64,000 nt of DNA, from the sequence record LC739534.1; one strand, written 5' to 3'. The DNA comes from Escherichia phage phiWec181. Both the position numbers and the translations under genes were made by a program. The notes under the pieces were generated by a model. The model was not told the origin of the DNA, did not search any database, and saw only the letters and a list, made by a program, of their open reading frames with translations. Positions 1-64,000 of the stretch are shown piece by piece; positions within the stretch are counted from its first letter, which is position 1, and the number at the start of each line of letters is the position of its first letter.

Positions 1-1
1 A

Positions 2-844
2 CTAAGCATGACGGATTTGGCAAACGAAGCACAGGTCAAAAGTTTGGTGGTAGAATGCAACCCTGATTTCATTATTCACTTAGCGGCAGAGAGTCATGTG
101 GACAACTCTATCAAAAATCCACGAGCTTTCATCGACTCCAATATCATCGGTACATATAATTTACTGGAAGCTGCGAGACTACTCCCAAGGAATAAGCTGA
201 AGATGTTTGTACACGTCTCCACAGACGAAGTGTACGGCGATATGGCAGACTCTGGCGCTCCCTTTACCGAAGAGACAGCATATACTCCTTCAAGCCCGTA
301 CAGCGCGTCCAAGGCGGCTTCTGATCATCTTGTGAAAGCTTGGCACCGTACTTATGACTTGCCTGTAGTGATAACTAATTGCTCCAATAATTTTGGACCT
401 TACCAATACCCTGAAAAATTGATTCCAAAAGTAATCACAAGCATCTTGACGAACAAAGAAATCCCAGTGTATGGTAAAGGTGATCAGGTACGAGACTGGC
501 TTTTTGTTGAGGACCATGCACGAGCTATTCTTCAGGTAGCTTCTGGCGGCGAACCTGGACAAACTTACAACGTAGGTACACGTAATCCTAAAACCAATAT
601 GGAGATCATCTATATGATTTGTGATTACATGGATGCCGTACACCCGCAAAGTGGAACCTACCCCTCTTCAAGTTTAATAACTTTTGTTGAAGATCGTAAA
701 GGACATGACTTGCATTATGAAATCAACCCTGCTAAGATTGAATCTGAACTGGGTTGGAGTGCAAACTCCACATTTGAACAAGACCTTTACTCTACGATAG
801 AGTGGTATTTAAACAACCCTCAATGGTGGAGAGAAAAGATTTAA
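2..844 (+). CDS. rfbB: dTDP-glucose 4,6-dehydratase (RmlB/RfbB), 5'-truncated at window edge
   Basis: Translation has HLAAESHVD and [13 protein letters not shown] (YxxxK region) typical of RmlB; N-terminal Rossmann part lies upstream of window. Confidence 0.85.
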
Positions 845-852
845 GGAGGGTT

Positions 853-1731
853 ATGAAAGGTATTATTTTGGCTGGAGGAAGTGGAACCCGCCTACATCCA
901 GTAACACGCAGTGTGAGCAAGCAATTGCTCCCTGTGTATGACAAACCTATGATTTATTATCCTTTATCAGTCTTGATGTTGGCAGATATTAAGGATATCT
1001 TAATCATCACAACCCCAGGCGATCAGGAAGATTTTGAGTATCTTCTTGGAGATGGATCTATGTTTGGGATAAAGATCACTTACGCAATGCAGTCTGAACC
1101 ACGAGGTCTTGCAGATGCTTTCATCATTGGTAAAGATTTCATTGGGGAAGATTCTGTTGCCCTTATTTTAGGGGATAACTTGTTCTTCGGACAAAGTTTC
1201 GGAAAACTTCTTATCCAAGCCAGCGAAATGGTGGATGTTTGGGGTGGAGCTTGTATCTTCGGGTATCTGGTGAAAGATCCTGAACGATTCGGTGTTGTTG
1301 AGTTTGGAAGTAATCGCCAAGCTATCTCTATTGAAGAGAAACCGGAACATCCTAAATCAGACTATGCTGTCACGGGTTTGTATTTCTATGACAACTCTGT
1401 TGTTCAACGTGCATTGGAAGTAACCCCTTCCGAGCGTGGAGAACTGGAGATCACAGATATCAATCGCAGCTACCTCGAAGACAGGAAGTTACAAGTTGAA
1501 GTTCTTGGAAGAGGATTCACTTGGTTGGATACAGGGACACACGCCAGTCTAATGGAAGCAGGTCAATTCGTGCAGACTATTGAGAACTGCCAAGGATTGA
1601 AGATTGCGTGCCTGGAAGAGATCGCTTTCAAAAAAGGGTGGATTTCTTTAGAGACTTTGGTGTATCATGGCAACTCATTGAAGAAAACAGAGTACGGGCA
1701 ATATTTGTTAAAATTAGCGGAGGGTAAATGA
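853..1731 (+). CDS. rfbA: glucose-1-phosphate thymidylyltransferase (RmlA/RfbA)
   Basis: N-terminal [12 protein letters not shown] sugar-nucleotidyltransferase motif; SD AAGGAGG upstream of ATG 853. Confidence 0.9.
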
Positions 1732-2288
1732 AAATAAAAGAATTAAGTATTCCTGGTCTGGTTGTCTTTAAACCTCAAGTTTACAAAGATGATCGTGGTT
1801 ACTTCACGGAGACGTTTAACGAGAAGATTTACGAAGAGGTTATTGGCAAACAAACGTTTGTTCAGGATAACCATTCATTCTCTACTTTAGGTGTTCTTCG
1901 CGGAATGCACTTTCAAGTAAACAATCCGCAAGGTAAGCTTGTACGTTGCACACGAGGTGAAGTTTTTGACGTGGCTGTAGATCTTCGTGAAGGTAGTCCA
2001 ACCTTCGGACAATGGGAAGGTGTGATTCTTAGTGGGCGTAACAATAAACAGTTTTGGATTCCACCTGGCTTTGCACATGGTTTTGTTGTAACCTCTTATG
2101 AAGCCAACTTTGAATACAAGTGCACCAACTACTACGATCCGGCATCTGAACGTAGTTTGTTGTGGAACGATCCTACTGTGAATATTGATTGGGGTTTTGA
2201 TATGATTTTCAATGATGAGAATTTTGTACCTATCATTTCGGAAAAGGATGCACAAGCTAAAACACTGAAGGAGCTTATGGAATCATGA
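1728..2288 (+). CDS. rfbC: dTDP-4-dehydrorhamnose 3,5-epimerase (RmlC/RfbC)
   Basis: RmlC-like cupin sequence ([22 protein letters not shown]); start overlaps rfbA stop (ATGA). Confidence 0.85.
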
Positions 2289-3127
2289 AAACATATTTAG
2301 TATTGGGTGGTAATGGTCAATTAGGTCAGGCACTGCGTAAAGTGGTGCCGGAGAATGTGACTTTGGTGTATCCAGAAAAGCGTGTAGATATCACCAGTTT
2401 CGAAGCTGTAAGAAAAGCGATCATGGACACCCCAAATATTAACGGTGTTATCAACTGTGCGGCATACACTGCGGTGGACAAAGCAGAGACAGATGTTGAT
2501 GCAGCTATGGCTGTAAATTTACACGGGGCAGCTAATATTGCTGCCTTCTGTAAGGCTTGGGATATTGACATGGTGCATATTTCTACTGACTATGTGTTCA
2601 ACAGCGATAAACCGTTGTTCCATCAGGATGAACCCAACCCTATCAATGTTTACGGGTTATCTAAAAGTTTGGGTGAAGCTGCTGTTCGTGGTATCTACCA
2701 TAAAGCTTTTATTATCCGCACGGCTTCTGTGTATAGCGAGTTTGGTAACAACTTCCTGAAGACTATGGTGTCTCGTTACAACGATGGTCAAAGAGACTTC
2801 TCGGTAGTTGCAGATCAAACATCTCGACCAACTTATGCCCCAGATTTGGCTAAGATGATTTTCCAAGTGTTGGAAACAGGATATAACACCCGTACTTTGC
2901 ATTACGCTGGGAACATCACTGTTTCGTGGCACCAGTTCGCAAAAATGATATTGACACGTATGCCTGAATCTGTTATTATACACCCGACCTCTGCTGCAAC
3001 CTATAATTCGGCAGCGATGCGACCAGCAAAGTCTATACTAATTACGTCTGGTTGGAACGAACCTTCAAGCGTCGGACAAGGTATTGAAGAATCTTTAGCA
3101 GTATTACTTAATAAGGAGAGAGCATGA
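2285..3127 (+). CDS. rfbD: dTDP-4-dehydrorhamnose reductase (RmlD/RfbD)
   Basis: N-terminal LGGNGQLGQAL dinucleotide-binding motif, RmlD-like length; ATGA overlap with rfbC. Confidence 0.8.
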   Translation: MKTYLVLGGNGQLGQALRKVVPENVTLVYPEKRVDITSFEAVRKAIMDTPNINGVINCAAYTAVDKAETDVDAAMAVNLHGAANIAAFCKAWDIDMVHISTDYVFNSDKPLFHQDEPNPINVYGLSKSLGEAAVRGIYHKAFIIRTASVYSEFGNNFLKTMVSRYNDGQRDFSVVADQTSRPTYAPDLAKMIFQVLETGYNTRTLHYAGNITVSWHQFAKMILTRMPESVIIHPTSAATYNSAAMRPAKSILITSGWNEPSSVGQGIEESLAVLLNKERA

Positions 3128-3384
3128 ATTTTGTAATTTACGGCAAACCAAATTGCCAGTTCTGTGAAATGTCCAAACAACTCTTAACTATGCGTGAAAA
3201 AGAGTTTGAATATCTGACATTAGATCAGGACTATGATTTTGAAGTGATGACTCAAGCAGTGATCGCAGCAACAGGAATTGCACCTCGCACCTTCCCGCAG
3301 ATTTTTGTGGAAGAGCTTGGAGCAGTAACCCACGTAGGCGGTTTTACCGAACTGCGTGATTTCATGGCTCAAATTGCGGAGTAA
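3124..3384 (+). CDS. glutaredoxin/thioredoxin-like protein (NrdC/NrdH-like)
   Basis: 86 aa with CQFC redox motif near N-terminus, same layout as T4 NrdC thioredoxin; ATGA overlap with rfbD. Confidence 0.65.
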   Translation: MNFVIYGKPNCQFCEMSKQLLTMREKEFEYLTLDQDYDFEVMTQAVIAATGIAPRTFPQIFVEELGAVTHVGGFTELRDFMAQIAE

Positions 3385-3389
3385 TATAA

Positions 3390-3539
3390 ATGAAAAGTAA
3401 ACAGAAACGTAAGATCTTTTCTCGTGCTTTAGCAAACGAGCTTAAGTCCAACACAAAGAAGACGAAACCGAAACGTGAGACTTCTCCTGAACATTTACTG
3501 TTTGACGAACTGGATCACGGAGTAGAGGACGACGAATAA
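3390..3539 (+). CDS. small basic protein (49 aa), hypothetical
   Basis: ORF MKSKQKRKIFSRALANELKS... not in ORF track (<60 aa); no clear SD, so low confidence. Confidence 0.3.
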   Translation: MKSKQKRKIFSRALANELKSNTKKTKPKRETSPEHLLFDELDHGVEDDE

Positions 3540-3547
3540 AGGAAAAC

Positions 3548-4051
3548 ATGGCTAAAAAAGTAGTAGATGAGTTTGACATGTTGGCTGTTGATGAAGGACT
3601 GAAGCTGACTGTTTACCCAGACACCTTGGGATATTGGACAGTCGGCATTGGACACCTCTTAACTAAAAAGAAAGATAAGGCGGAAGCTATTCGTATTCTG
3701 GATGCTCTTGTTGGTCGCAAGACTAACGGAGTTATCACAGAGAAAGAAGCCCGTGCTATCTTTGCTGACGATGTTGAAAAGGCGAAAAAACAGATTAAAA
3801 ACAGTTCCATTCTTGCCCCAATTTATGATAAGGTGAGTGAAACCCGTAAACTGGCAATCATCAATATGGTGTTCCAGTTGGGGTTAACAGGAACGGAAGG
3901 CTTTAAAAATAGCTTGACTTTAATCAGTAATTCGTACTATACTCAAGCTGGTAAAAACATGAGAGCCAGTAAATGGTACTCTCAAACGCCAAACCGTGCA
4001 GAACGAGTAATCAAGGTTCTAACATCTGGGACTCTTGATTCTTACAACTAA
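3548..4051 (+). CDS. e: T4-type lysozyme (endolysin, GH24 muramidase)
   Basis: MLAVDEGLKLTVYPDTLGYWTVGIGHLLTK...ITEKEA...INMVFQLG...SKWYSQTPNRAERVI aligns along whole length with T4 lysozyme. Confidence 0.9.
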   Translation: MAKKVVDEFDMLAVDEGLKLTVYPDTLGYWTVGIGHLLTKKKDKAEAIRILDALVGRKTNGVITEKEARAIFADDVEKAKKQIKNSSILAPIYDKVSETRKLAIINMVFQLGLTGTEGFKNSLTLISNSYYTQAGKNMRASKWYSQTPNRAERVIKVLTSGTLDSYN

Positions 4052-4088
4052 CAAAGGGGCGCAAGCCCCTTCTATAAGGAGTGCTACT

Positions 4089-4844
4089 ATGGGAAAAACA
4101 GCTACCGCTAAATCACCGCGCCAGAAGTTAGCTTCTAATGCGAAAGTAGAAAGTCGTTATGCTGCAAAAGCAGTTGGAAATGATGACTATCGTTTAGATG
4201 GGTTTTCACCAGAAGGAGATCAGCAGCAAATCGTTCAAAGTATGATCTGGAATGATCTTACAGTCGTAAATGCTCCAGCAGGGACAGGCAAGACTTCCGT
4301 GACTTTATGGAAAGCTTTGCAGATGCTTCGAGCAGGAGATTTCCGTAAGCTTCTTTTTATTAAAAACCCGACTGAAGTTGGTGATGATCAGATTGGTTTC
4401 CTTTCAGGAGATAAAACTGATAAACTGGCGGCGCACTACGAATCAACCAAACGAATCTTCCAGCAGTTTATGACTGCAAACAAATTAGAGAATGATATTG
4501 GTTCCGGTAAGATTGAACTTAATATCCCGAACTACCTACTGGGTGCTACCCTGGACAACACTATTGTGATCATTGATGAAGCACAGCTTATGTCTCCAGA
4601 AACATTAAAACTTCTGGTAGAGCGTGCAGGGATCAACACTCATGTTGTTGTTCTTGGAGATGTTCGTCAAACCTACGCTATCAAGAAGCGTGCAAACGGT
4701 TTGAAAGATCTTCTTGACAAAGTTGCCCCTGAAGGTGAAGATGGTGTTCGTGTCCCTCTGGTAGACTTTATCGGTTATGTGCAGTTAACCACAGATGACA
4801 ACAAACGATCTCGTTTGTCTAAGTTCATCACGGAAATTTATTAA
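4089..4844 (+). CDS. phoH: PhoH-like ATPase
   Basis: Walker A NAPAGTGKT and Walker B-like VIIDEAQ; SD AAGGAG upstream of ATG 4089. Confidence 0.8.
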   Translation: MGKTATAKSPRQKLASNAKVESRYAAKAVGNDDYRLDGFSPEGDQQQIVQSMIWNDLTVVNAPAGTGKTSVTLWKALQMLRAGDFRKLLFIKNPTEVGDDQIGFLSGDKTDKLAAHYESTKRIFQQFMTANKLENDIGSGKIELNIPNYLLGATLDNTIVIIDEAQLMSPETLKLLVERAGINTHVVVLGDVRQTYAIKKRANGLKDLLDKVAPEGEDGVRVPLVDFIGYVQLTTDDNKRSRLSKFITEIY

Positions 4845-4883
4845 TAACAAAAAAGCAAGGATGCTTTATTAAAGGGAGGGTCG

Positions 4884-5381
4884 ATGGTACAGACAATTAT
4901 AGATCGGACTGGTATTGATGAATGTTACCAAACTGGGCTTGTGAAGCCTAACGAGTTCCGACAGATTTGCGTGAATCATATTGAGAAAGAAATTGCACTA
5001 ACTTTGGAGAACCTTACTCTCCGAGACAAGCTGTCAATGTTTGTGGCTTGGTGTAAAGGTGAAGATTGGTTATTGGCCCATTTTCAAGAACTTTCTGATA
5101 GTCAAGAAGGCTTATATGAATGTATAATAGGAATAGCTGGCTCCAATCCTGAACTTCTCCATTTGGAAGAAGAAGAGGCGAAGTTATTGTTCTTAAGCAA
5201 CATGTTCAATCGTAAAGCATTGCTTGTTCGTGAGTGTAGTGATCTTTTAAATCATCCACTGGCGATCACAAACGAAATACTGGTTGACAAAGAGACATTA
5301 CGTGCGATAGACTATCTGCGCAAGTATGTCAACGGCGGGAAAGCAGTTCTTAAAACATTAACAGAGGAGGAAGCAGAATGA
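4884..5381 (+). CDS. hypothetical protein (165 aa)
   Basis: ORF with SD GGGAGGG upstream; no recognisable motif. Confidence 0.5.
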   Translation: MVQTIIDRTGIDECYQTGLVKPNEFRQICVNHIEKEIALTLENLTLRDKLSMFVAWCKGEDWLLAHFQELSDSQEGLYECIIGIAGSNPELLHLEEEEAKLLFLSNMFNRKALLVRECSDLLNHPLAITNEILVDKETLRAIDYLRKYVNGGKAVLKTLTEEEAE

Positions 5382-6067
5382 CTACAATTATCGCAACCAA
5401 AAACAAGATCCTTAGCGACGGTAAAGTAACTTTCGGTGGTCGTGTAGATTCAACCAATTTCAAGAAAGTACGTAAGATTGGGGATTATCTCGTAGGTGGC
5501 GCAGGGCGTTTGACTTCGGTATTAGCTTTCTTCCAGTGGTTCGAACAGAACCTGCAATGTGAAGCGGCGCGTGAGGCAGTGCCTGGGTTGATGATCAGTT
5601 CTAACCCTGATCGTGAAGATGAAGAGTTTATTGCTCTCGTTGTTCACCCAGACGGACGTATTTTCCTGCATGAAGGTAATGATCCTACTCGTGCATACCC
5701 AATCGACGAAGAATACTACGCAGTAGGTAGTGGTTCCGATTTCGCGCTCGCAGCACTGGACGGCGGTGCTTCTCCAGAAGCTGCTATGGAGGTTGCCAAG
5801 AAGCGTGACGCATACTCCGGTGGCGAAACCTTCGTTGAAGAATTAGATGAGATCATTGAACTGACTGACGAAGATCTCGAAAACTTCACCAAACAAGAAC
5901 TGATCAACCTGCTCAAGTTTGGTGATCCTTCTGGTGAAGAAACTCCTCGTGACGTGGCAGGTGACGAGACGGTAGAAGAAGAGGTTGCTGTAGAAAAAGA
6001 CTTGACTTCTAAACCGGAAAATATTAATCTCGTAAACGTAGCGGATTTCGACAATCCCGCTGCTTAA
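5378..6067 (+). CDS. HslV-like N-terminal-nucleophile peptidase with acidic C-terminal extension
   Basis: Starts MTTII (Thr after Met), KVRKI and AVGSGSDFALAAL resemble HslV MTTIV/KVRRL/AIGSGG; ~50 extra acidic residues at C-terminus. Confidence 0.6.
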   Translation: MTTIIATKNKILSDGKVTFGGRVDSTNFKKVRKIGDYLVGGAGRLTSVLAFFQWFEQNLQCEAAREAVPGLMISSNPDREDEEFIALVVHPDGRIFLHEGNDPTRAYPIDEEYYAVGSGSDFALAALDGGASPEAAMEVAKKRDAYSGGETFVEELDEIIELTDEDLENFTKQELINLLKFGDPSGEETPRDVAGDETVEEEVAVEKDLTSKPENINLVNVADFDNPAA

Positions 6068-6073
6068 TAAAAC

Positions 6074-6096
6074 TGCCCCTTCGGGGGCATTTCTTA
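6074..6096 (+). terminator. rho-independent terminator
   Basis: GCCCC-TTCG-GGGGC hairpin followed by TTTCTT directly after CDS stop. Confidence 0.6.
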
Positions 6097-6112
6097 CACA
6101 GAGGAGATTATT

Positions 6113-6550
6113 ATGTTGAACGTTCCTGTTAAATTCGTCGATAGCTGTGTTAATGCTTACCAACAAACTTGTAAACGTGCCTCAAACTGTTTGCAGTCTT
6201 TGATTCAAACGCGGTACGTGATCCAAAAGAAAAGAAAGTGGTTTGGTAAGGATTCTTATAGTGTTAATGCGTTTGGGGAGTATCAACTCCAATATGACGA
6301 TAACATGCAGCACATCTTAGAGTTTTTACTGATAAAAGATAAAATCTCCCCTGCGGATTACCAGTTACTTAAATTCTACGATCAGAGTTTGTCTATTGAG
6401 GAAGTTATTGAAGATATCCTTTCTCGTAAGACAGATAAGAACACTATTGGTATTACAAACTTAGAGATGCAATTGCTTAATGAGATCTTTTTGTTTGTGG
6501 AAGATGAGTCTGTAACTAAGGAGGAGCTTTTAAATGGCTTTAAGCTATGA
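6113..6550 (+). CDS. hypothetical protein (145 aa)
   Basis: ORF with SD GAGGAG upstream. Confidence 0.5.
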   Translation: MLNVPVKFVDSCVNAYQQTCKRASNCLQSLIQTRYVIQKKRKWFGKDSYSVNAFGEYQLQYDDNMQHILEFLLIKDKISPADYQLLKFYDQSLSIEEVIEDILSRKTDKNTIGITNLEMQLLNEIFLFVEDESVTKEELLNGFKL

Positions 6551-7043
6551 TCGTCCAGAGTCCGATTACTATCCGACTCCGCAAAAAGCGATTAACTCGT
6601 TATTTAGCATTATTGATTTTAAAAATTTGAAAGAGGAAGGATTTACATTTGCAGAACCGTGTAAAGGACAAGCAGCGGCTATTTACCGTCACTTCCCTGA
6701 AGGTTCTCAGTATTGTGAGCTTGAAGAAGGTAAAGATTATTTTAGTCACGTATGGGAAAATCGTCCCGACATTATAATCACTAACCCCCCGTTCAAGCTG
6801 GCATTAGAGTTCTTGGAAAAGAGCTTGAAAGAAGCAGACGTATCAGTCTACCTGCTTCGCTTGGGATTCCTTGAGTCAAAGAAACGTCGAGCGTTTCATC
6901 AAGAAAACCCACCTACGAATTTGATTGTACTCTCCGAACGTCCTTCGTTCGTAGCGGGTGGAACAGATAAGACAGCGTATGCTTGGTACGTATACGATCC
7001 AAAACAAATTTTGGGTCTAACTCAACCATTTTATTTCGTTTAA
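6534..7043 (+). CDS. putative DNA N6-adenine methyltransferase (small, NPPF motif)
   Basis: IITNPPF (motif IV (D/N)PP(F/Y)) preceded by FAEPCKG AdoMet-binding-like motif and DYYPTP. Confidence 0.5.
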   Translation: MALSYDRPESDYYPTPQKAINSLFSIIDFKNLKEEGFTFAEPCKGQAAAIYRHFPEGSQYCELEEGKDYFSHVWENRPDIIITNPPFKLALEFLEKSLKEADVSVYLLRLGFLESKKRRAFHQENPPTNLIVLSERPSFVAGGTDKTAYAWYVYDPKQILGLTQPFYFV

Positions 7044-7053
7044 GGAGCACACT

Positions 7054-7290
7054 ATGGCTAAATTTATTATGACCGTTTCTATTGATTTTGATGATGAGGA
7101 CGGAGGCATTAACTTAGGTATTGCTCAGAACCTGGAAGGGGATTTGAACCCGACAGAAGCAGCTATGGCGGTATTCTTTAAAGATGCCATAACAGCCACA
7201 GCAACGCATTCTGCAAATCAAACTGTAGATTACGGTAGCATGGTTCAAGCCTTGGTTGATGCTCAAAACGGTGAAGATTGGGATGATTAA
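7054..7290 (+). CDS. hypothetical protein (78 aa)
   Basis: ORF with SD AAGGAG upstream. Confidence 0.45.
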   Translation: MAKFIMTVSIDFDDEDGGINLGIAQNLEGDLNPTEAAMAVFFKDAITATATHSANQTVDYGSMVQALVDAQNGEDWDD

Positions 7291-7493
7291 TGGCTTACAA
7301 TTATTATTGCGTTTACGCAAATGAAGCAAAGAAAGGCGACACTGGCACTAATGTCTATGCAGAATCAGAAATACATGCAAAAGAAATTGGTGCGATCCTT
7401 CTGTCACGTTGGACAGGTGGTAACTATTCTGCTGCGGATTTGTTCGCAGAAATGGATGACACCATCCAAGAAGATACCATCACCACAACCTGA
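7290..7493 (+). CDS. hypothetical protein (67 aa)
   Basis: ORF start overlaps previous stop (TAATG). Confidence 0.4.
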   Translation: MAYNYYCVYANEAKKGDTGTNVYAESEIHAKEIGAILLSRWTGGNYSAADLFAEMDDTIQEDTITTT

Positions 7494-7515
7494 TATTGCT
7501 TGAAGTAGTTGGTAC

Positions 7516-7545
7516 TCTCCTTGTTTCGGCAAGGAGGGTATTTTT
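7516..7545 (+). terminator. rho-independent terminator
   Basis: CTCCTTG-TTTCGG-CAAGGAG hairpin followed by GGTATTTTT. Confidence 0.5.
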
Positions 7546-7557
7546 AAGGAGGAAATT

Positions 7558-7749
7558 ATGCAGGAGAATGAAGAGATAGTTGTTAAAAAGTTCCCGACAC
7601 GTACACAGGCAGTCAACTTTGCCTCTGATTTGCTTTTGGATGTGGAAGGAGTTCTCATTAGACATGAAGGGGATTCCTGGAATGTCTCTTATAATGTAAA
7701 CAGATCAATTATATATTTAGGAGAAGAGAACTTCTCTCGTATAGAGTGA
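7558..7749 (+). CDS. hypothetical protein (63 aa)
   Basis: SD AAGGAGG 5 nt upstream of ATG. Confidence 0.45.
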   Translation: MQENEEIVVKKFPTRTQAVNFASDLLLDVEGVLIRHEGDSWNVSYNVNRSIIYLGEENFSRIE

Positions 7750-7763
7750 TCGAAGGAGCAATT

Positions 7764-8336
7764 ATGCGTTCTACTTACACAGGTAAGATTAATTCTGGTA
7801 TCATTTTAGCAGCAGCAGGAATCATCAGCAAAACTTTCAAAGTGGCAAACCTACCAGAGTGTGTAGATTTTGACCACGTATTCAATCCATTAAATCCTTC
7901 TCGTTGTGTTGTTCGTAGCAACGTTGAGAATCCAAATGAGAACTTGTTTTATGTAACATCACCTTCACAAAGTATTCTAAACCAAGTGGAGGCTAAAATT
8001 ATTACCGAAGGTAGTTATTTCTCATTGCTACCTTGTAAATCGGTGGAGATTGAAGATAGTATCACCTTCGCAAATAACTTGGTCTTGACCATGTTCATGG
8101 TTTCTGATAAAGACTGTGGAGACGATATGGTTTTAGCTGTAAGGAATGTTTATGACACATTGGGTATTGCTTATAGCTGTAAGTTGTGCGATGATTATAA
8201 ATCTTGTTCAGACTTTTACATAAATGGTGTTCGGGTATGCCGTGTTGAATCCTACTGGGTGCAAGACACATACATAACAGTAGCGAACGTGATCAATGAA
8301 CCTATGTTCAGCCACGCTTTAGCGTTAATCATTTGA
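7764..8336 (+). CDS. hypothetical protein (190 aa), Cys-rich C-terminal half
   Basis: SD GAAGGAG upstream of ATG 7764; ORF-track start 7746 lacks SD. Confidence 0.5.
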   Translation: MRSTYTGKINSGIILAAAGIISKTFKVANLPECVDFDHVFNPLNPSRCVVRSNVENPNENLFYVTSPSQSILNQVEAKIITEGSYFSLLPCKSVEIEDSITFANNLVLTMFMVSDKDCGDDMVLAVRNVYDTLGIAYSCKLCDDYKSCSDFYINGVRVCRVESYWVQDTYITVANVINEPMFSHALALII

Positions 8337-8346
8337 GGAGGAAGGA

Positions 8347-8676
8347 ATGGAAATTACTACAGAACAGGCTCTTATCGACGAAGGGCGTAAAATCTTAGAG
8401 AAGCATTTGGGAGATATACATCAAACCCCTGGCTACTTAGGGTGGCGCATGGTTGAAGCTGTAGATTTCCTTCCTCGTACAAAACAAGACGTTGAAATGC
8501 GTTCTCTGTTCTTGCTTGTCAAAGTAGACGGGGATACGCCTTTCAAACTCGCAGCTTCACACATTGAGAAGGTGGAGGAGAAAGCTTATTCAGAGTTTGC
8601 CGAACTCGTATTACAGGAGGATCTCGAAGGGAAGGTAAACATTTTTATTTTTCTGGATTTTGAGGAGGAGATATGA
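8347..8676 (+). CDS. hypothetical protein (109 aa)
   Basis: SD GGAGGAAGGA upstream. Confidence 0.5.
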   Translation: MEITTEQALIDEGRKILEKHLGDIHQTPGYLGWRMVEAVDFLPRTKQDVEMRSLFLLVKVDGDTPFKLAASHIEKVEEKAYSEFAELVLQEDLEGKVNIFIFLDFEEEI

Positions 8677-9410
8677 TTTTATATAAAGAGATTACCGTGG
8701 AGCAGGATCAAGACCTCTTCATCATCGGGGACTTACATGGTTGCTACGATCTTTACTTGAAAGGTAAGAATTATCTTGGTATCCGAGATACAGATGTGGT
8801 TGTGTCTCTCGGAGATTTGACAGATCGCGGTAAACAAAACTTCAAATGTGTTGTGGAATTTACACGCAAAGAGAATCGTTATGCGCTTTGTGGTAATCAC
8901 GAAGATATGATGATTAAAGGCTTACTGGAAGGGGATCGTCGTTACTACGAATGTTGGTATCAGAACGGTGGTCATACAGTGTTGGCAGAATGTGATGAAG
9001 AAGGCTCTACATTACTTGCTACGATGGTCGAGGACAACCCTGTGGTTTTGGTTGTGAATTACCGAGGTATGAAGTTAGGGTTTATTCATGGCGGATATCC
9101 TTCCTCTTTTGAATATATTCCGCTGACAGACATACCGCACCTACGTATGAACAAAGCAAGAGAGGCTACTTTTGCTGAAGCTTTGATGTGGGATCGTGAC
9201 ATGGTGGAGTGTGCTAAAGAAGGTATGAAACTTCCGGTTGTTATGGGTGTTGATTATGTGTTTCACGGGCACTCTTATGTGAAAGAACCTTTGATCAATG
9301 CTAATCGTGTTTATATGGACACTGGGTCTGTTTTCAATAACAACTTAACGTTTGCCTATTTTGATGCAGACGGTGGACTTCAGTTTTATTCAACTTTACA
9401 GGAGGATTAA
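8673..9410 (+). CDS. Ser/Thr protein phosphatase (calcineurin-like metallophosphoesterase)
   Basis: Ordered GDLHGC, GDLTDRG and GNHE metallophosphatase motifs. Confidence 0.75.
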   Translation: MILYKEITVEQDQDLFIIGDLHGCYDLYLKGKNYLGIRDTDVVVSLGDLTDRGKQNFKCVVEFTRKENRYALCGNHEDMMIKGLLEGDRRYYECWYQNGGHTVLAECDEEGSTLLATMVEDNPVVLVVNYRGMKLGFIHGGYPSSFEYIPLTDIPHLRMNKAREATFAEALMWDRDMVECAKEGMKLPVVMGVDYVFHGHSYVKEPLINANRVYMDTGSVFNNNLTFAYFDADGGLQFYSTLQED

Positions 9411-9703
9411 TGTATAAAATTACAATCGTAGAATCTGTGGGTGAGATTCGTAAAGAAATTATTCTGGAGACGGAAGATCTGGAACTGGTACGTGAAATCA
9501 TAATTGGTAAGAATGTAGACAAGGTGGAGTCGGACGCACCCAACCTGATGATCGATGACCAATATGCAGAATTTCGTCGTATTTTTGAGGAAGAAAGGAA
9601 GAAGTGGGGCAAAGAACCAAACGTTTTTCGTCCTTATAATCCGTATCCTTCTGGTGATCCGTGGATCATGACTAACAGAAACCCGTTTGAAATAACCTGT
9701 TGA
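9410..9703 (+). CDS. hypothetical protein (97 aa)
   Basis: ORF overlapping previous stop (TAATG). Confidence 0.45.
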   Translation: MYKITIVESVGEIRKEIILETEDLELVREIIIGKNVDKVESDAPNLMIDDQYAEFRRIFEEERKKWGKEPNVFRPYNPYPSGDPWIMTNRNPFEITC

Positions 9704-9711
9704 GGTGGCCT

Positions 9712-10290
9712 ATGAGCAACCTATTTTACACAGGCGTGGGAAGTCGAGAGATAACCCACGAAGAATGGGATTTAATGGTCGCTGTAGCAAAGTGGTTGGC
9801 TAACTGTGGTTTTACTTTACGTTCAGGTAATGCAAACGGTAGTGACTCTGCTTTCGAAACAGGTGTGGAAGAATCCAAAAACAAATCTCTCAAGGAGATT
9901 TATATCCCTTGGGAGAAGTTTGAAGGCAATGATATTCCAGGTGAGAAAATAGTTCTTGCTAAACCTGACAGTATGAACTATGCTATCAGTCTCCAGTGGA
10001 TAAAGGATATTCATCCGGCATTTGATAAATTGAAACAAGGTGCACGTAAATTGCATCAACGTAACGTTCATCAGGTGTTGGGACAAGATCTGGAGCATCC
10101 AATTCCTTCTTTGTTTTTACTGGCTTGTTCCAAAGAAGATAAGAAGGGAGACGTTATGGGTGGAACACGGACGGCGTGGCTCATCGCTAAAGCTAATAAC
10201 GTTCCATGTTTTAACTTACGTGGTAAAACAAAGGAAGAACTTTATGCTTTTCTTAAACCGTTGGTCAAGGGGGCAATCAGTGGCAATTAA
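9712..10290 (+). CDS. SLOG/DprA-like Rossmann-fold protein (putative nucleotide-binding)
   Basis: GVGSREIT...LRSGNANGSDSAFETG resembles the DprA/Smf GxR...SGxAxGxDxAAH core; assignment tentative. Confidence 0.4.
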   Translation: MSNLFYTGVGSREITHEEWDLMVAVAKWLANCGFTLRSGNANGSDSAFETGVEESKNKSLKEIYIPWEKFEGNDIPGEKIVLAKPDSMNYAISLQWIKDIHPAFDKLKQGARKLHQRNVHQVLGQDLEHPIPSLFLLACSKEDKKGDVMGGTRTAWLIAKANNVPCFNLRGKTKEELYAFLKPLVKGAISGN

Positions 10291-10804
10291 GTTAAATCGT
10301 GCAAACGTAGGTAATCGTTTTAACCTTAGCCGTATAAACGAGGACGTAGATGTTACAGCAGATATTGAAAAAATCATGCAGGGTATTGTCCATCACGGTT
10401 TGCGTTTTGCCAGGGATTTGGTAATCTTCCGTTATGACGGAGAAGATGATCGTTCAAAGAATGATGGGATTATCTTCGTAGATAAAGATTTAACCCAAGC
10501 AGATATTGAACAGATCAACCGTTATTTTATTGGTGTAGGGGATCTTCAAGACACGCAGCTTGCACGTATGGCAGAAATTCTGGCGAATAAATTGTTGCAA
10601 GATATCGGAAAAGTTCTTGACAAAAATCCAAAACATGTTATAGTGACTATCCACAAAATGAGTTTTATTAAGTATCTTAACAAACCTGGTAAACTGGGTT
10701 ATGGATGGATACGCACAAGTGGACCACAAACCACTCTCGAAACCGAGATGTGCTATACAATTGAAGAAGTAAAACGTGAGGAGGAAGAGAATGGCGGAAT
10801 TTAA
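10280..10804 (+). CDS. hypothetical protein (~174 aa), GTG start
   Basis: In frame with ORF-track 10040..10804; GTG at 10280 preceded by AAGGGGG and placed just before the upstream stop; longer version would overlap upstream gene. Confidence 0.4.
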   Translation: MAIKLNRANVGNRFNLSRINEDVDVTADIEKIMQGIVHHGLRFARDLVIFRYDGEDDRSKNDGIIFVDKDLTQADIEQINRYFIGVGDLQDTQLARMAEILANKLLQDIGKVLDKNPKHVIVTIHKMSFIKYLNKPGKLGYGWIRTSGPQTTLETEMCYTIEEVKREEEENGGI

Positions 10805-11081
10805 TGAAGTGAAAAGTTACGAAAGCAATTTCGTAAGCAATTGGGAAGCATGGGATGAGATGGGTGTTGGTGAACTCTATTTCTACAATGTAACCCTTCG
10901 TCCAGAATATCAACATCTCATTCCAGAAGGCACTGTGCAGATCGGTATGTTCATGTCTTCTCAAGACGGTGTTGTGCAGTTTGAGTTTTACTCTGACACA
11001 GAACAGAACGAATTCACTTATCGTGCATTCAATATCGTATTAGCTTTAGGAGAGGAGAAATTTTATGACGACGAAGTATAA
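10791..11081 (+). CDS. hypothetical protein (96 aa)
   Basis: SD GAGGAGGAAGAGA upstream of ATG 10791. Confidence 0.45.
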   Translation: MAEFNEVKSYESNFVSNWEAWDEMGVGELYFYNVTLRPEYQHLIPEGTVQIGMFMSSQDGVVQFEFYSDTEQNEFTYRAFNIVLALGEEKFYDDEV

Positions 11082-11262
11082 AACAGTAGCAGAAGCACTG
11101 AAAGCAGCACACGAAGCCATTGCAGAAGCTGAACAATTGGCTGATGAAACTGGCACAAGTTTTCACTTCTCTGTTGAATATGGGATGGGTGGTACTTATG
11201 ACCCAGAAGATGAGAACGAATACACTGGGACCAACTGGCACCCATCTTCCCTCGGTTGTTAA
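11065..11262 (+). CDS. small protein, paralog family G (N-terminal helix, C-terminal Cys)
   Basis: SD GGAGAGGAG upstream; shares architecture with the next two ORFs. Confidence 0.45.
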   Translation: MTTKYKTVAEALKAAHEAIAEAEQLADETGTSFHFSVEYGMGGTYDPEDENEYTGTNWHPSSLGC

Positions 11263-11276
11263 TAAGGAGAAATAAA

Positions 11277-11495
11277 ATGAGTGATCGTAATGCACAAGCA
11301 TTAGCAGACAAAGCAAAAGAAATCATGAAGCTTGTGGATGCACTGGCAGCAGAAGCAGAAAAGGAAGGTTTCGGTCTTAGCTTAGAAAACAATACAATCT
11401 GTTTTGAAGATTGGCAGTCTTCTGCTTGCTATGGCGAAGCTGATGATGGTTTCACCGTTGACTCTGACGGTGTTTGGTATAGCAGTAATTGTTAA
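11277..11495 (+). CDS. small protein, paralog family G
   Basis: SD AAGGAGA upstream of ATG 11277; Ala/Glu-rich N-terminus, ends ...WYSSNC. Confidence 0.45.
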   Translation: MSDRNAQALADKAKEIMKLVDALAAEAEKEGFGLSLENNTICFEDWQSSACYGEADDGFTVDSDGVWYSSNC

Positions 11496-11504
11496 GGAGG
11501 GATC

Positions 11505-11774
11505 ATGTCAGAAGGTAGTGCCTTAATCAAGGCAAAAGTTAAAGAGATGGAAGAATCACAACAGAAGTTCCGCAACGAGATTGAAGAGCTTTGTGAGCAG
11601 TTCCAAGAACAAGCGTGGATCGGTGATTACGGGAATGGGGAAACTTACTACCCAACAGGAACAAACGCAGAAGAACATTATCTCACCTATATCTGCGGAG
11701 ACTATGATATTGAGATTGACGAAAACGGTCTGATGACCGAAGGTCTTTGGGTGTCTTCCTCGGAAATGTGCTAA
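11505..11774 (+). CDS. small protein, paralog family G
   Basis: SD AAGGAGGG upstream; ends ...WVSSSEMC like its neighbours. Confidence 0.45.
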   Translation: MSEGSALIKAKVKEMEESQQKFRNEIEELCEQFQEQAWIGDYGNGETYYPTGTNAEEHYLTYICGDYDIEIDENGLMTEGLWVSSSEMC

Positions 11775-11782
11775 TAAATAAT

Positions 11783-11808
11783 AACCCGCTTCGGCGGGTT
11801 TTTTATTG
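11783..11808 (+). terminator. rho-independent terminator
   Basis: AACCCGC-TTCG-GCGGGTT hairpin followed by TTTTTATT. Confidence 0.65.
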
Positions 11809-11816
11809 TGTGAGTG

Positions 11817-11845
11817 TTGACAAGACACGAAGAACCTGGTAGACT
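11817..11845 (+). promoter_or_regulatory. sigma70-type promoter
   Basis: TTGACA, 17-nt spacer, TAGACT upstream of CDS 11874. Confidence 0.4.
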
Positions 11846-11873
11846 TGTCTCATCAACTAAGAGAGGAGGATAT

Positions 11874-12812
11874 ATGAAAGTATTAATCGGTAGTCGTGCG
11901 TTGGAAATGATTTGTCGTTCTCGTGGTGTAGAACTGTATCGTGCTTGCGTAGATCTGGATTACCTCTGCACTGAAGAAGAGTGGCAAGCAGAAGCCCAGA
12001 AATTCTCGAAAGATCGTTTCGTAGAAATTGTTGAACGTAAAGGTAACAAAGGGCATATCAAAATGATCGCGGGCGCTCATCTGGAATATGATATTGCACA
12101 ACCAGGCGACTCTACAGATGCTTTGATTCAATACATCAAAGAGAATGCAGATCATCTGCCGCGTATTGGTTATGATGTGGTCGCGCCTTTGGATGTTTTA
12201 TACCTTCTGAAGATGAGTCACCGTTTTAAGAAGGACAGTCCTCACTTCCTGAAAACAATGAAGGATATCCACTTCATGCGTAACCTTGGAGCGAAGATCC
12301 CTGAAGAGTTGGAAGATACATACAAACTGCGTCAGAAGGAGTCCTATAATTACGGGCACCCTAATCTGAACGTGAAAAGTAAAGATTTCTTCAAGGGTGA
12401 TGAAGTGCCTTATGTGTATGATCACGATAGCCTGCACAGAGTTTTAGCTGTAATGGAGGAACCAGCTTACACGAACTACCTAAAGGATGGTAACGAGGTA
12501 ATGACAAGTAAAGATAAGTTCTATGCTGTTGACGAAACTACCAGATTGCTTGGGGTGTTAGAGGAGAGTTTGGTTCTGGCTTCGGAAAGGTGTCTAATAC
12601 CTTTCAACTACAGTGTTACAGGGAAGAAGGCATTTCTTATGGCTTTGACTAAAGTTTGCACTTCTATCACATCGGGCTACTTTCGAGAATATGCTTATGA
12701 AAAGTTCTTCCTTGTGTGTAAGGTATACGATAATATGTATCCTAACGACGAGTGGGTGGATACGTTAAGACAAGCCATAGATAAGGGGGCTGTTGATGTA
12801 TATAAAGCATAA
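11874..12812 (+). CDS. hypothetical protein (312 aa), possible minimal nucleotidyltransferase fold
   Basis: SD GAGAGGAGG upstream; N-terminal LIGSRAL...VDLDYL loosely resembles the GS...DxD NTase motif (weak). Confidence 0.5.
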   Translation: MKVLIGSRALEMICRSRGVELYRACVDLDYLCTEEEWQAEAQKFSKDRFVEIVERKGNKGHIKMIAGAHLEYDIAQPGDSTDALIQYIKENADHLPRIGYDVVAPLDVLYLLKMSHRFKKDSPHFLKTMKDIHFMRNLGAKIPEELEDTYKLRQKESYNYGHPNLNVKSKDFFKGDEVPYVYDHDSLHRVLAVMEEPAYTNYLKDGNEVMTSKDKFYAVDETTRLLGVLEESLVLASERCLIPFNYSVTGKKAFLMALTKVCTSITSGYFREYAYEKFFLVCKVYDNMYPNDEWVDTLRQAIDKGAVDVYKA

Positions 12813-13407
12813 ATATTTAGGAATCACAGACGAAGACTCCAAAGATGGAGAATTCGTCTACACGATCACAGCAGCGAATGGATACTACCAGACCCGTATA
12901 GGGGGTTTATGGAGAGCTTTAAATGCGCGGGTAGGTAAGGGATCATACACAAACGTATGTGTAGATTTTAAAGATTTCAAAGAGTTTGCCGAGAGTGTAA
13001 CAATATTAGCCAATTATAAAACATTAGATAGTTATGGGAACCACTATCACTTAGATAAAGACTTAAAATGTTACAAGAAGGATAAATCTTACAACAAAGA
13101 TTCAGTGCTGTTTATCCCTGGGCACTTAAATACCGCCTTGAAAGGTGTGATCCCTTACTTGGAGTGTGGGGCTACTTGTGGAGTCAGTTTTAGTAAGATT
13201 CGGAATAAGTTTCGAGCCTACTGTAATGATGGCGGTAGTAGACAGATACATTTAGGGTACTTCGAAAGTAAAGAAGCTGCTCAAAAAGCTTGGGTATTGG
13301 AGAAGATAAATCAAATAAAACGTTCCTTAATCAAAGAGAACATCTCGGACGAAGATATTTTGTATTTTACGGGTGTTTTGATAAGCGATTTAGAAGGAGG
13401 TTATTGA
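12793..13407 (+). CDS. AP2-domain-like DNA-binding protein (possible homing-endonuclease relative)
   Basis: C-terminal GVSFSKIRNKFRAYCNDGGSRQIHLGYFESKEAAQKAW matches the AP2 pattern common in phage HNH/AP2 endonucleases; nuclease motif not evident. Confidence 0.4.
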   Translation: MMYIKHKYLGITDEDSKDGEFVYTITAANGYYQTRIGGLWRALNARVGKGSYTNVCVDFKDFKEFAESVTILANYKTLDSYGNHYHLDKDLKCYKKDKSYNKDSVLFIPGHLNTALKGVIPYLECGATCGVSFSKIRNKFRAYCNDGGSRQIHLGYFESKEAAQKAWVLEKINQIKRSLIKENISDEDILYFTGVLISDLEGGY

Positions 13408-13408
13408 T

Positions 13409-13807
13409 ATGGGTTGGTGTGATCAGTCACAAAGTTACTTCAAAGTGACACATGTGGATCTCAACAAGGCAAGAGTGAAGCTGTTGAGTATTGAAAAAGA
13501 AACAGCAGCTATTGACAAACGCCTCCGAGAGAGTAAAGTGGTAATCACTTCTTGGTTCGGACTGAAACGTAAAGTCCTCACGCAGCGAGAGCATGTAATT
13601 AAAAATATGCATGGTTGGGCTTGGTTCCACGACATGGCAAAACACCTGGGGTACATTTCTACTGAAGAACACGACCTCTTGGAGCTACGTTATCGCCTTC
13701 CAGATGTAGAAGATTTAGATTTGTGGATCAGTTCCGAACAAATCTTCTTAACCGAGAGCGATTGGAAGAAAGTCAATATTTGTCTTAAATGGAGGGAGAA
13801 TGAGTAA
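13409..13807 (+). CDS. hypothetical protein (132 aa)
   Basis: ORF with SD GAAGGAGG upstream. Confidence 0.45.
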   Translation: MGWCDQSQSYFKVTHVDLNKARVKLLSIEKETAAIDKRLRESKVVITSWFGLKRKVLTQREHVIKNMHGWAWFHDMAKHLGYISTEEHDLLELRYRLPDVEDLDLWISSEQIFLTESDWKKVNICLKWRENE

Positions 13808-14483
13808 AGTAGTTTTATCAACATTTGATGGATCTGGGATCATGGTACTTCGTTACGCAGAAGCGGGACATAAATGCTATTGTGTAAATGCTGACGAAGG
13901 TGATCACGGGGCTTATGAAGTTCGCATGGAACATCCTAACATCACTTACGTGAACGCATGGATTGATTCCAACTTCAACCCTGAAGATTACGGTATTCCT
14001 AAGCCAGATATTATCTTTGGCTTCCCTCCATGTACCATGCTTGCTGGTTGCGGTAGTAAGCACGAACGTAGCGCAGAAGAGTTGGAAGAAGCTTTGGCTA
14101 ACATTCGTATCGTGGAAGCTTTAGGAAATAAATACAACGTTCCGTGGATGATTGAGAATCCGGTGGGTAAACTGTCAACATTGTGGCGTAAACCGGATTT
14201 CTATTTCGATCCTTACGAATATGGCGGATATCTGTTTGATGAAGAAGGCAGCTTCCACCCTAAAATGCCTACCCGTGACGGTTACACAAAGAAAACCTGT
14301 ATTTGGCATGGCAATGGTTTTGTTAAGCCTGTGAAGAAGCCTGTGGAACATATTGGTTGCTTCTGGGGCTGGAAAAGTTTAGGCGGAGCAAGTGCGAAAA
14401 CAAAGCAACTCCGATCGTTAACTGCTCGCGGTTTTGCTCGTGCTGTGTTTTTATCTAACAACCTTTTAGATAAGGAGGAATGA
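13800..14483 (+). CDS. compact C5-methyltransferase-fold protein (motifs I, IV, VI only)
   Basis: FDGSG (motif I), GFPPC (motif IV PC) and ENPVG (motif VI ENV) in canonical order, but only 227 aa with no room for a TRD or motifs VIII-X. Confidence 0.5.
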   Translation: MSKVVLSTFDGSGIMVLRYAEAGHKCYCVNADEGDHGAYEVRMEHPNITYVNAWIDSNFNPEDYGIPKPDIIFGFPPCTMLAGCGSKHERSAEELEEALANIRIVEALGNKYNVPWMIENPVGKLSTLWRKPDFYFDPYEYGGYLFDEEGSFHPKMPTRDGYTKKTCIWHGNGFVKPVKKPVEHIGCFWGWKSLGGASAKTKQLRSLTARGFARAVFLSNNLLDKEE

Positions 14484-15148
14484 TGACCCATTTAAAACCT
14501 TTTGGTGGAAAACCTATTGTGGCGTATCAAGTAGATCGTGATGATTGGGAAGGCAGTGTAGTTGTCTTTGGTAATCATTTCTTTGCTGTGCGTCGTAAAG
14601 GCGCAAGCATGTTAGATTGTGAGGAGGAGTATTGTCATGTCTCCCGTGCCAAAGAATTCGACCAGTATGTAGAAAAAGGTTTTGTGCCTGTCAAAGCTTT
14701 ACTGGAGGCAGGATGGTGGATACACTCTGCTCATGATGGTGTTAGACTTGACGAGTCTGTAGATAGTCTTGAGGCAGATTTTGACGAATGTGAAGATGGC
14801 ATGTATATTGAGGGGGATCTTGTATTTTCCCTTGACGAGAAAAGTGTGTGGAAGAACTGGGAAGAAATGGAACGTCACGCGCATTTTATCAATGATGCTT
14901 TGATTCGTAAAGCTTGGTTCACGGAGGCGGTGAAGGTAGCGTATCCGCAATTCACCTTTACAGAGGTTTGGGGCGGTCCACACCACATCACCCATACAGC
15001 ATTTTTCGACTTCCCTGGTTCACGTTACAAAGGTAATGTAATGTGGGACTGGGATGAGAATGAAGTACCATCTGTTCAAGACTTTCGTTGTTATGTTTGC
15101 CAAGGCGATCAAGAAGCCCTTGACAAATACCTGCAAAGTCTGGTATAG
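14480..15148 (+). CDS. hypothetical protein (222 aa)
   Basis: SD AAGGAGG upstream; start overlaps previous stop. Confidence 0.5.
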   Translation: MMTHLKPFGGKPIVAYQVDRDDWEGSVVVFGNHFFAVRRKGASMLDCEEEYCHVSRAKEFDQYVEKGFVPVKALLEAGWWIHSAHDGVRLDESVDSLEADFDECEDGMYIEGDLVFSLDEKSVWKNWEEMERHAHFINDALIRKAWFTEAVKVAYPQFTFTEVWGGPHHITHTAFFDFPGSRYKGNVMWDWDENEVPSVQDFRCYVCQGDQEALDKYLQSLV

Positions 15149-15164
15149 TGCCAGCATCTGAACA

Positions 15165-15194
15165 AAGCCTCCTGCTTCAGGGGGCTTTTCTTTT
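15165..15194 (+). terminator. rho-independent terminator
   Basis: AGCCTCC...GGGGGCT hairpin followed by TTTCTTTT. Confidence 0.5.
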
Positions 15195-15206
15195 ATGGGA
15201 GGAAAT

Positions 15207-15701
15207 ATGTTTCAAGTAGAAATTCATGTGCACAACAGTTGTTCAAATTGCGAAACTTGTGGTTACAATAGTTCAACCATGATCACTGTTAGCGGAGACT
15301 TAGGACATGCCAAGTTTGGCGAAGTCGCAAGCTGCTTCAGCGGAGAGGATGCAGATTGGCATGATATTGCTTTGTGGCTATGCGGAAGACTGAATGTAAA
15401 TTGTAAAGACTTCCCTGAACTGTTGAGCCGAAATCTTATTGATAGTCGGGAACAAGCCTACAATATTTATGCCGCTTCTGTTTATGTTGATCATAAATGG
15501 GTAGAAGATGAAGAAGCTGAACGTTTGCTGCGCCTCTACTACGAAGCAGAGGAAGCTTATGATAACTATTATAGCATGTCCAACATTCTACGCTTGTTTG
15601 CAGAGTTTGATATTTACTTTGAAGTGAGTTATTCTGAAGAGGAAGTGTATGATTTTGATGACGATGATTACGAGGAGGATGAAGAATGCCAAGACGATTA
15701 A
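15207..15701 (+). CDS. hypothetical acidic protein (164 aa) with N-terminal Cys cluster
   Basis: SD GGGAGG upstream of ATG 15207; CSNCETCG motif; highly acidic C-terminus. Confidence 0.5.
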   Translation: MFQVEIHVHNSCSNCETCGYNSSTMITVSGDLGHAKFGEVASCFSGEDADWHDIALWLCGRLNVNCKDFPELLSRNLIDSREQAYNIYAASVYVDHKWVEDEEAERLLRLYYEAEEAYDNYYSMSNILRLFAEFDIYFEVSYSEEEVYDFDDDDYEEDEECQDD

Positions 15702-16486
15702 TAGTGATCAGCGGTGCTGGTCTAAGCGCCGATAGCGGTGTACGTACTTTCCGCACTGATACAGATAGCGGGAAAGCTTTGTGGGATGAATACGACCTTT
15801 CTGAAGTGTGCGATATTTTCAATTTCCGTGCTGGCTACCAGCAAGAACAATGTGTTCCTGGCGCTGCTGGTGGATTAGATGCAGAGGGATACAACCTCTA
15901 CCGTAAAACTCACGACTTCTACAATAAACGTCGCGTAGAGATGGATAGTGTGTCTCCTAACGCTGCGCATTACCAGATCGCAGAGTGGTTCCAAGAGTAC
16001 GGCTGCGATCGTGTTATCAACATCACAACAAACGTAGATGATCTTCTGGAACAAGCAGGGGTTGTTCATGAAGATGTTCTGCATGTTCACGGCTTCCTGC
16101 CTGAAGTGATTGTAGACAATAGAATCATCAAGGATGTTGGTTATGCTGCTATTGATGTAGATGATTACAAGTATGTGAAGCCCAATGTAGTGTTCTTTGG
16201 GGAGACTGCCCCACTGTATAACGATATGTACCACATCTTAGACGGCTTGACGGCTCAAGATATGGTGGTTGTAGTGGGCTGCTCTAATCAAGTGATCAAC
16301 TTCAACTGGGATTTGTTCCCAGCCCTCAACATAGGAACAAAGATGGTCGTAGTTAATCCTGGGGTTAATTACGAAGAAACACTTCTCTATGAAGATCGTG
16401 GAGTTTTTGTTTACCGAGAAAAAGCTGCAACAGCCTTCAGTAATGAAGGTTTCATTAAAATGATCGAAGACCACTTAAACAAATAA
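15686..16486 (+). CDS. SIR2-family (sirtuin-like) NAD-dependent protein
   Basis: N-terminal VISGAGLSADSGVRTFR matches sirtuin GAGISxxSGIPxFR; HVHGF resembles the catalytic His region. Confidence 0.7.
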   Translation: MPRRLIVISGAGLSADSGVRTFRTDTDSGKALWDEYDLSEVCDIFNFRAGYQQEQCVPGAAGGLDAEGYNLYRKTHDFYNKRRVEMDSVSPNAAHYQIAEWFQEYGCDRVINITTNVDDLLEQAGVVHEDVLHVHGFLPEVIVDNRIIKDVGYAAIDVDDYKYVKPNVVFFGETAPLYNDMYHILDGLTAQDMVVVVGCSNQVINFNWDLFPALNIGTKMVVVNPGVNYEETLLYEDRGVFVYREKAATAFSNEGFIKMIEDHLNK

Positions 16487-16493
16487 ACCAACC

Positions 16494-16518
16494 AAGGGGC
16501 TACGGCCCCTTTCTTATT
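16494..16518 (+). terminator. rho-independent terminator
   Basis: AGGGGC-TACG-GCCCCT hairpin followed by TTCTTATT. Confidence 0.6.
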
Positions 16519-16529
16519 AGGAGATTACT

Positions 16530-16802
16530 ATGCAACAAGAAACTTTCGATTTTTATCTCGCCAATTACGTCTACTACTTCTCTAATGGTACACAGAAAGG
16601 GGAAGGCAACCTTTACCTGGCTACCAACACTGGAGCAGGTGTTCGTAAAGCCAATATTGATTTAGCAAGAGAAACAGTTCGCTCTGGACTGGAAGAGACG
16701 CTTGAAACTCCCGTTGTTGTGGTTATACAAACTATCAGTTACCTTGCAACTTGTACTAAAGAAGATTTTGAGGCTCCTCAAACGCAATCTAACGAAGCAT
16801 AA
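16530..16802 (+). CDS. hypothetical protein (90 aa)
   Basis: SD AGGAG upstream. Confidence 0.45.
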   Translation: MQQETFDFYLANYVYYFSNGTQKGEGNLYLATNTGAGVRKANIDLARETVRSGLEETLETPVVVVIQTISYLATCTKEDFEAPQTQSNEA

Positions 16803-16836
16803 AAGAAAGGCACCCAAGTGGGTGCCTTTTCTATTT
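16801..16836. terminator. bidirectional rho-independent terminator at convergent gene junction
   Basis: GGCACCC-AAGT-GGGTGCC hairpin flanked by A-run on left and T-run on right, between last + gene and first minus gene. Confidence 0.6.
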
Positions 16837-16871
16837 GAGAGCGTCTCTGTGCGATTTAAGGGGGTTCTCGG

Positions 16872-17102
16872 CTATTTGTGAAGTGCTCTCTCGTACAACT
16901 CGATAATCAACTCGTCTTCGGCAGTAATACGGGCCATTTGATCTGTCTTCAGGATTGCTGGTTGGTAATGATGCATTTCACTGCTCAAGATACACTCCCA
17001 CTCATCTTCCCCTACTCTCTCACCTACGTGAATCTTCACAGGATACCAGAAAGGATTGTCCACCAGGAATGCCATACAACCTTCTTCGATTTTGCTCAAC
17101 AT
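16872..17102 (-). CDS. hypothetical protein (76 aa)
   Basis: SD AAGGAGA upstream of ATG. Confidence 0.5.
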   Translation of the reverse strand: MLSKIEEGCMAFLVDNPFWYPVKIHVGERVGEDEWECILSSEMHHYQPAILKTDQMARITAEDELIIELYERALHK

Positions 17103-17123
17103 AGTAATCTCCTTTGTTCAGAT

Positions 17124-17148
17124 ATGAAAAAACCCGCCGAAGCGGGTT
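17124..17148 (-). terminator. rho-independent terminator
   Basis: AACCCGC-TTCG-GCGGGTT hairpin followed by TTTTTT on minus strand. Confidence 0.6.
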
Positions 17149-17192
17149 CATGTGCTGCGGTAGGATCAGTATCCTACAACACGAATTGTTTG

Positions 17193-17477
17193 TCAACGTT
17201 TGGAGTAGAAAAACTCCTCATATTCTGATCGTGTGACTATTGCTGGGCGACCTTTAGTGCCGAAGAAGTTTGCGCTTGGGCCTTGTGCCATACCTTTATT
17301 GAACAAGCAGTAATCCCCACGCATATAAATCCCAGAGAATGTTTCAACAACATCGTATTTGCCAACGCTGGAGAACTTAATTTCTCCATCTGCATCTCGA
17401 ACTGCGATCACAGCTTGTTCAGGCCATTCTTCGTTGAGAGCTTTAAGACCGTTGTAAACTTCTTGTACGAGTTCCAT
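17193..17477 (-). CDS. hypothetical protein (94 aa)
   Basis: SD AAGGAGG upstream. Confidence 0.5.
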   Translation of the reverse strand: MELVQEVYNGLKALNEEWPEQAVIAVRDADGEIKFSSVGKYDVVETFSGIYMRGDYCLFNKGMAQGPSANFFGTKGRPAIVTRSEYEEFFYSKR

Positions 17478-17486
17478 ATTACCTCC

Positions 17487-17660
17487 TTAAAGTACGATTT
17501 TTTCTTCGTCTGGTTTGTCATAATTTGGAGAGTAGACATGTGAAGGGTTGAAACCCTTGAAGCTACCACGTCCTTTACGAGGACAGTTGAAAGTACGAGC
17601 CTGATGATCACCGAAAGACTTACCACAATGCACACATTTGAAGTTGGTAACTTTATTCAT
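17487..17660 (-). CDS. small zinc-ribbon-like protein (57 aa)
   Basis: SD AAAGGAGAAG upstream of ATG 17660; CVHCG...CPRKG Cys pairs; ORF-track start 17690 lacks SD. Confidence 0.45.
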   Translation of the reverse strand: MNKVTNFKCVHCGKSFGDHQARTFNCPRKGRGSFKGFNPSHVYSPNYDKPDEEKIVL

Positions 17661-17715
17661 GTTCTTCTCCTTTAGGTTAATAGGCTGCACCTATTAAGAT
17701 GCAGCTTTTGATAGA

Positions 17716-17817
17716 TTACTTAGATGAGTCCAGAATATCTTTTACTTTGGCGATGATAACATCTTGATACTTATGGATGTGATATCCTACTACTAAACCT
17801 ACGATAAATGCAATCAT
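17716..17817 (-). CDS. small hydrophobic peptide (33 aa)
   Basis: MIAFIVGLVVGYHIHKYQ...; SD GGAGAAA upstream; TAATG overlap with upstream gene; not in ORF track. Confidence 0.3.
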   Translation of the reverse strand: MIAFIVGLVVGYHIHKYQDVIIAKVKDILDSSK

Positions 17818-18416
17818 TATTTTCTCCTATTTTGCTCGAATGTAGCTTGTGTCGGTATGTCAAACCAGTGGAAGTAACCTTTTTGTTGGGGTGCGATGCT
17901 GGTGCCAGTTGCCACAGCCAACACATCCACACTGATACCTATCTGATCATCTTCTACCGTATAATCCGAGGACCATAATTTAACAGTCAACGGTGTCTTT
18001 CCGACGAGGAAGTGAAGTCCTGCGTTTCCCCAGAGATTCACTTCAATCGCCTCGTCTTGAGATACATCTTGCTCTACTTCCTGTAGTTTGTCAAACACTT
18101 TCTGCACATCTTTTGGGTTAAGACGGATACTGTGCAGATAGTCAAACATGTTCACAAAATCTTGTGCTCGTTTTGTGTTTTTGGATACAGGATGAAGACA
18201 GTGTGGCACTAACGGCGACACACGAATATACCCTCCATCATCGTACCAACGCACAATAAACACGTCTCGACTTGGCTGACGATCTTTTGCTAAGATCGTA
18301 ACTTCTTGACCCTCTTCAATAGATGGGTAGTCTGGATCATACGCTGATGCACCATAGACCAAAGCTACGTGTCCAACATCCAAAGGTGTTTTTCCGTCCC
18401 AATAATTTGTTTCCAT
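17817..18416 (-). CDS. hypothetical protein (199 aa)
   Basis: SD AGGAGGGG upstream. Confidence 0.55.
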   Translation of the reverse strand: METNYWDGKTPLDVGHVALVYGASAYDPDYPSIEEGQEVTILAKDRQPSRDVFIVRWYDDGGYIRVSPLVPHCLHPVSKNTKRAQDFVNMFDYLHSIRLNPKDVQKVFDKLQEVEQDVSQDEAIEVNLWGNAGLHFLVGKTPLTVKLWSSDYTVEDDQIGISVDVLAVATGTSIAPQQKGYFHWFDIPTQATFEQNRRK

Positions 18417-18425
18417 TTTCCCCTC

Positions 18426-18689
18426 CTAAATAAGATCTGTGAAGTAGTGAATAACTTCAATATTATGGAAAAGCGTTTTACGCTCTTTTGTGTATTCTGT
18501 TGTCGTGACAGTTACCTTCGCCACCCCAAAATCTTTCATAGGGAACGTGGGTGCCTCTTTCAGGATATTATGTACTGTTTGGATGGCTTCAAATTCTGTC
18601 TCCCAGTAACTGAAGTAACCTTCGTCATCCGTGACGAGATTCTTGCCTTCCAAGTTCACGAAACAATAAAACTCTCGCGGTGTTGTCAT
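18426..18689 (-). CDS. hypothetical protein (87 aa)
   Basis: SD GAAGGTGG upstream; ATGA overlap with upstream small ORF. Confidence 0.5.
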   Translation of the reverse strand: MTTPREFYCFVNLEGKNLVTDDEGYFSYWETEFEAIQTVHNILKEAPTFPMKDFGVAKVTVTTTEYTKERKTLFHNIEVIHYFTDLI

Positions 18690-18844
18690 TCCACCTTCTC
18701 CAAAGCTTTCTTGAAGAATGTAGCATGTAACAGATGGCCCTCTGTATCAAACCATGTCACTTTACAGGAGTCCCCGTAGTCCTCTGTGACGGTCATGATA
18801 ACAGCTTCCCCACGTAAGGTTACAACATCGCCTACTGTAATCAT
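18686..18844 (-). CDS. small protein (52 aa)
   Basis: SD CCGGAGGA upstream; ATGA overlaps at both ends; not in ORF track. Confidence 0.4.
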   Translation of the reverse strand: MITVGDVVTLRGEAVIMTVTEDYGDSCKVTWFDTEGHLLHATFFKKALEKVE

Positions 18845-19287
18845 AAATCCTCCGGTGTACCAGCACGTAAAGCAGCTAAAGGTTCGGCTACAGCTTCCAG
18901 GGCGGCTTCAATTTGATCTTCAATCACATCACGAACCATTGCAATACGCTCATCAATATGCACAACGAAAGCATCGCTATAAGCACCAACTAACGTATTG
19001 TAAAATGTTTCTTGTGCGCTTAACGCGCCGCTAAGAATGAAATTACGTTGATCTTCAGGTAGTTGTTGGTGCTCTTCATATTTGGCAAACGTTTCACGGT
19101 TGATTTCCAACAGAGTCCCCATCATAAGGTCAAACTGCAAATCTTTGTCCGAGGGATTTCCCATTACAATGGTATTGTAAATGTTCAGCAAGCTGGTGCT
19201 AACACGAGCATTGTTTTCTACACCTTCCATCTGACGGAAAATAGTTAACACATCAATAGTTTCTTCAATCTTTTCGTTTTGGTTCAT
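18841..19287 (-). CDS. hypothetical protein (148 aa)
   Basis: SD AGAGGAGAA upstream. Confidence 0.55.
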   Translation of the reverse strand: MNQNEKIEETIDVLTIFRQMEGVENNARVSTSLLNIYNTIVMGNPSDKDLQFDLMMGTLLEINRETFAKYEEHQQLPEDQRNFILSGALSAQETFYNTLVGAYSDAFVVHIDERIAMVRDVIEDQIEAALEAVAEPLAALRAGTPEDL

Positions 19288-19459
19288 ATACGTTCTCCTC
19301 TATTATTGGAAGATATCCTGTAGTTTTACAGGGATTGCACTCATAAAGCTGGCCTACATCAACCATAACGTAGCCTAAACCTCCACAATATGGACACTCC
19401 ATAGGGGTACAAGGTACAGGTGTTGTTACGGTTACATCCACAACACGGGCAATTCTCAT
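19265..19459 (-). CDS. small Cys-rich protein (64 aa), putative zinc-binding
   Basis: CPYCGG...CNPC Cys pairs; SD AGGAGA upstream of ATG 19459. Confidence 0.45.
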   Translation of the reverse strand: MRIARVVDVTVTTPVPCTPMECPYCGGLGYVMVDVGQLYECNPCKTTGYLPIIEENVYEPKRKD

Positions 19460-19683
19460 TCCCATTCTCCTATAAGCTGGGGATTCAAGGCGAATTGTGA
19501 CATACGTTCAGTGGGAGAGTATAAGTACGGAGGTGTAATTTGCTCCAGCACCTTAGCTGCACGTACTTCATCTTCCACATCAATATGGAAACCACGTTCC
19601 ATAGTTAATACGCCATGATCATTAAGAAGGAATAGAGATTCTACTCCATCTACCTTATCAATTGCAACATAAAGTTTAGTCAT
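19456..19683 (-). CDS. small protein, paralog family H
   Basis: SD GGAGAT upstream of ATG 19683; C-terminus FALNPQLIGEWE matches next gene. Confidence 0.45.
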   Translation of the reverse strand: MTKLYVAIDKVDGVESLFLLNDHGVLTMERGFHIDVEDEVRAAKVLEQITPPYLYSPTERMSQFALNPQLIGEWE

Positions 19684-19693
19684 ATTATCTCCA

Positions 19694-19909
19694 TTACCAT
19701 TCGGCAATCAGTTGAGGTTTGACAGCAAAAGCTTGAAAGGTTGTAATATCATAAAGAAAGACATTAGTCGCCTCTTTCAGCTTAGTTGTCATGCCAGCCT
19801 TAGTTTCTCCGTTCCACGGGAAGATAGCAACACCTTGCTCTCCAACTAACCACCAGTGGTAATTGCCGTCACGAAGATCTTTTGCTTTATAAAGATAATT
19901 AGTAATCAT
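19694..19909 (-). CDS. small protein, paralog family H
   Basis: C-terminus FAVKPQLIAEW; start set at ATG 19909 (SD GGGAGA) rather than ORF-track 19999. Confidence 0.4.
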   Translation of the reverse strand: MITNYLYKAKDLRDGNYHWWLVGEQGVAIFPWNGETKAGMTTKLKEATNVFLYDITTFQAFAVKPQLIAEW

Positions 19910-20072
19910 TGCCACGTTTCTCCCATCTTTGCATCGCCTGTAACCAGCCCTCGGCTCTTTCCCTGGTTTCGAAGTAGACAGGAATACCCGTCCCTGCAAA
20001 TGTGACCCACCAAGTGAAGATCCACCAACCTGTTTTTATGCGATATCCTGTTTCATATTCGACCACTTTCAT
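19899..20072 (-). CDS. small Trp-rich protein (57 aa)
   Basis: MKVVEYETGYRIKTGWWIFTWW...; SD AAAGGTGA upstream; explains the N-terminal part of track ORF 19694..19999 in another frame. Confidence 0.4.
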   Translation of the reverse strand: MKVVEYETGYRIKTGWWIFTWWVTFAGTGIPVYFETRERAEGWLQAMQRWEKRGNDY

Positions 20073-20094
20073 GAGTCACCTTTAAAATCGTCTC

Positions 20095-20124
20095 ACTATA
20101 TCATTTACTATGTGTGTCTGTCAA
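20095..20124 (-). promoter_or_regulatory. sigma70-type promoter
   Basis: Minus strand TTGACA, 18-nt spacer, TATAGT; A-tract upstream. Confidence 0.4.
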
Positions 20125-20262
20125 GTTTTTCTTAGGGAAGAAGAGATCACAATAATGAATGTAGAAAAGTTCCACCAAAACCTCATCCTTGTACGACAAA
20201 CACTGCTCATCCTATTATTTTACATTAAAGCTTGGATAACAACCATCAGACAAATCTTAGTA

Positions 20263-20427
20263 TCATCTTATGGCTACAAGATAGAAACATAGAACACATC
20301 CAACCACACTTACTAAGAAACTGACATAAACAACAAACCTGTTATCGTCCACAATAGCCACAGCTAATGCGGCAGATGTTATCAGGAAAAGAACCATCAA
20401 CAGAATATCCCTGTTTACTGCATCCAT
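20263..20427 (-). CDS. small membrane protein (54 aa)
   Basis: Hydrophobic MDAVNRDILLMVLFLITSAALAVAIV...; strong SD AGGAGGTG upstream; not in ORF track. Confidence 0.45.
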   Translation of the reverse strand: MDAVNRDILLMVLFLITSAALAVAIVDDNRFVVYVSFLVSVVGCVLCFYLVAIR

Positions 20428-20556
20428 AGACACCTCCTCTTGTTAGTTACAGAGAGTATAATACCGGAACGTTACGATTACAACTACGAAGAACGGGTGA
20501 TTTTTGATTGATAGGTAGGACTTATCTGAAAGGAATAATTGATAGGGAACGCTGTA

Positions 20557-20585
20557 TTGACTTTTGCGAAAAAACATGCTACCCT
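20557..20585 (+). promoter_or_regulatory. promoter-like element, extended -10 type (TTGACT N17 TGcTACCCT), copy 1
   Basis: Nearly identical element recurs at 61274..61303; on + strand inside a minus-gene block, followed by homologous structured sequence. Confidence 0.35.
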
Positions 20586-20714
20586 AAACATATGTTTACG
20601 AGCGATAGCGAGTAGTGATTTCTATAGTATTATTGCATGTTACTCACGATAGGGAGTAAGCAATGTTAGTGAGGTAGACAGACTATGATCAACCATCTAC
20701 CTACTAACTATCTA

Positions 20715-20915
20715 TTACTCAGAGAAGGTACATTCGAGTACAGTCCAGACTAATATTACAGTCCAAGATGCTAACAGTATCCTGAAGATAGTCCACCAAC
20801 TAAACACATCTACCGTAATCCAGTGTCCAGCTACCAGTGATCCTGCTAACCAACCTCCTACAACAGTGATAACCCAAAGAATAAAACCTATCAAAGAAAA
20901 CGTAGCAAGTTTCAT
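20715..20915 (-). CDS. small membrane protein (66 aa)
   Basis: Two hydrophobic segments rich in Trp; SD AGAGGAGAAG upstream. Confidence 0.55.
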   Translation of the reverse strand: MKLATFSLIGFILWVITVVGGWLAGSLVAGHWITVDVFSWWTIFRILLASWTVILVWTVLECTFSE

Positions 20916-21196
20916 TAGACTTCTCCTCTATAAAGTTTATCTTCTCTTCTAACTTCAATCTTACACTCTTTGTCTACCACAATCAAGACTGAACATGAGT
21001 AATATCCTTCTGCAACAGTCTCGATCTGTTCTTCCAGATCCTTCGTCAATTCCTCTCCCATGAGATAGAAGGCAAACTTCGTGCAATGTAATAACTCTTC
21101 CTTGAAGTTAACCATCTTGTAGATGTTCATCCCAGTCTTATGTTCATCTACTGTCCAACCACTTGATCGAAGTCTGACTGCTGCGTTATGTCTCAT
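20915..21196 (-). CDS. hypothetical protein (93 aa)
   Basis: ATG overlaps stop of upstream small ORF (ATGA coupling). Confidence 0.45.
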   Translation of the reverse strand: MRHNAAVRLRSSGWTVDEHKTGMNIYKMVNFKEELLHCTKFAFYLMGEELTKDLEEQIETVAEGYYSCSVLIVVDKECKIEVRREDKLYRGEV

Positions 21197-21336
21197 CGTC
21201 CGTTACCATTCAATTGATCACGTAGCTTTTCTGCATCTCGTTTCTGTGGGAACGTGGCAACAGAGACATTGAATTCATTAACAACAGAAAAGGACTTGTC
21301 CAGGTTTTCACGGATAGTAAAAGGTTTCTTGCTCAT
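21193..21336 (-). CDS. small protein (47 aa)
   Basis: MSKKPFTIRENLDKSF...; SD GGAGGGAGA upstream; ATGA overlaps at both ends; not in ORF track. Confidence 0.4.
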   Translation of the reverse strand: MSKKPFTIRENLDKSFSVVNEFNVSVATFPQKRDAEKLRDQLNGNGR

Positions 21337-21686
21337 AATCTCCCTCCATCTTTAAGACGATTTTTAACCCAGCGTAGACGATCTGGATCTGTGTGTTGTG
21401 AAGCGTTTTCCGAATCCAGTAAATAAGCCTTTCTTCCGAACGGATAGGTTTCACATAACCCTGCTTCAATAAACTGATTATACATCTCTTTCATAGTGTT
21501 TTCGATTAAATACCAGTTACCTTCTGGAAGGTCTAAATCATACAACCAATACTCAAGATTACCACACAACCCTACAGAAGAGCTAAACACGTCTTCCATA
21601 ACAAGGCCCGTCTCGTCTCCATTTTCAGCCCAAGATAACCAAGCCTGATAAAAATCTAAAAGTAATTTACTTGATGCAATCTTCAT
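21333..21686 (-). CDS. paralog family A member
   Basis: Family pattern L..FY..WL.W...GLC...PF(N/G)...RL.WVK.R; SD AGGAGAG upstream of ATG 21686. Confidence 0.6.
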   Translation of the reverse strand: MKIASSKLLLDFYQAWLSWAENGDETGLVMEDVFSSSVGLCGNLEYWLYDLDLPEGNWYLIENTMKEMYNQFIEAGLCETYPFGRKAYLLDSENASQHTDPDRLRWVKNRLKDGGRL

Positions 21687-21688
21687 GC

Positions 21689-21874
21689 TCACTCTCCTAC
21701 ACTTTCTGGTGTGCCATCCCAAGCACCTAAGACTTCTTTCAGGTGTGCACGGGGTTCTTTAAAATACTCCTCCATTTTATCCAGAAGATCGTCTGTGTTT
21801 GGGCTGTATCCCAACATCCCACGTAAAACTCTTTCTTCTTGCAAGACCAACCATCTATGATAGCTTCGAATCAT
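21689..21874 (-). CDS. small protein (61 aa)
   Basis: SD GGAGG upstream of ATG 21874; ORF-track start 22006 lacks SD. Confidence 0.4.
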   Translation of the reverse strand: MIRSYHRWLVLQEERVLRGMLGYSPNTDDLLDKMEEYFKEPRAHLKEVLGAWDGTPESVGE

Positions 21875-22289
21875 AATATTCCTCCAAGAGTTTCTCAATT
21901 CTCTGAACGGTCTTAGTATCCCAATAAACCTTATTAAAGTCAAGTGTTCCATGTGCATTTCTTTTTGTTTCGAAGTAATAACCACCTTCCCGCTCCAAGC
22001 GATCACGGATCACTTCTATAAGATGATCCTTACCTATCTGCGTCAAACAATAATCATACTCTCCTTTTAAGAGATCTATAGAAGGTTGACGGTTATCTCC
22101 AACCTGGGAAATCTTCCAATTTACCAATGATCCTTGTATACCAACGTCTGTCTGCTTCACAGCGAAGCCTTTGGCACCCCAGCTACCCAACGTTACCACT
22201 AACAGGGCTTCTCCCGTCAGAGAGCGATTAAGCGTGTCGCTTCGGGGTTCACTTAAAGTTGAAAACCATTTAAGAATCTTTTTAAACAT
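21855..22289 (-). CDS. hypothetical protein (144 aa)
   Basis: SD GAGAGGAG upstream of ATG 22289. Confidence 0.5.
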   Translation of the reverse strand: MFKKILKWFSTLSEPRSDTLNRSLTGEALLVVTLGSWGAKGFAVKQTDVGIQGSLVNWKISQVGDNRQPSIDLLKGEYDYCLTQIGKDHLIEVIRDRLEREGGYYFETKRNAHGTLDFNKVYWDTKTVQRIEKLLEEYYDSKLS

Positions 22290-22309
22290 TATATGCTCCT
22301 CTCGTTCAA

Positions 22310-22344
22310 CATGCACAAACAATAACACCCTCCAAAGAGGGTGT
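22310..22344 (-). terminator. putative rho-independent terminator
   Basis: ACACCCTC-TTTG-GAGGGTGT hairpin followed by T-rich run on minus strand. Confidence 0.45.
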
Positions 22345-22350
22345 CAATGA

Positions 22351-22560
22351 TTAATCGATCACAAAAAACGTAGCGTTCAAACGTCTGAATGTCGCAGGGC
22401 TATATCCATGATCACACTCTTCAATGAACTGATCTGTAGTCTGATCGTAACTATAATACTGATCATTTTGGAAATGGAAGGACGCACAGAACAAATCATT
22501 TCCTACAGTCCACACTGCCACAAAATTCTTACCGAACGGATAACCTTCAGCTACTTTCAT
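22351..22560 (-). CDS. hypothetical protein (69 aa)
   Basis: SD AGAGGAGGGAGA upstream of ATG 22560. Confidence 0.45.
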   Translation of the reverse strand: MKVAEGYPFGKNFVAVWTVGNDLFCASFHFQNDQYYSYDQTTDQFIEECDHGYSPATFRRLNATFFVID

Positions 22561-22571
22561 TCTCCCTCCTC

Positions 22572-22841
22572 TTACCAAGAAACATACATAGAATACACAA
22601 AATCATTGCAGTCTGTCGTAAACGTCGCACTGCAACCTTGAGATCTGAATTTATCACAAATCCCGCGTACAATCGAAGCTTGTAGTTCTTTACCTTTCGG
22701 TAGACCTAAAGCTTTTACTGGGTTCTGAATCGTCGTGCTGTAGTAACCCCCTTCTGCTGCCGTTGTAATGAGGATTTCTGCTCGTTTGATATATTCAAAG
22801 TTCACAGAGTCAGCCAAAGCGTGTAAAGAATATGCATCCAT
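22572..22841 (-). CDS. hypothetical protein (89 aa)
   Basis: SD GAGGAGG upstream. Confidence 0.5.
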   Translation of the reverse strand: MDAYSLHALADSVNFEYIKRAEILITTAAEGGYYSTTIQNPVKALGLPKGKELQASIVRGICDKFRSQGCSATFTTDCNDFVYSMYVSW

Positions 22842-22851
22842 TATAACCTCC

Positions 22852-23187
22852 TCAAGAACGATCGAGTTTCATTAAAAATACAATCATAGCTGCACGCAGT
22901 GGTTTATCGTCTTCACGGGACGGTACACCTTCTGTCTTCGCAAGCCAACCGCGAGGAAAACCATCTTCCCCTGTTACAGGGCTGATACAAATCCTATGTT
23001 TTACTATGATAGCCCAAGCATCTGCTGGATCATTGCAGTAATCATACCAAGTGTAATTGCCGTTGCAGTCATTCCCCACTGATCGTCCATCTGCATTGTG
23101 CGGATAACCTAAAGGCTTGACACCGTGGACTGCTGCAAACACACGCTTGTTGATTTCAAAATCACTCATTACTCCATATTCTGTCAT
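22852..23187 (-). CDS. hypothetical protein (111 aa)
   Basis: SD AAGGAGAAAG upstream. Confidence 0.5.
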   Translation of the reverse strand: MTEYGVMSDFEINKRVFAAVHGVKPLGYPHNADGRSVGNDCNGNYTWYDYCNDPADAWAIIVKHRICISPVTGEDGFPRGWLAKTEGVPSREDDKPLRAAMIVFLMKLDRS

Positions 23188-23513
23188 GCTTTCTCCTTAT
23201 CTTTGGATACTGGAAGGATATTGATCATAACAACCCCATCATATCCGTAGGTATCGTTGATTGTAGTTTCAACTTCACGTATGTCGGCTAAAGATGGAGG
23301 CCAATCTGTGAATTGCACATCAATATTACCTGTCCCGATAAAATTACCTTCTTCTGGTCTGTAGTTGTATACAAACACAGCATCGTAACGAAACTCCTTC
23401 TGTTTGTTACGCTTCTTAAAAGTGCGGTCTAAGGCATAGATGCTTCCTATGACACATACCGCTACAGCAACAACAACAATGTTAAAATAGAGTTCTTGTA
23501 AAATTGCGCTCAT
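23184..23513 (-). CDS. membrane-anchored protein (109 aa)
   Basis: N-terminal hydrophobic segment NIVVVAVAVCVIGSIYAL; SD AAAGGGGG upstream. Confidence 0.5.
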   Translation of the reverse strand: MSAILQELYFNIVVVAVAVCVIGSIYALDRTFKKRNKQKEFRYDAVFVYNYRPEEGNFIGTGNIDVQFTDWPPSLADIREVETTINDTYGYDGVVMINILPVSKDKEKA

Positions 23514-23515
23514 TG

Positions 23516-23845
23516 TTATTTACCCCCTTTCAGTTTTGATTTAACCCATGCCAACCGTTCTTTGTTCATATGTTGCGTGCCGTGCTCATAATCCTGCATA
23601 TAAGCTAAGTCACCAAATGGGTACAAGGTGTCTTGGAAATCTTTGAAAAGCATCTCTGCAAATGCTTCGTTAACTTCGTCAATTTCTTTTAATGAAAACC
23701 CTTGTTCCAGTAACCAGTAAGACAAAGAGTCGCAAAGCCTAACAAGTGTGCTGAAAGGTTTGACATTCTCTCTTTTCGGAGCCACTTTAGCCCAGGCTAA
23801 CCATGCCTTAAGAAATTGTTGGATAATCACTTCGTTCTTTGTCAT
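23516..23845 (-). CDS. paralog family A member
   Basis: Family A pattern (FLKAWLAW...YPFG...RLAWVKSKL); SD AGGAG upstream of ATG 23845. Confidence 0.6.
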   Translation of the reverse strand: MTKNEVIIQQFLKAWLAWAKVAPKRENVKPFSTLVRLCDSLSYWLLEQGFSLKEIDEVNEAFAEMLFKDFQDTLYPFGDLAYMQDYEHGTQHMNKERLAWVKSKLKGGK

Positions 23846-23853
23846 TTTAGCTC

Positions 23854-24528
23854 CTATTTGATGTTCAGTTTGTTGAGCAGACGTTGAACCGTATAAGGGT
23901 GCCATGTGGTACTGCCACGAACGGTTTCAATTTTCTCTTCAGTAAAGATCTCTGCAATTCGAGTCAGAGATGCTCCTGCTTTCCTCATTAACGTCACTTT
24001 ATCACGAAGCTTCTCTGCATACAAGACACTTTTATCATTTTTTCGAGGTTGTTTGTAGTCTTGACGTGATTCTTTATACTTAGGGGAAGCAGATCCTAAA
24101 AGAACTCCTTTGCTCTTAGCTACTGCCAAACCTTTTTTGATACGATCTGCCATACCGCGAACTTCCTGTTCGGCGAGAACAGATAAAAGCTGGATAACCA
24201 TCTTATCCGCATCTGGCATAATGGCGATCTTAACGTCGATCATTTCCAGCAAGATTGCTACCGAGGCGTTGTTACGACCTAAACGGTCCACTTTAGCTAC
24301 CAGGAGGGTTGCTCCGGTAGCTTTACACATCTCAACAGCCTTGACAAGTTCTTTACGTTGCTTCCAGTCACCTTTACCTGAATAGAATTCAGAAAACTCT
24401 CCGATCACTTCAGCCTCCGGCACAGACTCCAAGAAGTAACGGATATCGTTCTCCTGACTCTGCATACCATACTGGGCTTCGCCTTTCTTCTGTTTGGACA
24501 AACGGCTGTAAACAACAAACTTTTTCAT
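23854..24528 (-). CDS. serine recombinase (resolvase/invertase family)
   Basis: N-terminal VVYSRLS...Q with catalytic Ser, VDRLGR motif, C-terminal HTH-like SLTRIAEIF; SD GAGGAG 6 nt upstream of ATG 24528. Confidence 0.7.
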   Translation of the reverse strand: MKKFVVYSRLSKQKKGEAQYGMQSQENDIRYFLESVPEAEVIGEFSEFYSGKGDWKQRKELVKAVEMCKATGATLLVAKVDRLGRNNASVAILLEMIDVKIAIMPDADKMVIQLLSVLAEQEVRGMADRIKKGLAVAKSKGVLLGSASPKYKESRQDYKQPRKNDKSVLYAEKLRDKVTLMRKAGASLTRIAEIFTEEKIETVRGSTTWHPYTVQRLLNKLNIK

Positions 24529-24538
24529 GATCAACTCC

Positions 24539-24745
24539 TCAATCGTTATTAGGCTTCCATTTTACAAACTTGAAGCAGTTATTGTCAAGGAATTTATTGG
24601 CATCTTTTTCCTGTTTCCAAACGGTGCATTGTTCTTTAAGGGCTATCTGTTCATTCTGCACATCTGATACCACATCAGCAAGGAGGATCAGAAATCCCAA
24701 AAAGACCAACATCAATAACAGATTAAAGAAAGTTTGAAAACTCAT
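24539..24745 (-). CDS. small membrane protein (68 aa)
   Basis: Hydrophobic FNLLLMLVFLGFLILL; SD GGGAGG upstream of ATG 24745. Confidence 0.45.
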   Translation of the reverse strand: MSFQTFFNLLLMLVFLGFLILLADVVSDVQNEQIALKEQCTVWKQEKDANKFLDNNCFKFVKWKPNND

Positions 24746-24996
24746 GCGTCCTCCCATTTGATCCACAGAATCATTTCTTCAACGTAAACCTCTTTACCTT
24801 TGTTATTGATGAAAGTGTATTCTATGAACTCCGCTGTATACTTTTTGTTGTATTGCTCCGCTGCTGGGATCGGACACTTTGTCATACGTGTCTCAACCCA
24901 TTGACGATGAATCGTTGCCTTGTTTTTGGGGTCAAACGGGTGTAAATAGTGTGGTTCCCCACCCTGACTTTGCCCCATCTTATTTTTCTTTGCCAT
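24742..24996 (-). CDS. hypothetical protein (84 aa)
   Basis: SD GGAGGAGG upstream of ATG 24996. Confidence 0.4.
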   Translation of the reverse strand: MAKKNKMGQSQGGEPHYLHPFDPKNKATIHRQWVETRMTKCPIPAAEQYNKKYTAEFIEYTFINNKGKEVYVEEMILWIKWEDA

Positions 24997-25324
24997 GCTG
25001 CACCTCCTCCAGACGGTCATACACCCAAGCAAGACGATCGAAGTTTTTGTGTTGGGTGCCGGACTTCTTCTCAATCCAATAACAAGGAATCCAACCTGAC
25101 AGATCCCACTCGCCATCGAACGGATAGTTCCATTCTAAACCTTCCGCTTCAAACTGCTCTACCATTTCATCAGAAAGGGAAATATACAAATCTTGGTCTT
25201 CCCCGCAATACACTTCCACTGCATGACACAAACCGCAAGCTTTGATGTTTTCGTGCGGATCTTGGCCCATAGCCTGATCCAACCACCACTCATAAAACTC
25301 CAGTAAAGCTTCACTTGATCTCAT
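24980..25324 (-). CDS. paralog family A member
   Basis: Family A pattern (LLEFYEWWL...GLC...YPFDG...RLAWVYDRL); SD GGGGAGGGGAAG upstream. Confidence 0.6.
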   Translation of the reverse strand: MRSSEALLEFYEWWLDQAMGQDPHENIKACGLCHAVEVYCGEDQDLYISLSDEMVEQFEAEGLEWNYPFDGEWDLSGWIPCYWIEKKSGTQHKNFDRLAWVYDRLEEVQHGKEK

Positions 25325-25697
25325 TTTCTTCCCCTCCCCCTTTTCCAATAAGCGGCGAAGCCGCGATCATCGACTTATAGACAACTTCGGCTGTTCGGGT
25401 TAGCCCCGTCCAGTCCTTCGCTGCCTCCAACATTTCTGGGGTAGGCTCTTTCGGGACCAAGACATACCCTTCTGGGACACACATCCCACTCTCTTTCTTT
25501 TCGGCTTCTTCCGACATAACTTGCCACACTCCATAGCTGCAATTCTCGAACAAACAATAGAGTTCAGATCCTTCATCATCCACGACAATGAAACAGTTCT
25601 CATCTGCTACTTTGGCATTATAGATCCGACCTATGGTCAAATAGTCTCGGACATTAATAAACTTAGAGGCAAGAAACTTCACACGAATGTTTTTCAT
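25311..25697 (-). CDS. hypothetical protein (128 aa)
   Basis: SD CGGAG upstream. Confidence 0.5.
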   Translation of the reverse strand: MKNIRVKFLASKFINVRDYLTIGRIYNAKVADENCFIVVDDEGSELYCLFENCSYGVWQVMSEEAEKKESGMCVPEGYVLVPKEPTPEMLEAAKDWTGLTRTAEVVYKSMIAASPLIGKGGGEENEIK

Positions 25698-25933
25698 TTC
25701 TTAAACTCCGAAAAGCAACCCAAAGAGATGACCCCGCCATTATAGACGATAGCAAACTGGCACCCTGTCTTTGTGTCTGTGATGATGTAATCTAAAGCCC
25801 CAGTCATGCCAGTTTGAACAAAGCGATCCTTGGTTACAACTTTTGAGTCCGAGAAGCCGTTAACTTTCGGCACAGTGTCTGCCATAACAGTAGGAGTCAC
25901 CAGAAACAATGCGATCAGTAATGCCTTTTTCAT
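25694..25933 (-). CDS. small secreted protein (79 aa) with signal peptide
   Basis: MKKALLIALFLVTPTVMA signal-like N-terminus; SD TGGAGGG upstream. Confidence 0.5.
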   Translation of the reverse strand: MKKALLIALFLVTPTVMADTVPKVNGFSDSKVVTKDRFVQTGMTGALDYIITDTKTGCQFAIVYNGGVISLGCFSEFKK

Positions 25934-25944
25934 AAACCCTCCAG

Positions 25945-26259
25945 TTAGCCTTGAAATGAATTGCGACGACCAATACGGGCACAGCGATCACCTTCATAAG
26001 AGGTGAAATCCAGACTCACTCGGAAGCCAGGGTGGGTATCAGAGATCCCCACATTCTTCACCCACATCTCGAAACTGCCGATATGTAAGGTCATAATGTT
26101 TACATACCATTCCAGCGTCACTTCTGTGCCGTCTACGCCTGTGATGTAGAAATCACGAGCGAAATGGGTGTCGTGCTTCTGTTTCTGACGCTCATACTTA
26201 GCGATTGCACCTTTCTCAACAGCCGCTTTCAGGATCACTTCTAACTCTTCTATTTGCAT
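25945..26259 (-). CDS. hypothetical protein (104 aa)
   Basis: SD AAAGGAGAGAGA upstream. Confidence 0.5.
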   Translation of the reverse strand: MQIEELEVILKAAVEKGAIAKYERQKQKHDTHFARDFYITGVDGTEVTLEWYVNIMTLHIGSFEMWVKNVGISDTHPGFRVSLDFTSYEGDRCARIGRRNSFQG

Positions 26260-26288
26260 GTTCTCTCTCCTTTATTGTTGATGCAACC

Positions 26289-26317
26289 ACTATAATATGT
26301 CTGACACTCTCTGTCAA
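26289..26317 (-). promoter_or_regulatory. sigma70-type promoter
   Basis: Minus strand TTGACA, 17-nt spacer, TATAGT upstream of CDS 25945..26259. Confidence 0.4.
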
Positions 26318-26529
26318 ATGTTTTCTGCTTCCAGCACTACTCTTTGGATCTGCACGTCATCAATGTTTGCGAGACAATTCCCTAAAATAAGCCCTGCTCG
26401 GAAAGGGGCTTGGAACTTGGAGGAAGCCCCCACTCGAATAGAATACTCCACACCGCACATAACATAATCTACACGGTACATATTCAAGCCCATGAACATG
26501 AGTTCTTCTTCCGACTCTTCGATTTGCAT
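26314..26529 (-). CDS. hypothetical protein (71 aa)
   Basis: SD AGAGGAGA upstream. Confidence 0.45.
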   Translation of the reverse strand: MQIEESEEELMFMGLNMYRVDYVMCGVEYSIRVGASSKFQAPFRAGLILGNCLANIDDVQIQRVVLEAENI

Positions 26530-26541
26530 TTTTATCTCCTC

Positions 26542-27096
26542 TTAGTTCCAACTAATAATGATGTGTTTGATAACCCCAAAAACGCTATATTCCGCTGTTG
26601 TCAACGTTACATCTAAACCTTTTGCACGCAACATTGCGGCTACTACATTCACCCCTTCTTTCTGTTTATCCATCTCTTCGTAAGAAGAAGGGCTGTTACA
26701 CAAACCAAAACTCGAAGGTTCAAAATATTTTTGGAATTTTCCCTGTTCTGCATAATCTTCAATCTCCAGCAGAACACAGTCTACCATTTCAGTAAAATGG
26801 GAATTTGCTTGCAGTGCTTTACTACGTAGTTTATCACGTAAACTTCCCACAAACCCTTCCTGATCTTCTGTTTGCTCTACTTCACAGAAAGGATGAAGTT
26901 CAGCCCAGTCCCAAACGTCTCCCTCTAAAGCAAACGTTGTGTTGTAGTTGAAGAAGGTGCAACGTGGAAGTTCCCCGTTGAAAGAATCCTTCAGCAAAAT
27001 GTATTTCTTACCATTTGCGTGGAAGAGTTCCCCTTTGATAACCTTGCCTTTCTGGATATCGCTGTCGGTGGAACGGGTGCAGATAAACTGTTTCAT
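26542..27096 (-). CDS. hypothetical protein (184 aa), paralog family B (C-terminal domain)
   Basis: C-terminal FEPSSFGLCNSP...AMLRAKGLDV resembles CDS 33333..33635; SD GAGAGGAGAA upstream. Confidence 0.55.
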   Translation of the reverse strand: MKQFICTRSTDSDIQKGKVIKGELFHANGKKYILLKDSFNGELPRCTFFNYNTTFALEGDVWDWAELHPFCEVEQTEDQEGFVGSLRDKLRSKALQANSHFTEMVDCVLLEIEDYAEQGKFQKYFEPSSFGLCNSPSSYEEMDKQKEGVNVVAAMLRAKGLDVTLTTAEYSVFGVIKHIIISWN

Positions 27097-27150
27097 GATT
27101 TTCTCCTCTCTGTTTCGATGAGATGATTATGACAAAGACAGATCCTTCTG

Positions 27151-27477
27151 TCAACCAATTATTTCTTCTGCTATACGTTCTTTTACCCAGTTCACACGAT
27201 CCACATTCAAATGACAACGGCTTCTTTCCGCTTCTAAGGTGTACTTTCCAAAATTACTGTTGAAAGGCAACACCATAACCAAATCTTTGCGGTAGAACTG
27301 CTCATGCATTTCATCCAGTACAGGTTCGTATCGTTCGCTTTCCCCCATATCGTAAAAATCATAGAGGTTCGAGCACAAACCTGTGCAACGGGTGAACGGT
27401 TCACCTTCAGGAGCACCAGCTTCCAACCATGCCAAATACGTGCGGTAAAATGTTAATAGTTCTTCGCTCATTTCCAC
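27151..27477 (-). CDS. paralog family A member
   Basis: Family A pattern (LLTFYRTYLAWL...GLC...LPFNSN...HLNVDRVNWVKERI); SD AAGGAGAG upstream. Confidence 0.6.
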   Translation of the reverse strand: MEMSEELLTFYRTYLAWLEAGAPEGEPFTRCTGLCSNLYDFYDMGESERYEPVLDEMHEQFYRKDLVMVLPFNSNFGKYTLEAERSRCHLNVDRVNWVKERIAEEIIG

Positions 27478-27680
27478 TCTCCTTCATGATAGTAAACCTC
27501 AAAAGAATAGTAAGTGAACATGCTCATTGTAACACCTCCCATTTCTGGATCAACGGAAGTGTTGTTATACATGTCAACTACTGCCTGACCCGCTGCTTTG
27601 GCATGTGCTGCCGAATCACAGGCACAAACATCTTTCTCCCACGGAAACTTGCCATCATACTTAAGACGGACAATCCACAT
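27468..27680 (-). CDS. hypothetical protein (70 aa)
   Basis: SD TGGAGGAA upstream. Confidence 0.45.
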   Translation of the reverse strand: MWIVRLKYDGKFPWEKDVCACDSAAHAKAAGQAVVDMYNNTSVDPEMGGVTMSMFTYYSFEVYYHEGEWK

Positions 27681-27682
27681 GA

Positions 27683-27910
27683 TTATTCCTCCATCTTAAA
27701 CCATTGAGGGAATACTTTACGGAAGACACGAGTTGCTTCCAAAAGGAATTCCAATTCTTTTTCCCGATCTGCGTTCCAACCGTGTACTTTAACATTGATC
27801 GCCAGTGCATCAGCGCGCTGACTCAATGCTTGGCAAATCGGATCGCGCAACACTACCGCATCATAAAACTGACAAACAGCTTCAAGTTCATACCAATTAT
27901 AAGCAGCCAT
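27683..27910 (-). CDS. hypothetical protein (75 aa)
   Basis: SD AGAGGAGAA upstream. Confidence 0.45.
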   Translation of the reverse strand: MAAYNWYELEAVCQFYDAVVLRDPICQALSQRADALAINVKVHGWNADREKELEFLLEATRVFRKVFPQWFKMEE

Positions 27911-28236
27911 TATTCATTCTCCTCTGCAATACGATCTTTAACCCAATTAATCCTGTCCACGTTCAGGTGACAGGCATCTGCATCTGACTCTAAAACATAT
28001 GCATCGTAGTTCTCATTGAAAGGGAGTTCTTGACTCAACCCTTTATAGTGGAACTGTGCGTGCATCTCATCTGACAAGGTTATTATAATGAGATTGAAGC
28101 CATCCCTGTGCACATAATCGAACAAGTTGGCACACAAACCCACACTTGGCAGAAACGGTCTGCCATAAGGAGCACCATTTTCAATCCATGCCAGATACTT
28201 TTTGTAAAACTTCATCAACTCTTCACTTGTTTTCAT
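27910..28236 (-). CDS. paralog family A member
   Basis: Closest relative of 27151..27477 (…GLCANL…HLNVDRINWVKDRIAEE); SD GAGGTGG upstream. Confidence 0.6.
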   Translation of the reverse strand: MKTSEELMKFYKKYLAWIENGAPYGRPFLPSVGLCANLFDYVHRDGFNLIIITLSDEMHAQFHYKGLSQELPFNENYDAYVLESDADACHLNVDRINWVKDRIAEENE

Positions 28237-28474
28237 TTAGCCACCTCGTCAGTTTTTCTTGCTCTTTGTTTGCGCGTTCTAAGCTTCTAAACTTTAAACA
28301 AAGGGGAAGAGTATCCACACCCATGCACAAGCTTTTATCTAAGCTGTGCTCCCCAACCAACCAAAGAGAATATGTTTGAACATCTAACCCATAGTTTCTG
28401 TCTTTCCATAATCTCACCCCAAGAACATCAAAAGGCGCTTCCGCGACTAAAGAAAGAAACCGATCTTTATTCAT
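28223..28474 (-). CDS. hypothetical protein (83 aa)
   Basis: SD GAGGTGG upstream. Confidence 0.45.
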   Translation of the reverse strand: MNKDRFLSLVAEAPFDVLGVRLWKDRNYGLDVQTYSLWLVGEHSLDKSLCMGVDTLPLCLKFRSLERANKEQEKLTRWLNENK

Positions 28475-28475
28475 G

Positions 28476-28820
28476 TTACACCACCTCTACCACATGAATG
28501 GACACATCGTCACGGTAGTATTTATCATCCCCGTAAATCTGGCCCAAACGTACACATGCGTCGTAGATAGAAAGGGCTGGGATCTGATAAGTTTTAATAC
28601 TGCCGTTATCTTTTGTATACCGGATCTCAAAAAGACGCATCACATCTTCAGCTACCACCTCAAAAGTGGCGCAGCCCATTCTCAACTCAATAACACAATC
28701 TGTTCCGTCATCACTATTGATCCAGTAGTAGTCCACATCCTCGTCTGTATTTGTCACAGGGTATTGCTTACCAACAGTGAAATATGGAACGGAAGATGAT
28801 ACGCACAAAAGTTTAGTCAT
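28476..28820 (-). CDS. hypothetical protein (114 aa)
   Basis: SD AAGGAGAGAA upstream of ATG 28820; ORF-track start 28877 lacks SD. Confidence 0.5.
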   Translation of the reverse strand: MTKLLCVSSSVPYFTVGKQYPVTNTDEDVDYYWINSDDGTDCVIELRMGCATFEVVAEDVMRLFEIRYTKDNGSIKTYQIPALSIYDACVRLGQIYGDDKYYRDDVSIHVVEVV

Positions 28821-28848
28821 TTTTCTCTCCTTATTGTCTTGATGTGGT

Positions 28849-28877
28849 AAGCATACCATACAGAAATCAGGTGTCAA
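28849..28877 (-). promoter_or_regulatory. sigma70-type promoter
   Basis: Minus strand TTGACA, ~16-nt spacer, TATGCT upstream of CDS 28476..28820. Confidence 0.35.
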
Positions 28878-28880
28878 GCT

Positions 28881-29081
28881 TTATCGACACAGATAGTTGT
28901 AACGATCTGCTTTATCCTCTGCTTCAGCAAAGTCAGCAATCAAGGAAGTTTTGAGTTCTTCCAACTCTTTCACCCAAGAGTCGTAATCGCTCTGTGTTTC
29001 CCCGATGGTTTGGAGAAAACAATCGTCGTAGCCAATAGACATGGCTAACTCGATAATACGTTCCAGTTTTTCTTCCATCAT
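28881..29081 (-). CDS. hypothetical acidic protein (66 aa)
   Basis: SD GAAGGAGAGA upstream. Confidence 0.45.
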   Translation of the reverse strand: MMEEKLERIIELAMSIGYDDCFLQTIGETQSDYDSWVKELEELKTSLIADFAEAEDKADRYNYLCR

Positions 29082-29602
29082 TTCTCTCCTTCTACAGATT
29101 CTTGTTTAATATGATAATAGGCACCCCGTGCCAGATACACTTCGTGTTCTACATCGCTGATCGGGAACCCATCAGGATTGGAAAGTCCTTGCTCAATAGT
29201 GAGAATAAGGCTTCGCAAACTAAGAGCCAGCAATTCTATACGTGCTTCAAGCACACGGTTGTGTTTACGAGAAATATCGTAGTTGCACTGTGCTTCCTTC
29301 CATTGTTCGGTGGCATGTTCCGCTACACGCAGAAGAACAGCTTTCTCCTGTTCAGCTTTAGATACTTCCCAGTTCACAGAAGTGTCAGCAGGAACAAGAA
29401 TGAAAGGTTCTTCTTTCTCTCCCACAACAGACCAACGCCCCAGCTTACTATCTTTCAATGTATCCCACGCATAGTCCCCATCGTCACAAGTAAATCGGAA
29501 TACCTCTCCTTCCTTGGCCTCCCATTCAGCCTCGTAAGTTTTACCAGTGGTAACAAAGGAATGTTTAGAGAGACTACAGTAAACAGCGAATACCTTGCTC
29601 AT
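29078..29602 (-). CDS. hypothetical protein (174 aa)
   Basis: SD GAGGAGG upstream. Confidence 0.55.
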   Translation of the reverse strand: MSKVFAVYCSLSKHSFVTTGKTYEAEWEAKEGEVFRFTCDDGDYAWDTLKDSKLGRWSVVGEKEEPFILVPADTSVNWEVSKAEQEKAVLLRVAEHATEQWKEAQCNYDISRKHNRVLEARIELLALSLRSLILTIEQGLSNPDGFPISDVEHEVYLARGAYYHIKQESVEGEK

Positions 29603-29844
29603 TCTACCTCCTCATTAGAAATTACAGACAAAGAGAGCGTAGCAAAACCTACAGAGATTGCTCGCCCCTCATCAATAGCTTCGTTAATCATATAACTTAC
29701 CAAACTGGTAGTAGCAAAATCACCATCTTCAGTAAGGCGAAACACTTCTTGATCCGGTTCGGTGATGAAAGGCAGAAGGTATTCTTTCTTTGTATCCAGG
29801 AAACGTACTACATGGAATAAACGGGTTTTATTTCCGTAAGACAT
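29599..29844 (-). CDS. hypothetical protein (81 aa)
   Basis: SD AAAGGAGAGA upstream of ATG 29844. Confidence 0.4.
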   Translation of the reverse strand: MSYGNKTRLFHVVRFLDTKKEYLLPFITEPDQEVFRLTEDGDFATTSLVSYMINEAIDEGRAISVGFATLSLSVISNEEVE

Positions 29845-30109
29845 TCTTTCTCTCCTTTGCTTTTGGATACTCCCAACCCTCTGGGAGATCTTCGTTAAGC
29901 ATCCACTCAAAAGGCCAGCGACAATAGCTATGCCACTTTCCATCCAAGTAGAGGCAATCTTCATCTACTGGTCCACAAGGATTGATAACTACAACACACC
30001 CTTTTGCTCGCCAATACTGAACTATTTCGGGGTAAAAACAAGAAACATCAGTCCACTCCCAAATACGTTCATCATTCAAACGATACGCTGCTGGTAATGT
30101 TTCTTTCAT
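29828..30109 (-). CDS. hypothetical Cys/Trp-rich protein (93 aa)
   Basis: ORF; weak SD AGAGG. Confidence 0.45.
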   Translation of the reverse strand: MKETLPAAYRLNDERIWEWTDVSCFYPEIVQYWRAKGCVVVINPCGPVDEDCLYLDGKWHSYCRWPFEWMLNEDLPEGWEYPKAKERKNVLRK

Positions 30110-30113
30110 CCGA

Positions 30114-30560
30114 TCAAACCTCTGTCAAAGAGAAACGCCAATCTTTACTACTACCCACACCAAGGAAGTAATAGTCTCCGGTACTAACGGAAATACGCCA
30201 AGCGGAAATCCAGTCAGGAATCTCTGGCTTATGGCTGTAGCCATAGCGATCACCACTTGAATCTGTTGCAATATAATTAACAAATTCAGGCACATCTAAA
30301 GTTTCACCTTGATACTCTACACGCTTGAAGCCATCTTCCACTTGTTCCTCCCCTTCTACCAGAAGGGCAAGAAGCTGAATGTGCGGACAAGTGAAATCTT
30401 GCCCTGGATAACGTGAACGGATATCTGTAAGCAGAGCGATCACCGCGTCTGCCAGATTTTGGTAATCTTCATACTTCACGAACGTCCCTTTTGTAGGATC
30501 ATCCGAACACAAAAGCCAAGCGTCGTTCGGATTCACTCCATAATGTTTAACTTTAGACAT
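30114..30560 (-). CDS. hypothetical protein (148 aa), paralog family D
   Basis: YEDYQNLADAVIALLTD resembles YDDYQKLAEATSWLVSML of CDS 33121..33333; SD AGGAGGG upstream. Confidence 0.5.
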   Translation of the reverse strand: MSKVKHYGVNPNDAWLLCSDDPTKGTFVKYEDYQNLADAVIALLTDIRSRYPGQDFTCPHIQLLALLVEGEEQVEDGFKRVEYQGETLDVPEFVNYIATDSSGDRYGYSHKPEIPDWISAWRISVSTGDYYFLGVGSSKDWRFSLTEV

Positions 30561-30640
30561 ACACCCTCCTATTCGTACATTAAGAAGCCCAAAATAATAA
30601 TCAGGGCAGCGAAAATAATAATCTCTATCATATCACATTC

Positions 30641-30853
30641 TCACTTATTCATAGAAGCAGGAAGAATCGAATGACACTTCCTGCACACTTTCACTTTAAC
30701 AAGATTATCACTCCCTTCTGCGTAAATCAAAGCTTCTTTCAACTTATTCCCACACGAACAATACTCTGTTAGGTCCAGGGGAACATCAAAAAGCCCGTAA
30801 TCGCTCTCATATTGTTTCTTACACAACGAAACCACTCTTGTAAAGTAAGACAT
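30641..30853 (-). CDS. small zinc-finger-like protein (70 aa)
   Basis: CSCGNK...CRKCH four-Cys arrangement; SD GAGGAA upstream. Confidence 0.45.
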   Translation of the reverse strand: MSYFTRVVSLCKKQYESDYGLFDVPLDLTEYCSCGNKLKEALIYAEGSDNLVKVKVCRKCHSILPASMNK

Positions 30854-30856
30854 TTC

Positions 30857-31078
30857 TTATTCCTCGATCACTTCTACATCCCAAGAGAAGAATACATAGT
30901 CACAACCTTCCCAAACATCATCCTCCAGGATCTCACAACCTTCCACTTTAGCCATCTCTTCTTGGGAAACGAAGAATGTTTGCAGATCATCGCTGAAAAG
31001 GTGTGCTTCAACAACAAAAGGAAGCTGAACGTTCTCGAAACCTACATAGCCTGTAACATCAATAATCTTAATTTTCAT
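30857..31078 (-). CDS. small acidic protein (73 aa), paralog family C
   Basis: MKIKIIDVTGYVGFENVQLPFVV... resembles CDS 35471..35701; SD AAAGGAGAA upstream. Confidence 0.5.
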   Translation of the reverse strand: MKIKIIDVTGYVGFENVQLPFVVEAHLFSDDLQTFFVSQEEMAKVEGCEILEDDVWEGCDYVFFSWDVEVIEE

Positions 31079-31269
31079 GATGGTTCTCCTTTATAAAGTA
31101 AACCTCTTAGTTCGCATTCTGCCACCAATAGACGGTTGGCTTGATTGTCCATAGACACGTCTATCTCCACACTCCAAGCATTAATATACACTTCGTTGAT
31201 CTTTGCGTCAAGCATTTGTGCAACTAAAGCTACGGCTCCAGCATATTCAAGTTTGATCTCTATAATCAT
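31075..31269 (-). CDS. hypothetical protein (64 aa)
   Basis: ORF with start overlapping upstream stop; no clear SD. Confidence 0.4.
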   Translation of the reverse strand: MIIEIKLEYAGAVALVAQMLDAKINEVYINAWSVEIDVSMDNQANRLLVAECELRGLLYKGEPS

Positions 31270-31553
31270 TTAAGATGATCCCTTACCCATTGGATACGGA
31301 CAGCATTGAGATGAGAACCATCTTCCTTGTATTCTTTCGCGTAATCATCCCAATCCTTATTGAACGGGAGTTCTGGGTCCAACCCCGCAGCTTCAAACTG
31401 TTTTGACATTTCATACAGCAAATCATCATCACAATAACCGAAGAAATAGAGATTAGTACATAAACCCCATTCACGGCGGAAAGGATTACCGTCTGGCGCT
31501 CCCGCGTCCACCCAATCTGCGTAAGCTTGATAGAACTCTCGTAATGTTTTCAT
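31266..31553 (-). CDS. paralog family A member
   Basis: Family A pattern (LREFYQAYADWV...GLC...LPFNKD...RIQWVRDHL); ATG 31553 overlaps stop of upstream small ORF. Confidence 0.6.
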   Translation of the reverse strand: MKTLREFYQAYADWVDAGAPDGNPFRREWGLCTNLYFFGYCDDDLLYEMSKQFEAAGLDPELPFNKDWDDYAKEYKEDGSHLNAVRIQWVRDHLK

Positions 31554-31708
31554 AACCACCCCTTATCTTGATAACCTTTAGAAAACCCTTCTTCCCACTC
31601 TTGAAACTGTTCAGGATGTTTATTGGGATCGTAAGGATTGTGGCGGCAAAACATGCCGAATTTATAACCCTGTGCGTAGCCTTTATCGAATGCGTTCTTA
31701 CTCTCCAT
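31550..31708 (-). CDS. small protein (52 aa) with KGY repeats
   Basis: MESKNAFDKGYAQGYKFG...SKGYQDKGWL; strong SD AGAGGAGAGAA upstream; not in ORF track. Confidence 0.4.
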   Translation of the reverse strand: MESKNAFDKGYAQGYKFGMFCRHNPYDPNKHPEQFQEWEEGFSKGYQDKGWL

Positions 31709-31720
31709 TGTTCTCTCCTC

Positions 31721-31993
31721 TTATTCAACGTTCCAGAAAACACCCCGTTTATCTGTAATGTCTATACGATACTCCTCCCACATCTTAGTTACAAGAGGTC
31801 TTTTCACATAACCGTGAAAATAAACTTCAGAATGCACCCCGTAAGCTGTGTAATTGTCAACAGTCCCTTCTACCTTGAAGATCACCATGTCTCCACCTAA
31901 AAATCTTTCAAAAACCAAGGTGAAACAGTCGAACTTAACAACGTCTCCCTCGAAGAGGGAGATATCTTTCACCTTACAGAAATGTCCGATCAT
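31721..31993 (-). CDS. hypothetical protein (90 aa)
   Basis: SD AAGGAGAGAA upstream. Confidence 0.5.
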   Translation of the reverse strand: MIGHFCKVKDISLFEGDVVKFDCFTLVFERFLGGDMVIFKVEGTVDNYTAYGVHSEVYFHGYVKRPLVTKMWEEYRIDITDKRGVFWNVE

Positions 31994-32002
31994 TTTCTCT
32001 CC

Positions 32003-32194
32003 TTAATACACATCACCTACAAACCAGATTTCTGGATCGCCATACTGATCCTTCTCGTAAGATTTGTAGACACTACAGCAATATTTCAAAACACCGTCCA
32101 CAAGGATTGTTGATCTTTCTTCTGGAATCTCTGTGATCTCCCCTTTGCGGGTTTCGAAGATGGTATCACCCTTTTCAATTAGTCGGATTTTCAT
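32003..32194 (-). CDS. hypothetical protein (63 aa)
   Basis: SD GGGAGG upstream. Confidence 0.5.
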   Translation of the reverse strand: MKIRLIEKGDTIFETRKGEITEIPEERSTILVDGVLKYCCSVYKSYEKDQYGDPEIWFVGDVY

Positions 32195-32195
32195 A

Positions 32196-32393
32196 TCATA
32201 CCTCCCTCAATGCGATTAGTGCGTTCACCAGATTATCAACACCTTGAGCATCCAGGGCAATAACATCAAAGTTAAACCCTGTATCAGTTGGGACTTTACG
32301 TGTTATGGTGTAATAATCCTCTGCATGACGTTCAACATATGCGTATGGGTAACTGGTGTTCGGATCATGTTTTACGCGAATAGATGTTTTCAT
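32196..32393 (-). CDS. hypothetical protein (65 aa)
   Basis: SD AAGAGGAGAA upstream. Confidence 0.5.
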   Translation of the reverse strand: MKTSIRVKHDPNTSYPYAYVERHAEDYYTITRKVPTDTGFNFDVIALDAQGVDNLVNALIALREV

Positions 32394-32863
32394 GTTTTGT
32401 TCTCCTCTTTAGTTGCAACACGGAACTTATTAGCTTCTCTCACCTGGAACATGAAGTCTTTCTTCTTCATAATCCCGATGGACATTTCATCCAGTTCTTC
32501 TGGATGGATCTGGAGATTACGGCGATCGGACAGGAACCAAGATTTCTCCCACCAGAAGCGTTGATCCTCCTCCTTGTGGTGCTTGTATTCCTCTTTTTCT
32601 TTTTCTGTGAGGATCTTGAAGCGATTCTTTCCTTCCCAACGCATTGCTGTGTTAAAAGGAATACCGTTATCCCCATTATACACTGCGGAAGTAGGAAGGC
32701 AATAGCCAGTTTCTGCGTCGATCATTTGGTAGTGAAATTCACATTCCAGTTCAACGTACTCTAAATCCCCATAAAAATCACTGATCAAGAAAGCAATGTA
32801 AGTTTCACCATGTTCGGGAACAAATTCTTGCTTTGTCAACATCTCCAGTTTCAAACCTGCCAT
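32390..32863 (-). CDS. hypothetical protein (157 aa)
   Basis: SD AAAGGAGAAAG upstream. Confidence 0.55.
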   Translation of the reverse strand: MAGLKLEMLTKQEFVPEHGETYIAFLISDFYGDLEYVELECEFHYQMIDAETGYCLPTSAVYNGDNGIPFNTAMRWEGKNRFKILTEKEKEEYKHHKEEDQRFWWEKSWFLSDRRNLQIHPEELDEMSIGIMKKKDFMFQVREANKFRVATKEENKT

Positions 32864-32875
32864 TGCTTTCTCCTT

Positions 32876-33109
32876 TTAGTCGAACCAGTTATATTCAGAA
32901 GGGTAACGCGCATAGTTTGGCTTATACCCCAGCCTTTTCATCTTAACAGACATACGAGTGAAGCCAAAGGTTTTTTTGCCCTTAGACATAAACTTCTTCC
33001 CACTCTTCATTGGCTTCTTAGGGTCTTTGATCGCCTGGTTTAACGCTCGCGCAAGCCACAAAGTGTATGCGCTCGGTGCTTGGTTAACTTTCATCTTGTT
33101 ACCCTTCAT
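32876..33109 (-). CDS. small basic protein (77 aa)
   Basis: Lys-rich (KDPKKPMKSGKKFMSKGKK); SD AAGAGGAGA upstream. Confidence 0.5.
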   Translation of the reverse strand: MKGNKMKVNQAPSAYTLWLARALNQAIKDPKKPMKSGKKFMSKGKKTFGFTRMSVKMKRLGYKPNYARYPSEYNWFD

Positions 33110-33120
33110 ACGATCTCCTC

Positions 33121-33333
33121 TTATAAAATTTCAAGTTCTTCGAGTGTTTCTTTCAGGGAAACTGGCAAATCACACTCCACATCCAGCATCGAAACCAACC
33201 AAGAGGTGGCTTCGGCTAACTTCTGGTAATCATCATACAACACATAACCCCCTTCGTCAACCTCTACGATGCAACGATAAGATGCAAAAGGGTTTTTGCT
33301 CATTTCTTCAATGTCATAACGTTCAACAACCAT
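33121..33333 (-). CDS. small acidic protein (70 aa), paralog family D
   Basis: SD AGAGGTGA upstream of ATG 33333; related to CDS 30114..30560. Confidence 0.45.
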   Translation of the reverse strand: MVVERYDIEEMSKNPFASYRCIVEVDEGGYVLYDDYQKLAEATSWLVSMLDVECDLPVSLKETLEELEIL

Positions 33334-33635
33334 TATTTCACCTCTGACCAATCAACAGTAATACATTGATAAGCTTGATGATTTATGTCCAATTCAATAT
33401 AAACCACAAGCCCACGCTCGCGGAGTGCTGTTACCACCATATACATTAACTCGCGCTGTCTGGCGATCCCATCTTGGGAAAGAGGACGATTACAGAAGCC
33501 AAAATCAGAGGGCGTGAAATCCCGTTGGTAATTTCCCGCCCGTGCTTCTGAAAAACACGTCTCAATAACCTCTTCAATAGGAAAACCGATGGAAGCTTCT
33601 TTGGCAATACTGCGTAACTGTTCGGTCAAATTCAT
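33333..33635 (-). CDS. hypothetical protein (100 aa), paralog family B
   Basis: FTPSDFGFCNRP...TALRERGLVV resembles C-terminus of CDS 26542..27096; SD GAGAGGAGAA upstream. Confidence 0.5.
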   Translation of the reverse strand: MNLTEQLRSIAKEASIGFPIEEVIETCFSEARAGNYQRDFTPSDFGFCNRPLSQDGIARQRELMYMVVTALRERGLVVYIELDINHQAYQCITVDWSEVK

Positions 33636-33700
33636 TTCATTTCTCCTCTCGTCTGTGTATGCAAAGATTATCTACCAACGTGATCCTTATGTCAAGCTAT

Positions 33701-34213
33701 TTATTCAAAATAAACTTTAACTTGTGCCGTGCTGTAGCGATTGTAAATCTCGACCACGGCTTTAGCATTATCTTCTTTATAGGATTCTGCCAGATCTTCC
33801 GCATCTCGGATATTTCCGGCAACACCTACGAGAACAAGATCCACCATTACAAGATATTTTTTATCTTCTGGACTCTCTTGAGAAGGCTCTTGCACTGGTT
33901 CTTCCTTTGGTTCTGGTGGCAAACCAACCTCTGCCTCAACATAAGAGTCAAACCAAGTGATATCGTTAAAATGCTTTAACTCGTGTTTGGACAGCAGCAT
34001 ACCACAATCAACGAAAGCACCTGCATCAGCTTCAAAGACATGCCCTTCAAATGTTTGGAACTTAACCACATCCCCTTTTTCTGTTGTCTCCAACACCAGG
34101 AAGTGTTTTGGCCCCAGCAGATCTGAAATCTTTCGGTTCAGATTGACAGCTTCACGGAACGCATTGTACTCTTTTGTATTTTTGAATTTATAAGAATGCC
34201 CTTGAATAAACAT
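33701..34213 (-). CDS. hypothetical protein (170 aa), paralog family E
   Basis: SD AAGAGGAGA upstream; tandem duplicate of next gene. Confidence 0.55.
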   Translation of the reverse strand: MFIQGHSYKFKNTKEYNAFREAVNLNRKISDLLGPKHFLVLETTEKGDVVKFQTFEGHVFEADAGAFVDCGMLLSKHELKHFNDITWFDSYVEAEVGLPPEPKEEPVQEPSQESPEDKKYLVMVDLVLVGVAGNIRDAEDLAESYKEDNAKAVVEIYNRYSTAQVKVYFE

Positions 34214-34225
34214 AGTAGTCTCCTC

Positions 34226-34744
34226 TTAGTCAAATATCACATTACTTACGAGTTTCGCTGTGCTACGCAGAGTATAAATCTCCACAAGCTTCCCTGGACT
34301 CTCTTTCTTCGCTTTCGTGGCTCTTTCTTGTGCCTCTGAAAAAGATGATACAGTATGCACTACTACGTAGTCAACAATAACTGCAAACTTTTTAGGCACA
34401 ATATCGGCATCAGGACGATCGTCGTGCGCAGAAACATCCTTACCTGGCTGTGGTGCCAGCGGCGGCAAGCCTGTCATTAACAGTGCACCTCCATCAAAGA
34501 AATATCCGATTTCATCGTGTGCAATAAGGAAGCGATCCATTTGAGCATCACCTACTCCCTGATCCCAGAACACTTTCCTATCTTCTACGAAGATGATAAG
34601 GGACAGGACATTCCCATGAACATCCGTGTTAACTGGTTGGAACCAGTGATCCCCAATCGCTTCAGCCAATTGTTTAGAGATTGATTGAAACAACTCTTGG
34701 TACGTGCCTTGTCTGAAACGATATACATTATTTGTTTTAAACAT
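34226..34744 (-). CDS. hypothetical protein (172 aa), paralog family E
   Basis: SD AAGAGGAGA upstream; C-terminal KKFAVIVDYVVVHT...VEIY resembles previous gene. Confidence 0.55.
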   Translation of the reverse strand: MFKTNNVYRFRQGTYQELFQSISKQLAEAIGDHWFQPVNTDVHGNVLSLIIFVEDRKVFWDQGVGDAQMDRFLIAHDEIGYFFDGGALLMTGLPPLAPQPGKDVSAHDDRPDADIVPKKFAVIVDYVVVHTVSSFSEAQERATKAKKESPGKLVEIYTLRSTAKLVSNVIFD

Positions 34745-34766
34745 TAGTGTCTCCTCTTGTATTAAA

Positions 34767-35225
34767 TTATTGTTCTACTTCACGCAGCCACGCTAAAGCC
34801 TCTTCTGGGGATTTATCGAAGTCGTTGAGCAGTTCCTGCTCCAACTCCTCTTTCATTTCATTCAGCACTTGTAGTTGACGTGCCTTTTTCCACAAGGCTA
34901 CACGATAATCAACACCTTGTGGTGCTTCTTCTGCCACTTTTACATTACCTGTCGGGCAGCGAGGAAGATAGTCTTCAATATCTTCCAAGGCACGGCGATA
35001 ATTGGGGTCCATGTAGTTCACACGAACACGATTACATTCTAACAAAGTGGCACGGAACACTTCATAACGTGTTTCGGATAGAATGTGTTTCACACAGACA
35101 GCACCAGTATCTTCTGAAATTACGCTATACACTTCCAGTAGGCTGGAGTTTCTCTTGACATAATCTGTAACGCATTGCACATATGCTCCCAATATTGTGG
35201 AAGCTCTCGCTGGTTTTTCGCTCAT
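34767..35225 (-). CDS. hypothetical protein (152 aa)
   Basis: SD GGGGAGG upstream. Confidence 0.55.
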   Translation of the reverse strand: MSEKPARASTILGAYVQCVTDYVKRNSSLLEVYSVISEDTGAVCVKHILSETRYEVFRATLLECNRVRVNYMDPNYRRALEDIEDYLPRCPTGNVKVAEEAPQGVDYRVALWKKARQLQVLNEMKEELEQELLNDFDKSPEEALAWLREVEQ

Positions 35226-35461
35226 TTTCTACCTCCCCATAATGCCACCATTTTATTAAAGATGGAAGCGCGTCGTGCACGAGATGCTAACATACGATTG
35301 GCTTCTTCGTAGCCATAGAACAAACGATCTGTCAATACCAACGCCAGTGTCTTCTCTTGCAGAGACTGGCAATTATGTTCAGGACGACAGTCGTGCCCTG
35401 CATCGAAGTACAGATTGTTCAGATAGTTGTTTGCTCTCTCATTCTGCTTTGCAGTGATCAC
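35222..35461 (-). CDS. hypothetical protein (79 aa), GTG start
   Basis: ORF-track start is GTG preceded by AAGGAGGG; start uncertain. Confidence 0.4.
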   Translation of the reverse strand: MITAKQNERANNYLNNLYFDAGHDCRPEHNCQSLQEKTLALVLTDRLFYGYEEANRMLASRARRASIFNKMVALWGGRK

Positions 35462-35470
35462 GATCCCTCC

Positions 35471-35701
35471 TTAATGAACAATTTCATATTCGTGAGGAAG
35501 GAAAACATAATCTTCCCCTTCACCTGCATCTTCTTCATCCCAGAAGAAACCTGGTATCTCAATCATCTTCGAAAAGCGCACATGCGCCAACCCACTATAC
35601 CCTATCTGTGCATTCAGCACAACGGGTAACTCTGCACCAATCAGACCTACATACCCGCAAGCGGTTTCAATACGAATTTTCATACGTTTTATGTTATGCA
35701 T
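35471..35701 (-). CDS. small protein (76 aa), paralog family C
   Basis: Related to CDS 30857..31078; weak SD. Confidence 0.45.
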   Translation of the reverse strand: MHNIKRMKIRIETACGYVGLIGAELPVVLNAQIGYSGLAHVRFSKMIEIPGFFWDEEDAGEGEDYVFLPHEYEIVH

Positions 35702-35903
35702 CTTTCATATTCTCCACGAAGTGACGAGCAACAGGATTCCCGTAGAAATATTCATTGATGAAATCGATCACACAGGTTTCACTGCCTGTCACAACGGACG
35801 GTGCGAAGTTTCGGAACTGCACGAGTACACGACTTGCGTTAGCAAGGGCGTTCACACGATCAGTATTAGCTAAATACAAGGATACAGTTTTCATATTCGA
35901 CAT
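35694..35903 (-). CDS. hypothetical protein (69 aa)
   Basis: SD TGAGGAGA upstream. Confidence 0.5.
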   Translation of the reverse strand: MSNMKTVSLYLANTDRVNALANASRVLVQFRNFAPSVVTGSETCVIDFINEYFYGNPVARHFVENMKDA

Positions 35904-35974
35904 TTCAATCTCCTCATTGGCTATCTGTTATGCGCGGTATTGCGCCTCTCATGCAAACAAGTATACAGACATTT

Positions 35975-36343
35975 TTATTCAATGCAAGCATTATTTGCAT
36001 CTTCGATGCGATCTTTCACCCATTGAAGACGTAACGTGTTGGTATGACACGCCAAGTCTATACACTCTGAAAGGTAATCCATGCAATCTGCATTGAACGG
36101 AAGATTGTAGTCCAGTTTTGCACATGTAAATTGTTTCCTCATTTCGTATTTCAAACTATCCAACAAACGATCACGCCATCTTTTATCTTCTTCTCTAATT
36201 ACCTCACCAACAAAATCATCTACATAATCTACCAGACAACCACACAAGCCACTCGTTGTGCGATTCATTGCCGGATGGTTGGCAATCCATGCTTTATAGA
36301 ATCGTATTAATGTTGCACTGCTCAACGGAATGTTACTTTTCAT
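35975..36343 (-). CDS. paralog family A member
   Basis: Family A pattern (LIRFYKAWIANH...GLCGCL...LPFNAD...RLQWVKDRI); SD GAAGGAGG upstream of ATG 36343. Confidence 0.6.
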   Translation of the reverse strand: MKSNIPLSSATLIRFYKAWIANHPAMNRTTSGLCGCLVDYVDDFVGEVIREEDKRWRDRLLDSLKYEMRKQFTCAKLDYNLPFNADCMDYLSECIDLACHTNTLRLQWVKDRIEDANNACIE

Positions 36344-36698
36344 TATTGCCTCCTTCACAATCCTGGATACGATCTTCTACCCATTGCACACGCAGTCGGT
36401 TGAGATGACATTTTCTGTTTTCACATTCTTCCTCGTAGTCGAAGAAGTTGGTATTGAAAGGTGTGGTTTTAGACAACCCTGCATACATAAACTGTACCAG
36501 CATTTCATCAGCTAAAGCTTCACGCATCTCCCAAAACTGATCCACATCGGCACCATGTATCGGACACAATACGTCCCATGCAAAATTGCCTAAACATACG
36601 CACAAGCCATTCGCTGTGTTCACCAACTCACTACGGTGAGCCATCCAATTCTTATAGAACATCAGAAGAGTATCACTACTCAAGGGAATATTTTTCAT
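36333..36698 (-). CDS. paralog family A member
   Basis: Family A pattern; N-terminus MKNIPLSSDTLLMFYKNWM; SD AAAGGAG upstream. Confidence 0.6.
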   Translation of the reverse strand: MKNIPLSSDTLLMFYKNWMAHRSELVNTANGLCVCLGNFAWDVLCPIHGADVDQFWEMREALADEMLVQFMYAGLSKTTPFNTNFFDYEEECENRKCHLNRLRVQWVEDRIQDCEGGNNEK

Positions 36699-36699
36699 A

Positions 36700-37080
36700 T
36701 CAGGCTCCTTTACGATTATGGAAACAATCTTTCACTCGCTCTTGCACCCACTCTACACGAAGCTTGTTTTCATGCGCTCTGTTGTGGTTATGCTCTTGCA
36801 CATAGTCTTCGTAGTTCACATTAAAGGGAACACTGACAGACAATCCTGCACAACGAAATTGTTTCTTCATTTCTTTTAATGTCGCATCACTTAGGGCACA
36901 AAGCTGATTTGCCTGTTCCTCACTGAAGTTACTGTCCCACATCTCATCCCAGATAAAACTATCCAAGCATACACATAACCCATGCCTTGTGCGCTCTTTA
37001 GTATGATGATCAGCAAGCCAACTTTCATAGAAAGCTAACAACACCGGACTACTCAACGGAACATTTTTACTCTCTTGCAT
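36700..37080 (-). CDS. paralog family A member
   Basis: Family A pattern; SD AGAGAGGAGA upstream of ATG 37080; ORF-track start 37167 lacks SD. Confidence 0.6.
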   Translation of the reverse strand: MQESKNVPLSSPVLLAFYESWLADHHTKERTRHGLCVCLDSFIWDEMWDSNFSEEQANQLCALSDATLKEMKKQFRCAGLSVSVPFNVNYEDYVQEHNHNRAHENKLRVEWVQERVKDCFHNRKGA

Positions 37081-37133
37081 GATAATCTCCTCTCTTGGTT
37101 TCATGACAAACATCCTAATTCTCAACGAGGAAC

Positions 37134-37162
37134 ATCTTACGATCAATCCTCGGCAATTACAA
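37134..37162 (-). promoter_or_regulatory. putative sigma70-type promoter for the three tandem family-A genes
   Basis: Minus strand TTGTAA, 17-nt spacer, TAAGAT (same -10 as array promoters). Confidence 0.35.
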
Positions 37163-37437
37163 TTCATTTATCATCGCTTTTCCCTATCAATTATTCTATA
37201 TATACCTGTTATTTTTGACACCCCCTTTGGTCAAATATTAATCGGCAAAATATCTGGGGGTACTCTATAAAATGATGCCCCCTGTTCCTGCAATTTATCG
37301 AGGAGAATATCATTCGACTATCATCGGCAAAGAGACAGAAAAGCCTTTGGTAGCAAGGATTTATGGCGAGTACGTCAGGACTGCTTAACGCGAATTTTTC
37401 GGCCCCTCCACTTCTGCGAGCCGGAATCCTCAAATAT

Positions 37438-37470
37438 CAATGAGAATAATTATCATTATCATTCGTATTC
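37438..37470. promoter_or_regulatory. Fur-box-like palindromic operator motif
   Basis: AATGAGAATAATTATCATTATCATT: 16/19 identity to Fur consensus GATAATGATAATCATTATC; related copies at 52026..52140. Confidence 0.35.
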
Positions 37471-37859
37471 AATAACTTAGGCGATCTTTTCCCCTGCTAT
37501 AAGGTCGGGCCTAACTTAACCATCACTTTTCAAACAATCCTTTATCAATCAACTACTTAACAACCTAAACATATGATTACTACGGTGTAAAGGTGCCGCC
37601 CATAACAGACTACCTATAAAATAGATGAGAATGATTATTATTCAGACAATTCTTACAACAAATCGACCAACAAATCAAGAATTTTCTTATTTTTATTCAC
37701 GTTTAAGAGAACGTGCTCAACATTCCGCTACGCGTAACGGTTCGCCCCCAAAAGATTAGCCTTTGCTTTCCTGTATATTTATACACTATGTGCAAGGTGT
37801 CGCTACACGCTCGCCTTGCCCCGCATAATCCTTCACTGTGCTAATGATTTCATAGTGCA

Positions 37860-38060
37860 ACAATAACACTTATTATTATATTACGCTTAATTATTCTTAC
37901 ATACAATGCTAATAATAAGCCAGCGTAATTAGTGTAAGCGTAATACGCTTGCAATAATTGCAAGCTACATAATCACAAGAAATAACTATCACCGATAGTT
38001 ATGATTGTGGGGGTGTAGTTGGCTTATTATTAGCTCGCTACGTGTCCGGCGTAGCGTGCT
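37860..38060. repeat. cluster of four distinct perfect palindromes in non-coding DNA
   Basis: AAGCGTA-a-TACGCTT, GCTTGCAAT-a-ATTGCAAGC, ATAACTATC-acc-GATAGTTAT, CGCTACG-N7-CGTAGCG within ~120 bp. Confidence 0.45.
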
Positions 38061-38099
38061 AATGATGAGGCTTGGAATGATTCATTTTGCAATTATTAC

Positions 38100-38480
38100 A
38101 GTCTTCACTATTTTGATAATAGTTGTTCTTTTAATGGTTTCATTTGTTATCGTTAGTTAGTTGGTTGTTTTGTAGTGTTATCGTTATCTTGCTTAGTATT
38201 CATCACGGTTTGATTGTTTGTCGTTATCAATCATCTTTCTATTATTCCTTTGATTATGATTAGTTTGCTTATTGTTTTAGGTTGTTGGTTGGTTAGTTGT
38301 TGCGAACTATTATCAACATTATAGTTATGCACTTATATTGCATAGATACGCAAGGGTAGATGATAATGGTTATCATTGCACTGGAAAGGAAGAAAACAGC
38401 CTTTTTCGGTTGTTTGTTGTTGGTTGTTGATCTATTTTAACCGCTCTAAATAGCTCTCTAACAGCCTGTTTACCTGGGGT
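38100..38480. repeat. G+T-rich low-complexity tract with reiterated GTTATC / GGTTGG motifs (iteron-like)
   Basis: Multiple GTTATC(G/A) and GTTGTTGG repeats; no ORF with SD on either strand. Confidence 0.4.
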
Positions 38481-38583
38481 GTATGGTTATTCGTTTGCTG
38501 GTTGATTAGCTCGATACCGCGATTTATTCAGTTTTGTTCTGTGTCGGTTTTTCATAGGCGGAATCTATCAACATTGTTCGGGC

Positions 38584-38612
38584 AAAAAGAAAGGGCGCTT
38601 GGTGCGCCCCTT
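38584..38612 (-). terminator. rho-independent terminator
   Basis: AAGGGGCGC-ACCAA-GCGCCCTT hairpin followed by TTTCTTTTT on minus strand, just after CDS 38626..39045. Confidence 0.55.
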
Positions 38613-38625
38613 GTTTTGTTGTCGA

Positions 38626-39045
38626 TTATAACGCTTCATAGATTGAGTAGATCCGGTTCGCCAGGTCATTACGAAAGCGGAATTTTTCATCACGTTTAAT
38701 CATCAGATCCTTAAAACCGCATTCTTTCAAGGCTTCATTAACTTTACTGCGGCATACTTTCATATTGTCCTGCGCGTCACCAATAAACTTATTGCTATGA
38801 TGCATTGCTTTGATCTCTTCCTCCAGGACCAGGGCAACTACACGGATCGGATCAAGCTGATACGCGGTAACATCCATGCGGCATTGTAAACGGCTTTTAA
38901 CATCGTTTACCGGATACACTGCAACCTCTTCCCCGTCAACGTTCACGATAACCAGTTTGCCATCAATTTCGAAGCCTTTAGCGGCGCTACCGTGACAAAA
39001 AGCGTTATCGAAGGAGTAAGCCGGATTATTTGATTTAATGTTCAT
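38626..39045 (-). CDS. hypothetical protein (139 aa)
   Basis: SD AAAGGAC upstream; promoter TTGACA inside palindrome CCCCTGTCAATAGGGG upstream. Confidence 0.55.
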   Translation of the reverse strand: MNIKSNNPAYSFDNAFCHGSAAKGFEIDGKLVIVNVDGEEVAVYPVNDVKSRLQCRMDVTAYQLDPIRVVALVLEEEIKAMHHSNKFIGDAQDNMKVCRSKVNEALKECGFKDLMIKRDEKFRFRNDLANRIYSIYEAL

Positions 39046-39156
39046 GTTGTTGTCCTTTGTTTGGTTGCGTTGTTTGCTGCCAGTGAGTTAAATATAATAT
39101 AACGCCGATCCCCTGTCAATAGGGGATAGCGTATTATTTACATTTCTTTACGTTAA

Positions 39157-39175
39157 AGGGCGCTTAGTGCGCCCT
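39157..39175 (-). promoter_or_regulatory. intergenic GC hairpin (weak terminator or mRNA-stabilising element)
   Basis: AGGGCGC-ACTAA-GCGCCCT 10 nt after stop of CDS 39185..39553; only a short T-run follows. Confidence 0.35.
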
Positions 39176-39184
39176 TGTATAATC

Positions 39185-39553
39185 TTACTTTGTGCGGTTG
39201 TGAACGTTATCGCGTTCAACCATCAAGGCAAGGCGGATCAGTTGATCAGTTGTATCGCGTAAGCTGTCAGGCCATGTCTTATAGTTCCAGCTATCCAGGT
39301 TTGATTGTATATAGGTTTCAATCGCTTGATCCATATTATCAAACAAGTTTTCCTCCAAGCTCTCGGCTGTTTCACACTGGAAAGCATCAGCGACACTATT
39401 AATCAATAAGCAAGCCAGTAAATCAGCGTTGCGCCAATTTTTACGGATAGTTTCATCTGTCAGATAACCAACGAGATTAACCTTTGCGCCAGTGGTGGAC
39501 GTTGCGATCACTTCTTGCGCTTTTTCAACTGCTTTAATTGCTGATTTGCTCAT
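39185..39553 (-). CDS. hypothetical protein (122 aa)
   Basis: SD AAAGAGGAAAAG upstream. Confidence 0.55.
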   Translation of the reverse strand: MSKSAIKAVEKAQEVIATSTTGAKVNLVGYLTDETIRKNWRNADLLACLLINSVADAFQCETAESLEENLFDNMDQAIETYIQSNLDSWNYKTWPDSLRDTTDQLIRLALMVERDNVHNRTK

Positions 39554-39631
39554 CTTCTTTTCCTCTTTGTGGGCTTGCTGTATTGCTTGCCCTACGCAAT
39601 AACTATAAGTTAACAGGGTGTATAAAGCAAG

Positions 39632-39865
39632 CTATTTTTTATAAAATTTTTCTGCTGTGATATTCTTCCCTGTAGGCTTAACCGCTTGCAAAATCTTATC
39701 ATGTGCCGAACGTCCAAAGGAATAAGATCCGTAAACGGTAAACCAATAATCGCCATTGGGTTGCACGGTTACGGCGGCGTATGGTGTACCTCTCTCATTA
39801 TCACCGATAAAGTGTGAAACATTGCCGTTAACGTTCGATTTAGTGCTTTTAATTTGTCCGATCAT
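39632..39865 (-). CDS. hypothetical protein (77 aa)
   Basis: SD TAGGAAT upstream. Confidence 0.5.
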   Translation of the reverse strand: MIGQIKSTKSNVNGNVSHFIGDNERGTPYAAVTVQPNGDYWFTVYGSYSFGRSAHDKILQAVKPTGKNITAEKFYKK

Positions 39866-39885
39866 GGTGTTATTCCTATATTAGA

Positions 39886-39942
39886 CGGGAAACATTCCCG
39901 CCCTACGTGATAAATAATAATATAAGCGTGATCCGGTGTCAA
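39886..39942 (-). promoter_or_regulatory. promoter + 5'-proximal GC stem-loop cassette (PeSL-like), hairpin class IV
   Basis: Minus strand TTGACA, 17 nt, TATTAT, 10 nt, GGGAATGTTTCCC hairpin, then CDS 39632..39865. Confidence 0.5.
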
Positions 39943-40077
39943 TAGGTAGAATTGTAAAGATTTGATAGTTTGTCTCTTTGTTGTTTTGTTGTTTGATAGA
40001 TGTTAGCTATCAATATATAGCGGGGTCGTCCGGTGATTACCTCCCCCGTTGCCAGTGCCGCCCGTTCAATAAGCATA

Positions 40078-40107
40078 ACAAAAAACAGGACAAAAGCAAG
40101 CCCTGTT
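40078..40107 (-). terminator. rho-independent terminator
   Basis: ACAGGGCTTGCTTTTGTCCTGT hairpin followed by TTTTTTGTT on minus strand after CDS 40117..40320. Confidence 0.55.
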
Positions 40108-40116
40108 TTGTAAAGA

Positions 40117-40320
40117 TTAGATGATCTGCATATCCTCCACGATAATTTCTAATTTCCAAACAAGATGATCTAAGCTCCCTGATAAAAATGATTCCGATAC
40201 ATAACCGCCATCGGACACCGTAGCAAGGATCTCGCCATTTGCTTGCTCTTTGATTTGAACATCCAGGCGGTTAGCCTTTGCTTTGTTCAGGACGGCGATC
40301 AGGCGGTTAGCTGTAGTCAT
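40117..40320 (-). CDS. hypothetical protein (67 aa)
   Basis: SD GAAAGGAAAA upstream; loosely similar to CDS 41063..41299. Confidence 0.5.
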   Translation of the reverse strand: MTTANRLIAVLNKAKANRLDVQIKEQANGEILATVSDGGYVSESFLSGSLDHLVWKLEIIVEDMQII

Positions 40321-40340
40321 GGTGTTTTCCTTTCAGTTGT

Positions 40341-40398
40341 GAGCGGCACCATTGCCGCCCTACGTGATACATCTTACACTATCAGATACATTGTGCAA
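40341..40398 (-). promoter_or_regulatory. PeSL-like cassette, hairpin class I
   Basis: TTGCAC, ~16 nt, TAAGAT, 10 nt, GGCGGCA-ATGG-TGCCGCT hairpin ~20 nt before ATG of CDS 40117..40320. Confidence 0.5.
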
Positions 40399-40404
40399 GC
40401 TATT

Positions 40405-40596
40405 TTAGATCTCGTCACCTATATAATCAGATCTGTTCTTCTCTGTCATACGTTTTAATAATTCTTGCATATCGCTTATAGCTTGCAATGTGTCTTCTTC
40501 CAGGCTTGAATCCACATAGTCAGGATCATTCTTTACCTTGCTATGGTTATGATAGCGCAACGCTGCTAATACCTTTCTAACTTGTTCCACGTTCAT
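40405..40596 (-). CDS. hypothetical protein (63 aa)
   Basis: ORF; weak SD AAGGG. Confidence 0.45.
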   Translation of the reverse strand: MNVEQVRKVLAALRYHNHSKVKNDPDYVDSSLEEDTLQAISDMQELLKRMTEKNRSDYIGDEI

Positions 40597-40605
40597 GATG
40601 TACCC

Positions 40606-40725
40606 TTAAAATAGTGTGCCGATGGAAGATAGCAGGTCACTAATAACCAGGACCAGATCTACTATCACATATCTAATCAGGAAGGGGATTAGCGCCAGCG
40701 TCGCTACTATGATCCCCATTGTCAT
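40606..40725 (-). CDS. small hydrophobic peptide (39 aa)
   Basis: MTMGIIVATLALIPFLIRYVIVDLVLV...; SD GAGAAAGG upstream; not in ORF track. Confidence 0.4.
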   Translation of the reverse strand: MTMGIIVATLALIPFLIRYVIVDLVLVISDLLSSIGTLF

Positions 40726-40736
40726 GATTACCTTTC

Positions 40737-41027
40737 TCATTGTTGGCGGTTTACATAAGCTTTACCGTTTACGGTCATCGGTATGGCCTCAAGGTCTGGA
40801 TCTTCCTTAAGGTCGCGTGCAAGCTCACCGCACCGGACACCCTCGAATCCGTGGTATTCTGTTTCCCCGTTCTTAAAAGTTTTAGCGGCAAGGCATAGGC
40901 GATAATTAACACCGATCCGGTTTACTGCGTTGATATCGGTTAACGTGATCGATTCCGGCAAATCGTTAGCCATTACAGGCGCGTTAATACCAACAACCAG
41001 GGCAACTACTGCGATCATCTTTTTCAT
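40737..41027 (-). CDS. small secreted protein (96 aa) with signal peptide
   Basis: MKKMIAVVALVVGINAPVMA signal-like N-terminus; SD GGAAGAGGA upstream. Confidence 0.5.
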   Translation of the reverse strand: MKKMIAVVALVVGINAPVMANDLPESITLTDINAVNRIGVNYRLCLAAKTFKNGETEYHGFEGVRCGELARDLKEDPDLEAIPMTVNGKAYVNRQQ

Positions 41028-41062
41028 GTGTCTATCCTCTTCCTATTGCGTTTAATGGGGCG

Positions 41063-41299
41063 TTATTGATTGATGTTATGATGAAAGTTATTTTCTTCAA
41101 CGGCTTTTAAAATAAAGGCTGTTACCGCTTTCGTGTCTACTTGTTCGAACGTATCAGAATAAGCCCAATAATAATCATCCCCTACTTTAGGCGGGTAAAC
41201 CTGGACAAGGAGATCGCCACCTGGTTGATCTATAAGCTCAACATGTAAGCCGGATGATTCAGCGGTTTTAACGGCGTTTAATACTGTTGCAATACTCAT
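41063..41299 (-). CDS. hypothetical protein (78 aa)
   Basis: SD GAAAGGAAAAG upstream. Confidence 0.5.
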   Translation of the reverse strand: MSIATVLNAVKTAESSGLHVELIDQPGGDLLVQVYPPKVGDDYYWAYSDTFEQVDTKAVTAFILKAVEENNFHHNINQ

Positions 41300-41318
41300 A
41301 ATCTTTTCCTTTCTAATG

Positions 41319-41334
41319 TGGGGCGTTGCCGCCC
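41319..41334 (-). promoter_or_regulatory. intergenic GC hairpin without adjacent promoter
   Basis: GGGGCG-GCAA-CGCCCC between CDS 41344..41643 and 41063..41299; no -35/-10 next to it. Confidence 0.3.
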
Positions 41335-41343
41335 CTTTGTTGA

Positions 41344-41643
41344 TTAGATCGCTGTTTCCAGTAGTTCGGCTAACGTCTTACCGCCTGATAGTTGGTCTAA
41401 CGTTTGCTCTTCTGACAAGAAATTAGCGGATATTAAACCGACCTGGTTCCCTTTGTGCCAGTTAGCCTGGCGGGTGATTCCATCCTTTAAGGATTTTACC
41501 GCCATTGTGCAACCATCACCAAATGATTCATTTTTATGGTCCATCACTTCATAAGCGCCCAGCTTGCTGCTGTTAGGCACCATTAACGCGAATACATCAC
41601 CAACAACCAGTTTTTCTACGGTAACAATAGCGATAGTTTCCAT
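41344..41643 (-). CDS. hypothetical protein (99 aa)
   Basis: SD TGAGGAAAAC upstream. Confidence 0.5.
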   Translation of the reverse strand: METIAIVTVEKLVVGDVFALMVPNSSKLGAYEVMDHKNESFGDGCTMAVKSLKDGITRQANWHKGNQVGLISANFLSEEQTLDQLSGGKTLAELLETAI

Positions 41644-41660
41644 TTTGTTTTCCTCATTAT

Positions 41661-41718
41661 CGGCGGCACCATTGCCGCCCTACGTGGTAAATATTATCAC
41701 ACTGGCGATCTGTGTCAA
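41661..41718 (-). promoter_or_regulatory. PeSL-like cassette, hairpin class I
   Basis: TTGACA, 16 nt, TAATAT, 10 nt, GGCGGCA-ATGG-TGCCGCC hairpin, then CDS 41344..41643. Confidence 0.5.
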
Positions 41719-41724
41719 TACTTT

Positions 41725-42111
41725 TTATTCAATATAAATCAAATTATCTTCACCAATGTAAGCCGACACGTCCGGCATGAATTTAGCGGCATTTGTTAGG
41801 CGGTTGGCTGTGTTAGTAGTGTATATTTCAGGGCGATCCCAAAATCCTACGCCGTGACCGTTACGGGTAAAATGTAAATCATTCCCGATCTGGTTGGCTG
41901 TAGCGCCGTCGCTCATTGCTTCCGCAATAGCGGCAACGTTAGCATTACAAAATGATGTAACATCGTCCGCGATACGGTCCAGGGCTTGAGAAGAAAAATC
42001 ATAATCGTCTAAGTTATCAATAAAATCACCTTCGTGATCCCTGGCTGATTCAGCAAAAATAAAAACGTCTTTATAACCGTTGATGATTTCGTTAATGATT
42101 TCTGTTTTCAT
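41725..42111 (-). CDS. hypothetical acidic protein (128 aa)
   Basis: SD AAAGAGAGA upstream. Confidence 0.55.
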   Translation of the reverse strand: MKTEIINEIINGYKDVFIFAESARDHEGDFIDNLDDYDFSSQALDRIADDVTSFCNANVAAIAEAMSDGATANQIGNDLHFTRNGHGVGFWDRPEIYTTNTANRLTNAAKFMPDVSAYIGEDNLIYIE

Positions 42112-42125
42112 GTTGTGTCTCTCTT

Positions 42126-42230
42126 TTAACCGATACCGTGGGAAGATAGGATCATATTAGCCATAGTTGCAACCACTCCAACCGATAACGCCAGGCCAAC
42201 TACTGCAACCGTGAAAATTTTCTCTAACAT
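42126..42230 (-). CDS. small hydrophobic peptide (34 aa)
   Basis: MLEKIFTVAVVGLALSVGVVATMANMILSSHGIG; SD GAGGGTAG upstream; C-terminus resembles 40606..40725 peptide; not in ORF track. Confidence 0.4.
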   Translation of the reverse strand: MLEKIFTVAVVGLALSVGVVATMANMILSSHGIG

Positions 42231-42248
42231 GATGCTACCCTCATTAAT

Positions 42249-42310
42249 GGGCGTTGCCTTATTGCCCCGCCCTACGTAATACAGTTTACCCGATTTATAA
42301 TTGTTGTCAA
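42249..42310 (-). promoter_or_regulatory. PeSL-like cassette, hairpin class V
   Basis: TTGACA, 16 nt, TAAACT, 10 nt, GC hairpin GGGCG...CGCCC, then small ORF 42126..42230. Confidence 0.45.
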
Positions 42311-42311
42311 A

Positions 42312-42593
42312 TTATTTTTTCAAGCTTGACCACTCAAAACACGGCGGGATCTCGTTAAAACTTGCACCCTGTAAAGCACATAATTTTTTAGCAATAGCCG
42401 CCGTAACCTGGCGTTGTACGCGCGGATCTGCTACTGATTGGAGAAAGTAGGCGGCTTTATATGTGATCATGCTTTCGCCTGTTTCCTTGTTAACGTGGTG
42501 CACTATTTTAGCCTTATCATCTTTAACCAGGGTGTAACCGGATTCGATGGCCTTGATTGCAACGTCCAATGATATTTTCATGATTTGTCTCAT
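42312..42593 (-). CDS. hypothetical protein (93 aa)
   Basis: ATG only 7 nt after hairpin and without SD; possible short-leader translation. Confidence 0.45.
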   Translation of the reverse strand: MRQIMKISLDVAIKAIESGYTLVKDDKAKIVHHVNKETGESMITYKAAYFLQSVADPRVQRQVTAAIAKKLCALQGASFNEIPPCFEWSSLKK

Positions 42594-42599
42594 CTGATA

Positions 42600-42658
42600 A
42601 GCGGGGCGGTTGTCGCCCCTGTAAAATGAATACTACGCGCTTATTTTGCTGTTGTCAA
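42600..42658 (-). promoter_or_regulatory. PeSL-like cassette, hairpin class III
   Basis: TTGACA, 17 nt, TAGTAT, ~10 nt, GGGGCG-ACAAC-CGCCCC hairpin, then CDS 42312..42593. Confidence 0.5.
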
Positions 42659-42823
42659 CAACGGGCGAAAAAACTTTTTGATCTGGTTTGCTGTTAGGCG
42701 CATATCTGCTTTGAGCGTTGCCAGGCGATAAGCTTTACCCTTGATCAGTTTATGGTGTCCGGTGCCGTTGCCGATGATAACATCGATTTCACACAATACG
42801 CGGGAAGCATCAATCTTTTTCAT
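42641..42823 (-). CDS. hypothetical basic protein (60 aa)
   Basis: SD GAAAGGTAA upstream. Confidence 0.45.
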   Translation of the reverse strand: MKKIDASRVLCEIDVIIGNGTGHHKLIKGKAYRLATLKADMRLTANQIKKFFRPLLTTAK

Positions 42824-42843
42824 GTTGTTACCTTTCGTGTTAT

Positions 42844-42899
42844 GGGGCGCTTGTCGCCCCCTGTCTGATAAAGATAATCCCTTTCGGGATATCTGTCAA
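42844..42899 (-). promoter_or_regulatory. PeSL-like cassette, hairpin class III, with second hairpin in promoter spacer
   Basis: TTGACA, 17 nt (contains ATCCC-GAAA-GGGAT), TATCTT, 10 nt, GGGGCG-ACAAG-CGCCCC. Confidence 0.5.
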
Positions 42900-42905
42900 C
42901 TATTT

Positions 42906-43091
42906 TTATTGTACGGTGTGGCGATCGCTGTATTCAGCGTAAAACTCACATCCATCGTCACGGCTATCAAGTTTAACGATGTACCCGCTATTCCAACGTT
43001 CAACTGATACTACCGGATAATACTTCCCGTTAAGGATATTTTTCACCAGGTCGCCTTTTACCAGTTCTTTCGTTTTCTTGTAAGTAGTCAT
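42906..43091 (-). CDS. hypothetical protein (61 aa)
   Basis: ATG 43091 preceded by AGAAGAGAAAAC; ORF-track start 43172 would lie inside the promoter cassette. Confidence 0.45.
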   Translation of the reverse strand: MTTYKKTKELVKGDLVKNILNGKYYPVVSVERWNSGYIVKLDSRDDGCEFYAEYSDRHTVQ

Positions 43092-43110
43092 GATGTTTTC
43101 TCTTCTGTTT

Positions 43111-43172
43111 TGCGGTGGACCGTTCCGCCGCCCTATGTAATAAACTATACGCGCCAACGTTCCAGGCGTCAA
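43111..43172 (-). promoter_or_regulatory. PeSL-like cassette, hairpin class II
   Basis: TTGACG, 17 nt, TATAGT, 10 nt, GGCGGCGGA-ACGG-TCCACCGC hairpin. Confidence 0.5.
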
Positions 43173-43289
43173 GTATATTTTTAAAATTATTTTCTACAAC
43201 GTAAAACGCCCCAGCATAAGCCAGGGCGCACTAATTAAATCAGGTAGGGGATTGCATTGCCTTACACCTTTTAGGCTGTTAGCTGGCGA

Positions 43290-43517
43290 TTAGTAGCGTA
43301 GGATGTTTACACGCTCATCCCGCCCCAAGATATCTTCATATCTGTTTCCCCTTCCTTCGTACCAGATGATCACGGTGTCAGGATCAAACGGATTGTTTTC
43401 GATAGCCGTTACCTTACAAAAATCATAAAACGGGAACGGATAAACGCCAACCTGTAAACGCGCCCGATCTCCTGGGCGAATGGTAGCGGCACGATCTGCA
43501 ATGACATTGTTATACAT
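43290..43517 (-). CDS. hypothetical protein (75 aa)
   Basis: SD TAAGGGG upstream of ATG 43517. Confidence 0.45.
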   Translation of the reverse strand: MYNNVIADRAATIRPGDRARLQVGVYPFPFYDFCKVTAIENNPFDPDTVIIWYEGRGNRYEDILGRDERVNILRY

Positions 43518-43527
43518 AGTAAGCCCC

Positions 43528-43806
43528 TTAACGATTATAAACATTGTGGATGGCATCGAAAGCAAGCCGACCATAAGCCGCCAAATCGGGATTGATCCAG
43601 GCGTTATCTAACATCGTTTCAAGGACTGTGGAATCATCGTATAAAGCATCATAAAAATCTGCACGGATGATCGTTTCAATATCGTCCGGTGTTAGTTCCC
43701 TGTTAAGGTTGCAAACCGCTAAAACGTCCACCAATAATTTCCAATCTTGCAAATTAGTGGTTAATACTGTTTTCATTTCTTCGGTTGTGAGTTTAACGAT
43801 GGTCAT
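43528..43806 (-). CDS. hypothetical acidic protein (92 aa)
   Basis: SD AGAGAGATAA upstream. Confidence 0.5.
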   Translation of the reverse strand: MTIVKLTTEEMKTVLTTNLQDWKLLVDVLAVCNLNRELTPDDIETIIRADFYDALYDDSTVLETMLDNAWINPDLAAYGRLAFDAIHNVYNR

Positions 43807-43823
43807 GATTTTATCTCTCTGTT

Positions 43824-43882
43824 AGGCGGGGCGCTTGTCGCCCCTATGTGATACACTTTATCAGATTGGTTGGGCTTGTCAA
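43824..43882 (-). promoter_or_regulatory. PeSL-like cassette, hairpin class III
   Basis: TTGACA, 17 nt, TAnnnT -10, GGGGCG-ACAAG-CGCCCC hairpin, then CDS 43528..43806. Confidence 0.5.
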
Positions 43883-43883
43883 A

Positions 43884-43994
43884 CTATTTTTTCTTTTTCT
43901 TTGCTTCCAACCGTCTAAGGTTACGGCTTGACTTATTGCGCAAGGCGCTTAGATCGTCGTACCCTTTCCATGCTTGCATATCTTTCGGATTCAT
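43884..43994 (-). CDS. small basic protein (36 aa)
   Basis: MNPKDMQAWKGYDDL...KKKKK; SD TAAGGGGGG upstream of ATG 43994. Confidence 0.4.
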   Translation of the reverse strand: MNPKDMQAWKGYDDLSALRNKSSRNLRRLEAKKKKK

Positions 43995-44004
43995 GTTAGC
44001 CCCC

Positions 44005-44211
44005 TTAACGCGTTGCGTAAATAATATGACTTGCCGGACTACTGCAAACCAGGTTAAGCGGCTTGCTGTTATATTGCATCTTGTCGGCTTGTTTGCTTGC
44101 TGCGATGATTCCATCTATTACACGTTGCAAACTAACCTTTACCGCCTTTTTTGCCAACCGTTGACGCTTTACCAGTGCCTGGATCTTTTTCTTGTCTGCG
44201 TTGCTTAACAT
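44005..44211 (-). CDS. hypothetical basic protein (68 aa)
   Basis: SD TAAGGGCG upstream. Confidence 0.45.
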   Translation of the reverse strand: MLSNADKKKIQALVKRQRLAKKAVKVSLQRVIDGIIAASKQADKMQYNSKPLNLVCSSPASHIIYATR

Positions 44212-44220
44212 GGTGCGCCC

Positions 44221-44400
44221 TTACTTGTTAGCCGGATTGTATGCCAGGATCGCGCCGCTTGCTTTCACGCTTTCATCTTCATAGTTGCGCAGATCGTTTT
44301 CTGTAAGATTGAGCGCGATCACTTCCTCGATCTCAATGCCAGTGGCAAGGGCGATCTCTTTAATGATGTTTGATGATCTGATAACGTTTACTGTTTTCAT
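44221..44400 (-). CDS. hypothetical protein (59 aa)
   Basis: SD AAGGTG upstream of ATG 44400. Confidence 0.45.
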   Translation of the reverse strand: MKTVNVIRSSNIIKEIALATGIEIEEVIALNLTENDLRNYEDESVKASGAILAYNPANK

Positions 44401-44410
44401 GGTGTGCACC

Positions 44411-44530
44411 TTATAAGATGATTGATAAGATAGTGATAACGAAAGCGATAACACCAACGGCGATCGTAGTCTTACGCCCTTCGGATACTGCCGGATTCTC
44501 TACCGTGTATTCTACTGTGTATTTGTTCAT
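44411..44530 (-). CDS. small hydrophobic peptide (39 aa)
   Basis: MNKYTVEYTVENPAVSEGRKTTIAVGVIAFVITILSIIL; SD AGAGGATAA upstream; not in ORF track. Confidence 0.4.
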   Translation of the reverse strand: MNKYTVEYTVENPAVSEGRKTTIAVGVIAFVITILSIIL

Positions 44531-44552
44531 TGTGTTATCCTCTCGCTTGCTT

Positions 44553-44610
44553 TGAGAACTATTCCCGCCGCCCTATGAATTAAATATACACTATCCCAAA
44601 ATGATTGCAA
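44553..44610 (-). promoter_or_regulatory. PeSL-like cassette, hairpin class IV (degenerate stem)
   Basis: TTGCAA -35, TAnnnT -10, GGCGGCGGGAATAGTTCTC region with weaker pairing. Confidence 0.4.
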
Positions 44611-44629
44611 GCCTTTTTCTAAATTATTT

Positions 44630-44914
44630 TTATGCAGTAAACAGACCATCATTTACAACGGCGGCGATGATCTCCCGTGCCATTGATTCAGGGAACGGGG
44701 CGCTATAGTCCTGGCTTGTCTCGTCGCTGTCTGTTACCCAATGATAAGCCAACGAGTAAAAGCCTTTACTCCCTGTTTTCAGTGAAACGATGATCACTCG
44801 GTTAAGTCCATCGGTAAACGTTGCCGTTAATGTGTTATCATCTTGCGTCATGTTGGACAAGTAAGCGGCATCATTAACCAGGGAAAACAGTAGCACCGTG
44901 TTAGCTTTAACCAT
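44630..44914 (-). CDS. hypothetical protein (94 aa)
   Basis: SD GAGGAT upstream of ATG 44914, immediately after hairpin. Confidence 0.5.
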   Translation of the reverse strand: MVKANTVLLFSLVNDAAYLSNMTQDDNTLTATFTDGLNRVIIVSLKTGSKGFYSLAYHWVTDSDETSQDYSAPFPESMAREIIAAVVNDGLFTA

Positions 44915-44932
44915 GATTTGATCCTCAAACGG

Positions 44933-44990
44933 GCGCGGCACCATTGCCGCCCTACGTAATACACTTTACCTTATTTCTTCCAAAAAGCAA
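44933..44990 (-). promoter_or_regulatory. PeSL-like cassette, hairpin class I
   Basis: TTGCTT, ~17 nt, TAAAGT, 10 nt, GGCGGCA-ATGG-TGCCGCGC hairpin; -35 overlaps 3' end of upstream CDS. Confidence 0.45.
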
Positions 44991-45171
44991 GTTTATTTGC
45001 AATTGGTGACAAATAACGTTTACCCGCGTAAAACAGTACAGCGACACTAACCACGGCGGCGATCTCATGCATAGCCGACGGGAAACGAGTATCATAATAA
45101 GATCCAATAATAGCAATAGCGGCAACGGCTGCAACGTCGATAATGATTTTTTCTTGTTTTGCGGTGATCAT
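44971..45171 (-). CDS. small membrane protein (66 aa)
   Basis: Two hydrophobic segments; SD AAAAGGTAAAT upstream. Confidence 0.5.
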   Translation of the reverse strand: MITAKQEKIIIDVAAVAAIAIIGSYYDTRFPSAMHEIAAVVSVAVLFYAGKRYLSPIANKLAFWKK

Positions 45172-45192
45172 AATATTTACCTTTTTGTATGG

Positions 45193-45253
45193 TGGGGGGA
45201 ACTATTCCCCGCCCTGATGTAATACAGTTTAACAGATCCGGTTATAGTGTCAA
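45193..45253 (-). promoter_or_regulatory. PeSL-like cassette, hairpin class IV
   Basis: TTGACA, TAnnnT -10, GGGGAA-TAG-TTCCCC hairpin, then CDS 44971..45171. Confidence 0.5.
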
Positions 45254-45259
45254 CCACTT

Positions 45260-45445
45260 TTAAAGATATTTTATACTGATAACATTTTCCGGTTTAACCT
45301 GGTTGTGATAAGCATCAATGTAAATCAAACCATCGTTAGAAACGCCCAGGATCACGCCTTGCGCAATAAAACCGTATCGGTCGCGGTAACGTGCCGCCAC
45401 TTTGTTCGCTGCGTTGTAGGCTGTTTTAATCTCGTTTAAGGTCAT
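45260..45445 (-). CDS. hypothetical protein (61 aa)
   Basis: SD GAGAGGATAA upstream. Confidence 0.5.
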   Translation of the reverse strand: MTLNEIKTAYNAANKVAARYRDRYGFIAQGVILGVSNDGLIYIDAYHNQVKPENVISIKYL

Positions 45446-45469
45446 GTGCTGTTATCCTCTCGTTAGATA

Positions 45470-45493
45470 TAAGAAAGGGCGCTATTTGCGCCC
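45470..45493 (-). terminator. rho-independent terminator
   Basis: GGGCGC-AAATA-GCGCCC hairpin followed by TTTCTTAT on minus strand. Confidence 0.5.
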
Positions 45494-45503
45494 TTGATTT
45501 GTT

Positions 45504-45650
45504 TTAGTCTTCCAGGTCCATCCATGCACGTTTCTCGGTGCGGTCGCGCTTAGTTTTGTTGCGCTTGTCGCCCTTGCGGATCACTTCTTCATTCCACGCT
45601 GCGCGTGTTTTAGAAGATTGGATTTTTTCGGCGCGATTAGATGTATTCAT
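45504..45650 (-). CDS. small basic protein (48 aa)
   Basis: MNTSNRAEKIQSSKTRAAWNEEVIRKGDKRNKTKRDR...; SD AAAGAGGAAA upstream; not in ORF track. Confidence 0.4.
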   Translation of the reverse strand: MNTSNRAEKIQSSKTRAAWNEEVIRKGDKRNKTKRDRTEKRAWMDLED

Positions 45651-45672
45651 GATGTTTCCTCTTTTTAGTTGT

Positions 45673-45731
45673 GAGCGGCACCATTGCCGCCCTACGTGTT
45701 TTAATTTACTTTATTGTTTGATGCCTGTCAA
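45673..45731 (-). promoter_or_regulatory. PeSL-like cassette, hairpin class I
   Basis: TTGACA, TAnnnT -10, GGCGGCA-ATGG-TGCCGCT hairpin, then small ORF 45504..45650. Confidence 0.5.
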
Positions 45732-45748
45732 CTACTTTTAAAAACTTT

Positions 45749-46102
45749 TTATTCGTGGGAAAGTGTAAGGATCACACCTGCAATATATAACCAATAGTTT
45801 TCCCTTTCTTTCTGGATCTTGTTTTCGCTACTACGCTCGTTAATGTACCCCCAGGATGTTAACAACCGATCTACTTCCCAATACTCGAAAGCTATATTAA
45901 TATTTGACGGTAAACCTTGTAACCATGATGCTATTGCTCTGATAATGTTATGATCGTAACGTTTTTGATTATCGGTGTACCAATATTCAGATTTAAAACA
46001 GCGCATCAATTCCGCGATCTTCTCTTTCTCTTCTGTGATGCCATACTCGCTATAATCAATTGAGGCCAGAATATAAAGTTTAATTGCATTTTGTGCTTTC
46101 AT
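45749..46102 (-). CDS. hypothetical protein (117 aa)
   Basis: SD AGAAGAGAGA upstream. Confidence 0.5.
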   Translation of the reverse strand: MKAQNAIKLYILASIDYSEYGITEEKEKIAELMRCFKSEYWYTDNQKRYDHNIIRAIASWLQGLPSNINIAFEYWEVDRLLTSWGYINERSSENKIQKERENYWLYIAGVILTLSHE

Positions 46103-46121
46103 GGTGTCTCTCTTCTGTTGT

Positions 46122-46179
46122 GAGCGGCACCATTGCCGCCCTATGTGTTACATCTTACCGGATTTTTAAAACTTGTCAA
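46122..46179 (-). promoter_or_regulatory. PeSL-like cassette, hairpin class I
   Basis: TTGACA, TAAGAT -10, GGCGGCA-ATGG-TGCCGCT hairpin, then CDS 45749..46102. Confidence 0.5.
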
Positions 46180-46401
46180 TCATTTTTCTACTATCATTTG
46201 ATAACCTGTTTCAAGGTTAGTAAACACCGTGATCCCGTCCTGGCGTTCACTCATAAGCAAGCAAGGCGCTAACATCCTTCCTACTTCCTTGCACTCGTTA
46301 TAAGCGGCGGTAATGTCTCCCGCTGCTTTGTCTTCTGTGGTGAATGTATCGTTTACGTAAACTTTACCAGCGACAACGGCGACAATAGCAAAAGTGATCA
46401 T
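46180..46401 (-). CDS. hypothetical protein (73 aa) with hydrophobic N-terminus
   Basis: SD AAAGAGGAAAAC upstream of ATG 46401; ORF-track start 46473 lacks SD. Confidence 0.45.
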   Translation of the reverse strand: MITFAIVAVVAGKVYVNDTFTTEDKAAGDITAAYNECKEVGRMLAPCLLMSERQDGITVFTNLETGYQMIVEK

Positions 46402-46479
46402 GATGTTTTCCTCTTTGTGTTTTTCGTTTTGATTAGTTGATAATACAGCAATTCGCAGATTAGTCTTTAGCAATTCATG

Positions 46480-46698
46480 CTATTTACTCACAACAGTATC
46501 GAAAACAAATTTTTCTTTGTTGTCGAAGCTAACATATCCGATTCGACCACGCAAGCCGCCAGTAGTGCCGTATTCGTAACCATCAAGGCCTTTAACCTTC
46601 CAATCCGTACCCATTAAAACCGCATTATATTTCTGACCAACTACAAACGCGCCACCAGTTGATTCAATGCAAACAACTTTAATTTTACGGATTGCCAT
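46480..46698 (-). CDS. hypothetical protein (72 aa)
   Basis: SD AAAGAGAGAAAG upstream. Confidence 0.5.
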   Translation of the reverse strand: MAIRKIKVVCIESTGGAFVVGQKYNAVLMGTDWKVKGLDGYEYGTTGGLRGRIGYVSFDNKEKFVFDTVVSK

Positions 46699-46766
46699 TT
46701 TCTTTCTCTCTTTGTGGTGATTGGTTTCTCTTCTCTATAGCGCCCATTATAAGGCGCTATAACGAA

Positions 46767-46934
46767 AAGTCAACGATTATTTTTTACGGCTTAAGGTGCC
46801 CAAGTTATCAGCGTGACGCAGACCAGGGAAGATCCAAGCGCCGGATTCATCTTTTACAGGTGCCTTAACACTTGCGCCCAGGTTGGCGGCGTTAACTTTA
46901 CGTGCTACGTTGCGAGCGGCTTCACGGGTAGTAA
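46767..46934 (-). CDS. small protein (~55 aa)
   Basis: MITFTTREAARNVARKVNAANLGA...; SD AGAGGAAAAC upstream; not in ORF track. Confidence 0.4.
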
Positions 46935-46957
46935 AAGTAATCATGATGTTTTCCTCT

Positions 46958-47020
46958 TCTCTTTGTTAGGCGGTGGACCATTCCGCCGCCTTGATGTAAT
47001 ACAGTTTACTCTATTTTTAT
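46958..47020 (-). promoter_or_regulatory. PeSL-like cassette, hairpin class II
   Basis: TTGCAA, 16 nt, TAAACT, ~11 nt, GGCGGCGGA-ATGG-TCCACCGCC hairpin. Confidence 0.5.
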
Positions 47021-47165
47021 TTCTTTGCAACTACTTTTATATTTTCTTTCTTTGCCTCTTCCACCTGGTCCGCCCACTGCTTACCCCACGTTTGAGCGTT
47101 ATAGTGATATTGACAAAGAGCAACACCACGTTTTAAACCAGCGATAGACTTTTTACCACATTGAC
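47007..47165 (-). CDS. small Cys-containing protein (52 aa)
   Basis: MKTCQCGKKSIAGLKRGVALCQYHY...; SD TAAGGGA upstream; overlaps -35 of downstream cassette; not in ORF track. Confidence 0.4.
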
Positions 47166-47186
47166 AAGTTTTCATTTTGTGATCCC

Positions 47187-47399
47187 TTAGTTGATGATAG
47201 TCAGTGTAAAATTATAATCACCATTCTTATATAACACCATATTACCGAAGGTGCCGACTCGACGCATATCCATACGGATACCTATAACATCTTTAACGTC
47301 TTTAATGTTTTTAACGCCCGTGATATCTTTATTAAAATATTCCTCGTCTGAAAATAAAACTTGACTTGCATTTTTTAACAGTGTGCGGATATTAGCCAT
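47187..47399 (-). CDS. hypothetical protein (70 aa)
   Basis: Purine-rich AGAAGAGAGA upstream. Confidence 0.5.
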   Translation of the reverse strand: MANIRTLLKNASQVLFSDEEYFNKDITGVKNIKDVKDVIGIRMDMRRVGTFGNMVLYKNGDYNFTLTIIN

Positions 47400-47422
47400 C
47401 GTGATAATCTCTCTTCTGTTGT

Positions 47423-47480
47423 GAGCGGCACCATTGCCGCCCTACGTAATACAGTTTACTCTTTTTCTTTCCGGTGTCAA
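47423..47480 (-). promoter_or_regulatory. PeSL-like cassette, hairpin class I
   Basis: TTGACA, 16 nt, TAAACT, 10 nt, GGCGGCA-ATGG-TGCCGCT hairpin, then CDS 47187..47399. Confidence 0.5.
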
Positions 47481-47488
47481 CAATCTTT

Positions 47489-47716
47489 TTAGATTAATTC
47501 GTCCAGGCATAACAGGCGATCAACGTTGAGATCGGTCAGGCTGATGGTTGGCACCTGATAAGATTCGATGTACTCGACGCTTGCATATTCCCCAAAGTTA
47601 GCAATAGCCCACTTATTCAAGATCTCACATACATCATTAATCTTTTTGTTTGTTACAACTGCAATAACCTGGGAAGTGCCAACGGTGCCGGATACGCGAA
47701 CAATATTGATAGCCAT
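47489..47716 (-). CDS. hypothetical protein (75 aa)
   Basis: SD AGAAGAGAGAAAA upstream. Confidence 0.5.
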   Translation of the reverse strand: MAINIVRVSGTVGTSQVIAVVTNKKINDVCEILNKWAIANFGEYASVEYIESYQVPTISLTDLNVDRLLCLDELI

Positions 47717-47735
47717 GATTTTTCTCTCTTCTGTT

Positions 47736-47794
47736 AGGCGGGGCGCTTGTCGCCCCTATGTGATACATCTTACACTAATTTAAAACTTTGTCAA
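47736..47794 (-). promoter_or_regulatory. PeSL-like cassette, hairpin class III
   Basis: TTGACA, TAAGAT -10, GGGGCG-ACAAG-CGCCCC hairpin, then CDS 47489..47716. Confidence 0.5.
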
Positions 47795-47795
47795 A

Positions 47796-47876
47796 TTATT
47801 TTCTATTTCTTCCGTAATAGCCCAATTTATGATCTAAGCTAAAACGTTTTGTGAGATAGGTCGAACGATGTTTCAT
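47796..47876 (-). CDS. tiny basic peptide (26 aa), speculative
   Basis: MKHRSTYLTKRFSLDHKLGYYGRNRK; SD AAAGGAGAC upstream; may be spurious. Confidence 0.25.
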   Translation of the reverse strand: MKHRSTYLTKRFSLDHKLGYYGRNRK

Positions 47877-47889
47877 TTTTATGTCTCCT

Positions 47890-48129
47890 TTACATTCCAA
47901 CCATAGCGGCGCGGATCGCGGTAGTGCTATACTTGAAACCGTCTGGAGTTTTATCTTGTCCAGTCTGTTCCAGAAAGAGCATCATATCACGCGCCGCATC
48001 GTTACGGTTAGAATTATAACTAATAAATTCTTTCGCGGTGCGGTATAATGATTCATCGTTATTAATCCAAAGGCTTACATTCCAATGAGTTTTGTTTTTG
48101 TGACCTAAGAACATTTTTGATTTAGCCAT
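47890..48129 (-). CDS. hypothetical protein (79 aa)
   Basis: SD AAAAAGAGA upstream. Confidence 0.5.
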   Translation of the reverse strand: MAKSKMFLGHKNKTHWNVSLWINNDESLYRTAKEFISYNSNRNDAARDMMLFLEQTGQDKTPDGFKYSTTAIRAAMVGM

Positions 48130-48150
48130 GATGTTAATCTCTTTTTCAGT

Positions 48151-48212
48151 GAGGCGGGAACTATTCCCGCGCCCTATGTAATACAGTTTACTCTTTTTAT
48201 TCGTGCTGTCAA
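48151..48212 (-). promoter_or_regulatory. PeSL-like cassette, hairpin class IV
   Basis: TTGACA, TAAACT -10, GCGGGAA-TAG-TTCCCGC hairpin, then CDS 47890..48129. Confidence 0.5.
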
Positions 48213-48218
48213 TGCTTT

Positions 48219-48572
48219 TTATAAATCTTTTTTACGTTTTACATCGCTTGCATGACTGTATACAGCGATCCCATTATCACGACAAAAACGGGTAAGGTAT
48301 GATCCGCGTGAAAACTCTTTCCCTTCCAGGTCAACAACCTTGCTAAATTCTTCCAGGGCAACGGTATCAAAATGATCACCATAACCATATTGAAACGGCA
48401 CGTTAACAACTTCAATCAATTTACCGCCGATCTCAACGTCCACGCTTAAAGAAAAATATGTGTTACCGTAGGACTGTTGAAACCAGCGACGGGCGCTAAT
48501 GTGAACGGCTTCAATCTCACCAATTTTAAATTGAGTGTTACCCAGGATCGCAACGTTGATATTTTTAGCCAT
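48219..48572 (-). CDS. hypothetical protein (117 aa)
   Basis: SD AAAGAGAGAAAA upstream. Confidence 0.5.
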   Translation of the reverse strand: MAKNINVAILGNTQFKIGEIEAVHISARRWFQQSYGNTYFSLSVDVEIGGKLIEVVNVPFQYGYGDHFDTVALEEFSKVVDLEGKEFSRGSYLTRFCRDNGIAVYSHASDVKRKKDL

Positions 48573-48597
48573 GATTTTTTCTCTCTTTTTGGTTAGT

Positions 48598-48649
48598 GGG
48601 AAGTGTTCCCGATAAAAGTTATTATGCTTATACTATCGTTTTTTGTCAA
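48598..48649 (-). promoter_or_regulatory. PeSL-like cassette, hairpin class IV
   Basis: TTGACA, 17 nt, CATAAT, 10 nt, GGGAAC-ACT-TCCC hairpin, then CDS 48219..48572. Confidence 0.45.
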
Positions 48650-48668
48650 TAGTATAAGACTAAAACTT

Positions 48669-48848
48669 TTAACGATAATCATCGTAGGCTTTATTAACCT
48701 GGCGAATATAACATTCGAAAGCGAGATCAATAGAATCATATTCCCGCACATAATCCCCGTAAGAAACTACATACACACCTTTTTGATCCTCAAACGTCAT
48801 GATGATAGAATCCAGGCCGATGATTTCAGTTTTAGCGATGATAGTCAT
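48669..48848 (-). CDS. hypothetical protein (59 aa)
   Basis: MTIIAKTEIIGLDSIIMTFEDQKGVYVVSYGDYV...; SD AAAAAGGT upstream; not in ORF track. Confidence 0.45.
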   Translation of the reverse strand: MTIIAKTEIIGLDSIIMTFEDQKGVYVVSYGDYVREYDSIDLAFECYIRQVNKAYDDYR

Positions 48849-48867
48849 AATAATAACCTTTTTATTG

Positions 48868-48926
48868 TTGGCGGCACCATTGCCGCCCTACGTGATAAAC
48901 TATACCAGAATTTTAAACAGTGTCAA
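48868..48926 (-). promoter_or_regulatory. PeSL-like cassette, hairpin class I
   Basis: TTGACA, TAnnnT -10, GGCGGCA-ATGG-TGCCGCC hairpin, then CDS 48669..48848. Confidence 0.5.
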
Positions 48927-48936
48927 ACGTTTTTTC

Positions 48937-49182
48937 TTAGTTTGCGAAATATGGCGCGGCGGCTGATGCCGTTAATCTCCAAGTGATTTGGCTATCGATC
49001 AAGTATTCTTCATTCTTGATCCGCACGGTATCAATCGAGAAGTTACTGAAAGGCTTGCTCTTGATTTTACGAACAACCGTTACACGACGGTTATTTTTCA
49101 TCTCTTTTAACTGAATCCAGGCGTAACCTTTTTCATTGACAAATATTTCATTGTGATTGGTGATAGATGATAAGTGTTTCAT
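48937..49182 (-). CDS. hypothetical protein (81 aa)
   Basis: SD AGAAGAGAGAAAA upstream. Confidence 0.5.
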   Translation of the reverse strand: MKHLSSITNHNEIFVNEKGYAWIQLKEMKNNRRVTVVRKIKSKPFSNFSIDTVRIKNEEYLIDSQITWRLTASAAAPYFAN

Positions 49183-49203
49183 GATTTTTCTCTCTTCTGT
49201 TTT

Positions 49204-49265
49204 GAGCGGTGGACCATTCCGCCGCCCTATGTGTTACATCTTACTACTTTTTTAAACATTGTCAA
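49204..49265 (-). promoter_or_regulatory. PeSL-like cassette, hairpin class II
   Basis: TTGACA, TAAGAT -10, GGCGGCGGA-ATGG-TCCACCGC hairpin, then CDS 48937..49182. Confidence 0.5.
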
Positions 49266-49273
49266 GGATATTT

Positions 49274-49555
49274 TTAACTATATGATCCACATCGTTCGCA
49301 GTAGTGATCATCGTCGTCATCTGCTACCTGGCTGATAAAATGATCTACCTTTGCTTTCAAATTATTATAATTGCTTTCTACTTCCTGTAGTCGTCGTTGG
49401 TAGTATTCCAGGGCTTGCACATAGGCCATTTGTTCGGTTTTAGCTTGCATAGCTAAATTCATGCCACGCGTTTCATCGTATAACCAATAACCATCATTAC
49501 ATTCACTAATAGATAGTGTAGGGCTTAGTTTTTCGTGACGGATAACCTTGCTCAT
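49274..49555 (-). CDS. hypothetical protein (93 aa), coiled-coil-like with C-terminal CxxC
   Basis: SD TAAGGGG upstream; ends ...HYCERCGSYS. Confidence 0.5.
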   Translation of the reverse strand: MSKVIRHEKLSPTLSISECNDGYWLYDETRGMNLAMQAKTEQMAYVQALEYYQRRLQEVESNYNNLKAKVDHFISQVADDDDDHYCERCGSYS

Positions 49556-49565
49556 AGTGTGCCCC

Positions 49566-49676
49566 TTACTTCAAAATGATTGTTGTGATAACTGCTACGG
49601 TGATCCAGAATGGAACAACTAAGATAATAGCGTTAATCGTTCCAACTGTCAAACTATTTTCTTTCTTGATCATCAT
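49566..49676 (-). CDS. small hydrophobic peptide (36 aa)
   Basis: MMIKKENSLTVGTINAIILVVPFWITVAVITTIILK; SD AAGGAAAAC upstream; in frame with track ORF 49566..49799, whose N-terminal extension is rejected. Confidence 0.4.
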   Translation of the reverse strand: MMIKKENSLTVGTINAIILVVPFWITVAVITTIILK

Positions 49677-49683
49677 GTTTTCC

Positions 49684-49767
49684 TTACAGTGTCCAAAGAA
49701 TGATTTCAAGTGCAGCACGGAAACCAGGAATAAAATTGATTGCAAAAAACAGGGAAGTAGTAAACAT
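49684..49767 (-). CDS. small hydrophobic peptide (27 aa)
   Basis: MFTTSLFFAINFIPGFRAALEIILWTL; SD GAAAGGATAG upstream; not in ORF track. Confidence 0.35.
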   Translation of the reverse strand: MFTTSLFFAINFIPGFRAALEIILWTL

Positions 49768-49786
49768 TTTTCTATCCTTTCAGTTG

Positions 49787-49845
49787 TGAGCGGCACCATT
49801 GCCGCCTGATGAGTTAACTATAAGGGATCACGTTTTACCTGTCAA
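49787..49845 (-). promoter_or_regulatory. PeSL-like cassette, hairpin class I
   Basis: TTGACA, TAnnnT -10, GGCGGCA-ATGG-TGCCGCT hairpin, then the two small hydrophobic peptide ORFs. Confidence 0.5.
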
Positions 49846-50399
49846 CCTAAATCATCAAAATAAAGATAATTTTTTTCGGCTTCTTTCTTCTCTTCCTGTG
49901 ATGCCTCAAAGACTGGGAGAAAGTGATCAAAGGCGACGCACTCAACCGCTTGATCGTCTTCCTCTTCCTGGTCTTCCTCCTGGGCTATGGCTGCAATTTT
50001 GGCTAATTTCCTTTCAGCCTGGATCAGCTTACCATCTAAAACGCTTTTAGCGGTGCTGTACGCCGTCCAAGTGATGCGCTTACTTTCCAGCGCGGCATCA
50101 AGCGCCGCTATCTTGCTGGGGTATTCATCCAGGACACGAAAAGCCGGATCTACCTTGTACAGCGGATTATCTTTCGCGCCGTCGCTATCATCTGCGGCGC
50201 TTGCAATGTCAGCGTTACCATTCGCCAGCCAACCAGGGCGATCGCTGCGTGTTTTGGTATTCCCATGACTACGCGCCGATCTGTTGCCTACTTGCTCGCC
50301 ACTATAGCCAGGAGCATGATCGATCATGTCGTCCGGTATAATGCGCGGATCATTAACGTCATGTTTTACCCAGGACTGGATCACATATTCGCGCCCCAT
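49842..50399 (-). CDS. hypothetical protein (185 aa), acidic C-terminus
   Basis: SD AAAAGGGGTG upstream. Confidence 0.55.
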   Translation of the reverse strand: MGREYVIQSWVKHDVNDPRIIPDDMIDHAPGYSGEQVGNRSARSHGNTKTRSDRPGWLANGNADIASAADDSDGAKDNPLYKVDPAFRVLDEYPSKIAALDAALESKRITWTAYSTAKSVLDGKLIQAERKLAKIAAIAQEEDQEEEDDQAVECVAFDHFLPVFEASQEEKKEAEKNYLYFDDLG

Positions 50400-50659
50400 T
50401 ATACACCCCTTTTAACAATCATTTCACACACAAGAAATAAGCTGGCGGAATCACGGCAAGGATAGAAAGATGTACGATAATCTCTCACCCCTGCTTTTAT
50501 GATCTCCGTGGTTTTACCTGATAGCACATTGTAAATAGTGTAACTTGTCGGACTGTTTTTATATACCTTGCCAGGGTAGATCATAACATAACGAGCAAGG
50601 TTATAAAATTCCTCGTTACGAAAGGCTATGATCTTCCCGCATACCTTAAGAAAGTGCAC
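50399..50659 (-). CDS. hypothetical protein (86 aa), GTG start
   Basis: GTG preceded by TAAGGGGGG at 6 nt; start overlaps downstream gene stop. Confidence 0.45.
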   Translation of the reverse strand: MHFLKVCGKIIAFRNEEFYNLARYVMIYPGKVYKNSPTSYTIYNVLSGKTTEIIKAGVRDYRTSFYPCRDSASLFLVCEMIVKRGV

Positions 50660-50669
50660 GTTAGCCCCC

Positions 50670-50942
50670 TTACAGCAAAAAGTTTACTTGTCTTGCTGTT
50701 AATGTAGTATCAACCATTTTCGGGCTTTTATAATTGACAAAACGCGCGGTTTTTTCAATAGCGAAGCCGAGATAATCTTGTTTGTTGAAATTACATTCTT
50801 TCTTAAATGTTTCCCGTGCAATGGCGATCGCTGCGTCCAGGGATAAACGCCCGTCAATATTGATATTTGCGAAAGATCCGCCACCGCTCATAGGTTTACC
50901 AGTGGTGCCCGTTACGATCATTGTTGCGCTATATGATGCCAT
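50670..50942 (-). CDS. hypothetical protein (90 aa)
   Basis: ATG 50942 preceded by AAGAGAGATTATC; ORF-track start 50978 would lie inside the hairpin cassette. Confidence 0.5.
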   Translation of the reverse strand: MASYSATMIVTGTTGKPMSGGGSFANINIDGRLSLDAAIAIARETFKKECNFNKQDYLGFAIEKTARFVNYKSPKMVDTTLTARQVNFLL

Positions 50943-50964
50943 GATGATAATCTCTCTTAGTTGT

Positions 50965-51026
50965 GAGCGGTGGACCATTCCGCCGCTCTACGTGATACAT
51001 CTTATCAGGTTGTTGCCTGTTGTCAA
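50965..51026 (-). promoter_or_regulatory. PeSL-like cassette, hairpin class II
   Basis: TTGACA, TAAGAT -10, AGCGGCGGA-ATGG-TCCACCGCT hairpin, then CDS 50670..50942. Confidence 0.5.
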
Positions 51027-51032
51027 TACTTT

Positions 51033-51230
51033 TTATTCAAGCCCTACGATATGTAAGACACGGCGATTAGCAATAGCGTGCTGGTCTTCTGTTATAACGC
51101 CCATTTCTACCAGTGAATCAAGAAAGGAAAGCACCGTGATATATTCGTCATCGGGTACACTCATTTCATTAGTACCGTTTACCACTACGTTGATTTGTCC
51201 TGCTTTCGCTACAATGTGCAATGTTGCCAT
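51033..51230 (-). CDS. hypothetical protein (65 aa)
   Basis: SD CTGGAG upstream; long GC-rich leader. Confidence 0.5.
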   Translation of the reverse strand: MATLHIVAKAGQINVVVNGTNEMSVPDDEYITVLSFLDSLVEMGVITEDQHAIANRRVLHIVGLE

Positions 51231-51365
51231 GATCTTAACTCCAGGTGATGAATGATGTTTTTTGTTGGTTGACGGTGGATTATGGAGATCCTCACCTTTG
51301 CCCGTCCTGCATTGCGCCCTCCTGTTGTTTATTGTCGTTGTGCCTCGCCCCCCTCGACAAGATTA

Positions 51366-51394
51366 ATACTACGCTACCAGGTGCGGAACGTCAA
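51366..51394 (-). promoter_or_regulatory. sigma70-type promoter with long GC-rich leader
   Basis: Minus strand TTGACG, 17-nt spacer, TAGTAT; ~130-nt leader before CDS 51033..51230. Confidence 0.45.
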
Positions 51395-51504
51395 CGACTT
51401 TTTCAATCTTTTTTATTTTCTTTTTGCTTGCTATATATAAAGGAAAGGGCTATCATCTTTCTACCGCGCCAACCAGGGCGCACAACAGAAGAAAGGGCGA
51501 CACC

Positions 51505-51771
51505 ATGACAACTACTACATTACACCTTATGCACTCGTTAGGCTGGCAAGGCGGCACGGTCCACCAGGTAGCAAGCGCAACGGGCTTAAAGGTTGAAACA
51601 GTTCTCAACCTGGGCGATCATAAAGTGGAAGAGATAGACCATTTTGATCCGTTCGCTGATGGTTATCTCTGGGCTTGCAGTGGCGGCGGGGAAAGCAAGA
51701 TACCGCCAGCCGCGCGGGGCGATATGCATTTTTGGTTAGGTGTTCTCTCCTGGCAAGAAAACAAAAAATAA
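51505..51771 (+). CDS. hypothetical protein (88 aa) in GC-rich island, opposite strand to neighbours
   Basis: ATG 51505 preceded by GAAGAAAGGG; codon composition visibly more GC-rich than surrounding genes. Confidence 0.35.
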   Translation: MTTTTLHLMHSLGWQGGTVHQVASATGLKVETVLNLGDHKVEEIDHFDPFADGYLWACSGGGESKIPPAARGDMHFWLGVLSWQENKK

Positions 51772-51773
51772 TC

Positions 51774-51802
51774 TTGACAAGCCCAGGGATCGGGCTTATA
51801 CT
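51774..51802 (+). promoter_or_regulatory. near-consensus sigma70 promoter on + strand with no downstream SD-led ORF
   Basis: TTGACA, exactly 17-nt spacer, TATACT; downstream ~150 nt GC-rich with no convincing ORF. Confidence 0.5.
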
Positions 51803-52025
51803 GTTTTACATACAGAAGAGGAAGCGCCACCCCACGGCGTAAAGGCGGGGCTAACATACCAGGGGCACTGGTTGGAAGGTCGATCGCCGGGAGGCTGGGC
51901 GCTATATATTTGTAAAGAAATGTAAAGATAAAATAATCGCTTGCTTTCCTGGCTGGATCTGTTATTCTTATTACATGGCGAGGGGACACGGGAGCGCGAG
52001 ACAATCACCGGACCTGCCCGTCATT

Positions 52026-52140
52026 CTGCAAATGAGAAAAATTCTCATTTGCAAATAAGACTCATTCGCATTTAATAATTGAATGAGAATCATTCTCATT
52101 CTCATTCGTATTTCGATTTTAAGTGAGAATAATTCTCATT
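52026..52140. promoter_or_regulatory. three palindromic operator-like sites (AATGAGAAT-n-ATTCTCATT), Fur-box-like
   Basis: 27-bp perfect palindrome TGCAAATGAGAA-AAA-TTCTCATTTGCA at 52026..52052; further copies at 52082..52100 and 52121..52140. Confidence 0.45.
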
Positions 52141-52152
52141 TCGGTAATTTTC

Positions 52153-52338
52153 ACGTAAACTTTAGAATTTGCTTTTCAACTTTCACTTTTGTAAAAGCAA
52201 AAAAACTTTAAATACCTGGTGCGCGCGACTTTTTAAAAAATTTTTCTCGGTTTTTTGCTTTGAAATCTGGCCCACCAATTTGAGATAGTGTACGTAAACT
52301 TTAGAATTTGGTTTTGGATTCTCACTTTTGTAAACTCG
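52153..52338. repeat. pair of ~46-bp direct repeats in non-coding DNA
   Basis: ACGTAAACTTTAGAATTTG(C/G)TTTT...TTCTCACTTTTGTAAA at 52153..52198 and 52292..52338; TTGAGATAGT also repeated. Confidence 0.45.
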
Positions 52339-52483
52339 TAAAAAGTTTAAATAATTGTAGGGATTTTGAGATAGTTTGCTTGTAAGGTTTGAGATAATCC
52401 TTCCCGAAGATGTTACGCAGCCTACAGCCTACCTGAATGCTCGTCTAACGAGATTAACTCTAAAAGATGAGTGTTGGTGTAGC

Positions 52484-52521
52484 TAAAGAGAAAAGGCTCT
52501 CTACGGTGTTGTAGGAGCCTT
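52484..52521 (-). terminator. rho-independent terminator after NADAR gene
   Basis: AAGGCTC-N15-GAGCCTT hairpin followed by TTTTCTCTTT on minus strand. Confidence 0.45.
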
Positions 52522-52591
52522 ATTTCTGTGGCACAAAGTTGACGTATTCTTTTTAAAAACGAATTTTTTCAAAATATCACGAATATCGCCT

Positions 52592-53119
52592 TTATGGTAT
52601 TTTGGCTGGGAACAGGATTTTAATCAGATTGTTGTGGTATTGTCCTAAAAGATTCTGCCCTTTCCAGTTGGCAGGATTAAGCACCCCTGGTTCGTACATA
52701 CCCATTCCAATTCCGTAAACCTTATCATAAGGACTCGCCTCAACGAACGTTTTGAATTGGTACAGTCGCAAGTCAGAATAAAGATCAGGGTTCTGTGTAT
52801 ACTTCAAGCATAAGCCTCGCATTACGATACGCTCTCGGTACTCTTCCCACATGTCATTATTAAAACCAGACACCGCTCGACCCATGCGCTTGTAGTATGC
52901 CTGTCCCTTCTCGTCGTCACGCTTCATTGAGTGATCAAGGATAGCTGCTGCGATTACCTGATCCTTGAACAGCAAAGCCTTACGCCACATCATGTATTGC
53001 TCTACACAACAGAAAGTTTCATTGTACCCTGGTTCCGTCTCTGTGAATGGTGCAATGTACCAATTGCTAAACACATCTTTATGTGAAAAGAAGAATACAT
53101 ATTCATTAGTTATTCGCAT
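52592..53119 (-). CDS. NADAR-domain protein (YbiA-like, NAD/ADP-ribose processing family)
   Basis: N-terminal FFFSHKDVFSNWY and overall ~175 aa layout resemble NADAR/DUF1768 (YbiA). Confidence 0.65.
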   Translation of the reverse strand: MRITNEYVFFFSHKDVFSNWYIAPFTETEPGYNETFCCVEQYMMWRKALLFKDQVIAAAILDHSMKRDDEKGQAYYKRMGRAVSGFNNDMWEEYRERIVMRGLCLKYTQNPDLYSDLRLYQFKTFVEASPYDKVYGIGMGMYEPGVLNPANWKGQNLLGQYHNNLIKILFPAKIP

Positions 53120-53294
53120 TTTTCATGCCTCTTAAGACTTCAGCTTGCCCGTCTTGAAAAGCTTTCATCAGAACTATCTTAAGATTGACTTCCAAGCGTT
53201 CTTCATCCTCTTTATAACAATCCAACACTGCCTTAAGTTCATCATAGTGGTTCAGAATAGGTTTAAAGATTTCATGATCTGCTAAACGTGCCAT
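53106..53294 (-). CDS. hypothetical protein (62 aa)
   Basis: SD AAAGGAGAAAC upstream of ATG 53294. Confidence 0.45.
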   Translation of the reverse strand: MARLADHEIFKPILNHYDELKAVLDCYKEDEERLEVNLKIVLMKAFQDGQAEVLRGMKNANN

Positions 53295-53307
53295 AGTTTC
53301 TCCTTTG

Positions 53308-53673
53308 TTAGTCCATCCACCAGTAGCCATAAACTGCGTCTGCGTCGATGAGTTTGTGTTTGTTGTTCCGCATGTAGTCTAAGATAAGTAGACGTTTATT
53401 GTATCTGGAGAGATTATGACCCTCTTTTCCGCCATAGTCAAAATATTTTGCAAGACTTTTACACTCAAACAAAATCAGTTCGGGAGTTTCTTCACATTGG
53501 TCTGTCTGGTACACTTGACGGATGATCATGTATACGTCATCGTCTTCCGCTAAGTGCTCTACTGGTCCACACCCAGCAGGAATAAATTCATAGTCCCATC
53601 GAATCAGATGTTTCTCTACTGCTTCAAAGAAATCCATTTTTTCGCTACGCATGATCTGAACATCAATTAACAT
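53308..53673 (-). CDS. hypothetical protein (121 aa)
   Basis: SD CAGGAGGAAAA upstream. Confidence 0.5.
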   Translation of the reverse strand: MLIDVQIMRSEKMDFFEAVEKHLIRWDYEFIPAGCGPVEHLAEDDDVYMIIRQVYQTDQCEETPELILFECKSLAKYFDYGGKEGHNLSRYNKRLLILDYMRNNKHKLIDADAVYGYWWMD

Positions 53674-54679
53674 AATTTTCCTCCTGTCTCATTATTCCAC
53701 CTGCTTGGTTGATAGCACTTAAGACAACAGCCAAATCCTCACGCAGGAAGGTTTCACTATGACCGTCTTTCATGTGCAACGCTTCCACACAGCCGATAGA
53801 CGGTAGGATCTGATCAGTCTTAGATTTTAGCTTACTCTCTAACGCCCTGCAAGCCTGGTAGGACGGCAGATCAAACAATGCTACACGTTGCATAAAGTAG
53901 TTATTATTTGCATTCTGAATCTTCAAACGTATATCACTATCCTTTGCAATCCCCAGCTTGAAAGCTCCCGTATCTTCTCCATACTCATCAAGGATAACGT
54001 TGATGTAAAATTCTTGCTGTGATCTGCCTTTACATTCAGAACAACCATTCCCACTTAGATACTTATTAGGTGTTATCGTTTGTTCTCCGTGCTCACTACA
54101 TAAATATTTAAACTTAGACATGGTTCCCACCTTACCAACGAACCCTATAAACTGGTCCCCTCGTTCCTGGCAAGCTTCAGTCATACGGAAAATCCATTGC
54201 GCAGGAGTGTAACGATGGTTTTTAGAACAACGGCAAGCAAGCAGCCCATCTCTAAGACTGCTCCTCGTTACTTCAAACCTACCGTTACACACGCCAGCCT
54301 TTACATATTCGTCATGAGAACATACGGAACACTTAACTATCCAATAAGCCGCCCATCCTTTACTATCTAATCTATCACTACGATAATACTCACGCGGAAC
54401 GTTATCAGGACACGCTTTGTTAAAGGTTGTGATATGGATTGAATCATCAATTAAACATGTTTGCCTTATTGCTTCCACCCTACAACCTTTACAACCACTT
54501 CCTATTTTAGCATTATCTATAGAAGTTGTTCTCCATTCCCCATGTATAGAACATTCACAGGTTAGTTTAGTGCGTGCCCCCTTCCATTCACCATGCCACC
54601 CCGTAATGGTCCACGGTTTATCCTGGTAAGCTTGTTCTATTTCTTCCTGATATTCCTCCCAACTTTTAGCCCTCATCAT
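53663..54679 (-). CDS. T5orf172-like (GIY-YIG-related) domain protein with N-terminal CxxC zinc-ribbon repeats
   Basis: Repeated CxxC pairs, then C-terminal KLGIAKD...R...KDGHSETF resembling T5orf172; paralog of CDS 58247..59200. Confidence 0.5.
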   Translation of the reverse strand: MMRAKSWEEYQEEIEQAYQDKPWTITGWHGEWKGARTKLTCECSIHGEWRTTSIDNAKIGSGCKGCRVEAIRQTCLIDDSIHITTFNKACPDNVPREYYRSDRLDSKGWAAYWIVKCSVCSHDEYVKAGVCNGRFEVTRSSLRDGLLACRCSKNHRYTPAQWIFRMTEACQERGDQFIGFVGKVGTMSKFKYLCSEHGEQTITPNKYLSGNGCSECKGRSQQEFYINVILDEYGEDTGAFKLGIAKDSDIRLKIQNANNNYFMQRVALFDLPSYQACRALESKLKSKTDQILPSIGCVEALHMKDGHSETFLREDLAVVLSAINQAGGIMRQEENYVN

Positions 54680-54716
54680 CCCCCCTACAACAAATGCCCC
54701 TTGCGGGGCATCTTTA

Positions 54717-55856
54717 TTAGAACACGCTACTTAAGGTTGCAGATCGTGTAGTGGTTGGTTCCAGAACCACACGGAACGTATCCCCAGGTTTATCGCTCAC
54801 TACTACAATCTTACCACCTTCGATCAGGTCACACTTCAAACCTTCGGCAGTAGCTTTCAGGTCGATGCGTGGATCGCCATCATCATCCAGGATAACGTAG
54901 CTGCTATCTTCGAGAGGCTCCAGTTCTTCGTCTTTCACGGCTTCCAGGTAGATGTTCAGTTCACATGCACCAGACAAGAACTTGGTAGGAGTGAACTCAT
55001 GCCAGTTGTTGACCCAGTTAGGCTTGATAGCTTTACCGTTGACAACAATAGAGCTAATCGTCCAGCGTGCATCGTTACCCAGAGAGATACCCATCATCTC
55101 CAGACAGGTCTTGAACGTCATTTTCGGATAGAAGTTTAACTCTTCTACGATCCCTTGAATAACATCGAAAGACAGTTCAGTGCTAACATCCCACAAACGT
55201 TGGAAGCTTTCAACATGTTTGCGATTCTTCAGATTCTTGTCCAGGTAGTCCAGCATAGTTTCAATAGACAGTTTGTCGTAGTTGAAGCTATAGAAGATAC
55301 GGCTCGGACGGTTGACGAAGTATTCCGAGATGTATCCGCTGTTCTTTGTCAGCATGAACAGTTTGTTACCGCTACCTGTGCCATCCAGCAGAGTCAGCAG
55401 TGCTTCCTGATCTTCCTTCTTGGAATACACTTTGTCGAACTCATCGAACAGTACTACTGCGCGTTCAGAGATCTTACTCATGAACTCCAGGAAATTGGCA
55501 TCAGAATATGGCTGCGTTACCAGAATAGTTGGGATTCCCAGGTCTTCCGCTTCCAACAGAGTGTTACTGATCAGTTTTGCCAGCATTGTCTTGCCACTGC
55601 CTTTTGTACCCGACAACAGGACACCTGTGTTCTTACCTTCTTTACTACGACGAGCGAAGGTACGGATAACGTGGGCTGCACGTTCTTTGGTTTCCCCGTA
55701 CAGGCGATCAGGAATCGTGAACTTATCAGCGCGACTAAGAGAATAGTTACCATGTGGATCACAATTGACAGTCCAAACGCCAGCGGGGAGTTTATCAACC
55801 TCTACACCAAAATCTTTATTAACAATTGCAACATCCCCATAAACTGTGTATTTCAT
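54717..55856 (-). CDS. AAA+ family ATPase
   Basis: Walker A GTKGSGKT and Walker B VVLFDEFD; SD AGAGGAGAAAG upstream. Confidence 0.7.
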   Translation of the reverse strand: MKYTVYGDVAIVNKDFGVEVDKLPAGVWTVNCDPHGNYSLSRADKFTIPDRLYGETKERAAHVIRTFARRSKEGKNTGVLLSGTKGSGKTMLAKLISNTLLEAEDLGIPTILVTQPYSDANFLEFMSKISERAVVLFDEFDKVYSKKEDQEALLTLLDGTGSGNKLFMLTKNSGYISEYFVNRPSRIFYSFNYDKLSIETMLDYLDKNLKNRKHVESFQRLWDVSTELSFDVIQGIVEELNFYPKMTFKTCLEMMGISLGNDARWTISSIVVNGKAIKPNWVNNWHEFTPTKFLSGACELNIYLEAVKDEELEPLEDSSYVILDDDGDPRIDLKATAEGLKCDLIEGGKIVVVSDKPGDTFRVVLEPTTTRSATLSSVF

Positions 55857-55879
55857 TTACTTTCTCCTCTTCTGTTGGA

Positions 55880-55916
55880 ATAGACGTATTATCTCTTGTC
55901 TAATACGTCTTGTCAA
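55880..55916 (-). promoter_or_regulatory. sigma70-type promoter overlapped by 10-bp inverted repeat (operator-like)
   Basis: TTGACA, 17 nt, GATAAT; inverted repeat AGACGTATTA / TAATACGTCT spans the spacer and -10. Confidence 0.45.
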
Positions 55917-55924
55917 TACTTGTT

Positions 55925-56284
55925 TTAGATCCCTTCGCCTTTAGTGATGATAGCTTCCATCACCACAGCTTTCTTCTTACGTTGAACATCTTGACGGATC
56001 AGGAGGCTACCACCTTGATCATCCTTATACTGCTTCATGATGATGAAGTTGTTGCCACACACAGCGCCGATAGCCACGTATGGGCGATTAGAATTATCCA
56101 CATCCGCAGATGGGGTTACATCCGTGCAAGTAAAGAACTTGCCATCAGGATCAGTATAAGCAAAGTGGCCTTTAGCAGTTACTGCAACTTCTCCGGTGCT
56201 TGTGGACTGTGCAGCCACAAACGGTGCAGCAGATGCTACGAAACTTGCAGACAGCAGGGCTACAGCTAAAATAATCTTTTTCAT
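55925..56284 (-). CDS. secreted protein (119 aa) with signal peptide
   Basis: MKKIILAVALLSASFVASAAPFVAA signal-like N-terminus; SD AAGAGGAGA upstream. Confidence 0.55.
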   Translation of the reverse strand: MKKIILAVALLSASFVASAAPFVAAQSTSTGEVAVTAKGHFAYTDPDGKFFTCTDVTPSADVDNSNRPYVAIGAVCGNNFIIMKQYKDDQGGSLLIRQDVQRKKKAVVMEAIITKGEGI

Positions 56285-56296
56285 GGTGATCTCCTC

Positions 56297-56458
56297 TTAT
56301 TCCAACAACATACACAATGCAGCTACAACCAAGAACAGAGTAGCCACGCTTAAAGCGATAAACATTCCTAATTGAGAATGAAATTCGCCTATGATAGGTG
56401 CAGACAACGCACTTAGCAAACAACCTGTCAAACTTGCTTTGATAATAAGATCTAACAT
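56297..56458 (-). CDS. small membrane protein (53 aa)
   Basis: Two hydrophobic segments; strong SD TAGGAGGTAAT upstream; not in ORF track. Confidence 0.45.
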   Translation of the reverse strand: MLDLIIKASLTGCLLSALSAPIIGEFHSQLGMFIALSVATLFLVVAALCMLLE

Positions 56459-56466
56459 ATTACCTC

Positions 56467-56718
56467 CTACAATTCCACAATAGTTTTATCTAAGTGGTGT
56501 GCCTCAACTTGAGATAAGGTTAGCACTTCAACCAAACCTCTGTCAATACCTAATTTGATCACTTGCAAATAATCACCGAAAAGATCAGAGATTTCAATCT
56601 GGTGTTCAGTAACCACCACGACCTCGTTACCCTTGGTATACTCTCTCCAGATTCGTCCACACTTATAAATGAAATCTTTCTGGTCTTCACTGATCATCTT
56701 AGGCTTAACGCTTAACAT
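56467..56718 (-). CDS. hypothetical protein (83 aa)
   Basis: SD CGGGAG upstream. Confidence 0.5.
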   Translation of the reverse strand: MLSVKPKMISEDQKDFIYKCGRIWREYTKGNEVVVVTEHQIEISDLFGDYLQVIKLGIDRGLVEVLTLSQVEAHHLDKTIVEL

Positions 56719-57056
56719 TACATACTCCCGTAGTCTGGTTCAATATGGTGTTTACGACAAATAGCATCCCAACGTTCACTACCGAAACCCCGTCCGTGTA
56801 GTGCATCGTATGCGAAATGTTCTGCCAACCACAATACTACACCATCTGGTTCAGTGTCAAGCGGAATTCGAAATTCTCGATCATAACGCATACGGAGAAC
56901 AAACTCATTACCGTCTTCCAGGAGATGCATGTGACTTTTCGCTCGTGATGCCAAGTCAAAGAAAGGTGCCTCGTCTTTCCAAACCTGGCGCTCAACCTCA
57001 ATACCGTGATCAACTACCAGGGTAGCAATCACATCTTTCATTTCTTTACTAAACAT
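56718..57056 (-). CDS. hypothetical protein (112 aa)
   Basis: SD TAGGAGGGAAT upstream of ATG 57056. Confidence 0.5.
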   Translation of the reverse strand: MFSKEMKDVIATLVVDHGIEVERQVWKDEAPFFDLASRAKSHMHLLEDGNEFVLRMRYDREFRIPLDTEPDGVVLWLAEHFAYDALHGRGFGSERWDAICRKHHIEPDYGSM

Positions 57057-57064
57057 ATTCCCTC

Positions 57065-57310
57065 CTAATAATGTTTTAAAGTCCACTCAATACCTGACGG
57101 GTAACTGCCTCGACAAATCTTACCATCGGAATGCCAGTTAATGCTATCAGGGAAAGTATGATTTAGTGTTTTTTCATGAGGAAGCCATTCTGTAGGCTTC
57201 TCTCCACCATTGATCCATACAAAACCTTCGTCTTCCAGTAAACCTAAAGCAAACTCCATCTCTTCTGCATCGTGAACCGTTACTTTCTGACCTTTCTGTA
57301 ATTTAATCAT
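57065..57310 (-). CDS. hypothetical protein (81 aa)
   Basis: SD TAAGGGGG upstream. Confidence 0.5.
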   Translation of the reverse strand: MIKLQKGQKVTVHDAEEMEFALGLLEDEGFVWINGGEKPTEWLPHEKTLNHTFPDSINWHSDGKICRGSYPSGIEWTLKHY

Positions 57311-57319
57311 ATTACCCCC

Positions 57320-57493
57320 TTAACCAATTAGTTGGACTGCCTTGCAGATGTAAATCCAAACAGGACTAAGCATAAGTGCTACAATACTGGGGTAAATCCC
57401 TTTTGGCTCTATCTCAATTATTGATAAGATTAAGGTGACAGCACTGATAAACATATAAGCTCCCAAGAAAGCCAGCGTCAAGAATTCAGACAT
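57320..57493 (-). CDS. small membrane protein (57 aa)
   Basis: Two hydrophobic helices; SD GTGGAG upstream of ATG 57493. Confidence 0.45.
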   Translation of the reverse strand: MSEFLTLAFLGAYMFISAVTLILSIIEIEPKGIYPSIVALMLSPVWIYICKAVQLIG

Positions 57494-57495
57494 AA

Positions 57496-57828
57496 TTAGC
57501 TCCACAAGTTATGAAAATATTCAGCAAACAGGCAACGACCTTCGATTTTATCCGTTTTGGTCATAACGGATTCAGGTTTAAAACCTTCAATCATTTGATC
57601 AATAATGGATAACCACTCCACTGTAGCTTCCCGCTCCTGCTCTTCTGTTAGTTTACGGTAATCTGACACATATTTAGCCCAAATCTTAGATGGGATAAGG
57701 ATATCCCCTCGTTCCACAATACGTGCCTTGAACGCGTACAGTCCAGCACAGATAATCGCGGAGAACGTATCATCCAGGTCTTGCAGATCTTCTACGCCAA
57801 ATTGTAATTCATCATGGATAATTTTCAT
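57496..57828 (-). CDS. hypothetical protein (110 aa)
   Basis: SD CGGGGAGAAAC upstream. Confidence 0.5.
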   Translation of the reverse strand: MKIIHDELQFGVEDLQDLDDTFSAIICAGLYAFKARIVERGDILIPSKIWAKYVSDYRKLTEEQEREATVEWLSIIDQMIEGFKPESVMTKTDKIEGRCLFAEYFHNLWS

Positions 57829-58112
57829 TTTGTTTCTCCCCGCTCTGCGTCTAATTTCAATAAGAAGGCTGCATACTCTTCCGAACCTTTGTGTAAGAAC
57901 ATACGATAAGAACTCACCAGTTTCTTCGTTGTTGTATAACGCTCCATTCCGCCGACAACCCCTGTACCGAGAGTGTAGAGAACAACACCTTCAACCCCAA
58001 CATGGGTTACGACTTCAACCATGTCCGTGTTATCCCAGTGATATTTAGGGGATACAATAAGATCGCCAACTGCTAATTTGATGTTTGCCGCTTCGTCTTG
58101 TGAATAGTACAT
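57825..58112 (-). CDS. hypothetical protein (95 aa)
   Basis: SD GAGAGGAGAA upstream. Confidence 0.5.
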   Translation of the reverse strand: MYYSQDEAANIKLAVGDLIVSPKYHWDNTDMVEVVTHVGVEGVVLYTLGTGVVGGMERYTTTKKLVSSYRMFLHKGSEEYAAFLLKLDAERGETK

Positions 58113-58157
58113 TTTGTTCTCCTCTCACATTAGGACACGTTTTGTGTCGATGGGTGT

Positions 58158-58186
58158 AGATTACGTGAGCACAAAGGGGTTGTCAA
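58158..58186 (-). promoter_or_regulatory. sigma70-type promoter
   Basis: Minus strand TTGACA, 17 nt, TAATCT upstream of CDS 57825..58112. Confidence 0.45.
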
Positions 58187-58194
58187 CTACTTAT

Positions 58195-58222
58195 TGACAA
58201 AAATTTCTAAACGTTGTAAATT
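58195..58222 (+). promoter_or_regulatory. sigma70-type promoter, divergent from 58158..58186
   Basis: TTGACA, 16 nt, TAAATT upstream of + strand CDS 58247. Confidence 0.45.
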
Positions 58223-58246
58223 AAAAACATCTACAAAGGAGGAAAC

Positions 58247-59200
58247 ATGAAATACGAAGATTTTAAACAAATAGTTAAAGACGATGTGGTATTTGAGAAC
58301 TTACAGGAAGGTTGTGAAGTCTTAGGTTGGACAGAAAGAGATAGAAACTTTGCAAAAATATACGTAATACGTTGTAGTGTTTGTGCCAAAGACCCCGAAA
58401 TGTATGGAGATGGTCTTTTTACAGCTACAAAAGGGCGTTTAGTGAAAGGTCAGAAATGTTGCGCGTGCGCTGTATCCTTTAAATACAGTCAAAACCAACA
58501 CCTAATTCTGCTAAACAGGCATTTAAGTGTCGCAGGGTACAGCATAGTTTCTATTGGTGCTTGGGAGTGTTCTAAGACGAGAATAGAGTTTAGTTGTGAG
58601 AATGGACACACGAAGAACAGAACCCTGGCTCAAGCAAAGGTAGTAGAACCTTGTAAACAGTGTCTTGAAGAAGGCTGTACAAAACACAAACAAGATGAGG
58701 CAGAGGCAAAAATTATGAAGATAATAGAAGATAAATGTTTACCTTATGTATTTGTAGGGTGGGATACTTCTTACAAGAATGTAACTTCAAAATTCAACCT
58801 CATCTGTTCGGATCACGGTTTAAAAACAATAAGATACGCTTGTTTCCTAAATGGTCATTTTTGTAACGAGTGTTCTGGTAGAAATTGCCTAAGTCTTTAT
58901 TTATTAGGAGTTTATGATAGAGACTTGTTGGTAGGTTTAAAATTTGGCATCTCTCAGAGTCCAGTAAGAAGGGTTCAACAGTTAAATAAAAGGAACTTAT
59001 TTAAATGTAAAATACTACAGATTTGGACTTTTACATCACATGATCAAGCTGTACGGATGGAAACATTATTAAAGAACACATTGCGAACTGGAATATTTAC
59101 TAAAAGAGAGATGAAAGATGGTCATACAGAAACCACAGAAGTTACTAATTTAGAAACCATAATGGACCTTATGACCTCATCTCATGGATTGGTTAGTTAA
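58247..59200 (+). CDS. T5orf172-like (GIY-YIG-related) domain protein with CxxC repeats; + strand gene inside minus-strand block
   Basis: Repeated CxxC pairs, then C-terminal KFGISQS...R...KDGHTETT; own divergent promoter; SD AAAGGAGGAAAC upstream. Confidence 0.5.
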   Translation: MKYEDFKQIVKDDVVFENLQEGCEVLGWTERDRNFAKIYVIRCSVCAKDPEMYGDGLFTATKGRLVKGQKCCACAVSFKYSQNQHLILLNRHLSVAGYSIVSIGAWECSKTRIEFSCENGHTKNRTLAQAKVVEPCKQCLEEGCTKHKQDEAEAKIMKIIEDKCLPYVFVGWDTSYKNVTSKFNLICSDHGLKTIRYACFLNGHFCNECSGRNCLSLYLLGVYDRDLLVGLKFGISQSPVRRVQQLNKRNLFKCKILQIWTFTSHDQAVRMETLLKNTLRTGIFTKREMKDGHTETTEVTNLETIMDLMTSSHGLVS

Positions 59201-59495
59201 CAAAAACCTTAACATTTCCGATGTTCTTGCTGACTTCTTGTGAGAACATTGAAAGTACCTTGTCAAGCAGTTTTACTAATTCATTTGTAATTTGTTCCTC
59301 TGAACGAGAAGAAGTAAGTACCTTACTCTCACCAACGATGTGCATCACCTTGATAGGAGCATTCAGGATAACATTGTGCTTTTCATCTTCTTCGAAAGAT
59401 GCTAACCACTTCTCATTATTCCCGTGCAAAGCCACGATAACACCAAAACCGTTAATAGTTTGTGAAATGTTCTTAGTTGCTAATGTAATGTTCAT
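59193..59495 (-). CDS. hypothetical protein (100 aa)
   Basis: SD AAGAGAGGTGA upstream; 3' end overlaps 3' end of + strand gene by 8 nt. Confidence 0.5.
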   Translation of the reverse strand: MNITLATKNISQTINGFGVIVALHGNNEKWLASFEEDEKHNVILNAPIKVMHIVGESKVLTSSRSEEQITNELVKLLDKVLSMFSQEVSKNIGNVKVFVN

Positions 59496-59523
59496 TGTTC
59501 ACCTCTCTTAATAATGTAGGGCT

Positions 59524-59582
59524 ATTGTACACTAAAAATATTTCAGGTCAAGTGTTGACAAGCTTTTTGGTTCTGTTATGAT
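59524..59582. promoter_or_regulatory. back-to-back divergent sigma70-type promoters at strand-switch point
   Basis: Minus: TTGACC, 16 nt, TACAAT (59524..59551); plus: TTGACA, 16 nt, TATGAT (59555..59582); -35 boxes 4 bp apart. Confidence 0.45.
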
Positions 59583-59612
59583 TAGCTCATACTAAATGAG
59601 AGGAGAAAACAA

Positions 59613-60050
59613 ATGCAAAACATCAAACTGACTTGGACCGAAGCTAAAGAAGCAATGAAGGAAGGTAGACGTGTTAAACACGAGTATTTCTGTGGTGGGG
59701 AATGGTTTGAGATGCAATATGGTGTTATTCTGGACGAACATGGTTATAATATGACTGATTGGTATCGTGACGAAGCTTGGCAGGATGATGGTTGGTCTGT
59801 GGTTGAGAAAGAAGGTAATGAGGAAGAAGGACTGTTGTCTAATGTAGAGCGCGAAATGCGGGAAACAAAGGTGCCCGAACTGGACTACCATCACCTGGAA
59901 CTTCTTGTGGCAGCATCTTTCGCTACTGGAGATACAATGTGGCAAACTCCGGTGTCCCGTGTCGATAACCAAAATAAACCGTCTGCCCGTAATCACAAGC
60001 TTTACAAAGGTAAAGGTCATAACAAACTGAAGAAAGGAAAGAAGAAATGA
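59613..60050 (+). CDS. hypothetical protein (145 aa), Lys-rich C-terminal tail
   Basis: SD GAGAGGAGAAAAC upstream. Confidence 0.55.
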   Translation: MQNIKLTWTEAKEAMKEGRRVKHEYFCGGEWFEMQYGVILDEHGYNMTDWYRDEAWQDDGWSVVEKEGNEEEGLLSNVEREMRETKVPELDYHHLELLVAASFATGDTMWQTPVSRVDNQNKPSARNHKLYKGKGHNKLKKGKKK

Positions 60051-60193
60051 TCTACAAAAACAAGTTCACTGGTTGTCTACGTAAGTTTGTCGATAAAAAA
60101 GGTTATGTTTCGCTTGACAACGGGACTACATGGGTGCAGAATGGGACTTCAGAACAATTGATCAAGGCTCTGCCTTACTACGAGGAGGTTTAA
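60047..60193 (+). CDS. small protein (48 aa)
   Basis: ATGA overlap with upstream stop; next gene starts directly after its TAA with SD GAGGAGG inside it; not in ORF track. Confidence 0.4.
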   Translation: MIYKNKFTGCLRKFVDKKGYVSLDNGTTWVQNGTSEQLIKALPYYEEV

Positions 60194-60517
60194 ATGTCCA
60201 ACAATCTGTTTAGCGTGTCAATCGCACCGCGTGTTAATATTCGCTGTCAGTTTGTTACCTTGCCAGGCGTGACACACATTACTTTAGAGTATGATCCTCG
60301 TTCACGAGAGAACCCAATTACAGGCAAGATTGATTCAGCCTACGGCGACTTCCTAATGGATCACCAAGCGATCTTATGTTGTGTGCAACGCTTACAGGCA
60401 GGGTCTTTATACATCTTTAAGAAGTCTGTGTTCCAAGAGATTGCTCAAGCAGTTGAAAGCGGTATGGAGACTCTTAACGCTATGATTGAAGCAGCCAACA
60501 AGAAGGAGGTTTTATGA
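60194..60517 (+). CDS. hypothetical protein (107 aa)
   Basis: SD GAGGAGG upstream. Confidence 0.55.
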   Translation: MSNNLFSVSIAPRVNIRCQFVTLPGVTHITLEYDPRSRENPITGKIDSAYGDFLMDHQAILCCVQRLQAGSLYIFKKSVFQEIAQAVESGMETLNAMIEAANKKEVL

Positions 60518-60771
60518 CACTCTATCACGTAACCACTGAAGGCGATACCGAAGGTCGTACTACAAAAGACTTAGGGTATGTTGAAGCAGATTCGCCTGAA
60601 CATGCAATCAAGTATCTGCACTCTATAGGGAAGTATGCAGGGTATAAATATGACATTCAAGAAGTTGAAGTCAACCCTGTACAAGTGGCAACACCTATGG
60701 TAGAGTTGCAGTATCTTAAAGCCAAGGTTACACCTGGGCCTTTGGGCGGTTATAAGGGAGAGGTAAAATGA
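60514..60771 (+). CDS. hypothetical protein (85 aa)
   Basis: ATGA overlap with previous gene; SD AAGGAGG upstream. Confidence 0.5.
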   Translation: MTLYHVTTEGDTEGRTTKDLGYVEADSPEHAIKYLHSIGKYAGYKYDIQEVEVNPVQVATPMVELQYLKAKVTPGPLGGYKGEVK

Positions 60772-60977
60772 GCGGTTGGATTAAGGTATCTGGCACCGAA
60801 GATGTTCCTGTAGGAGAGTGGCTTGTCATCATGGCAGACGGCAAGAAGGGCTTCTGTGAGGTGCACAAAGCCGCAAAAGGGACAATAGCAGTCATTAACC
60901 GTTTATTTTACTTTGACTGTGAACCTGTAATAGCGTATCATGCATTACCAACTTATGAAGAGGAGACTAACAAATGA
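60768..60977 (+). CDS. hypothetical protein (69 aa)
   Basis: ATGA overlap; SD GGGAGAGG upstream. Confidence 0.5.
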   Translation: MSGWIKVSGTEDVPVGEWLVIMADGKKGFCEVHKAAKGTIAVINRLFYFDCEPVIAYHALPTYEEETNK

Positions 60978-61270
60978 GCCTTACCACTATGCACAAAACA
61001 CTGCTCAAACTATTTAACAATCAACGTAATCTTTTGATCGAAGATTTCCGTAGCTTTAAACGTAACAAGGTCAATCGTGCCTACATGCCTCATTCAGCCT
61101 TTGATGCCACGTTAAAAGAGTTTCGTAACCGTATCTCTGAAATGGATGCTTACATCCGTGGCACAAAGCTTGCACGCACAGTAACTATCCAAACAGGATT
61201 GTTGCACTTTTATGATGGAACTACCGGATCGATCTACAATCCAGACAGCATAGAGAATTATTTAAAATAG
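60974..61270 (+). CDS. hypothetical protein (98 aa)
   Basis: ATGA overlap; SD GAGGAGA upstream. Confidence 0.5.
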   Translation: MSLTTMHKTLLKLFNNQRNLLIEDFRSFKRNKVNRAYMPHSAFDATLKEFRNRISEMDAYIRGTKLARTVTIQTGLLHFYDGTTGSIYNPDSIENYLK

Positions 61271-61273
61271 TTG

Positions 61274-61303
61274 TTGACTTTGATATACGAAGTATGCTAC
61301 CCT
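61274..61303 (+). promoter_or_regulatory. promoter-like element, extended -10 type (TTGACT N18 TGcTACCCT), copy 2
   Basis: Shares TTGACTTT and ATGCTACCCTA with element at 20557..20585. Confidence 0.4.
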
Positions 61304-61470
61304 ACCCACGAAGTGCCGAGCGGGAGCGAGGTATAAGTGTTACCCTCCCGTTAGGGTAGAGGGTAGTAATTATAGTTTCTATCGTTAGATTGTTCGAAGA
61401 ACAGAAACTTAGATCTTGTTCTTATCGTTAGATGATCGTAAGATCAAGAACATAATATAGAGGAGATAAA
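61304..61470 (+). promoter_or_regulatory. structured 5' leader with inverted and direct repeats
   Basis: CGAGCGGGAGCGAGG block and TTACCCTC...GAGGGTAG hairpin homologous to 20600..20665; GTTC-gaa-GAAC palindrome; two CGTTAGAT repeats. Confidence 0.35.
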
Positions 61471-61472
61471 GA

Positions 61473-62009
61473 ATGAAATTGTTAGACTATGCGATGGTTA
61501 TGGATCTTAGTGTGCTTCGTGACGATGCTCAATACATGACACAGAACCAGGATGGCACCTTAAACCTGTATTCTGCCTATCCACGTAATCATGGTCCAGT
61601 TACAACTTACGGTTGGGGTGATAGCAACTTCCTGGATTACTACCCAGCACCACGTAGCCTGGAAACTGCTGAAGATTGGTTCCACTCTATTATCAACTTG
61701 CAAGCAATCCGTGACTACCAAGAGAGTGGGTCAGATAGCAACCTGGCAAATACATTGGGAACGTTGAATACCATCTCTTACAAAGAGAAGCCGCCTAAGC
61801 TTTACTTCCTGCGGGATATTCCAGAAGGCACTTTCTTTGTCTATGGCGGTGCTGACGCTTCTGGTGAGCCTCCTATCTGGCAGAAAGTAGATGGCGGTTT
61901 AGCAGTTATGTTTGATACAGGGATCACTTCTCCGCAAGATACTTTCTCTCAAGATCGTGTGTGGAAAATCTTGAAAGCGCATCTGACTGTTAGCCCAATC
62001 CGAGAATAA
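61473..62009 (+). CDS. hypothetical protein (178 aa)
   Basis: SD AGAGGAGATAAAG upstream. Confidence 0.55.
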   Translation: MKLLDYAMVMDLSVLRDDAQYMTQNQDGTLNLYSAYPRNHGPVTTYGWGDSNFLDYYPAPRSLETAEDWFHSIINLQAIRDYQESGSDSNLANTLGTLNTISYKEKPPKLYFLRDIPEGTFFVYGGADASGEPPIWQKVDGGLAVMFDTGITSPQDTFSQDRVWKILKAHLTVSPIRE

Positions 62010-62087
62010 TCTTAATCTGCAAATAAGTCTTGATCACAAGGTTGTATTCTGATAGAATGCAATCTCACTAAACAAAAGGAGATTTAA

Positions 62088-62285
62088 ATGGCTACGAAGA
62101 AACAAAAAATGAAATGTCTGTCACTAACTCAACTGGGACACAGTGCAGGTTGTGTGACGATCGGTAAAACCTACTCCACCACTTTGAATAAAGAGAACAA
62201 CAGCTTTACATTCAAAGATGACAATGGTAACATGCAGGTGGGGATTTACCCTGAGTGTGCATTCGGTACTTGGGAAAAAGTTTAA
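62088..62285 (+). CDS. hypothetical protein (65 aa)
   Basis: SD AAAAGGAGA upstream. Confidence 0.5.
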   Translation: MATKKQKMKCLSLTQLGHSAGCVTIGKTYSTTLNKENNSFTFKDDNGNMQVGIYPECAFGTWEKV

Positions 62286-62304
62286 TTAACTGATCGGAGG
62301 GAGT

Positions 62305-62478
62305 ATGCAAGACAAGAAAAACAATGTTCGTTATGCTTTGTACGGACGTATGGGCGTAGACTGCGAATGGAGACTTCTGTTACAGCGTATTCCCTCTTAT
62401 CAAGAAGCTATGACGAAGCGAGAACATTATAAGAAGACGTGGAGACACGTTGTTTGCAAACATTACGAGGAGGCATAA
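62305..62478 (+). CDS. small basic protein (57 aa)
   Basis: MQDKKNNVRYALYGRMGVDCEWRLL...; SD GGAGGGAG upstream; TAATG overlap with next gene; not in ORF track. Confidence 0.4.
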   Translation: MQDKKNNVRYALYGRMGVDCEWRLLLQRIPSYQEAMTKREHYKKTWRHVVCKHYEEA

Positions 62479-62786
62479 TGAGCACATTATCAACAGCAGT
62501 CAAGTTCCACCAGGATTATGAAGAAGCTGTCAAAGATGCTGACAATCCTTCCTCGTTAGTGTTTGAGGATCGTACAGGTTTGAAGTGGGTTAAATCTTTC
62601 GATGAGATCTATTTCTGGTATCCGCAGGGAGCCACAAGCAATAGTTCTCTGTATAGCTACGAACTGGAATACCGTGGCCCTGTAGATGAAGATGAAAACT
62701 TTATCATGTATTTCGTAAATAATGGTTGCGGTGAAACGTTTAATGTTGTATTCTCTAAAGCAGATGAGTCTGACGAGGAGGTGTAA
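62478..62786 (+). CDS. hypothetical protein (102 aa), paralog family F
   Basis: SD GAGGAGG upstream of ATG 62478; ...DENFIMYFVNNGCGETFNVVF resembles next gene. Confidence 0.5.
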   Translation: MSTLSTAVKFHQDYEEAVKDADNPSSLVFEDRTGLKWVKSFDEIYFWYPQGATSNSSLYSYELEYRGPVDEDENFIMYFVNNGCGETFNVVFSKADESDEEV

Positions 62787-63091
62787 TGCAGTACAATACG
62801 ACTTTAAGTTTGGCAGTTGCAGCCCACATGCTGTACAATGATTCTGTGAAGGATGAGTTGTCGCCTGTGAGTTTAGCTTTCTATCTGATAGAAAGGGATT
62901 GGATGTTCTCTGGTGAGGACGAAATCTACTACGTAAATTCGCGCGGTTTTATTGAAAGTTTTGAACTTGAACATCGCGCACCAACAGCAGAAGATGATCG
63001 TTTTATTATGTTCTGTGTAAGTGATGGTTACGGAGAGGTATATGATGTAGTATTCTTCAAAAACCGACAGAAGATTGAAGAGGAATTCTAA
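62786..63091 (+). CDS. hypothetical protein (101 aa), paralog family F
   Basis: ...DDRFIMFCVSDGYGEVYDVVFF parallel to previous gene; SD GACGAGGAGG upstream. Confidence 0.5.
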   Translation: MQYNTTLSLAVAAHMLYNDSVKDELSPVSLAFYLIERDWMFSGEDEIYYVNSRGFIESFELEHRAPTAEDDRFIMFCVSDGYGEVYDVVFFKNRQKIEEEF

Positions 63092-63454
63092 ATGAAAAAG
63101 CTACTTTGTGTCCTGATGTTGATGATTGCCACCAATGCTACAGCCGCCCGTGACGGTTTCAAGATTGGGGTGGAAGGTAGCCAATTCTTCACTTGGTACG
63201 GTGGTGAAGCTGTCTACCAGGTGGATGATAAAAAGTATAACTGTAAGTTTGATCGTATAGATCGTGGAGTAGATAATTGGGGCGACGCTTATAAAGCAAC
63301 AGGTTTTTATTGCACCAAAGAAATCTACATTACGGTCAAAGAACCACAAGACAACAGAAAGGTGTTGTTTATTGTGATAAACCCTGCTAAATTTGAAGAA
63401 CGTAAAGCTTACTATGCAGATATGTTCATTGAATACAAAAAGGAGGAAAAATGA
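63092..63454 (+). CDS. secreted protein (120 aa) with signal peptide
   Basis: MKKLLCVLMLMIATNATAA signal-like N-terminus; SD GAGGAA upstream. Confidence 0.5.
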   Translation: MKKLLCVLMLMIATNATAARDGFKIGVEGSQFFTWYGGEAVYQVDDKKYNCKFDRIDRGVDNWGDAYKATGFYCTKEIYITVKEPQDNRKVLFIVINPAKFEERKAYYADMFIEYKKEEK

Positions 63455-63813
63455 GAGAAACAATCGTAGATGTTGTTATTAATGGACAACGTTATGTACC
63501 TGTTATAGAGAAAGCTGAACCAGACGCTTTAGATGTTGTCTTTGAAGATGATGATCTTGGCACTGTTACTGTACGTGAATATTTCAGACGACTACTCTCT
63601 ACACTTTGGGAAGAAGAAGACAGTTTTAGTGGAAAACGACCTTTTGGTAACTCTTGCTGGCAGTTCGATTTGATTATCGGTTTGATCGATGCTGGCTACC
63701 TGGAGGGTAAAGTTTATCGTGACGAAGATGGAGGTATAGAAGATACCGACTATGATCGTGAAGAAGCAGATAAACTCATTCAAGGTCTAATTTCACGTAT
63801 GTGTTTGGGGTAA
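63451..63813 (+). CDS. hypothetical acidic protein (120 aa)
   Basis: SD AAAAAGGAGGAAAA upstream; ATGA overlap. Confidence 0.55.
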   Translation: MRETIVDVVINGQRYVPVIEKAEPDALDVVFEDDDLGTVTVREYFRRLLSTLWEEEDSFSGKRPFGNSCWQFDLIIGLIDAGYLEGKVYRDEDGGIEDTDYDREEADKLIQGLISRMCLG

Positions 63814-63814
63814 T

Positions 63815-64000
63815 ATGAAAGTCTTGAACTTCTACCATTTAGGTAAAGTTGTTCCCGACACTGCAATATACATTGGACGCGCGATGCCCCACTTCGGGTT
63901 GAAAGCGTCAAAGTTTGCCAACCCGTTCAAACTGAAAGAGGATGAACCAAGAGGTGCTACCATTCAAAGATACAAAGAGTGGTTGTGGGATCAGATCCGT
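63815..64000 (+). CDS. hypothetical protein, 3'-truncated at window edge
   Basis: ORF MKVLNFYHLGKVVPDTAIYIGRAMPHFGLKASKFANPFKL... continues past window end; weak SD. Confidence 0.4.
   Translation, partial: MKVLNFYHLGKVVPDTAIYIGRAMPHFGLKASKFANPFKLKEDEPRGATIQRYKEWLWDQIR

What the first reader, a model, noticed from the sequence alone, without database searches (positions are those of the whole stretch)
17716..56458. Numerous tiny hydrophobic-peptide genes missed by the 60-aa ORF cut-off
At least nine ORFs of 27-57 aa with strong SD sequences encode single- or double-helix hydrophobic peptides (17716..17817, 20263..20427, 40606..40725, 42126..42230, 44411..44530, 49566..49676, 49684..49767, 56297..56458, and the Trp-rich 19899..20072). 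Several pairs share C-terminal motifs and many sit first after a cassette promoter. They could be membrane-targeted host-takeover peptides or translational-coupling leaders.
Basis: seen in the sequence. Interest (0 to 1): 0.5.

Follow-up and report, generated by a model that had tools for sequence, protein, structure and literature searches.

The report
Tiny phage membrane-peptide genes, mostly catalogued
The tiny hydrophobic reading frames are nearly all genuine, conserved small-protein genes in the early region of an E. coli phage. They are already listed as "hypothetical" or "membrane" proteins in related phage genomes, so the finding is real but ordinary.

Summary
The window is Escherichia phage phiWec186 (Phapecoctavirus). 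All nine ORFs exist, on the minus strand.

- **Well supported:** six ORFs (stop ends at 17716, 40606, 42126, 44411, 49566, 56297) keep their length in 70-183 related phage genomes, in up to three genera. Their substitutions favour third codon positions (pooled 99/56/141, p=1e-8). pN/pS is 0.25-0.52 in frame and 0.7-2.3 out of frame.
- **Also coding:** 20263 and 19899 are rarer accessory genes. 19899 is soluble, not hydrophobic.
- **Untestable:** 49684 (27 aa) occurs only in five near-identical genomes.
- **Already in databases:** four of the nine are annotated in the GenBank record. Five match PHROG families. Every well-supported one is annotated in some relative.
- **Corrections:** the 40606 ORF starts at 40740 (44 aa, ATGA overlap with the upstream gene). 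The 49566 ORF starts at 49673.
- **Addition:** a conserved, never-annotated 20-aa ORF lies at 30569-30631.
- **Leader-peptide reading:** disfavoured. Downstream partners vary between phages, and some peptides are the only ORF behind their own promoter.
- **Most likely role:** small inner-membrane proteins made early from host-type promoters. Their targets are unknown.

The parts
17716..17817 (-). c1: 33-aa ORF MIAFIVGLVVGYHIHKYQDVIIAKVKDILDSSK. It has a short N-terminal hydrophobic stretch with a conserved GxxxG, then a charged helix. Its start overlaps the stop of the 199-aa upstream gene (TAATG).
   Evidence: There are full-length tblastn matches in 126 phage records at 61-100% identity. It is 33-34 aa in Phapecoctavirus and Justusliebigvirus with a conserved GGAG SD. 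Variable sites by codon position are 10/5/24 and pN/pS is 0.26. It matches phrog_11666 at E=6e-10. It is annotated as phAPEC8_0067 and YP_009984991.1 in relatives but not in LC739535.
19899..20072 (-). c9: 57-aa Trp-rich soluble protein. It is not hydrophobic.
   Evidence: GRAVY is -0.64. It is annotated as BDU12774.1. 54 phage records match; the Justusliebigvirus homologue is Phi92_gp021 at about 36% identity. The match to phrog_15964 is weak (E=2e-3).
20263..20427 (-). c2: 54-aa protein with two hydrophobic segments (residues 7-27 and 30-54). It has the strongest SD of the set (GAGGAGG, -13.3 kcal/mol). It is a rare accessory gene.
   Evidence: It is annotated as BDU12775.1. Only two homologous clusters (81-91% identity, both 54 aa) exist among 5.8 billion proteins, and they sit in the same context on phage contigs. 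Against the more distant variant there are 31 nucleotide differences, distributed 8/4/19 by codon position, and the length is preserved. It has no PHROG or Pfam family.
It fills the 80-nt gap between two genes. Its stop TAG overlaps the SD (TAGGAGG) of the downstream 148-aa gene.
   Evidence: It is found by the same criteria as the others. It is exactly 20 aa and ends in YE* in nepoznato, phiWec188, DIJ07P1 and Schickermooser (MFEIIFFTVCIFLLGSLVYE). It is unannotated in every annotated record inspected (DIJ07P1 carries no annotation at all). There are too few variants for a selection test.
40606..40740 (-). c3L: 44-aa single-pass peptide MRKVIMTMGIIVATLALIPFLIRYVIVDLVLVISDLLSSIGTLF. Its ATG overlaps the TGA of the upstream 96-aa signal-peptide protein (ATGA). 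A 63-aa gene follows 9 nt later.
Evidence: 161 phage records match, including rV5. It matches phrog_16005 at E=3e-20 over 1-44 of a 44-position profile. pN/pS is 0.39 in frame against 0.74 and 2.02 out of frame. It is not annotated in LC739535. It is precisely absent from one Vequintavirus locus, L007.
42126..42230 (-). c4: 34-aa single-pass peptide MLEKIFTVAVVGLALSVGVVATMANMILSSHGIG. It is the first ORF after a cassette promoter (42310-42283).
   Evidence: 156 phage records give full-length matches. It is exactly 34 aa in three genera, with a conserved C-terminal ATM(A/S)N(M/A)ILSS(H/N)GIG. It matches phrog_14631 at E=9e-22 over 34/34 positions. pN/pS is 0.39. The downstream partner differs between phages: a 128-aa gene or an unrelated 71-aa gene. 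It is not annotated in LC739535.
44411..44530 (-). c5: 39-aa tail-anchored-type peptide MNKYTVEYTVENPAVSEGRKTTIAVGVIAFVITILSIIL, with the hydrophobic segment at residues 20-39. It is the first ORF after a weaker cassette promoter (44610-44583).
   Evidence: It is annotated as BDU12845.1 and as 'membrane protein' in RefSeq relatives. 183 records match at a tblastn E-value limit of 1, and the weakest of these are marginal. It matches phrog_10979 'membrane protein' at E=9e-20. It is 39 aa in Justusliebigvirus too. pN/pS is 0.52. It stands alone in its cassette in L015.
49566..49673 (-). c6: 35-aa single-pass peptide MIKKENSLTVGTINAIILVVPFWITVAVITTIILK. The conserved start is the second ATG. A 93-aa gene follows 10 nt later.
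   Evidence: 110 records match the query in all, about 105 of them only from the ATG of c6 onward, while the upstream sequence differs. It is 31-35 aa in 11 nucleotide variants. Variable sites by codon position are 5/3/13 and pN/pS is 0.25. It is annotated in nepoznato (QHR65602.1) and Ro121c4YLVW (YP_009985065.1). It has no PHROG family. It is the sole ORF of its own promoter cassette in five loci.
49684..49767 (-). c7: 27-aa ORF MFTTSLFFAINFIPGFRAALEIILWTL. It is the first ORF after promoter 49845-49817. Its stop TAA overlaps the SD of c6. Its status is unresolved.
   Evidence: It is found in only five near-identical records. It is identical in phiWec190 and has one nonsynonymous change in PsgM04F. 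It is below Prodigal's usual minimum gene length (my own knowledge). The overlapping 77-aa frame (49566-49799) is annotated instead in PsgM04F, but that frame starts inside the leader hairpin without an SD.
56297..56458 (-). c8: 53-aa hydrophobic protein, probably with two membrane helices. It has a strong SD (TAGGAGG). A 119-aa signal-peptide protein follows 12 nt later.
   Evidence: It is annotated as BDU12873.1. 70 records match, mostly at about 47% identity and full length. It matches phrog_27459 at E=1e-11. pN/pS is 0.42. The neighbouring protein has a signal-peptide-like N-terminus.
57320..57493 (-). A further annotated 57-aa protein with two hydrophobic segments.
   Evidence: It is annotated in LC739535. 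Its hydrophobic segments are at residues 5-29 and 36-50. Homologues of 58 aa occur in five Phapecoctavirus loci.
42243..42310 (-). An example of the repeated cassette head that precedes c4, c5 and c7. It consists of a sigma-70-type promoter TTGACA-16-TAAACT and then a GC-rich 5' leader hairpin.
   Evidence: About 22 such minus-strand promoters lie between 38.6 and 51.4 kb, with leaders of 45-55 nt. 19 of these leaders contain a hairpin of -11 to -16 kcal/mol, with several compensating stem variants.

Best explanation
**Shown.** The window is the early, small-gene arm of the virulent E. coli myovirus phiWec186 (Phapecoctavirus). At least eight of the nine listed ORFs, and one extra 20-aa ORF, are bona fide protein-coding genes. 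Their frame, length, start and stop are conserved across related phages. Their substitution pattern is that of translated sequence under purifying selection.

**Shown.** Seven to nine of them consist almost entirely of one or two hydrophobic helices with a short polar end.

**Inferred.** They are made early from host sigma-70 promoters. Translation would start either from their own SD or by coupling to the neighbouring cistron (TAATG or ATGA overlaps; stop codons embedded in the next SD). They then insert into the host inner membrane.

**Inferred, with low certainty on the target.** Each acts as a small membrane protein that binds or perturbs a host envelope component. Possible targets include a transporter, a sensor, a division or defence protein, or a superinfection route. 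Conserved small-xxx-small helix-packing motifs fit this (GLVVG in c1, GIIVA in c3L, GTINA in c6). So does the pairing of c3L and c8 with exported proteins.

**Shown.** They are exchangeable cassette cargo and not fixed leaders of one gene. None of the well-supported ones is new to databases: they belong to PHROG families or are annotated as hypothetical or membrane proteins in relatives.
For: - **Identity of the window:** it is 100% identical to LC739535.
- **Conservation breadth:** c1 is in 126 records, c3L in 161, c4 in 156, c5 in 183, c8 in 70, c9 in 54 and c6 in about 105.
- **Length and boundaries:** ORF length, start and stop are conserved across Phapecoctavirus, Justusliebigvirus and Vequintavirus loci.
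- **Selection:** pN/pS is 0.25-0.52 in frame against 0.7-2.3 in the two other frames, which are full of stops. Pooled variable sites by codon position are 99/56/141, chi-square p=1.1e-8. For c2 the split is 8/4/19.
- **Family matches:** full-length PHROG matches for c1, c3L, c4, c5 and c8.
- **Hydrophobic segments:**
- **Enrichment over background ORFs:** Fisher p=1.5e-4.
- **Promoters:** consensus sigma-70 promoters with hairpin leaders.
- **Cassette behaviour:** downstream partners vary and some cassettes stand alone.
- **Prior description:** the rV5 paper describes the homologous arm as 88 mainly small ORFs with consensus E. coli promoters (PMC3606486).
Against: - There is no expression, localisation or phenotype data for any of these peptides.
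- The relatives sample few independent lineages, and pN/pS was pooled over non-independent pairs without a tree.
- For c4 and c5 alone the codon-position bias is not significant (p=0.056 and p=0.10).
- c7 cannot be tested, and n1 rests on five variants.
- c1's hydrophobic stretch (12 residues) is short for a membrane span.
- c9 is not a membrane peptide at all.
- Part of c6's conservation could be at the nucleotide level: a promoter-like TTGAC(A/G)-17-TATNNT with invariant third positions.
- No curated family suggests a function (Pfam, NCBIfam and PADLOC).
Confidence: 0.72

Rival explanations
1. Translational-coupling leaders. On this reading the short ORFs exist mainly so that ribosomes translating them deliver themselves to, or unfold, the start of the next gene. 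That gene often has only a weak SD overlapping the peptide's stop. The peptide product would be irrelevant.
For: - Stops overlap the next SD (TAAGGTG, TAAGGGG, TAGGAGG) with gaps of 8-14 nt.
- c4, c5 and c7 are the first ORF after a promoter.
- c1 and c3L overlap the upstream stop.
- The 3' ends and junctions of c5 and c6 are 26/32 nt identical.
Against: - There is amino-acid-level constraint and exact length conservation across genera.
- The same peptide precedes unrelated genes in different phages. c6 (five loci) and c5 (one locus) are the only ORF of their own promoter cassette.
- Unrelated peptides are all consistently hydrophobic. Coupling alone does not require that.
Confidence: 0.12
2. 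Membrane-damaging effectors. On this reading the peptides are small toxins of the type I toxin, holin or antiholin kind. They would depolarise or permeabilise the host membrane to shut the host off or to time lysis, and would not bind specific partners.
For: - Their size and composition resemble Ibs, TisB or Hok-class peptides (my own knowledge). Examples are n1 (20 aa) and c4 to c6 (34-39 aa).
- c1 has a sub-threshold hit to a holin PHROG (phrog_24402, E=0.079).
- c2 has sub-threshold hits to 2TM effector models (SLATT_4 E=0.045; PADLOC 2TM effector E=0.028).
Against: - No match reaches any curated cut-off.
- The genes lie in the early arm behind constitutive-type host promoters. That is an unlikely position for lysis timing.
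- No endolysin context was seen, although the neighbours are all annotated only as hypothetical proteins.
Confidence: 0.1
3. Chance or non-coding. On this reading some of the ORFs are open by accident within regulatory DNA, such as leaders or cassette joints, and are conserved only because the DNA or RNA element is. This applies chiefly to c7 (49684-49767).
For: - c7 occurs only in five near-identical genomes. Its single substitution is nonsynonymous for c7 but synonymous in the overlapping 77-aa frame.
- c6 carries a promoter-like motif with invariant synonymous sites.
- n1, c2 and c7 gave no informative pN/pS contrast between frames.
Against: - For the other eight listed ORFs the third-position bias, the stop-free frame against stop-rich alternative frames, and cross-genus length conservation argue for coding.
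- c7 has a correctly spaced SD (AAAGGA, 7 nt), while the alternative 77-aa frame starts inside a hairpin with no SD.
Confidence: 0.06

Closest known systems
Catalogued small hypothetical or membrane proteins of rV5-like and phAPEC8-like phages: PHROG families phrog_11666, 16005, 14631, 10979 and 27459; phAPEC8_0067; Phi92_gp021; nepoznato_153
   Same: They are direct sequence homologues. Profile matches are full length, the lengths are the same and the genome position is the same.
   Different: Nothing substantive differs. In the phiWec186 record itself five of them were left unannotated. c2, c6, c7 and n1 have no PHROG family.
Small phage gene families found by large-scale comparative genomics (Fremin et al. 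2022, Cell Rep 39:110984). The paper was not held here. It is cited in the reference list of PMC11364881; its content is from my own knowledge.
   Same: The phenomenon is the same: many conserved phage genes of fewer than 50 codons, under-called by gene finders, and a sizeable share predicted to be transmembrane.
   Different: That work is a catalogue across metagenomes. Whether these particular families are in it was not checked.
Hyperplastic-region ORFan cassettes flanked by PeSL elements in T4-type phages (Arbiol et al. 2010, PMC2839356; PMC4122927)
   Same: Both have arrays of small non-essential early genes. Each gene sits behind a repeated strong sigma-70-type promoter with an adjacent GC-rich stem-loop. 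Cassettes are gained, lost or re-partnered between close relatives.
   Different: Here the stem-loop lies about 10 nt downstream of the -10 hexamer, so it is in the 5' leader. It has no U-tract, so it is not an obvious terminator. Recombination at these repeats was not demonstrated. The phage lineage is different.
Bacterial small inner-membrane regulators such as AcrZ, MgrB, MgtS, PmrR and SgrT (my own knowledge of the E. coli and Salmonella small-protein literature)
   Same: They are 20-55 aa, single-helix, and act by binding larger membrane proteins. This is the proposed mode of action.
   Different: There is no sequence similarity. These peptides are phage-encoded, and no partner is known.
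Type I toxins and phage holins or antiholins
   Same: They are similar in size and hydrophobicity.
   Different: No match is above threshold. No antisense RNA or lysis-cassette context was examined or seen.

Membership tests
PHROG small-protein families (phrog_11666, 16005, 14631, 10979, 27459) | Significant full-length match to the family profile | tested here: met
   c1 6e-10, c3L 3e-20 (1-44 of 44), c4 9e-22 (34 of 34), c5 9e-20 (39 of 39), c8 1e-11. There is no family for c2, c6, c7 or n1, and c9 matches only weakly (2e-3).
Protein-coding gene (as opposed to a chance ORF) | Frame, length and boundaries conserved in diverged relatives, with an excess of third-position or synonymous change | tested here: met
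   Met for c1, c3L, c4, c5, c6 and c8 and for c2. c9 has a 36%-identical annotated homologue. n1 conserves its length but has few variants. c7 is inconclusive.
Small integral membrane proteins | A hydrophobic segment long enough to span a bilayer (about 18 residues or more) | tested here: met
   A Kyte-Doolittle scan finds segments of 20-41 residues in c2, c3L, c4, c5, c6, c8 and n1. It is not met by c9. It is borderline for c1 (12 residues) and c7.
Small integral membrane proteins | Actual membrane localisation of the product | not testable with these tools
   This requires tagging and fractionation.
Leader peptides / coupling uORFs | Tight spacing or overlap with the downstream cistron | tested here: met
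   Gaps are 8-14 nt and the stop lies inside the next SD.
Leader peptides / coupling uORFs | Fixed association with the regulated downstream gene | tested here: not met
   c4, c5 and c6 precede different genes, or no gene at all, in different phages.
Leader peptides / coupling uORFs | Peptide sequence itself unconstrained | tested here: not met
   pN/pS is 0.25-0.52 and motifs are conserved, for example ATMxNxILSSxGIG in c4.
Type I toxins (Hok, Ibs, Ldr, TisB, ShoB and similar) | Homology to a curated toxin family | tested here: not met
   No NCBIfam or Pfam match is near its cut-off.
Type I toxins (Hok, Ibs, Ldr, TisB, ShoB and similar) | A cis-encoded antisense RNA antitoxin, and toxicity on expression | not tested
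   Opposite-strand promoters were not analysed for this purpose. Toxicity needs an experiment.
Holins / antiholins | Homology to a holin family, or adjacency to an endolysin or spanin | tested here: not met
   The only hit is sub-threshold: c1 against phrog_24402 at E=0.079. The neighbours were not profiled for endolysins, and all are annotated as hypothetical.
PeSL-type regulatory cassettes (T4-type phages) | A repeated strong sigma-70-like promoter with an adjacent GC-rich stem-loop flanking small ORFans | tested here: met
   About 22 promoters and 19 hairpin leaders were found.
PeSL-type regulatory cassettes (T4-type phages) | The stem-loop acts as a terminator for upstream transcription and lies upstream of the promoter's AT-rich region | tested here: not met
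   The hairpin lies downstream of the -10 hexamer and lacks a U-tract. The PeSL layout is taken from PMC2839356.
PeSL-type regulatory cassettes (T4-type phages) | Recombination between the repeats (mini-circles, cassette exchange) | not testable with these tools
   There is only indirect support: mosaic presence/absence and re-partnering among relatives.

The most novel reading that the evidence does not exclude
The tiny hydrophobic peptides, including the 20-aa n1, could be a shuffled repertoire of early-expressed effectors. Each would dock by helix-helix packing onto a different host inner-membrane protein, such as a transporter, sensor, division, defence or receptor-maturation factor. They would be exchanged among three phage genera as promoter-hairpin cassettes through short conserved joints such as TCAATCATYYTATAAGGYGCACACYATG. 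Some cassettes would then be transcription units whose only product is a 31-35-aa membrane peptide.
Probability: 0.2. Interest if true: 0.55.

Novelty: already known. Interest (0 to 1): 0.22.

Why it matters
The practical value is for annotation. The phiWec186 record, and many sister records, omit five or six conserved genes. The start codons proposed for two of them need correcting.

Biologically, these peptides are plausible but uncharacterised modulators of the host envelope. They occur in phages used for therapy and in the BASEL-type collections. A handful of 20-44-aa conserved peptides with their own promoters would be cheap to synthesise and to screen for host targets.

Nothing here challenges current understanding. 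Under-annotation of small phage genes, and their frequent transmembrane nature, are established observations.

Tried and rejected
- **IMG/VR scan.** A scan with the neighbouring 199-aa protein returned only one close relative. I switched to GenBank phage records.
- **The 77-aa ORF 49566-49799.** This frame would fuse c6 with the sequence overlapping c7, and it is annotated in PsgM04F. I rejected it. Homologues in about 105 genomes begin at the c6 ATG. Its putative start lies in the leader hairpin without an SD, and that start is ACG followed by GTG in two relatives.
I rejected it because it is ATC in relatives.
- **Function from profiles.** Pfam, NCBIfam and PADLOC gave only sub-threshold noise: ZapG-like, SLATT_4, SecE, NprX.
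- **RNA families.** Rfam found nothing in the window.
- **The dw-ec record.** It is over-annotated with overlapping ORFs on both strands, so I did not use it as evidence of annotation.
- **Phage A73.** Its organisation differs and it contributed no orthologues.
- **Literature.** I found no transcriptomic, ribosome-profiling or functional data for these phages. Fremin et al. 2022 is not in the held library.
- **Structure prediction.** I did not attempt it. A helix model would not discriminate between the explanations.

Full report
**Identity of the window.** Bases 38000-50000 are 100% identical to Escherichia phage phiWec186 (LC739535.1; Phapecoctavirus, Stephanstirmvirinae). Window coordinate equals record coordinate minus 95882. 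From about 17.6 to 58.1 kb nearly all genes are on the minus strand, and the GC skew agrees. The record annotates 114 minus-strand CDS there, all as 'hypothetical protein', and 14 of them are shorter than 60 aa.

**Checking the observation.** All nine ORFs are present on the minus strand with ATG starts.
- Six are strongly hydrophobic: 20263, 40606, 42126, 44411, 49566 and 56297.
- 17716 has only a 12-residue hydrophobic N-terminus, and 49684 is moderate.
- 19899 is a soluble Trp-rich protein.
- Four of the nine are already annotated in the source record (19899, 20263, 44411, 56297). The other five are not.
- I used joint criteria of ATG start, SD energy of -4.9 kcal/mol or better, and a hydrophobic window of 2.4 or more. 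4 of 20 unannotated coding-strand gap ORFs qualify, against 1 of 226 background ORFs (Fisher p=1.5e-4).

**Comparative evidence.** I fetched syntenic DNA from the following relatives:
- Phapecoctavirus: Ro121c4YLVW, SKA64, DIJ07P1, DIJ07P2, dw-ec, phiWec188, phiWec190, nepoznato and Schickermooser;
- the unclassified 'Pseudomonas phage' PsgM04F, whose sequence here is Phapecoctavirus-like;
- Justusliebigvirus: phi92 and alia;
- Vequintavirus-like phages, and Logan metagenome contigs.

Orthologues found by tblastn were extended to their stops.
- c1 is 33-34 aa. c3 is exactly 135 nt. c4 is exactly 34 aa. c5 is 39 aa. c6 is 31-35 aa. c8 is 53-54 aa.
- Across the whole phage collection, full-length matches occur in 126 (c1), 161 (c3), 156 (c4), 183 (c5), 70 (c8) and 54 (c9) records. 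About 105 records carry c6.
- Pooled pairwise Nei-Gojobori pN/pS is 0.25-0.52 in the proposed frame. It is 0.7-2.3 in the two alternative frames, which also carry 7-46 stops.
- Variable sites by codon position, pooled over the six, are 99/56/141 (chi-square p=1.1e-8). Individually c1, c3, c6 and c8 are significant, and c4 and c5 are marginal.
- c2 has only two homologous clusters among 5.8 billion proteins. Its more distant variant differs at 31 sites distributed 8/4/19, with length preserved.
- These tests use few independent lineages and no tree. They are supportive, not definitive.

**Corrections to coordinates.**
An ATG 15 nt upstream (40740) is conserved and gives MRK-initiated 44-aa peptides. 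It overlaps the TGA of the upstream gene (ATGA) in this phage, or lies 2 nt after a TAA in relatives. It has no SD of its own. The PHROG profile for the family is 44 positions long and aligns 1-44.
- For c6 the first of the two ATGs is ACA, ACG or GCA in relatives, so the conserved start is 49673.

**The doubtful one.** c7 (49684-49767, 27 aa) exists only in phiWec179, 186, 188 and 190 and in 'Pseudomonas phage' PsgM04F. In those it is identical or differs by one nonsynonymous change. It has a well-spaced SD, and its stop overlaps the SD of c6, so it is plausible. But there is no diversity to test. The overlapping 77-aa frame annotated in PsgM04F starts within the leader hairpin with no SD, and I consider it less likely.

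**Already catalogued.**
- PHROGs contain c1 (phrog_11666), c3 (phrog_16005), c4 (phrog_14631), c5 (phrog_10979, labelled 'membrane protein') and c8 (phrog_27459).
- c1 is phAPEC8_0067 and YP_009984991.1.
- c6 is annotated in nepoznato and Ro121c4YLVW.
- c9 is a homologue of Phi92_gp021.
- Pfam, NCBIfam and PADLOC give nothing above cut-off.
- The rV5 genome paper already described the homologous arm as 88 mainly small ORFs with consensus E. coli promoters, and listed 15 transmembrane proteins in the rV5 proteome as a whole (PMC3606486).

**Anatomy and the leader-peptide question.** Between 38.6 and 51.4 kb there are about 22 minus-strand promoters of the form TTGACA-16/17-TAnnnT. Each is followed by a 45-55-nt leader, and 19 of these leaders begin with a GC-rich hairpin (-11 to -16 kcal/mol). 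The stems differ but compensate, for example GGGCGGCA/TGCCGCYC, GGGGCG/CGCCCC and GCGGGAA/TTCCCGC.
- c4, c5 and c7 are the first ORF behind such a promoter, and c6 is second. The other five listed ORFs are not behind one.
- The peptides' stops overlap the next gene's SD (TAAGGTG, TAAGGGG, TAGGAGG), with gaps of 8-14 nt. c1 and c3 overlap the upstream stop. So translational coupling is likely wherever a neighbour is present.
- However, c4 precedes either a 128-aa or an unrelated 71-aa gene.
- c5 precedes a 53/59-aa gene, or nothing.
- c6 precedes a 93-aa gene, a 63-aa gene, or nothing. It is the sole ORF of its cassette in five loci.
- Together with the amino-acid-level constraint, this argues that the peptides themselves are the functional product.
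- Only one pair shares a C-terminal motif. The 3' ends of c5 and c6 plus the junction are 26/32 nt identical. That looks like a shared cassette joint.

**Mechanism.** It is shown that these are conserved coding sequences, that they are hydrophobic, and that they sit in a host-type promoter context with coupling-type junctions. The rest is inferred, as follows.
- They are probably expressed early and insert into the inner membrane. Positive N-termini (MRK, MIKK, MLEK, EGRK) precede the helix, and acidic or polar C-termini follow it.
- They probably act through helix-helix contacts, given the conserved small-xxx-small motifs.
- c3 follows, and c8 precedes, a protein with a signal-peptide-like N-terminus. 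This points to the envelope as the site of action.
- The specific targets are unknown.

**Comparison with known systems.**
- The cassette architecture resembles the PeSL (promoter-early stem-loop) ORFan cassettes of T4-type phages (PMC2839356). Here, though, the hairpin lies downstream of the promoter and lacks a U-tract.
- The peptides resemble bacterial small membrane regulators and type I toxins in size only.

**Verdict.** But the well-supported ones are already in databases as hypothetical or membrane proteins, and the general phenomenon is well known. The modest new items are:
- five or six missing annotations in this record;
- two corrected start codons;
- the never-annotated 20-aa n1;
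- the demonstration that some peptides are stand-alone cassettes.

Noticed in passing
window 30569-30631 (-): A conserved 20-aa hydrophobic micro-ORF (MIEIIIFAALIIILGFLMYE) exactly fills an 80-nt intergenic gap. It is 20 aa and ends in YE* in four other Phapecoctavirus lineages. It is unannotated in every annotated record inspected. Its stop overlaps the SD of the downstream 148-aa gene.
   Followed up: yes
window 39874-51026 (-), e.g. 46112-46179: There are about 19 repeats of a cassette head. Each has a consensus sigma-70 promoter (TTGACA-16/17-TAnnnT) followed about 10 nt later by a GC-rich hairpin, often TAGGGCGGCAATGGTGCCGC, and then an SD. Different stems keep their pairing through compensatory changes. 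This is reminiscent of T4-type PeSL cassettes, but the hairpin is in the 5' leader and has no U-tract. It may act as an mRNA-stabilising 5' hairpin or as a recombination joint.
   Followed up: partly
window 49624-49652 (-), inside c6: A promoter-like TTGAC(A/G)-17-TAT(T/C)(A/T)T lies within the c6 coding sequence. It is conserved in all 11 nucleotide variants, and third positions are almost invariant across GTTGGAACGATTAACGCTAT. It could be an internal promoter for the downstream gene, or it could be coincidence.
   Followed up: partly
window 51231-52591 and 37081-38625: Two stretches of 1.4-1.5 kb carry no credible minus-strand genes, which parallels the 'non-coding' block reported in rV5. 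The first contains four copies of a 21-nt palindrome AATGAGAAnnATTCTCATT (52030-52141) and a 62-nt direct repeat (52153 and 52292). These look like iterons or operators, and the stretch could be an origin or a regulator-binding array. Rfam finds nothing there.
   Followed up: partly
window 40737-41027 (-) and 55925-56284 (-): The proteins adjacent to c3L (96 aa, MKKMIAVVALVVGINAPVMA...) and to c8 (119 aa, MKKIILAVALLSASFVASAA...) have signal-peptide-like N-termini. So two of the tiny membrane peptides are paired with exported proteins.
   Followed up: no
window 47796-47876 (-): An unannotated 26-aa basic ORF (MKHRSTYLTKRFSLDHKLGYYGRNRK) with a strong SD (AAAGGAG, -8.7 kcal/mol) lies in a 173-nt gap. 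It is not hydrophobic, and its conservation was not examined.
   Followed up: no
window 20428-20487 (-), upstream of c2: The 60 nt upstream of c2 differ at 1 position from the Logan phage contigs, while the c2 coding sequence differs at 31 of 162. This means either a mosaic boundary at the start codon or unusually fast evolution of c2.
   Followed up: no
window 40606-40740 vs locus L007 (Vequintavirus C12) 3412-3432: c3L is precisely absent from one Vequintavirus locus while both flanks align. This is a clean presence/absence polymorphism of a 44-codon gene.
   Followed up: partly
window 58669-64000: The GenBank record of phiWec186 ends at window position 58668, yet the window continues for 5.3 kb with plus-strand genes. 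The window therefore crosses the record's arbitrary linear ends, or comes from a permuted copy.
   Followed up: no

Follow-up and report, generated by a model that had tools for sequence, protein, structure and literature searches.

Escherichia phage phiWec181 raises the question of what a promoter-like element without a gene is doing within a block of genes transcribed in the opposite direction. The window analyzed here, a 64,000-nucleotide stretch of this phage (LC739534.1), contains a leftward block of small hypothetical genes that extends over 41 kb of the minus strand (window ~16.9–58.1 kb), and a 287-bp gap between two of these minus-strand genes (20428–20714; hereafter locus A) carries promoter-like and hairpin-forming sequences on the plus strand. 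A preliminary description of this DNA paired locus A with an element at 61.3 kb (locus B) and proposed that the gene-less copy is either a candidate antisense or small RNA or a relic of module shuffling. Positions 19500–22500 of the window are 100% identical to the Escherichia phages phiWec179 and phiWec186 (Stephanstirmvirinae, Phapecoctavirus), and the offset of the window to phiWec179 at 61 kb differs by 107 bp from that at 20 kb. The element is not described in the genome annotation of the matched phage records, and some of the 131 matched genomes annotate spurious "hypothetical proteins" across locus A. No relevant study was found in the literature searched on the motif and on the promoters and transcriptomes of Phapecoctavirus, Stephanstirmvirinae and phi92, nor was a study of the transcriptional program of the Stephanstirmvirinae. 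A scan of the whole window for tRNA and tmRNA found none, no Rfam family was matched in the whole window at the gathering score, and permissive thresholds gave chance-level matches only (E above 1) in the region 20480–20760.

The promoter of locus A (P_A), as read from the plus strand, consists of the −35 hexamer TTGACT (20557–20562), a 17-nt spacer and the extended −10 element TGc-TACCCT (20577–20585). The plus strand of locus B contains TTGACT (61274–61279), an 18-nt spacer and TGc-TACCCT (61295–61303), so that the recurrence at 61274..61303 of a TGn extended −10 element with the hexamer TACCCT, as first described, is confirmed by the sequence. Among the matches to TGCTACCCT in the window, only the two at loci A and B are preceded by a −35 hexamer; a fixed-spacing promoter pattern, for which 0.03 matches are expected in the window, finds the 61.3-kb copy only, because the spacers of A and B differ by 1 nt. 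Across lineages the −35 element reads TTGAC, TTTAC or TTGAT, and the spacer of 17–18 nt, the TG and the TACCCTA are kept in all copies. The n of TGn is C in most copies, G in copy A of phage tuntematon, A in copy C of the phiWec phages and T in copy C of tuntematon, and the use of all four bases at this position is the signature of an extended −10 element. The best reading of this consensus match is a putative sigma-70 promoter of the extended −10 type, with transcription predicted by the sigma-70 spacing rule to start at an A located 5–7 nt past the −10 hexamer (20590–20592, plus strand). TACCCT is a poor −10 hexamer for sigma-70, and TACCCTA is unvaried in every Stephanstirmvirinae copy read; this strict invariance, CCC included, exceeds what sigma-70 requires.

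At both loci a conserved box begins 13 nt past the −10 hexamer, reading CGAGCGATAGCGAG at 20599–20612 in A and CGAGCGGGAGCGAG at 61317–61330 in B. The pattern CGAGCG-N0-4-AGCGAG occurs exactly twice in the 64-kb window, compared with 0.00 expected (100 shuffles), which upholds the earlier observation that both promoters are followed by related blocks; with promoter and box together, A and B resemble each other beyond chance and are copies of one promoter-leader element. The likeness does not demonstrably extend further downstream. The similar hairpins that had been proposed (TTACTC...GAGTAAG in A and TTACCCTC...GAGGGTAG in B) both exist, but their likeness is at the level of chance, since 297 of 1000 dinucleotide shuffles score as well in a local alignment of the sequences downstream of the box. 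Local alignment of the whole elements is marginal (51 of 1000 shuffles); hence, the significance lies in the composite motif and not in overall identity.

The two arms of the box can pair as C-G, G·A, A·G, G-C and C-G and close a loop of 3 or 4 nt, forming a hairpin (H1) whose stem holds two tandem G·A/A·G mismatches and which RNAfold predicts, with a 2x2 internal loop, in most copies. On the plus strand, H1 was delimited by RNAfold and covariation as UUA-CGAGC-[GAUA]-GCGAG-UAG in A (20596–20615) and as GUGC-CGAGC-[GGGA]-GCGAG-GUAU in B (61313–61334). The ten box bases are unvaried in all copies, across genera, and the loops among the copies are GAA, GCA, GAUA and GGGA, with GAUA unvaried in all copies of the A type. 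Three flanking pairs on either side lengthen the stem and covary: the first is CG in six cases or AU in four, and the third forms a pair in all 12 sequences, by four pair types. The covariation score of the flanks is 0.359, compared with 0.169 in shuffles, a value reached by none of 500 shuffles, and pairing with slid partners scores at most 0.16. Of the flanking pairs that the plus strand forms in 17 copies, 34 are Watson-Crick and 11 are G·U; on the minus strand all 11 wobble pairs turn into A·C mismatches and no G·U pair is formed. This wobble on the plus strand only assigns the structure, as far as comparison can tell, to the plus-strand RNA or, formally, to the non-template DNA strand. 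A double-stranded DNA operator was rejected as an identity for the box, given that the loop has 3 or 4 nt, that the distance from the −10 hexamer to H1 varies from 12 to 16 nt across copies and that G·U wobble is confined to the plus strand. A hammerhead core was rejected as well: the G·A pairs resemble the flanks of helix II, but CUGA and A14 are absent by inspection.

Given a start ~7 nt past the −10 hexamer, the 5′-end of the RNA would precede H1 by ~4 nt. Stem-loops at the very 5′-terminus, as in ompA, stabilize mRNAs of E. coli by blocking 5′-end-dependent decay, and the position of H1, within ~4 nt of the predicted 5′-end, is like theirs. However, a generic stabilizer needs no fixed sequence, whereas the ten stem bases of H1 are invariant; since H1 is common to the leaders of two mRNA units and unvaried across genera, it would appear to be more than a generic 5′-stabilizing hairpin. 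It probably serves both as a 5′-terminal stabilizing stem-loop and as a sequence-specific recognition site for a hypothetical phage or host factor.

The search for further copies that had been suggested was productive. The record of phiWec179, scanned except for a 74-base gap, contains three copies of the cassette, the third of which (copy C) lies on its minus strand at record positions ~22.34–22.41 kb, outside the window, in a divergent intergenic region that heads a leftward unit with a tRNA cluster. A pattern scan of IMG/VR returned three contigs of ~150 kb with exactly three copies each, and the three contexts recur in every contig: A antisense within the minus-strand block, B in sense within a plus-strand block, and C at a divergent junction. 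Locus B is the leader of CDS 61473, as had been stated, and the BLAST match of phi92 to locus A is actually a B-type copy, located 45 nt upstream of gp208. Because promoter and H1 stand in sense orientation before genes at B, at C and in phi92, the functional strand at A is the plus strand. Orphan antisense copies of the A type were found in the phiWec179 and tuntematon types, in Citrobacter phage Tr1, in Klebsiella phage phi1_175008 and its IMG/VR relative, in Justusliebigvirus (the copy L023) and in a further metagenomic lineage, giving a total of at least five lineages of the subfamily. The metagenome scan that contributed this last antisense lineage also contributed new B-type variants. 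Matches outside the Stephanstirmvirinae in the IMG/VR and metagenome scans (a marine family, L054, L086, L087 and L091) stand in unrelated contexts and were set aside as noise; their numbers agree in both scans with rough estimates of chance matches, not computed by a tool, of ~100 for IMG/VR and ~5 for the metagenomes. Two of the four metagenome lookalikes have three or more complementary flanking pairs.

The leader of copy B differs downstream of H1. A second hairpin, UUACCCUC..GAGGGUAG (61341–61366, plus strand), is lineage-specific and absent from the B copies of typical Phapecoctavirus (tuntematon and phAPEC8). It is followed by a part that is 90% identical across Phapecoctavirus (61378–61457, plus strand), contains two TATCGTTAGAT repeats (at 61380 and 61423) and leads to a ribosome-binding site and CDS 61473–62009. 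The CGAUAG loops of the A RNA could pair over 7–10 bp with the CUAUCG repeats in the leader of B; chance alone would supply about one match of this kind, Justusliebigvirus has not kept the pairing, and the window shows no enrichment of CGATAG.

At locus A, P_A is preceded on the plus strand by two direct repeats, TTGATAGG, at 20508–20515 and 20539–20546, which belong to a local plus-strand cluster of four GATAG motifs (the others at 20604 and 20648). These repeats are kept in tuntematon-type phages and partly in the Tr1, Kp and Justus lineages, and they are possibly sites for a regulator. H1 is followed by an A/U-rich linker, UGAUUUCUAUAGUAUU (20616–20631, plus strand), recognized by comparison: strings like (A/G)AUU(U)CU-UAG follow H1 in the A, B and C copies of other lineages, as judged by reading. 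A second hairpin (H2; 20632–20664, plus strand), identified by folding and covariation, pairs AUUGC..GCAAU around UUACUC..GAGUAA, and its counterpart in most other lineages is UUUCAUG-loop-CAUGAAA. Pair 4-17 of H2 is UA in four cases, CG in one and GC in one, and pair 8-13 is GC or GU; the score of these compensatory changes, which come from four independent lineages only, was reached by 3 of 500 shuffles. Folding also identified a third hairpin (H3; 20665–20708, plus strand), GUUAGUgAGGUAGA and UCUACCUACUAAC separated by a 17-nt loop, whose core GGUAGA/UCUACC is kept in tuntematon-type phages and which is probably a 3′ structure shared by the plus-strand RNA and the convergent minus-strand gene. 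A pyrimidine-rich tail, UAUCUAUUACUC (20709–20720, plus strand), marks the putative 3′-end region and overlaps the stop codon of the convergent gene (20715–20717), and similar pyrimidine tails follow H3 in other lineages. The convergent gene itself (20715–20915, minus strand), which encodes a small membrane protein of 66 amino acids according to the ORF map, lies outside the element. No canonical intrinsic terminator was called after locus A: H3 and the UAUCUAUU after it resemble a terminator, but the loop has 17 nt and the tail is only moderately U-rich.

The absence of an ORF at this place, as first reported, holds for conserved ORFs, none of which was seen by eye in the A-type sequences; a coding role was rejected for the short plus-strand ORFs after P_A (e.g., ATGTTTACGAGCGATAGCGAGTAG), which are not kept in the Tr1, Kp and Justus lineages. 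Approximately 200 nt of the gap (20503–20701) are 82–84% identical in the Phapecoctavirus records among 131 matching phage records, a number that includes the weaker Justusliebigvirus matches, which are to the sense B-type copy; on neither side of this island do the flanks align. Across genera the A-type element retains 80–89% nucleotide identity while its neighbors are replaced. The flanking proteins of the phiWec and tuntematon types are 30–70% identical, and the convergent neighbor, a membrane protein of 66–69 amino acids in these two types, is an unrelated soluble protein of 86–142 amino acids in the Tr1, Kp and Justus lineages. In all lineages, 85–136 nt of non-coding sequence follow P_A, and at 20450–20700 the GC skew becomes positive locally, which is also the sign it has in the plus-strand genes of the phage. 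The element is thus conserved independently of its neighbors, which argues against a relic, antisense control of a specific gene and a type I toxin-antitoxin pair, and the last of these was rejected also in view of the absence of a small membrane partner of the sRNA in the Tr1, Kp and Justus lineages. Of the two identities first offered for locus A, the candidate antisense or small RNA gains strong comparative support, in that the same orphan arrangement recurs in at least five lineages, the locus is far better conserved than the flanking genes and its helices covary in a strand-specific manner.

These observations suggest, with a probability of roughly 0.55, that a strong sigma-70 extended −10 promoter drives a structured non-coding RNA of ~125 nt that acts autonomously. 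The cassette would be a regulatory element specific to the Stephanstirmvirinae, composed of a strong host sigma-70 promoter (TTGACT, 17–18 nt, TGnTACCCTA) whose transcript would open, a few nucleotides from its 5′-end, with H1 in the form NNN-CGAGC-loop of 3–4 nt-GCGAG-NNN. Copies B (61.3 kb) and C would start mRNAs, and copy A would serve no gene: host RNA polymerase with sigma-70 would initiate at ~20592, against the 41-kb leftward early-gene block, and yield a product of ~125 nt comprising H1, the A/U-rich linker, H2, H3 and the pyrimidine tail. The firing of the promoter, the start and ends of the RNA and its function are all inferred from the sequence. The RNA would end where the convergent gene has its stop, and because of this probable end, the predicted antisense overlap with that gene amounts to a few nucleotides; lacking a canonical terminator, the RNA could also be a long antisense transcript or be terminated by Rho. 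Since the neighbors of A differ while A is conserved, autonomous action is the most likely, and the RNA would act in trans, as a regulator or decoy, or through a factor recognizing H1, rather than as the antisense of a single gene. More tentatively, H1 may be the address tag of a small RNA regulon, in which a hypothetical factor would recognize H1 on exactly three transcripts and copy A would supply a regulatory RNA or a decoy that titrates or delivers this factor or acts in trans via the linker and H2.

Several known systems resemble parts of this arrangement. The OOP RNA of phage lambda is a cis-antisense RNA of 77 nt (PMC5869508). Like OOP and the sar RNA of P22, the A RNA would be a short non-coding RNA with its own promoter, opposing a phage operon from a position between genes. 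OOP covers tens of nucleotides at the 3′-end of cII, is closed by a canonical intrinsic terminator and controls cII alone, whereas the predicted overlap of the A RNA is a few nucleotides (H3 ends at 20708 and the stop codon occupies 20715–20717), no canonical terminator was called at locus A and the gene next to A is not conserved. LPR1/PreS of lambda is a trans-acting phage-encoded sRNA (bioRxiv 10.1101/2024.10.31.621285), similar to the A RNA in being a small structured phage RNA, which in the case of A could have targets in the host or the phage, with an A/U-rich single-stranded linker beside hairpins in the case of A; in contrast, the present phage is a virulent myovirus, and the 5′ hairpin of A is common to two mRNA leaders. 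T4-type phages contain promoter-early stem-loop (PeSL) cassettes, in which the stem-loop precedes the promoter and serves as the terminator of the gene before it (PMC2839356, PMC4122927). The H1 cassette shares with PeSLs the nature of a short, conserved, repeated intergenic cassette with a strong sigma-70-like promoter consensus and a stem-loop, and its placement among small ORFan early genes; exchanged spacer types and differing adjacent genes are signs that its copies, too, may recombine. However, H1 stands downstream of the promoter, 12–16 nt past the −10 hexamer in the 5′-end of the transcript, while at B the −35 hexamer follows the stop codon of the gene before it after only 3 nt. H1 also has an invariant sequence with G·A pairs where the PeSL stem is poly-G/poly-C; furthermore, there are three copies per genome, one of them without a gene, as opposed to dozens of PeSLs that flank ORFans in hyperplastic regions, each with a gene. 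By its sequence, therefore, the cassette lacks the layout that defines a PeSL. A second class of promoter cassette, with ~20 copies at 39–51 kb of the window, is nearer to PeSLs in number and context than the H1 cassette, and its transcripts likewise open with a hairpin. The GCGAAGC or GCGCAGC of the B- and C-type copies may also resemble an N4-type hairpin promoter, in which a single-subunit phage RNA polymerase uses a hairpin with a 3-nt loop on one DNA strand, but the A-type copies have a 4-nt loop.

Among the rival explanations, an insulator ranks first, though it is unlikely. Here, P_A would collide with or end leftward early transcription, H2 and H3 would form a bidirectional barrier and the RNA product would be irrelevant, with the 12 genes of the block distal to locus A (16872–20427) expressed separately from a back-to-back leftward promoter. 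Locus A separates two genes of a block that runs in one direction, its place within the block is kept while the neighbors change, H3 directly adjoins the stop codon with which the leftward gene upstream ends, and a weak candidate leftward promoter (TTGTAA-17-TATACT, 20455–20483, minus strand, 9 of 12 matches) for the gene at 20263–20427 stands back to back with P_A, 75 bp behind it. In tuntematon, a stronger one, TTGACA-18-TGtTACATT, was read by eye at the equivalent place. However, an insulator leaves the conservation and covariation of the transcribed part (H1, H2 and linker) unaccounted for, and it would have to work where no canonical terminator is called. Moreover, in the Tr1, Kp and Justus lineages only ~57–60 nt separate the start codon of the left gene from the −35 hexamer, hardly enough for the left gene to have a promoter of its own, so that read-through seems to be needed.

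It is rather improbable that the three copies are replication origins, at which a persistent R-loop would prime DNA synthesis and the hairpin of the non-template strand would hold the bubble open. There are precedents for such use of promoters: transcript R-loops prime DNA synthesis at ori(uvsY) and ori(34) of T4, and phiOL and phiOR of T7 are promoters without genes, as A would be. The sequence d(GCGNAGC) is the core of a very stable DNA mini-hairpin, and the B- and C-type copies match it exactly with GCGAAGC or GCGCAGC. The hairpin can form on the non-template (plus) strand only, an A/T-rich stretch follows H1, and the distances between the three copies are regular (40.6 and 40.6 kb in phiWec179; 38.6 and 35.6 kb in tuntematon). 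Yet all A-type loops are the 4-nt GATA and not a GNA triloop, G·U in RNA is better tolerated than G·T in DNA, and an origin does not require the covariation of H2. The cumulative GC skew turns at the switches of gene orientation (~16 kb and ~58 kb) and not at A; as an origin indicator it was discarded as uninformative, for it tracks gene orientation only. An ORF-free region of 1.2 kb at 37.4–38.6 kb is a more conventional candidate for an origin.

Equally improbable is that H1 modifies RNA polymerase in the manner of the boxB hairpin of lambda nut or the put site of HK022, so that polymerase starting at the three promoters would resist termination, in which case A would give rise to a long antisense transcript, e.g., for the later shut-off of the block. 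As in those systems, a small conserved hairpin with a GNRA-like loop follows shortly after the early promoters of long units: H1 is unvaried, has loops of the GNA/GNRA type and lies 5–10 nt after the start of three units, of which two are tens of kilobases long, and the lack of a called terminator after copy A would suit a transcript that runs on. Unlike nut, however, the H1 stem has tandem G·A pairs and an invariant sequence, one copy heads no operon and a boxA (CGCUCUUA-like) sequence is absent from every cassette leader. The first genes after B and C, which were the ones examined for this, encode neither an N-like arginine-rich protein nor any other obvious RNA-binding signature, and the first gene after B varies by lineage. 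In addition, H2, H3 and the tail resemble a defined 3′ module that is conserved in A-type copies only.

The view that locus A is a non-functional relic, a cassette left in inverted orientation by PeSL-like recombination between copies, is very unlikely, although parts have evidently moved. The promoter spacers of copies A and B are almost identical in tuntematon, copy B of the present phage has the spacer type that elsewhere belongs to copy C, the lineages differ in the first gene after B, and to the left of A extra genes are inserted in this phage as a lineage-specific feature. A relic would not stay 80–89% identical while its neighbors are replaced, and it is on this account that the module-shuffling origin first offered as an alternative is rejected. 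The orphan orientation, moreover, is the same in at least five lineages of different genera, the A-type copies have invariant features of their own that are absent from B and C (the GAUA loop and H2), and the flanking synteny, which is present, speaks against recent independent insertions.

Least probable of all is that the island is a leader, processing site or terminator of the leftward mRNA that resembles a plus-strand promoter incidentally, for although the region is transcribed leftward if read-through occurs and the minus strand folds at least as well (z −2.75, compared with −1.58 for the plus strand), the identical promoter and H1 stand in sense orientation at B and C, H1 on the minus strand would carry C·U/U·C mismatches with its 11 wobbles turned into A·C, and no good minus-strand promoter overlies the conserved core. 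The minus strand folds as well or better because H2 and H3 are Watson-Crick palindromes; folding energy does not favor the plus strand, and what assigns the element to that strand is its promoter, together with the G·A pairs and the asymmetry of the G·U wobble.

Taken as a whole, the comparison indicates that the three-copy promoter-leader cassette is real and conserved, and the orphan copy A is a strong candidate for a new phage non-coding RNA. The cassette is akin to known promoter-hairpin cassettes, and its orphan product would be akin to phage sRNAs and antisense RNAs. The Stephanstirmvirinae (phAPEC8, phi92 and relatives) are widely isolated as therapeutic phages of E. coli and Klebsiella, with nearly all of their early genes carrying hypothetical annotations; a class of promoter with three copies and an invariant hairpin provides a handle on the organization of their early or middle transcription. 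If H1 is a tag that binds a protein or the polymerase, its tandem sheared G·A pairs would make it a new and compact module for RNA recognition; otherwise, the cassette is a useful annotation missing from at least 131 deposited genomes. Should the small RNA regulon exist, the mRNA units of B and C would be coupled to a non-coding controller, and the phages would possess a new family of sRNAs with a shared 5′ recognition module.

The promoter and H1-hairpin cassette occurs in three copies, which in the phiWec179 record, a locally identical relative, are positioned at 22.37 kb (copy C, in a locus outside the window), 63.01 kb (copy A, in the window) and 103.62 kb (copy B, also in the window). The copies are separated by 40.64 kb (C to A) and 40.61 kb (A to B), a near-exact equal spacing, and in the phage tuntematon, where the distances are 38.6 and 35.6 kb, the spacing is roughly equal and A lies midway from C to B. 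This regularity may be a coincidence.

Around the gene-less copy A, the pentamer GATAG occurs four times within 145 nt (window 20508–20652), every time on the + strand: twice as TTGATAGG upstream of the promoter, once in the loop of H1 and once in the loop of H2, the second hairpin of A. By a rough estimate of our own, not computed by a tool, about 0.14 occurrences are expected in a span of this length; CGATAG, with 18 copies in the window, shows no genome-wide enrichment. Tuntematon-type phages retain the cluster, and Tr1, a Citrobacter phage lineage with an A-type copy, retains part of it. A “hypothetical protein” is annotated across the A element in several deposited genomes (e.g., OR584014 PsgM04F, MH160766 and PV659873), which in PsgM04F is an ORF of 47 aa on the minus strand; these calls are probably spurious. 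Near-identical genomes among the matches to A carry the name Pseudomonas phage in one deposited record and Campylobacter phage in several.

In its distal part (window 61378–61457), the B leader shows 90% identity across Phapecoctavirus, whereas the first gene behind the leader varies, encoding 178 aa here and 65 aa in tuntematon and phAPEC8. This segment contains two TATCGTTAGAT repeats (61380 and 61423), each within one of two similar hairpins, and is possibly a separate regulatory leader. At copy C, a second promoter-like site, TTGACTTTTAGATCTTACATATGTTAGAGT, was observed on the minus strand at 22148–22176 of the phiWec179 locus, outside the window; it lies approximately 200 nt downstream of the cassette and ahead of the first gene of C, and the interval between the two is very A/T-rich. 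Copy C and this site look like tandem promoters heading the tRNA unit.

TACCCTA followed by the H1 box with complementary flanks was also seen in two unrelated contigs. In the sediment metagenome contig SL_8KL_010_SEDDRAFT_10000206 (~10770–10900), the box is flanked by CCCTAAGG and CCTTAGGG, which pair with each other, and further on there is a second, degenerate copy; in the other (L054, ~5840–5890), the box lies between convergent genes, within a hairpin that has a T-rich tail as well as six additional pairs. Matches of this type were set aside as noise because their count fits a rough chance estimate, although the flank complementarity is odd despite this verdict.

A stretch of ~1.2 kb (window ~37,434–38,625), central within the leftward early block, lacks any ORF of at least 75 aa and any CDS annotation in phiWec179. 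Its GC skew and AT skew are anomalous, it contains several inverted repeats (e.g., 37908–37922 with 38020–38034, 15/15), and no Rfam match was found for it; it is a candidate for either a replication origin or a long non-coding RNA.

A second class of promoter-leader cassette, with far more copies, occupies the minus strand at ~39,000–51,100 of the window, with −35 hexamers at 39942, 41718, 42310, 42658, 42899, 43172, 43882, 45253, 45731, 46179, 47480, 47794, 48212, 48926, 49265, 49845 and 51026, and each small ORFan gene there has one such cassette. The promoter, TTGACA-16/17-TA(A/T)nnT, is followed after ~5 nt by CA(C/T)(G/A)TAGGG and then by a GC-rich hairpin, the stem of which shows compensatory variation (GGGCGGC/GCCGCC, GGGGCG/CGCCCC and GGGCGGGG/CCCCCC). 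In number and context these cassettes resemble PeSL, the promoter-early stem-loop cassette of T4-type phages, but they differ from it in that the hairpin is located downstream of the promoter, as in the class formed by A, B and C.
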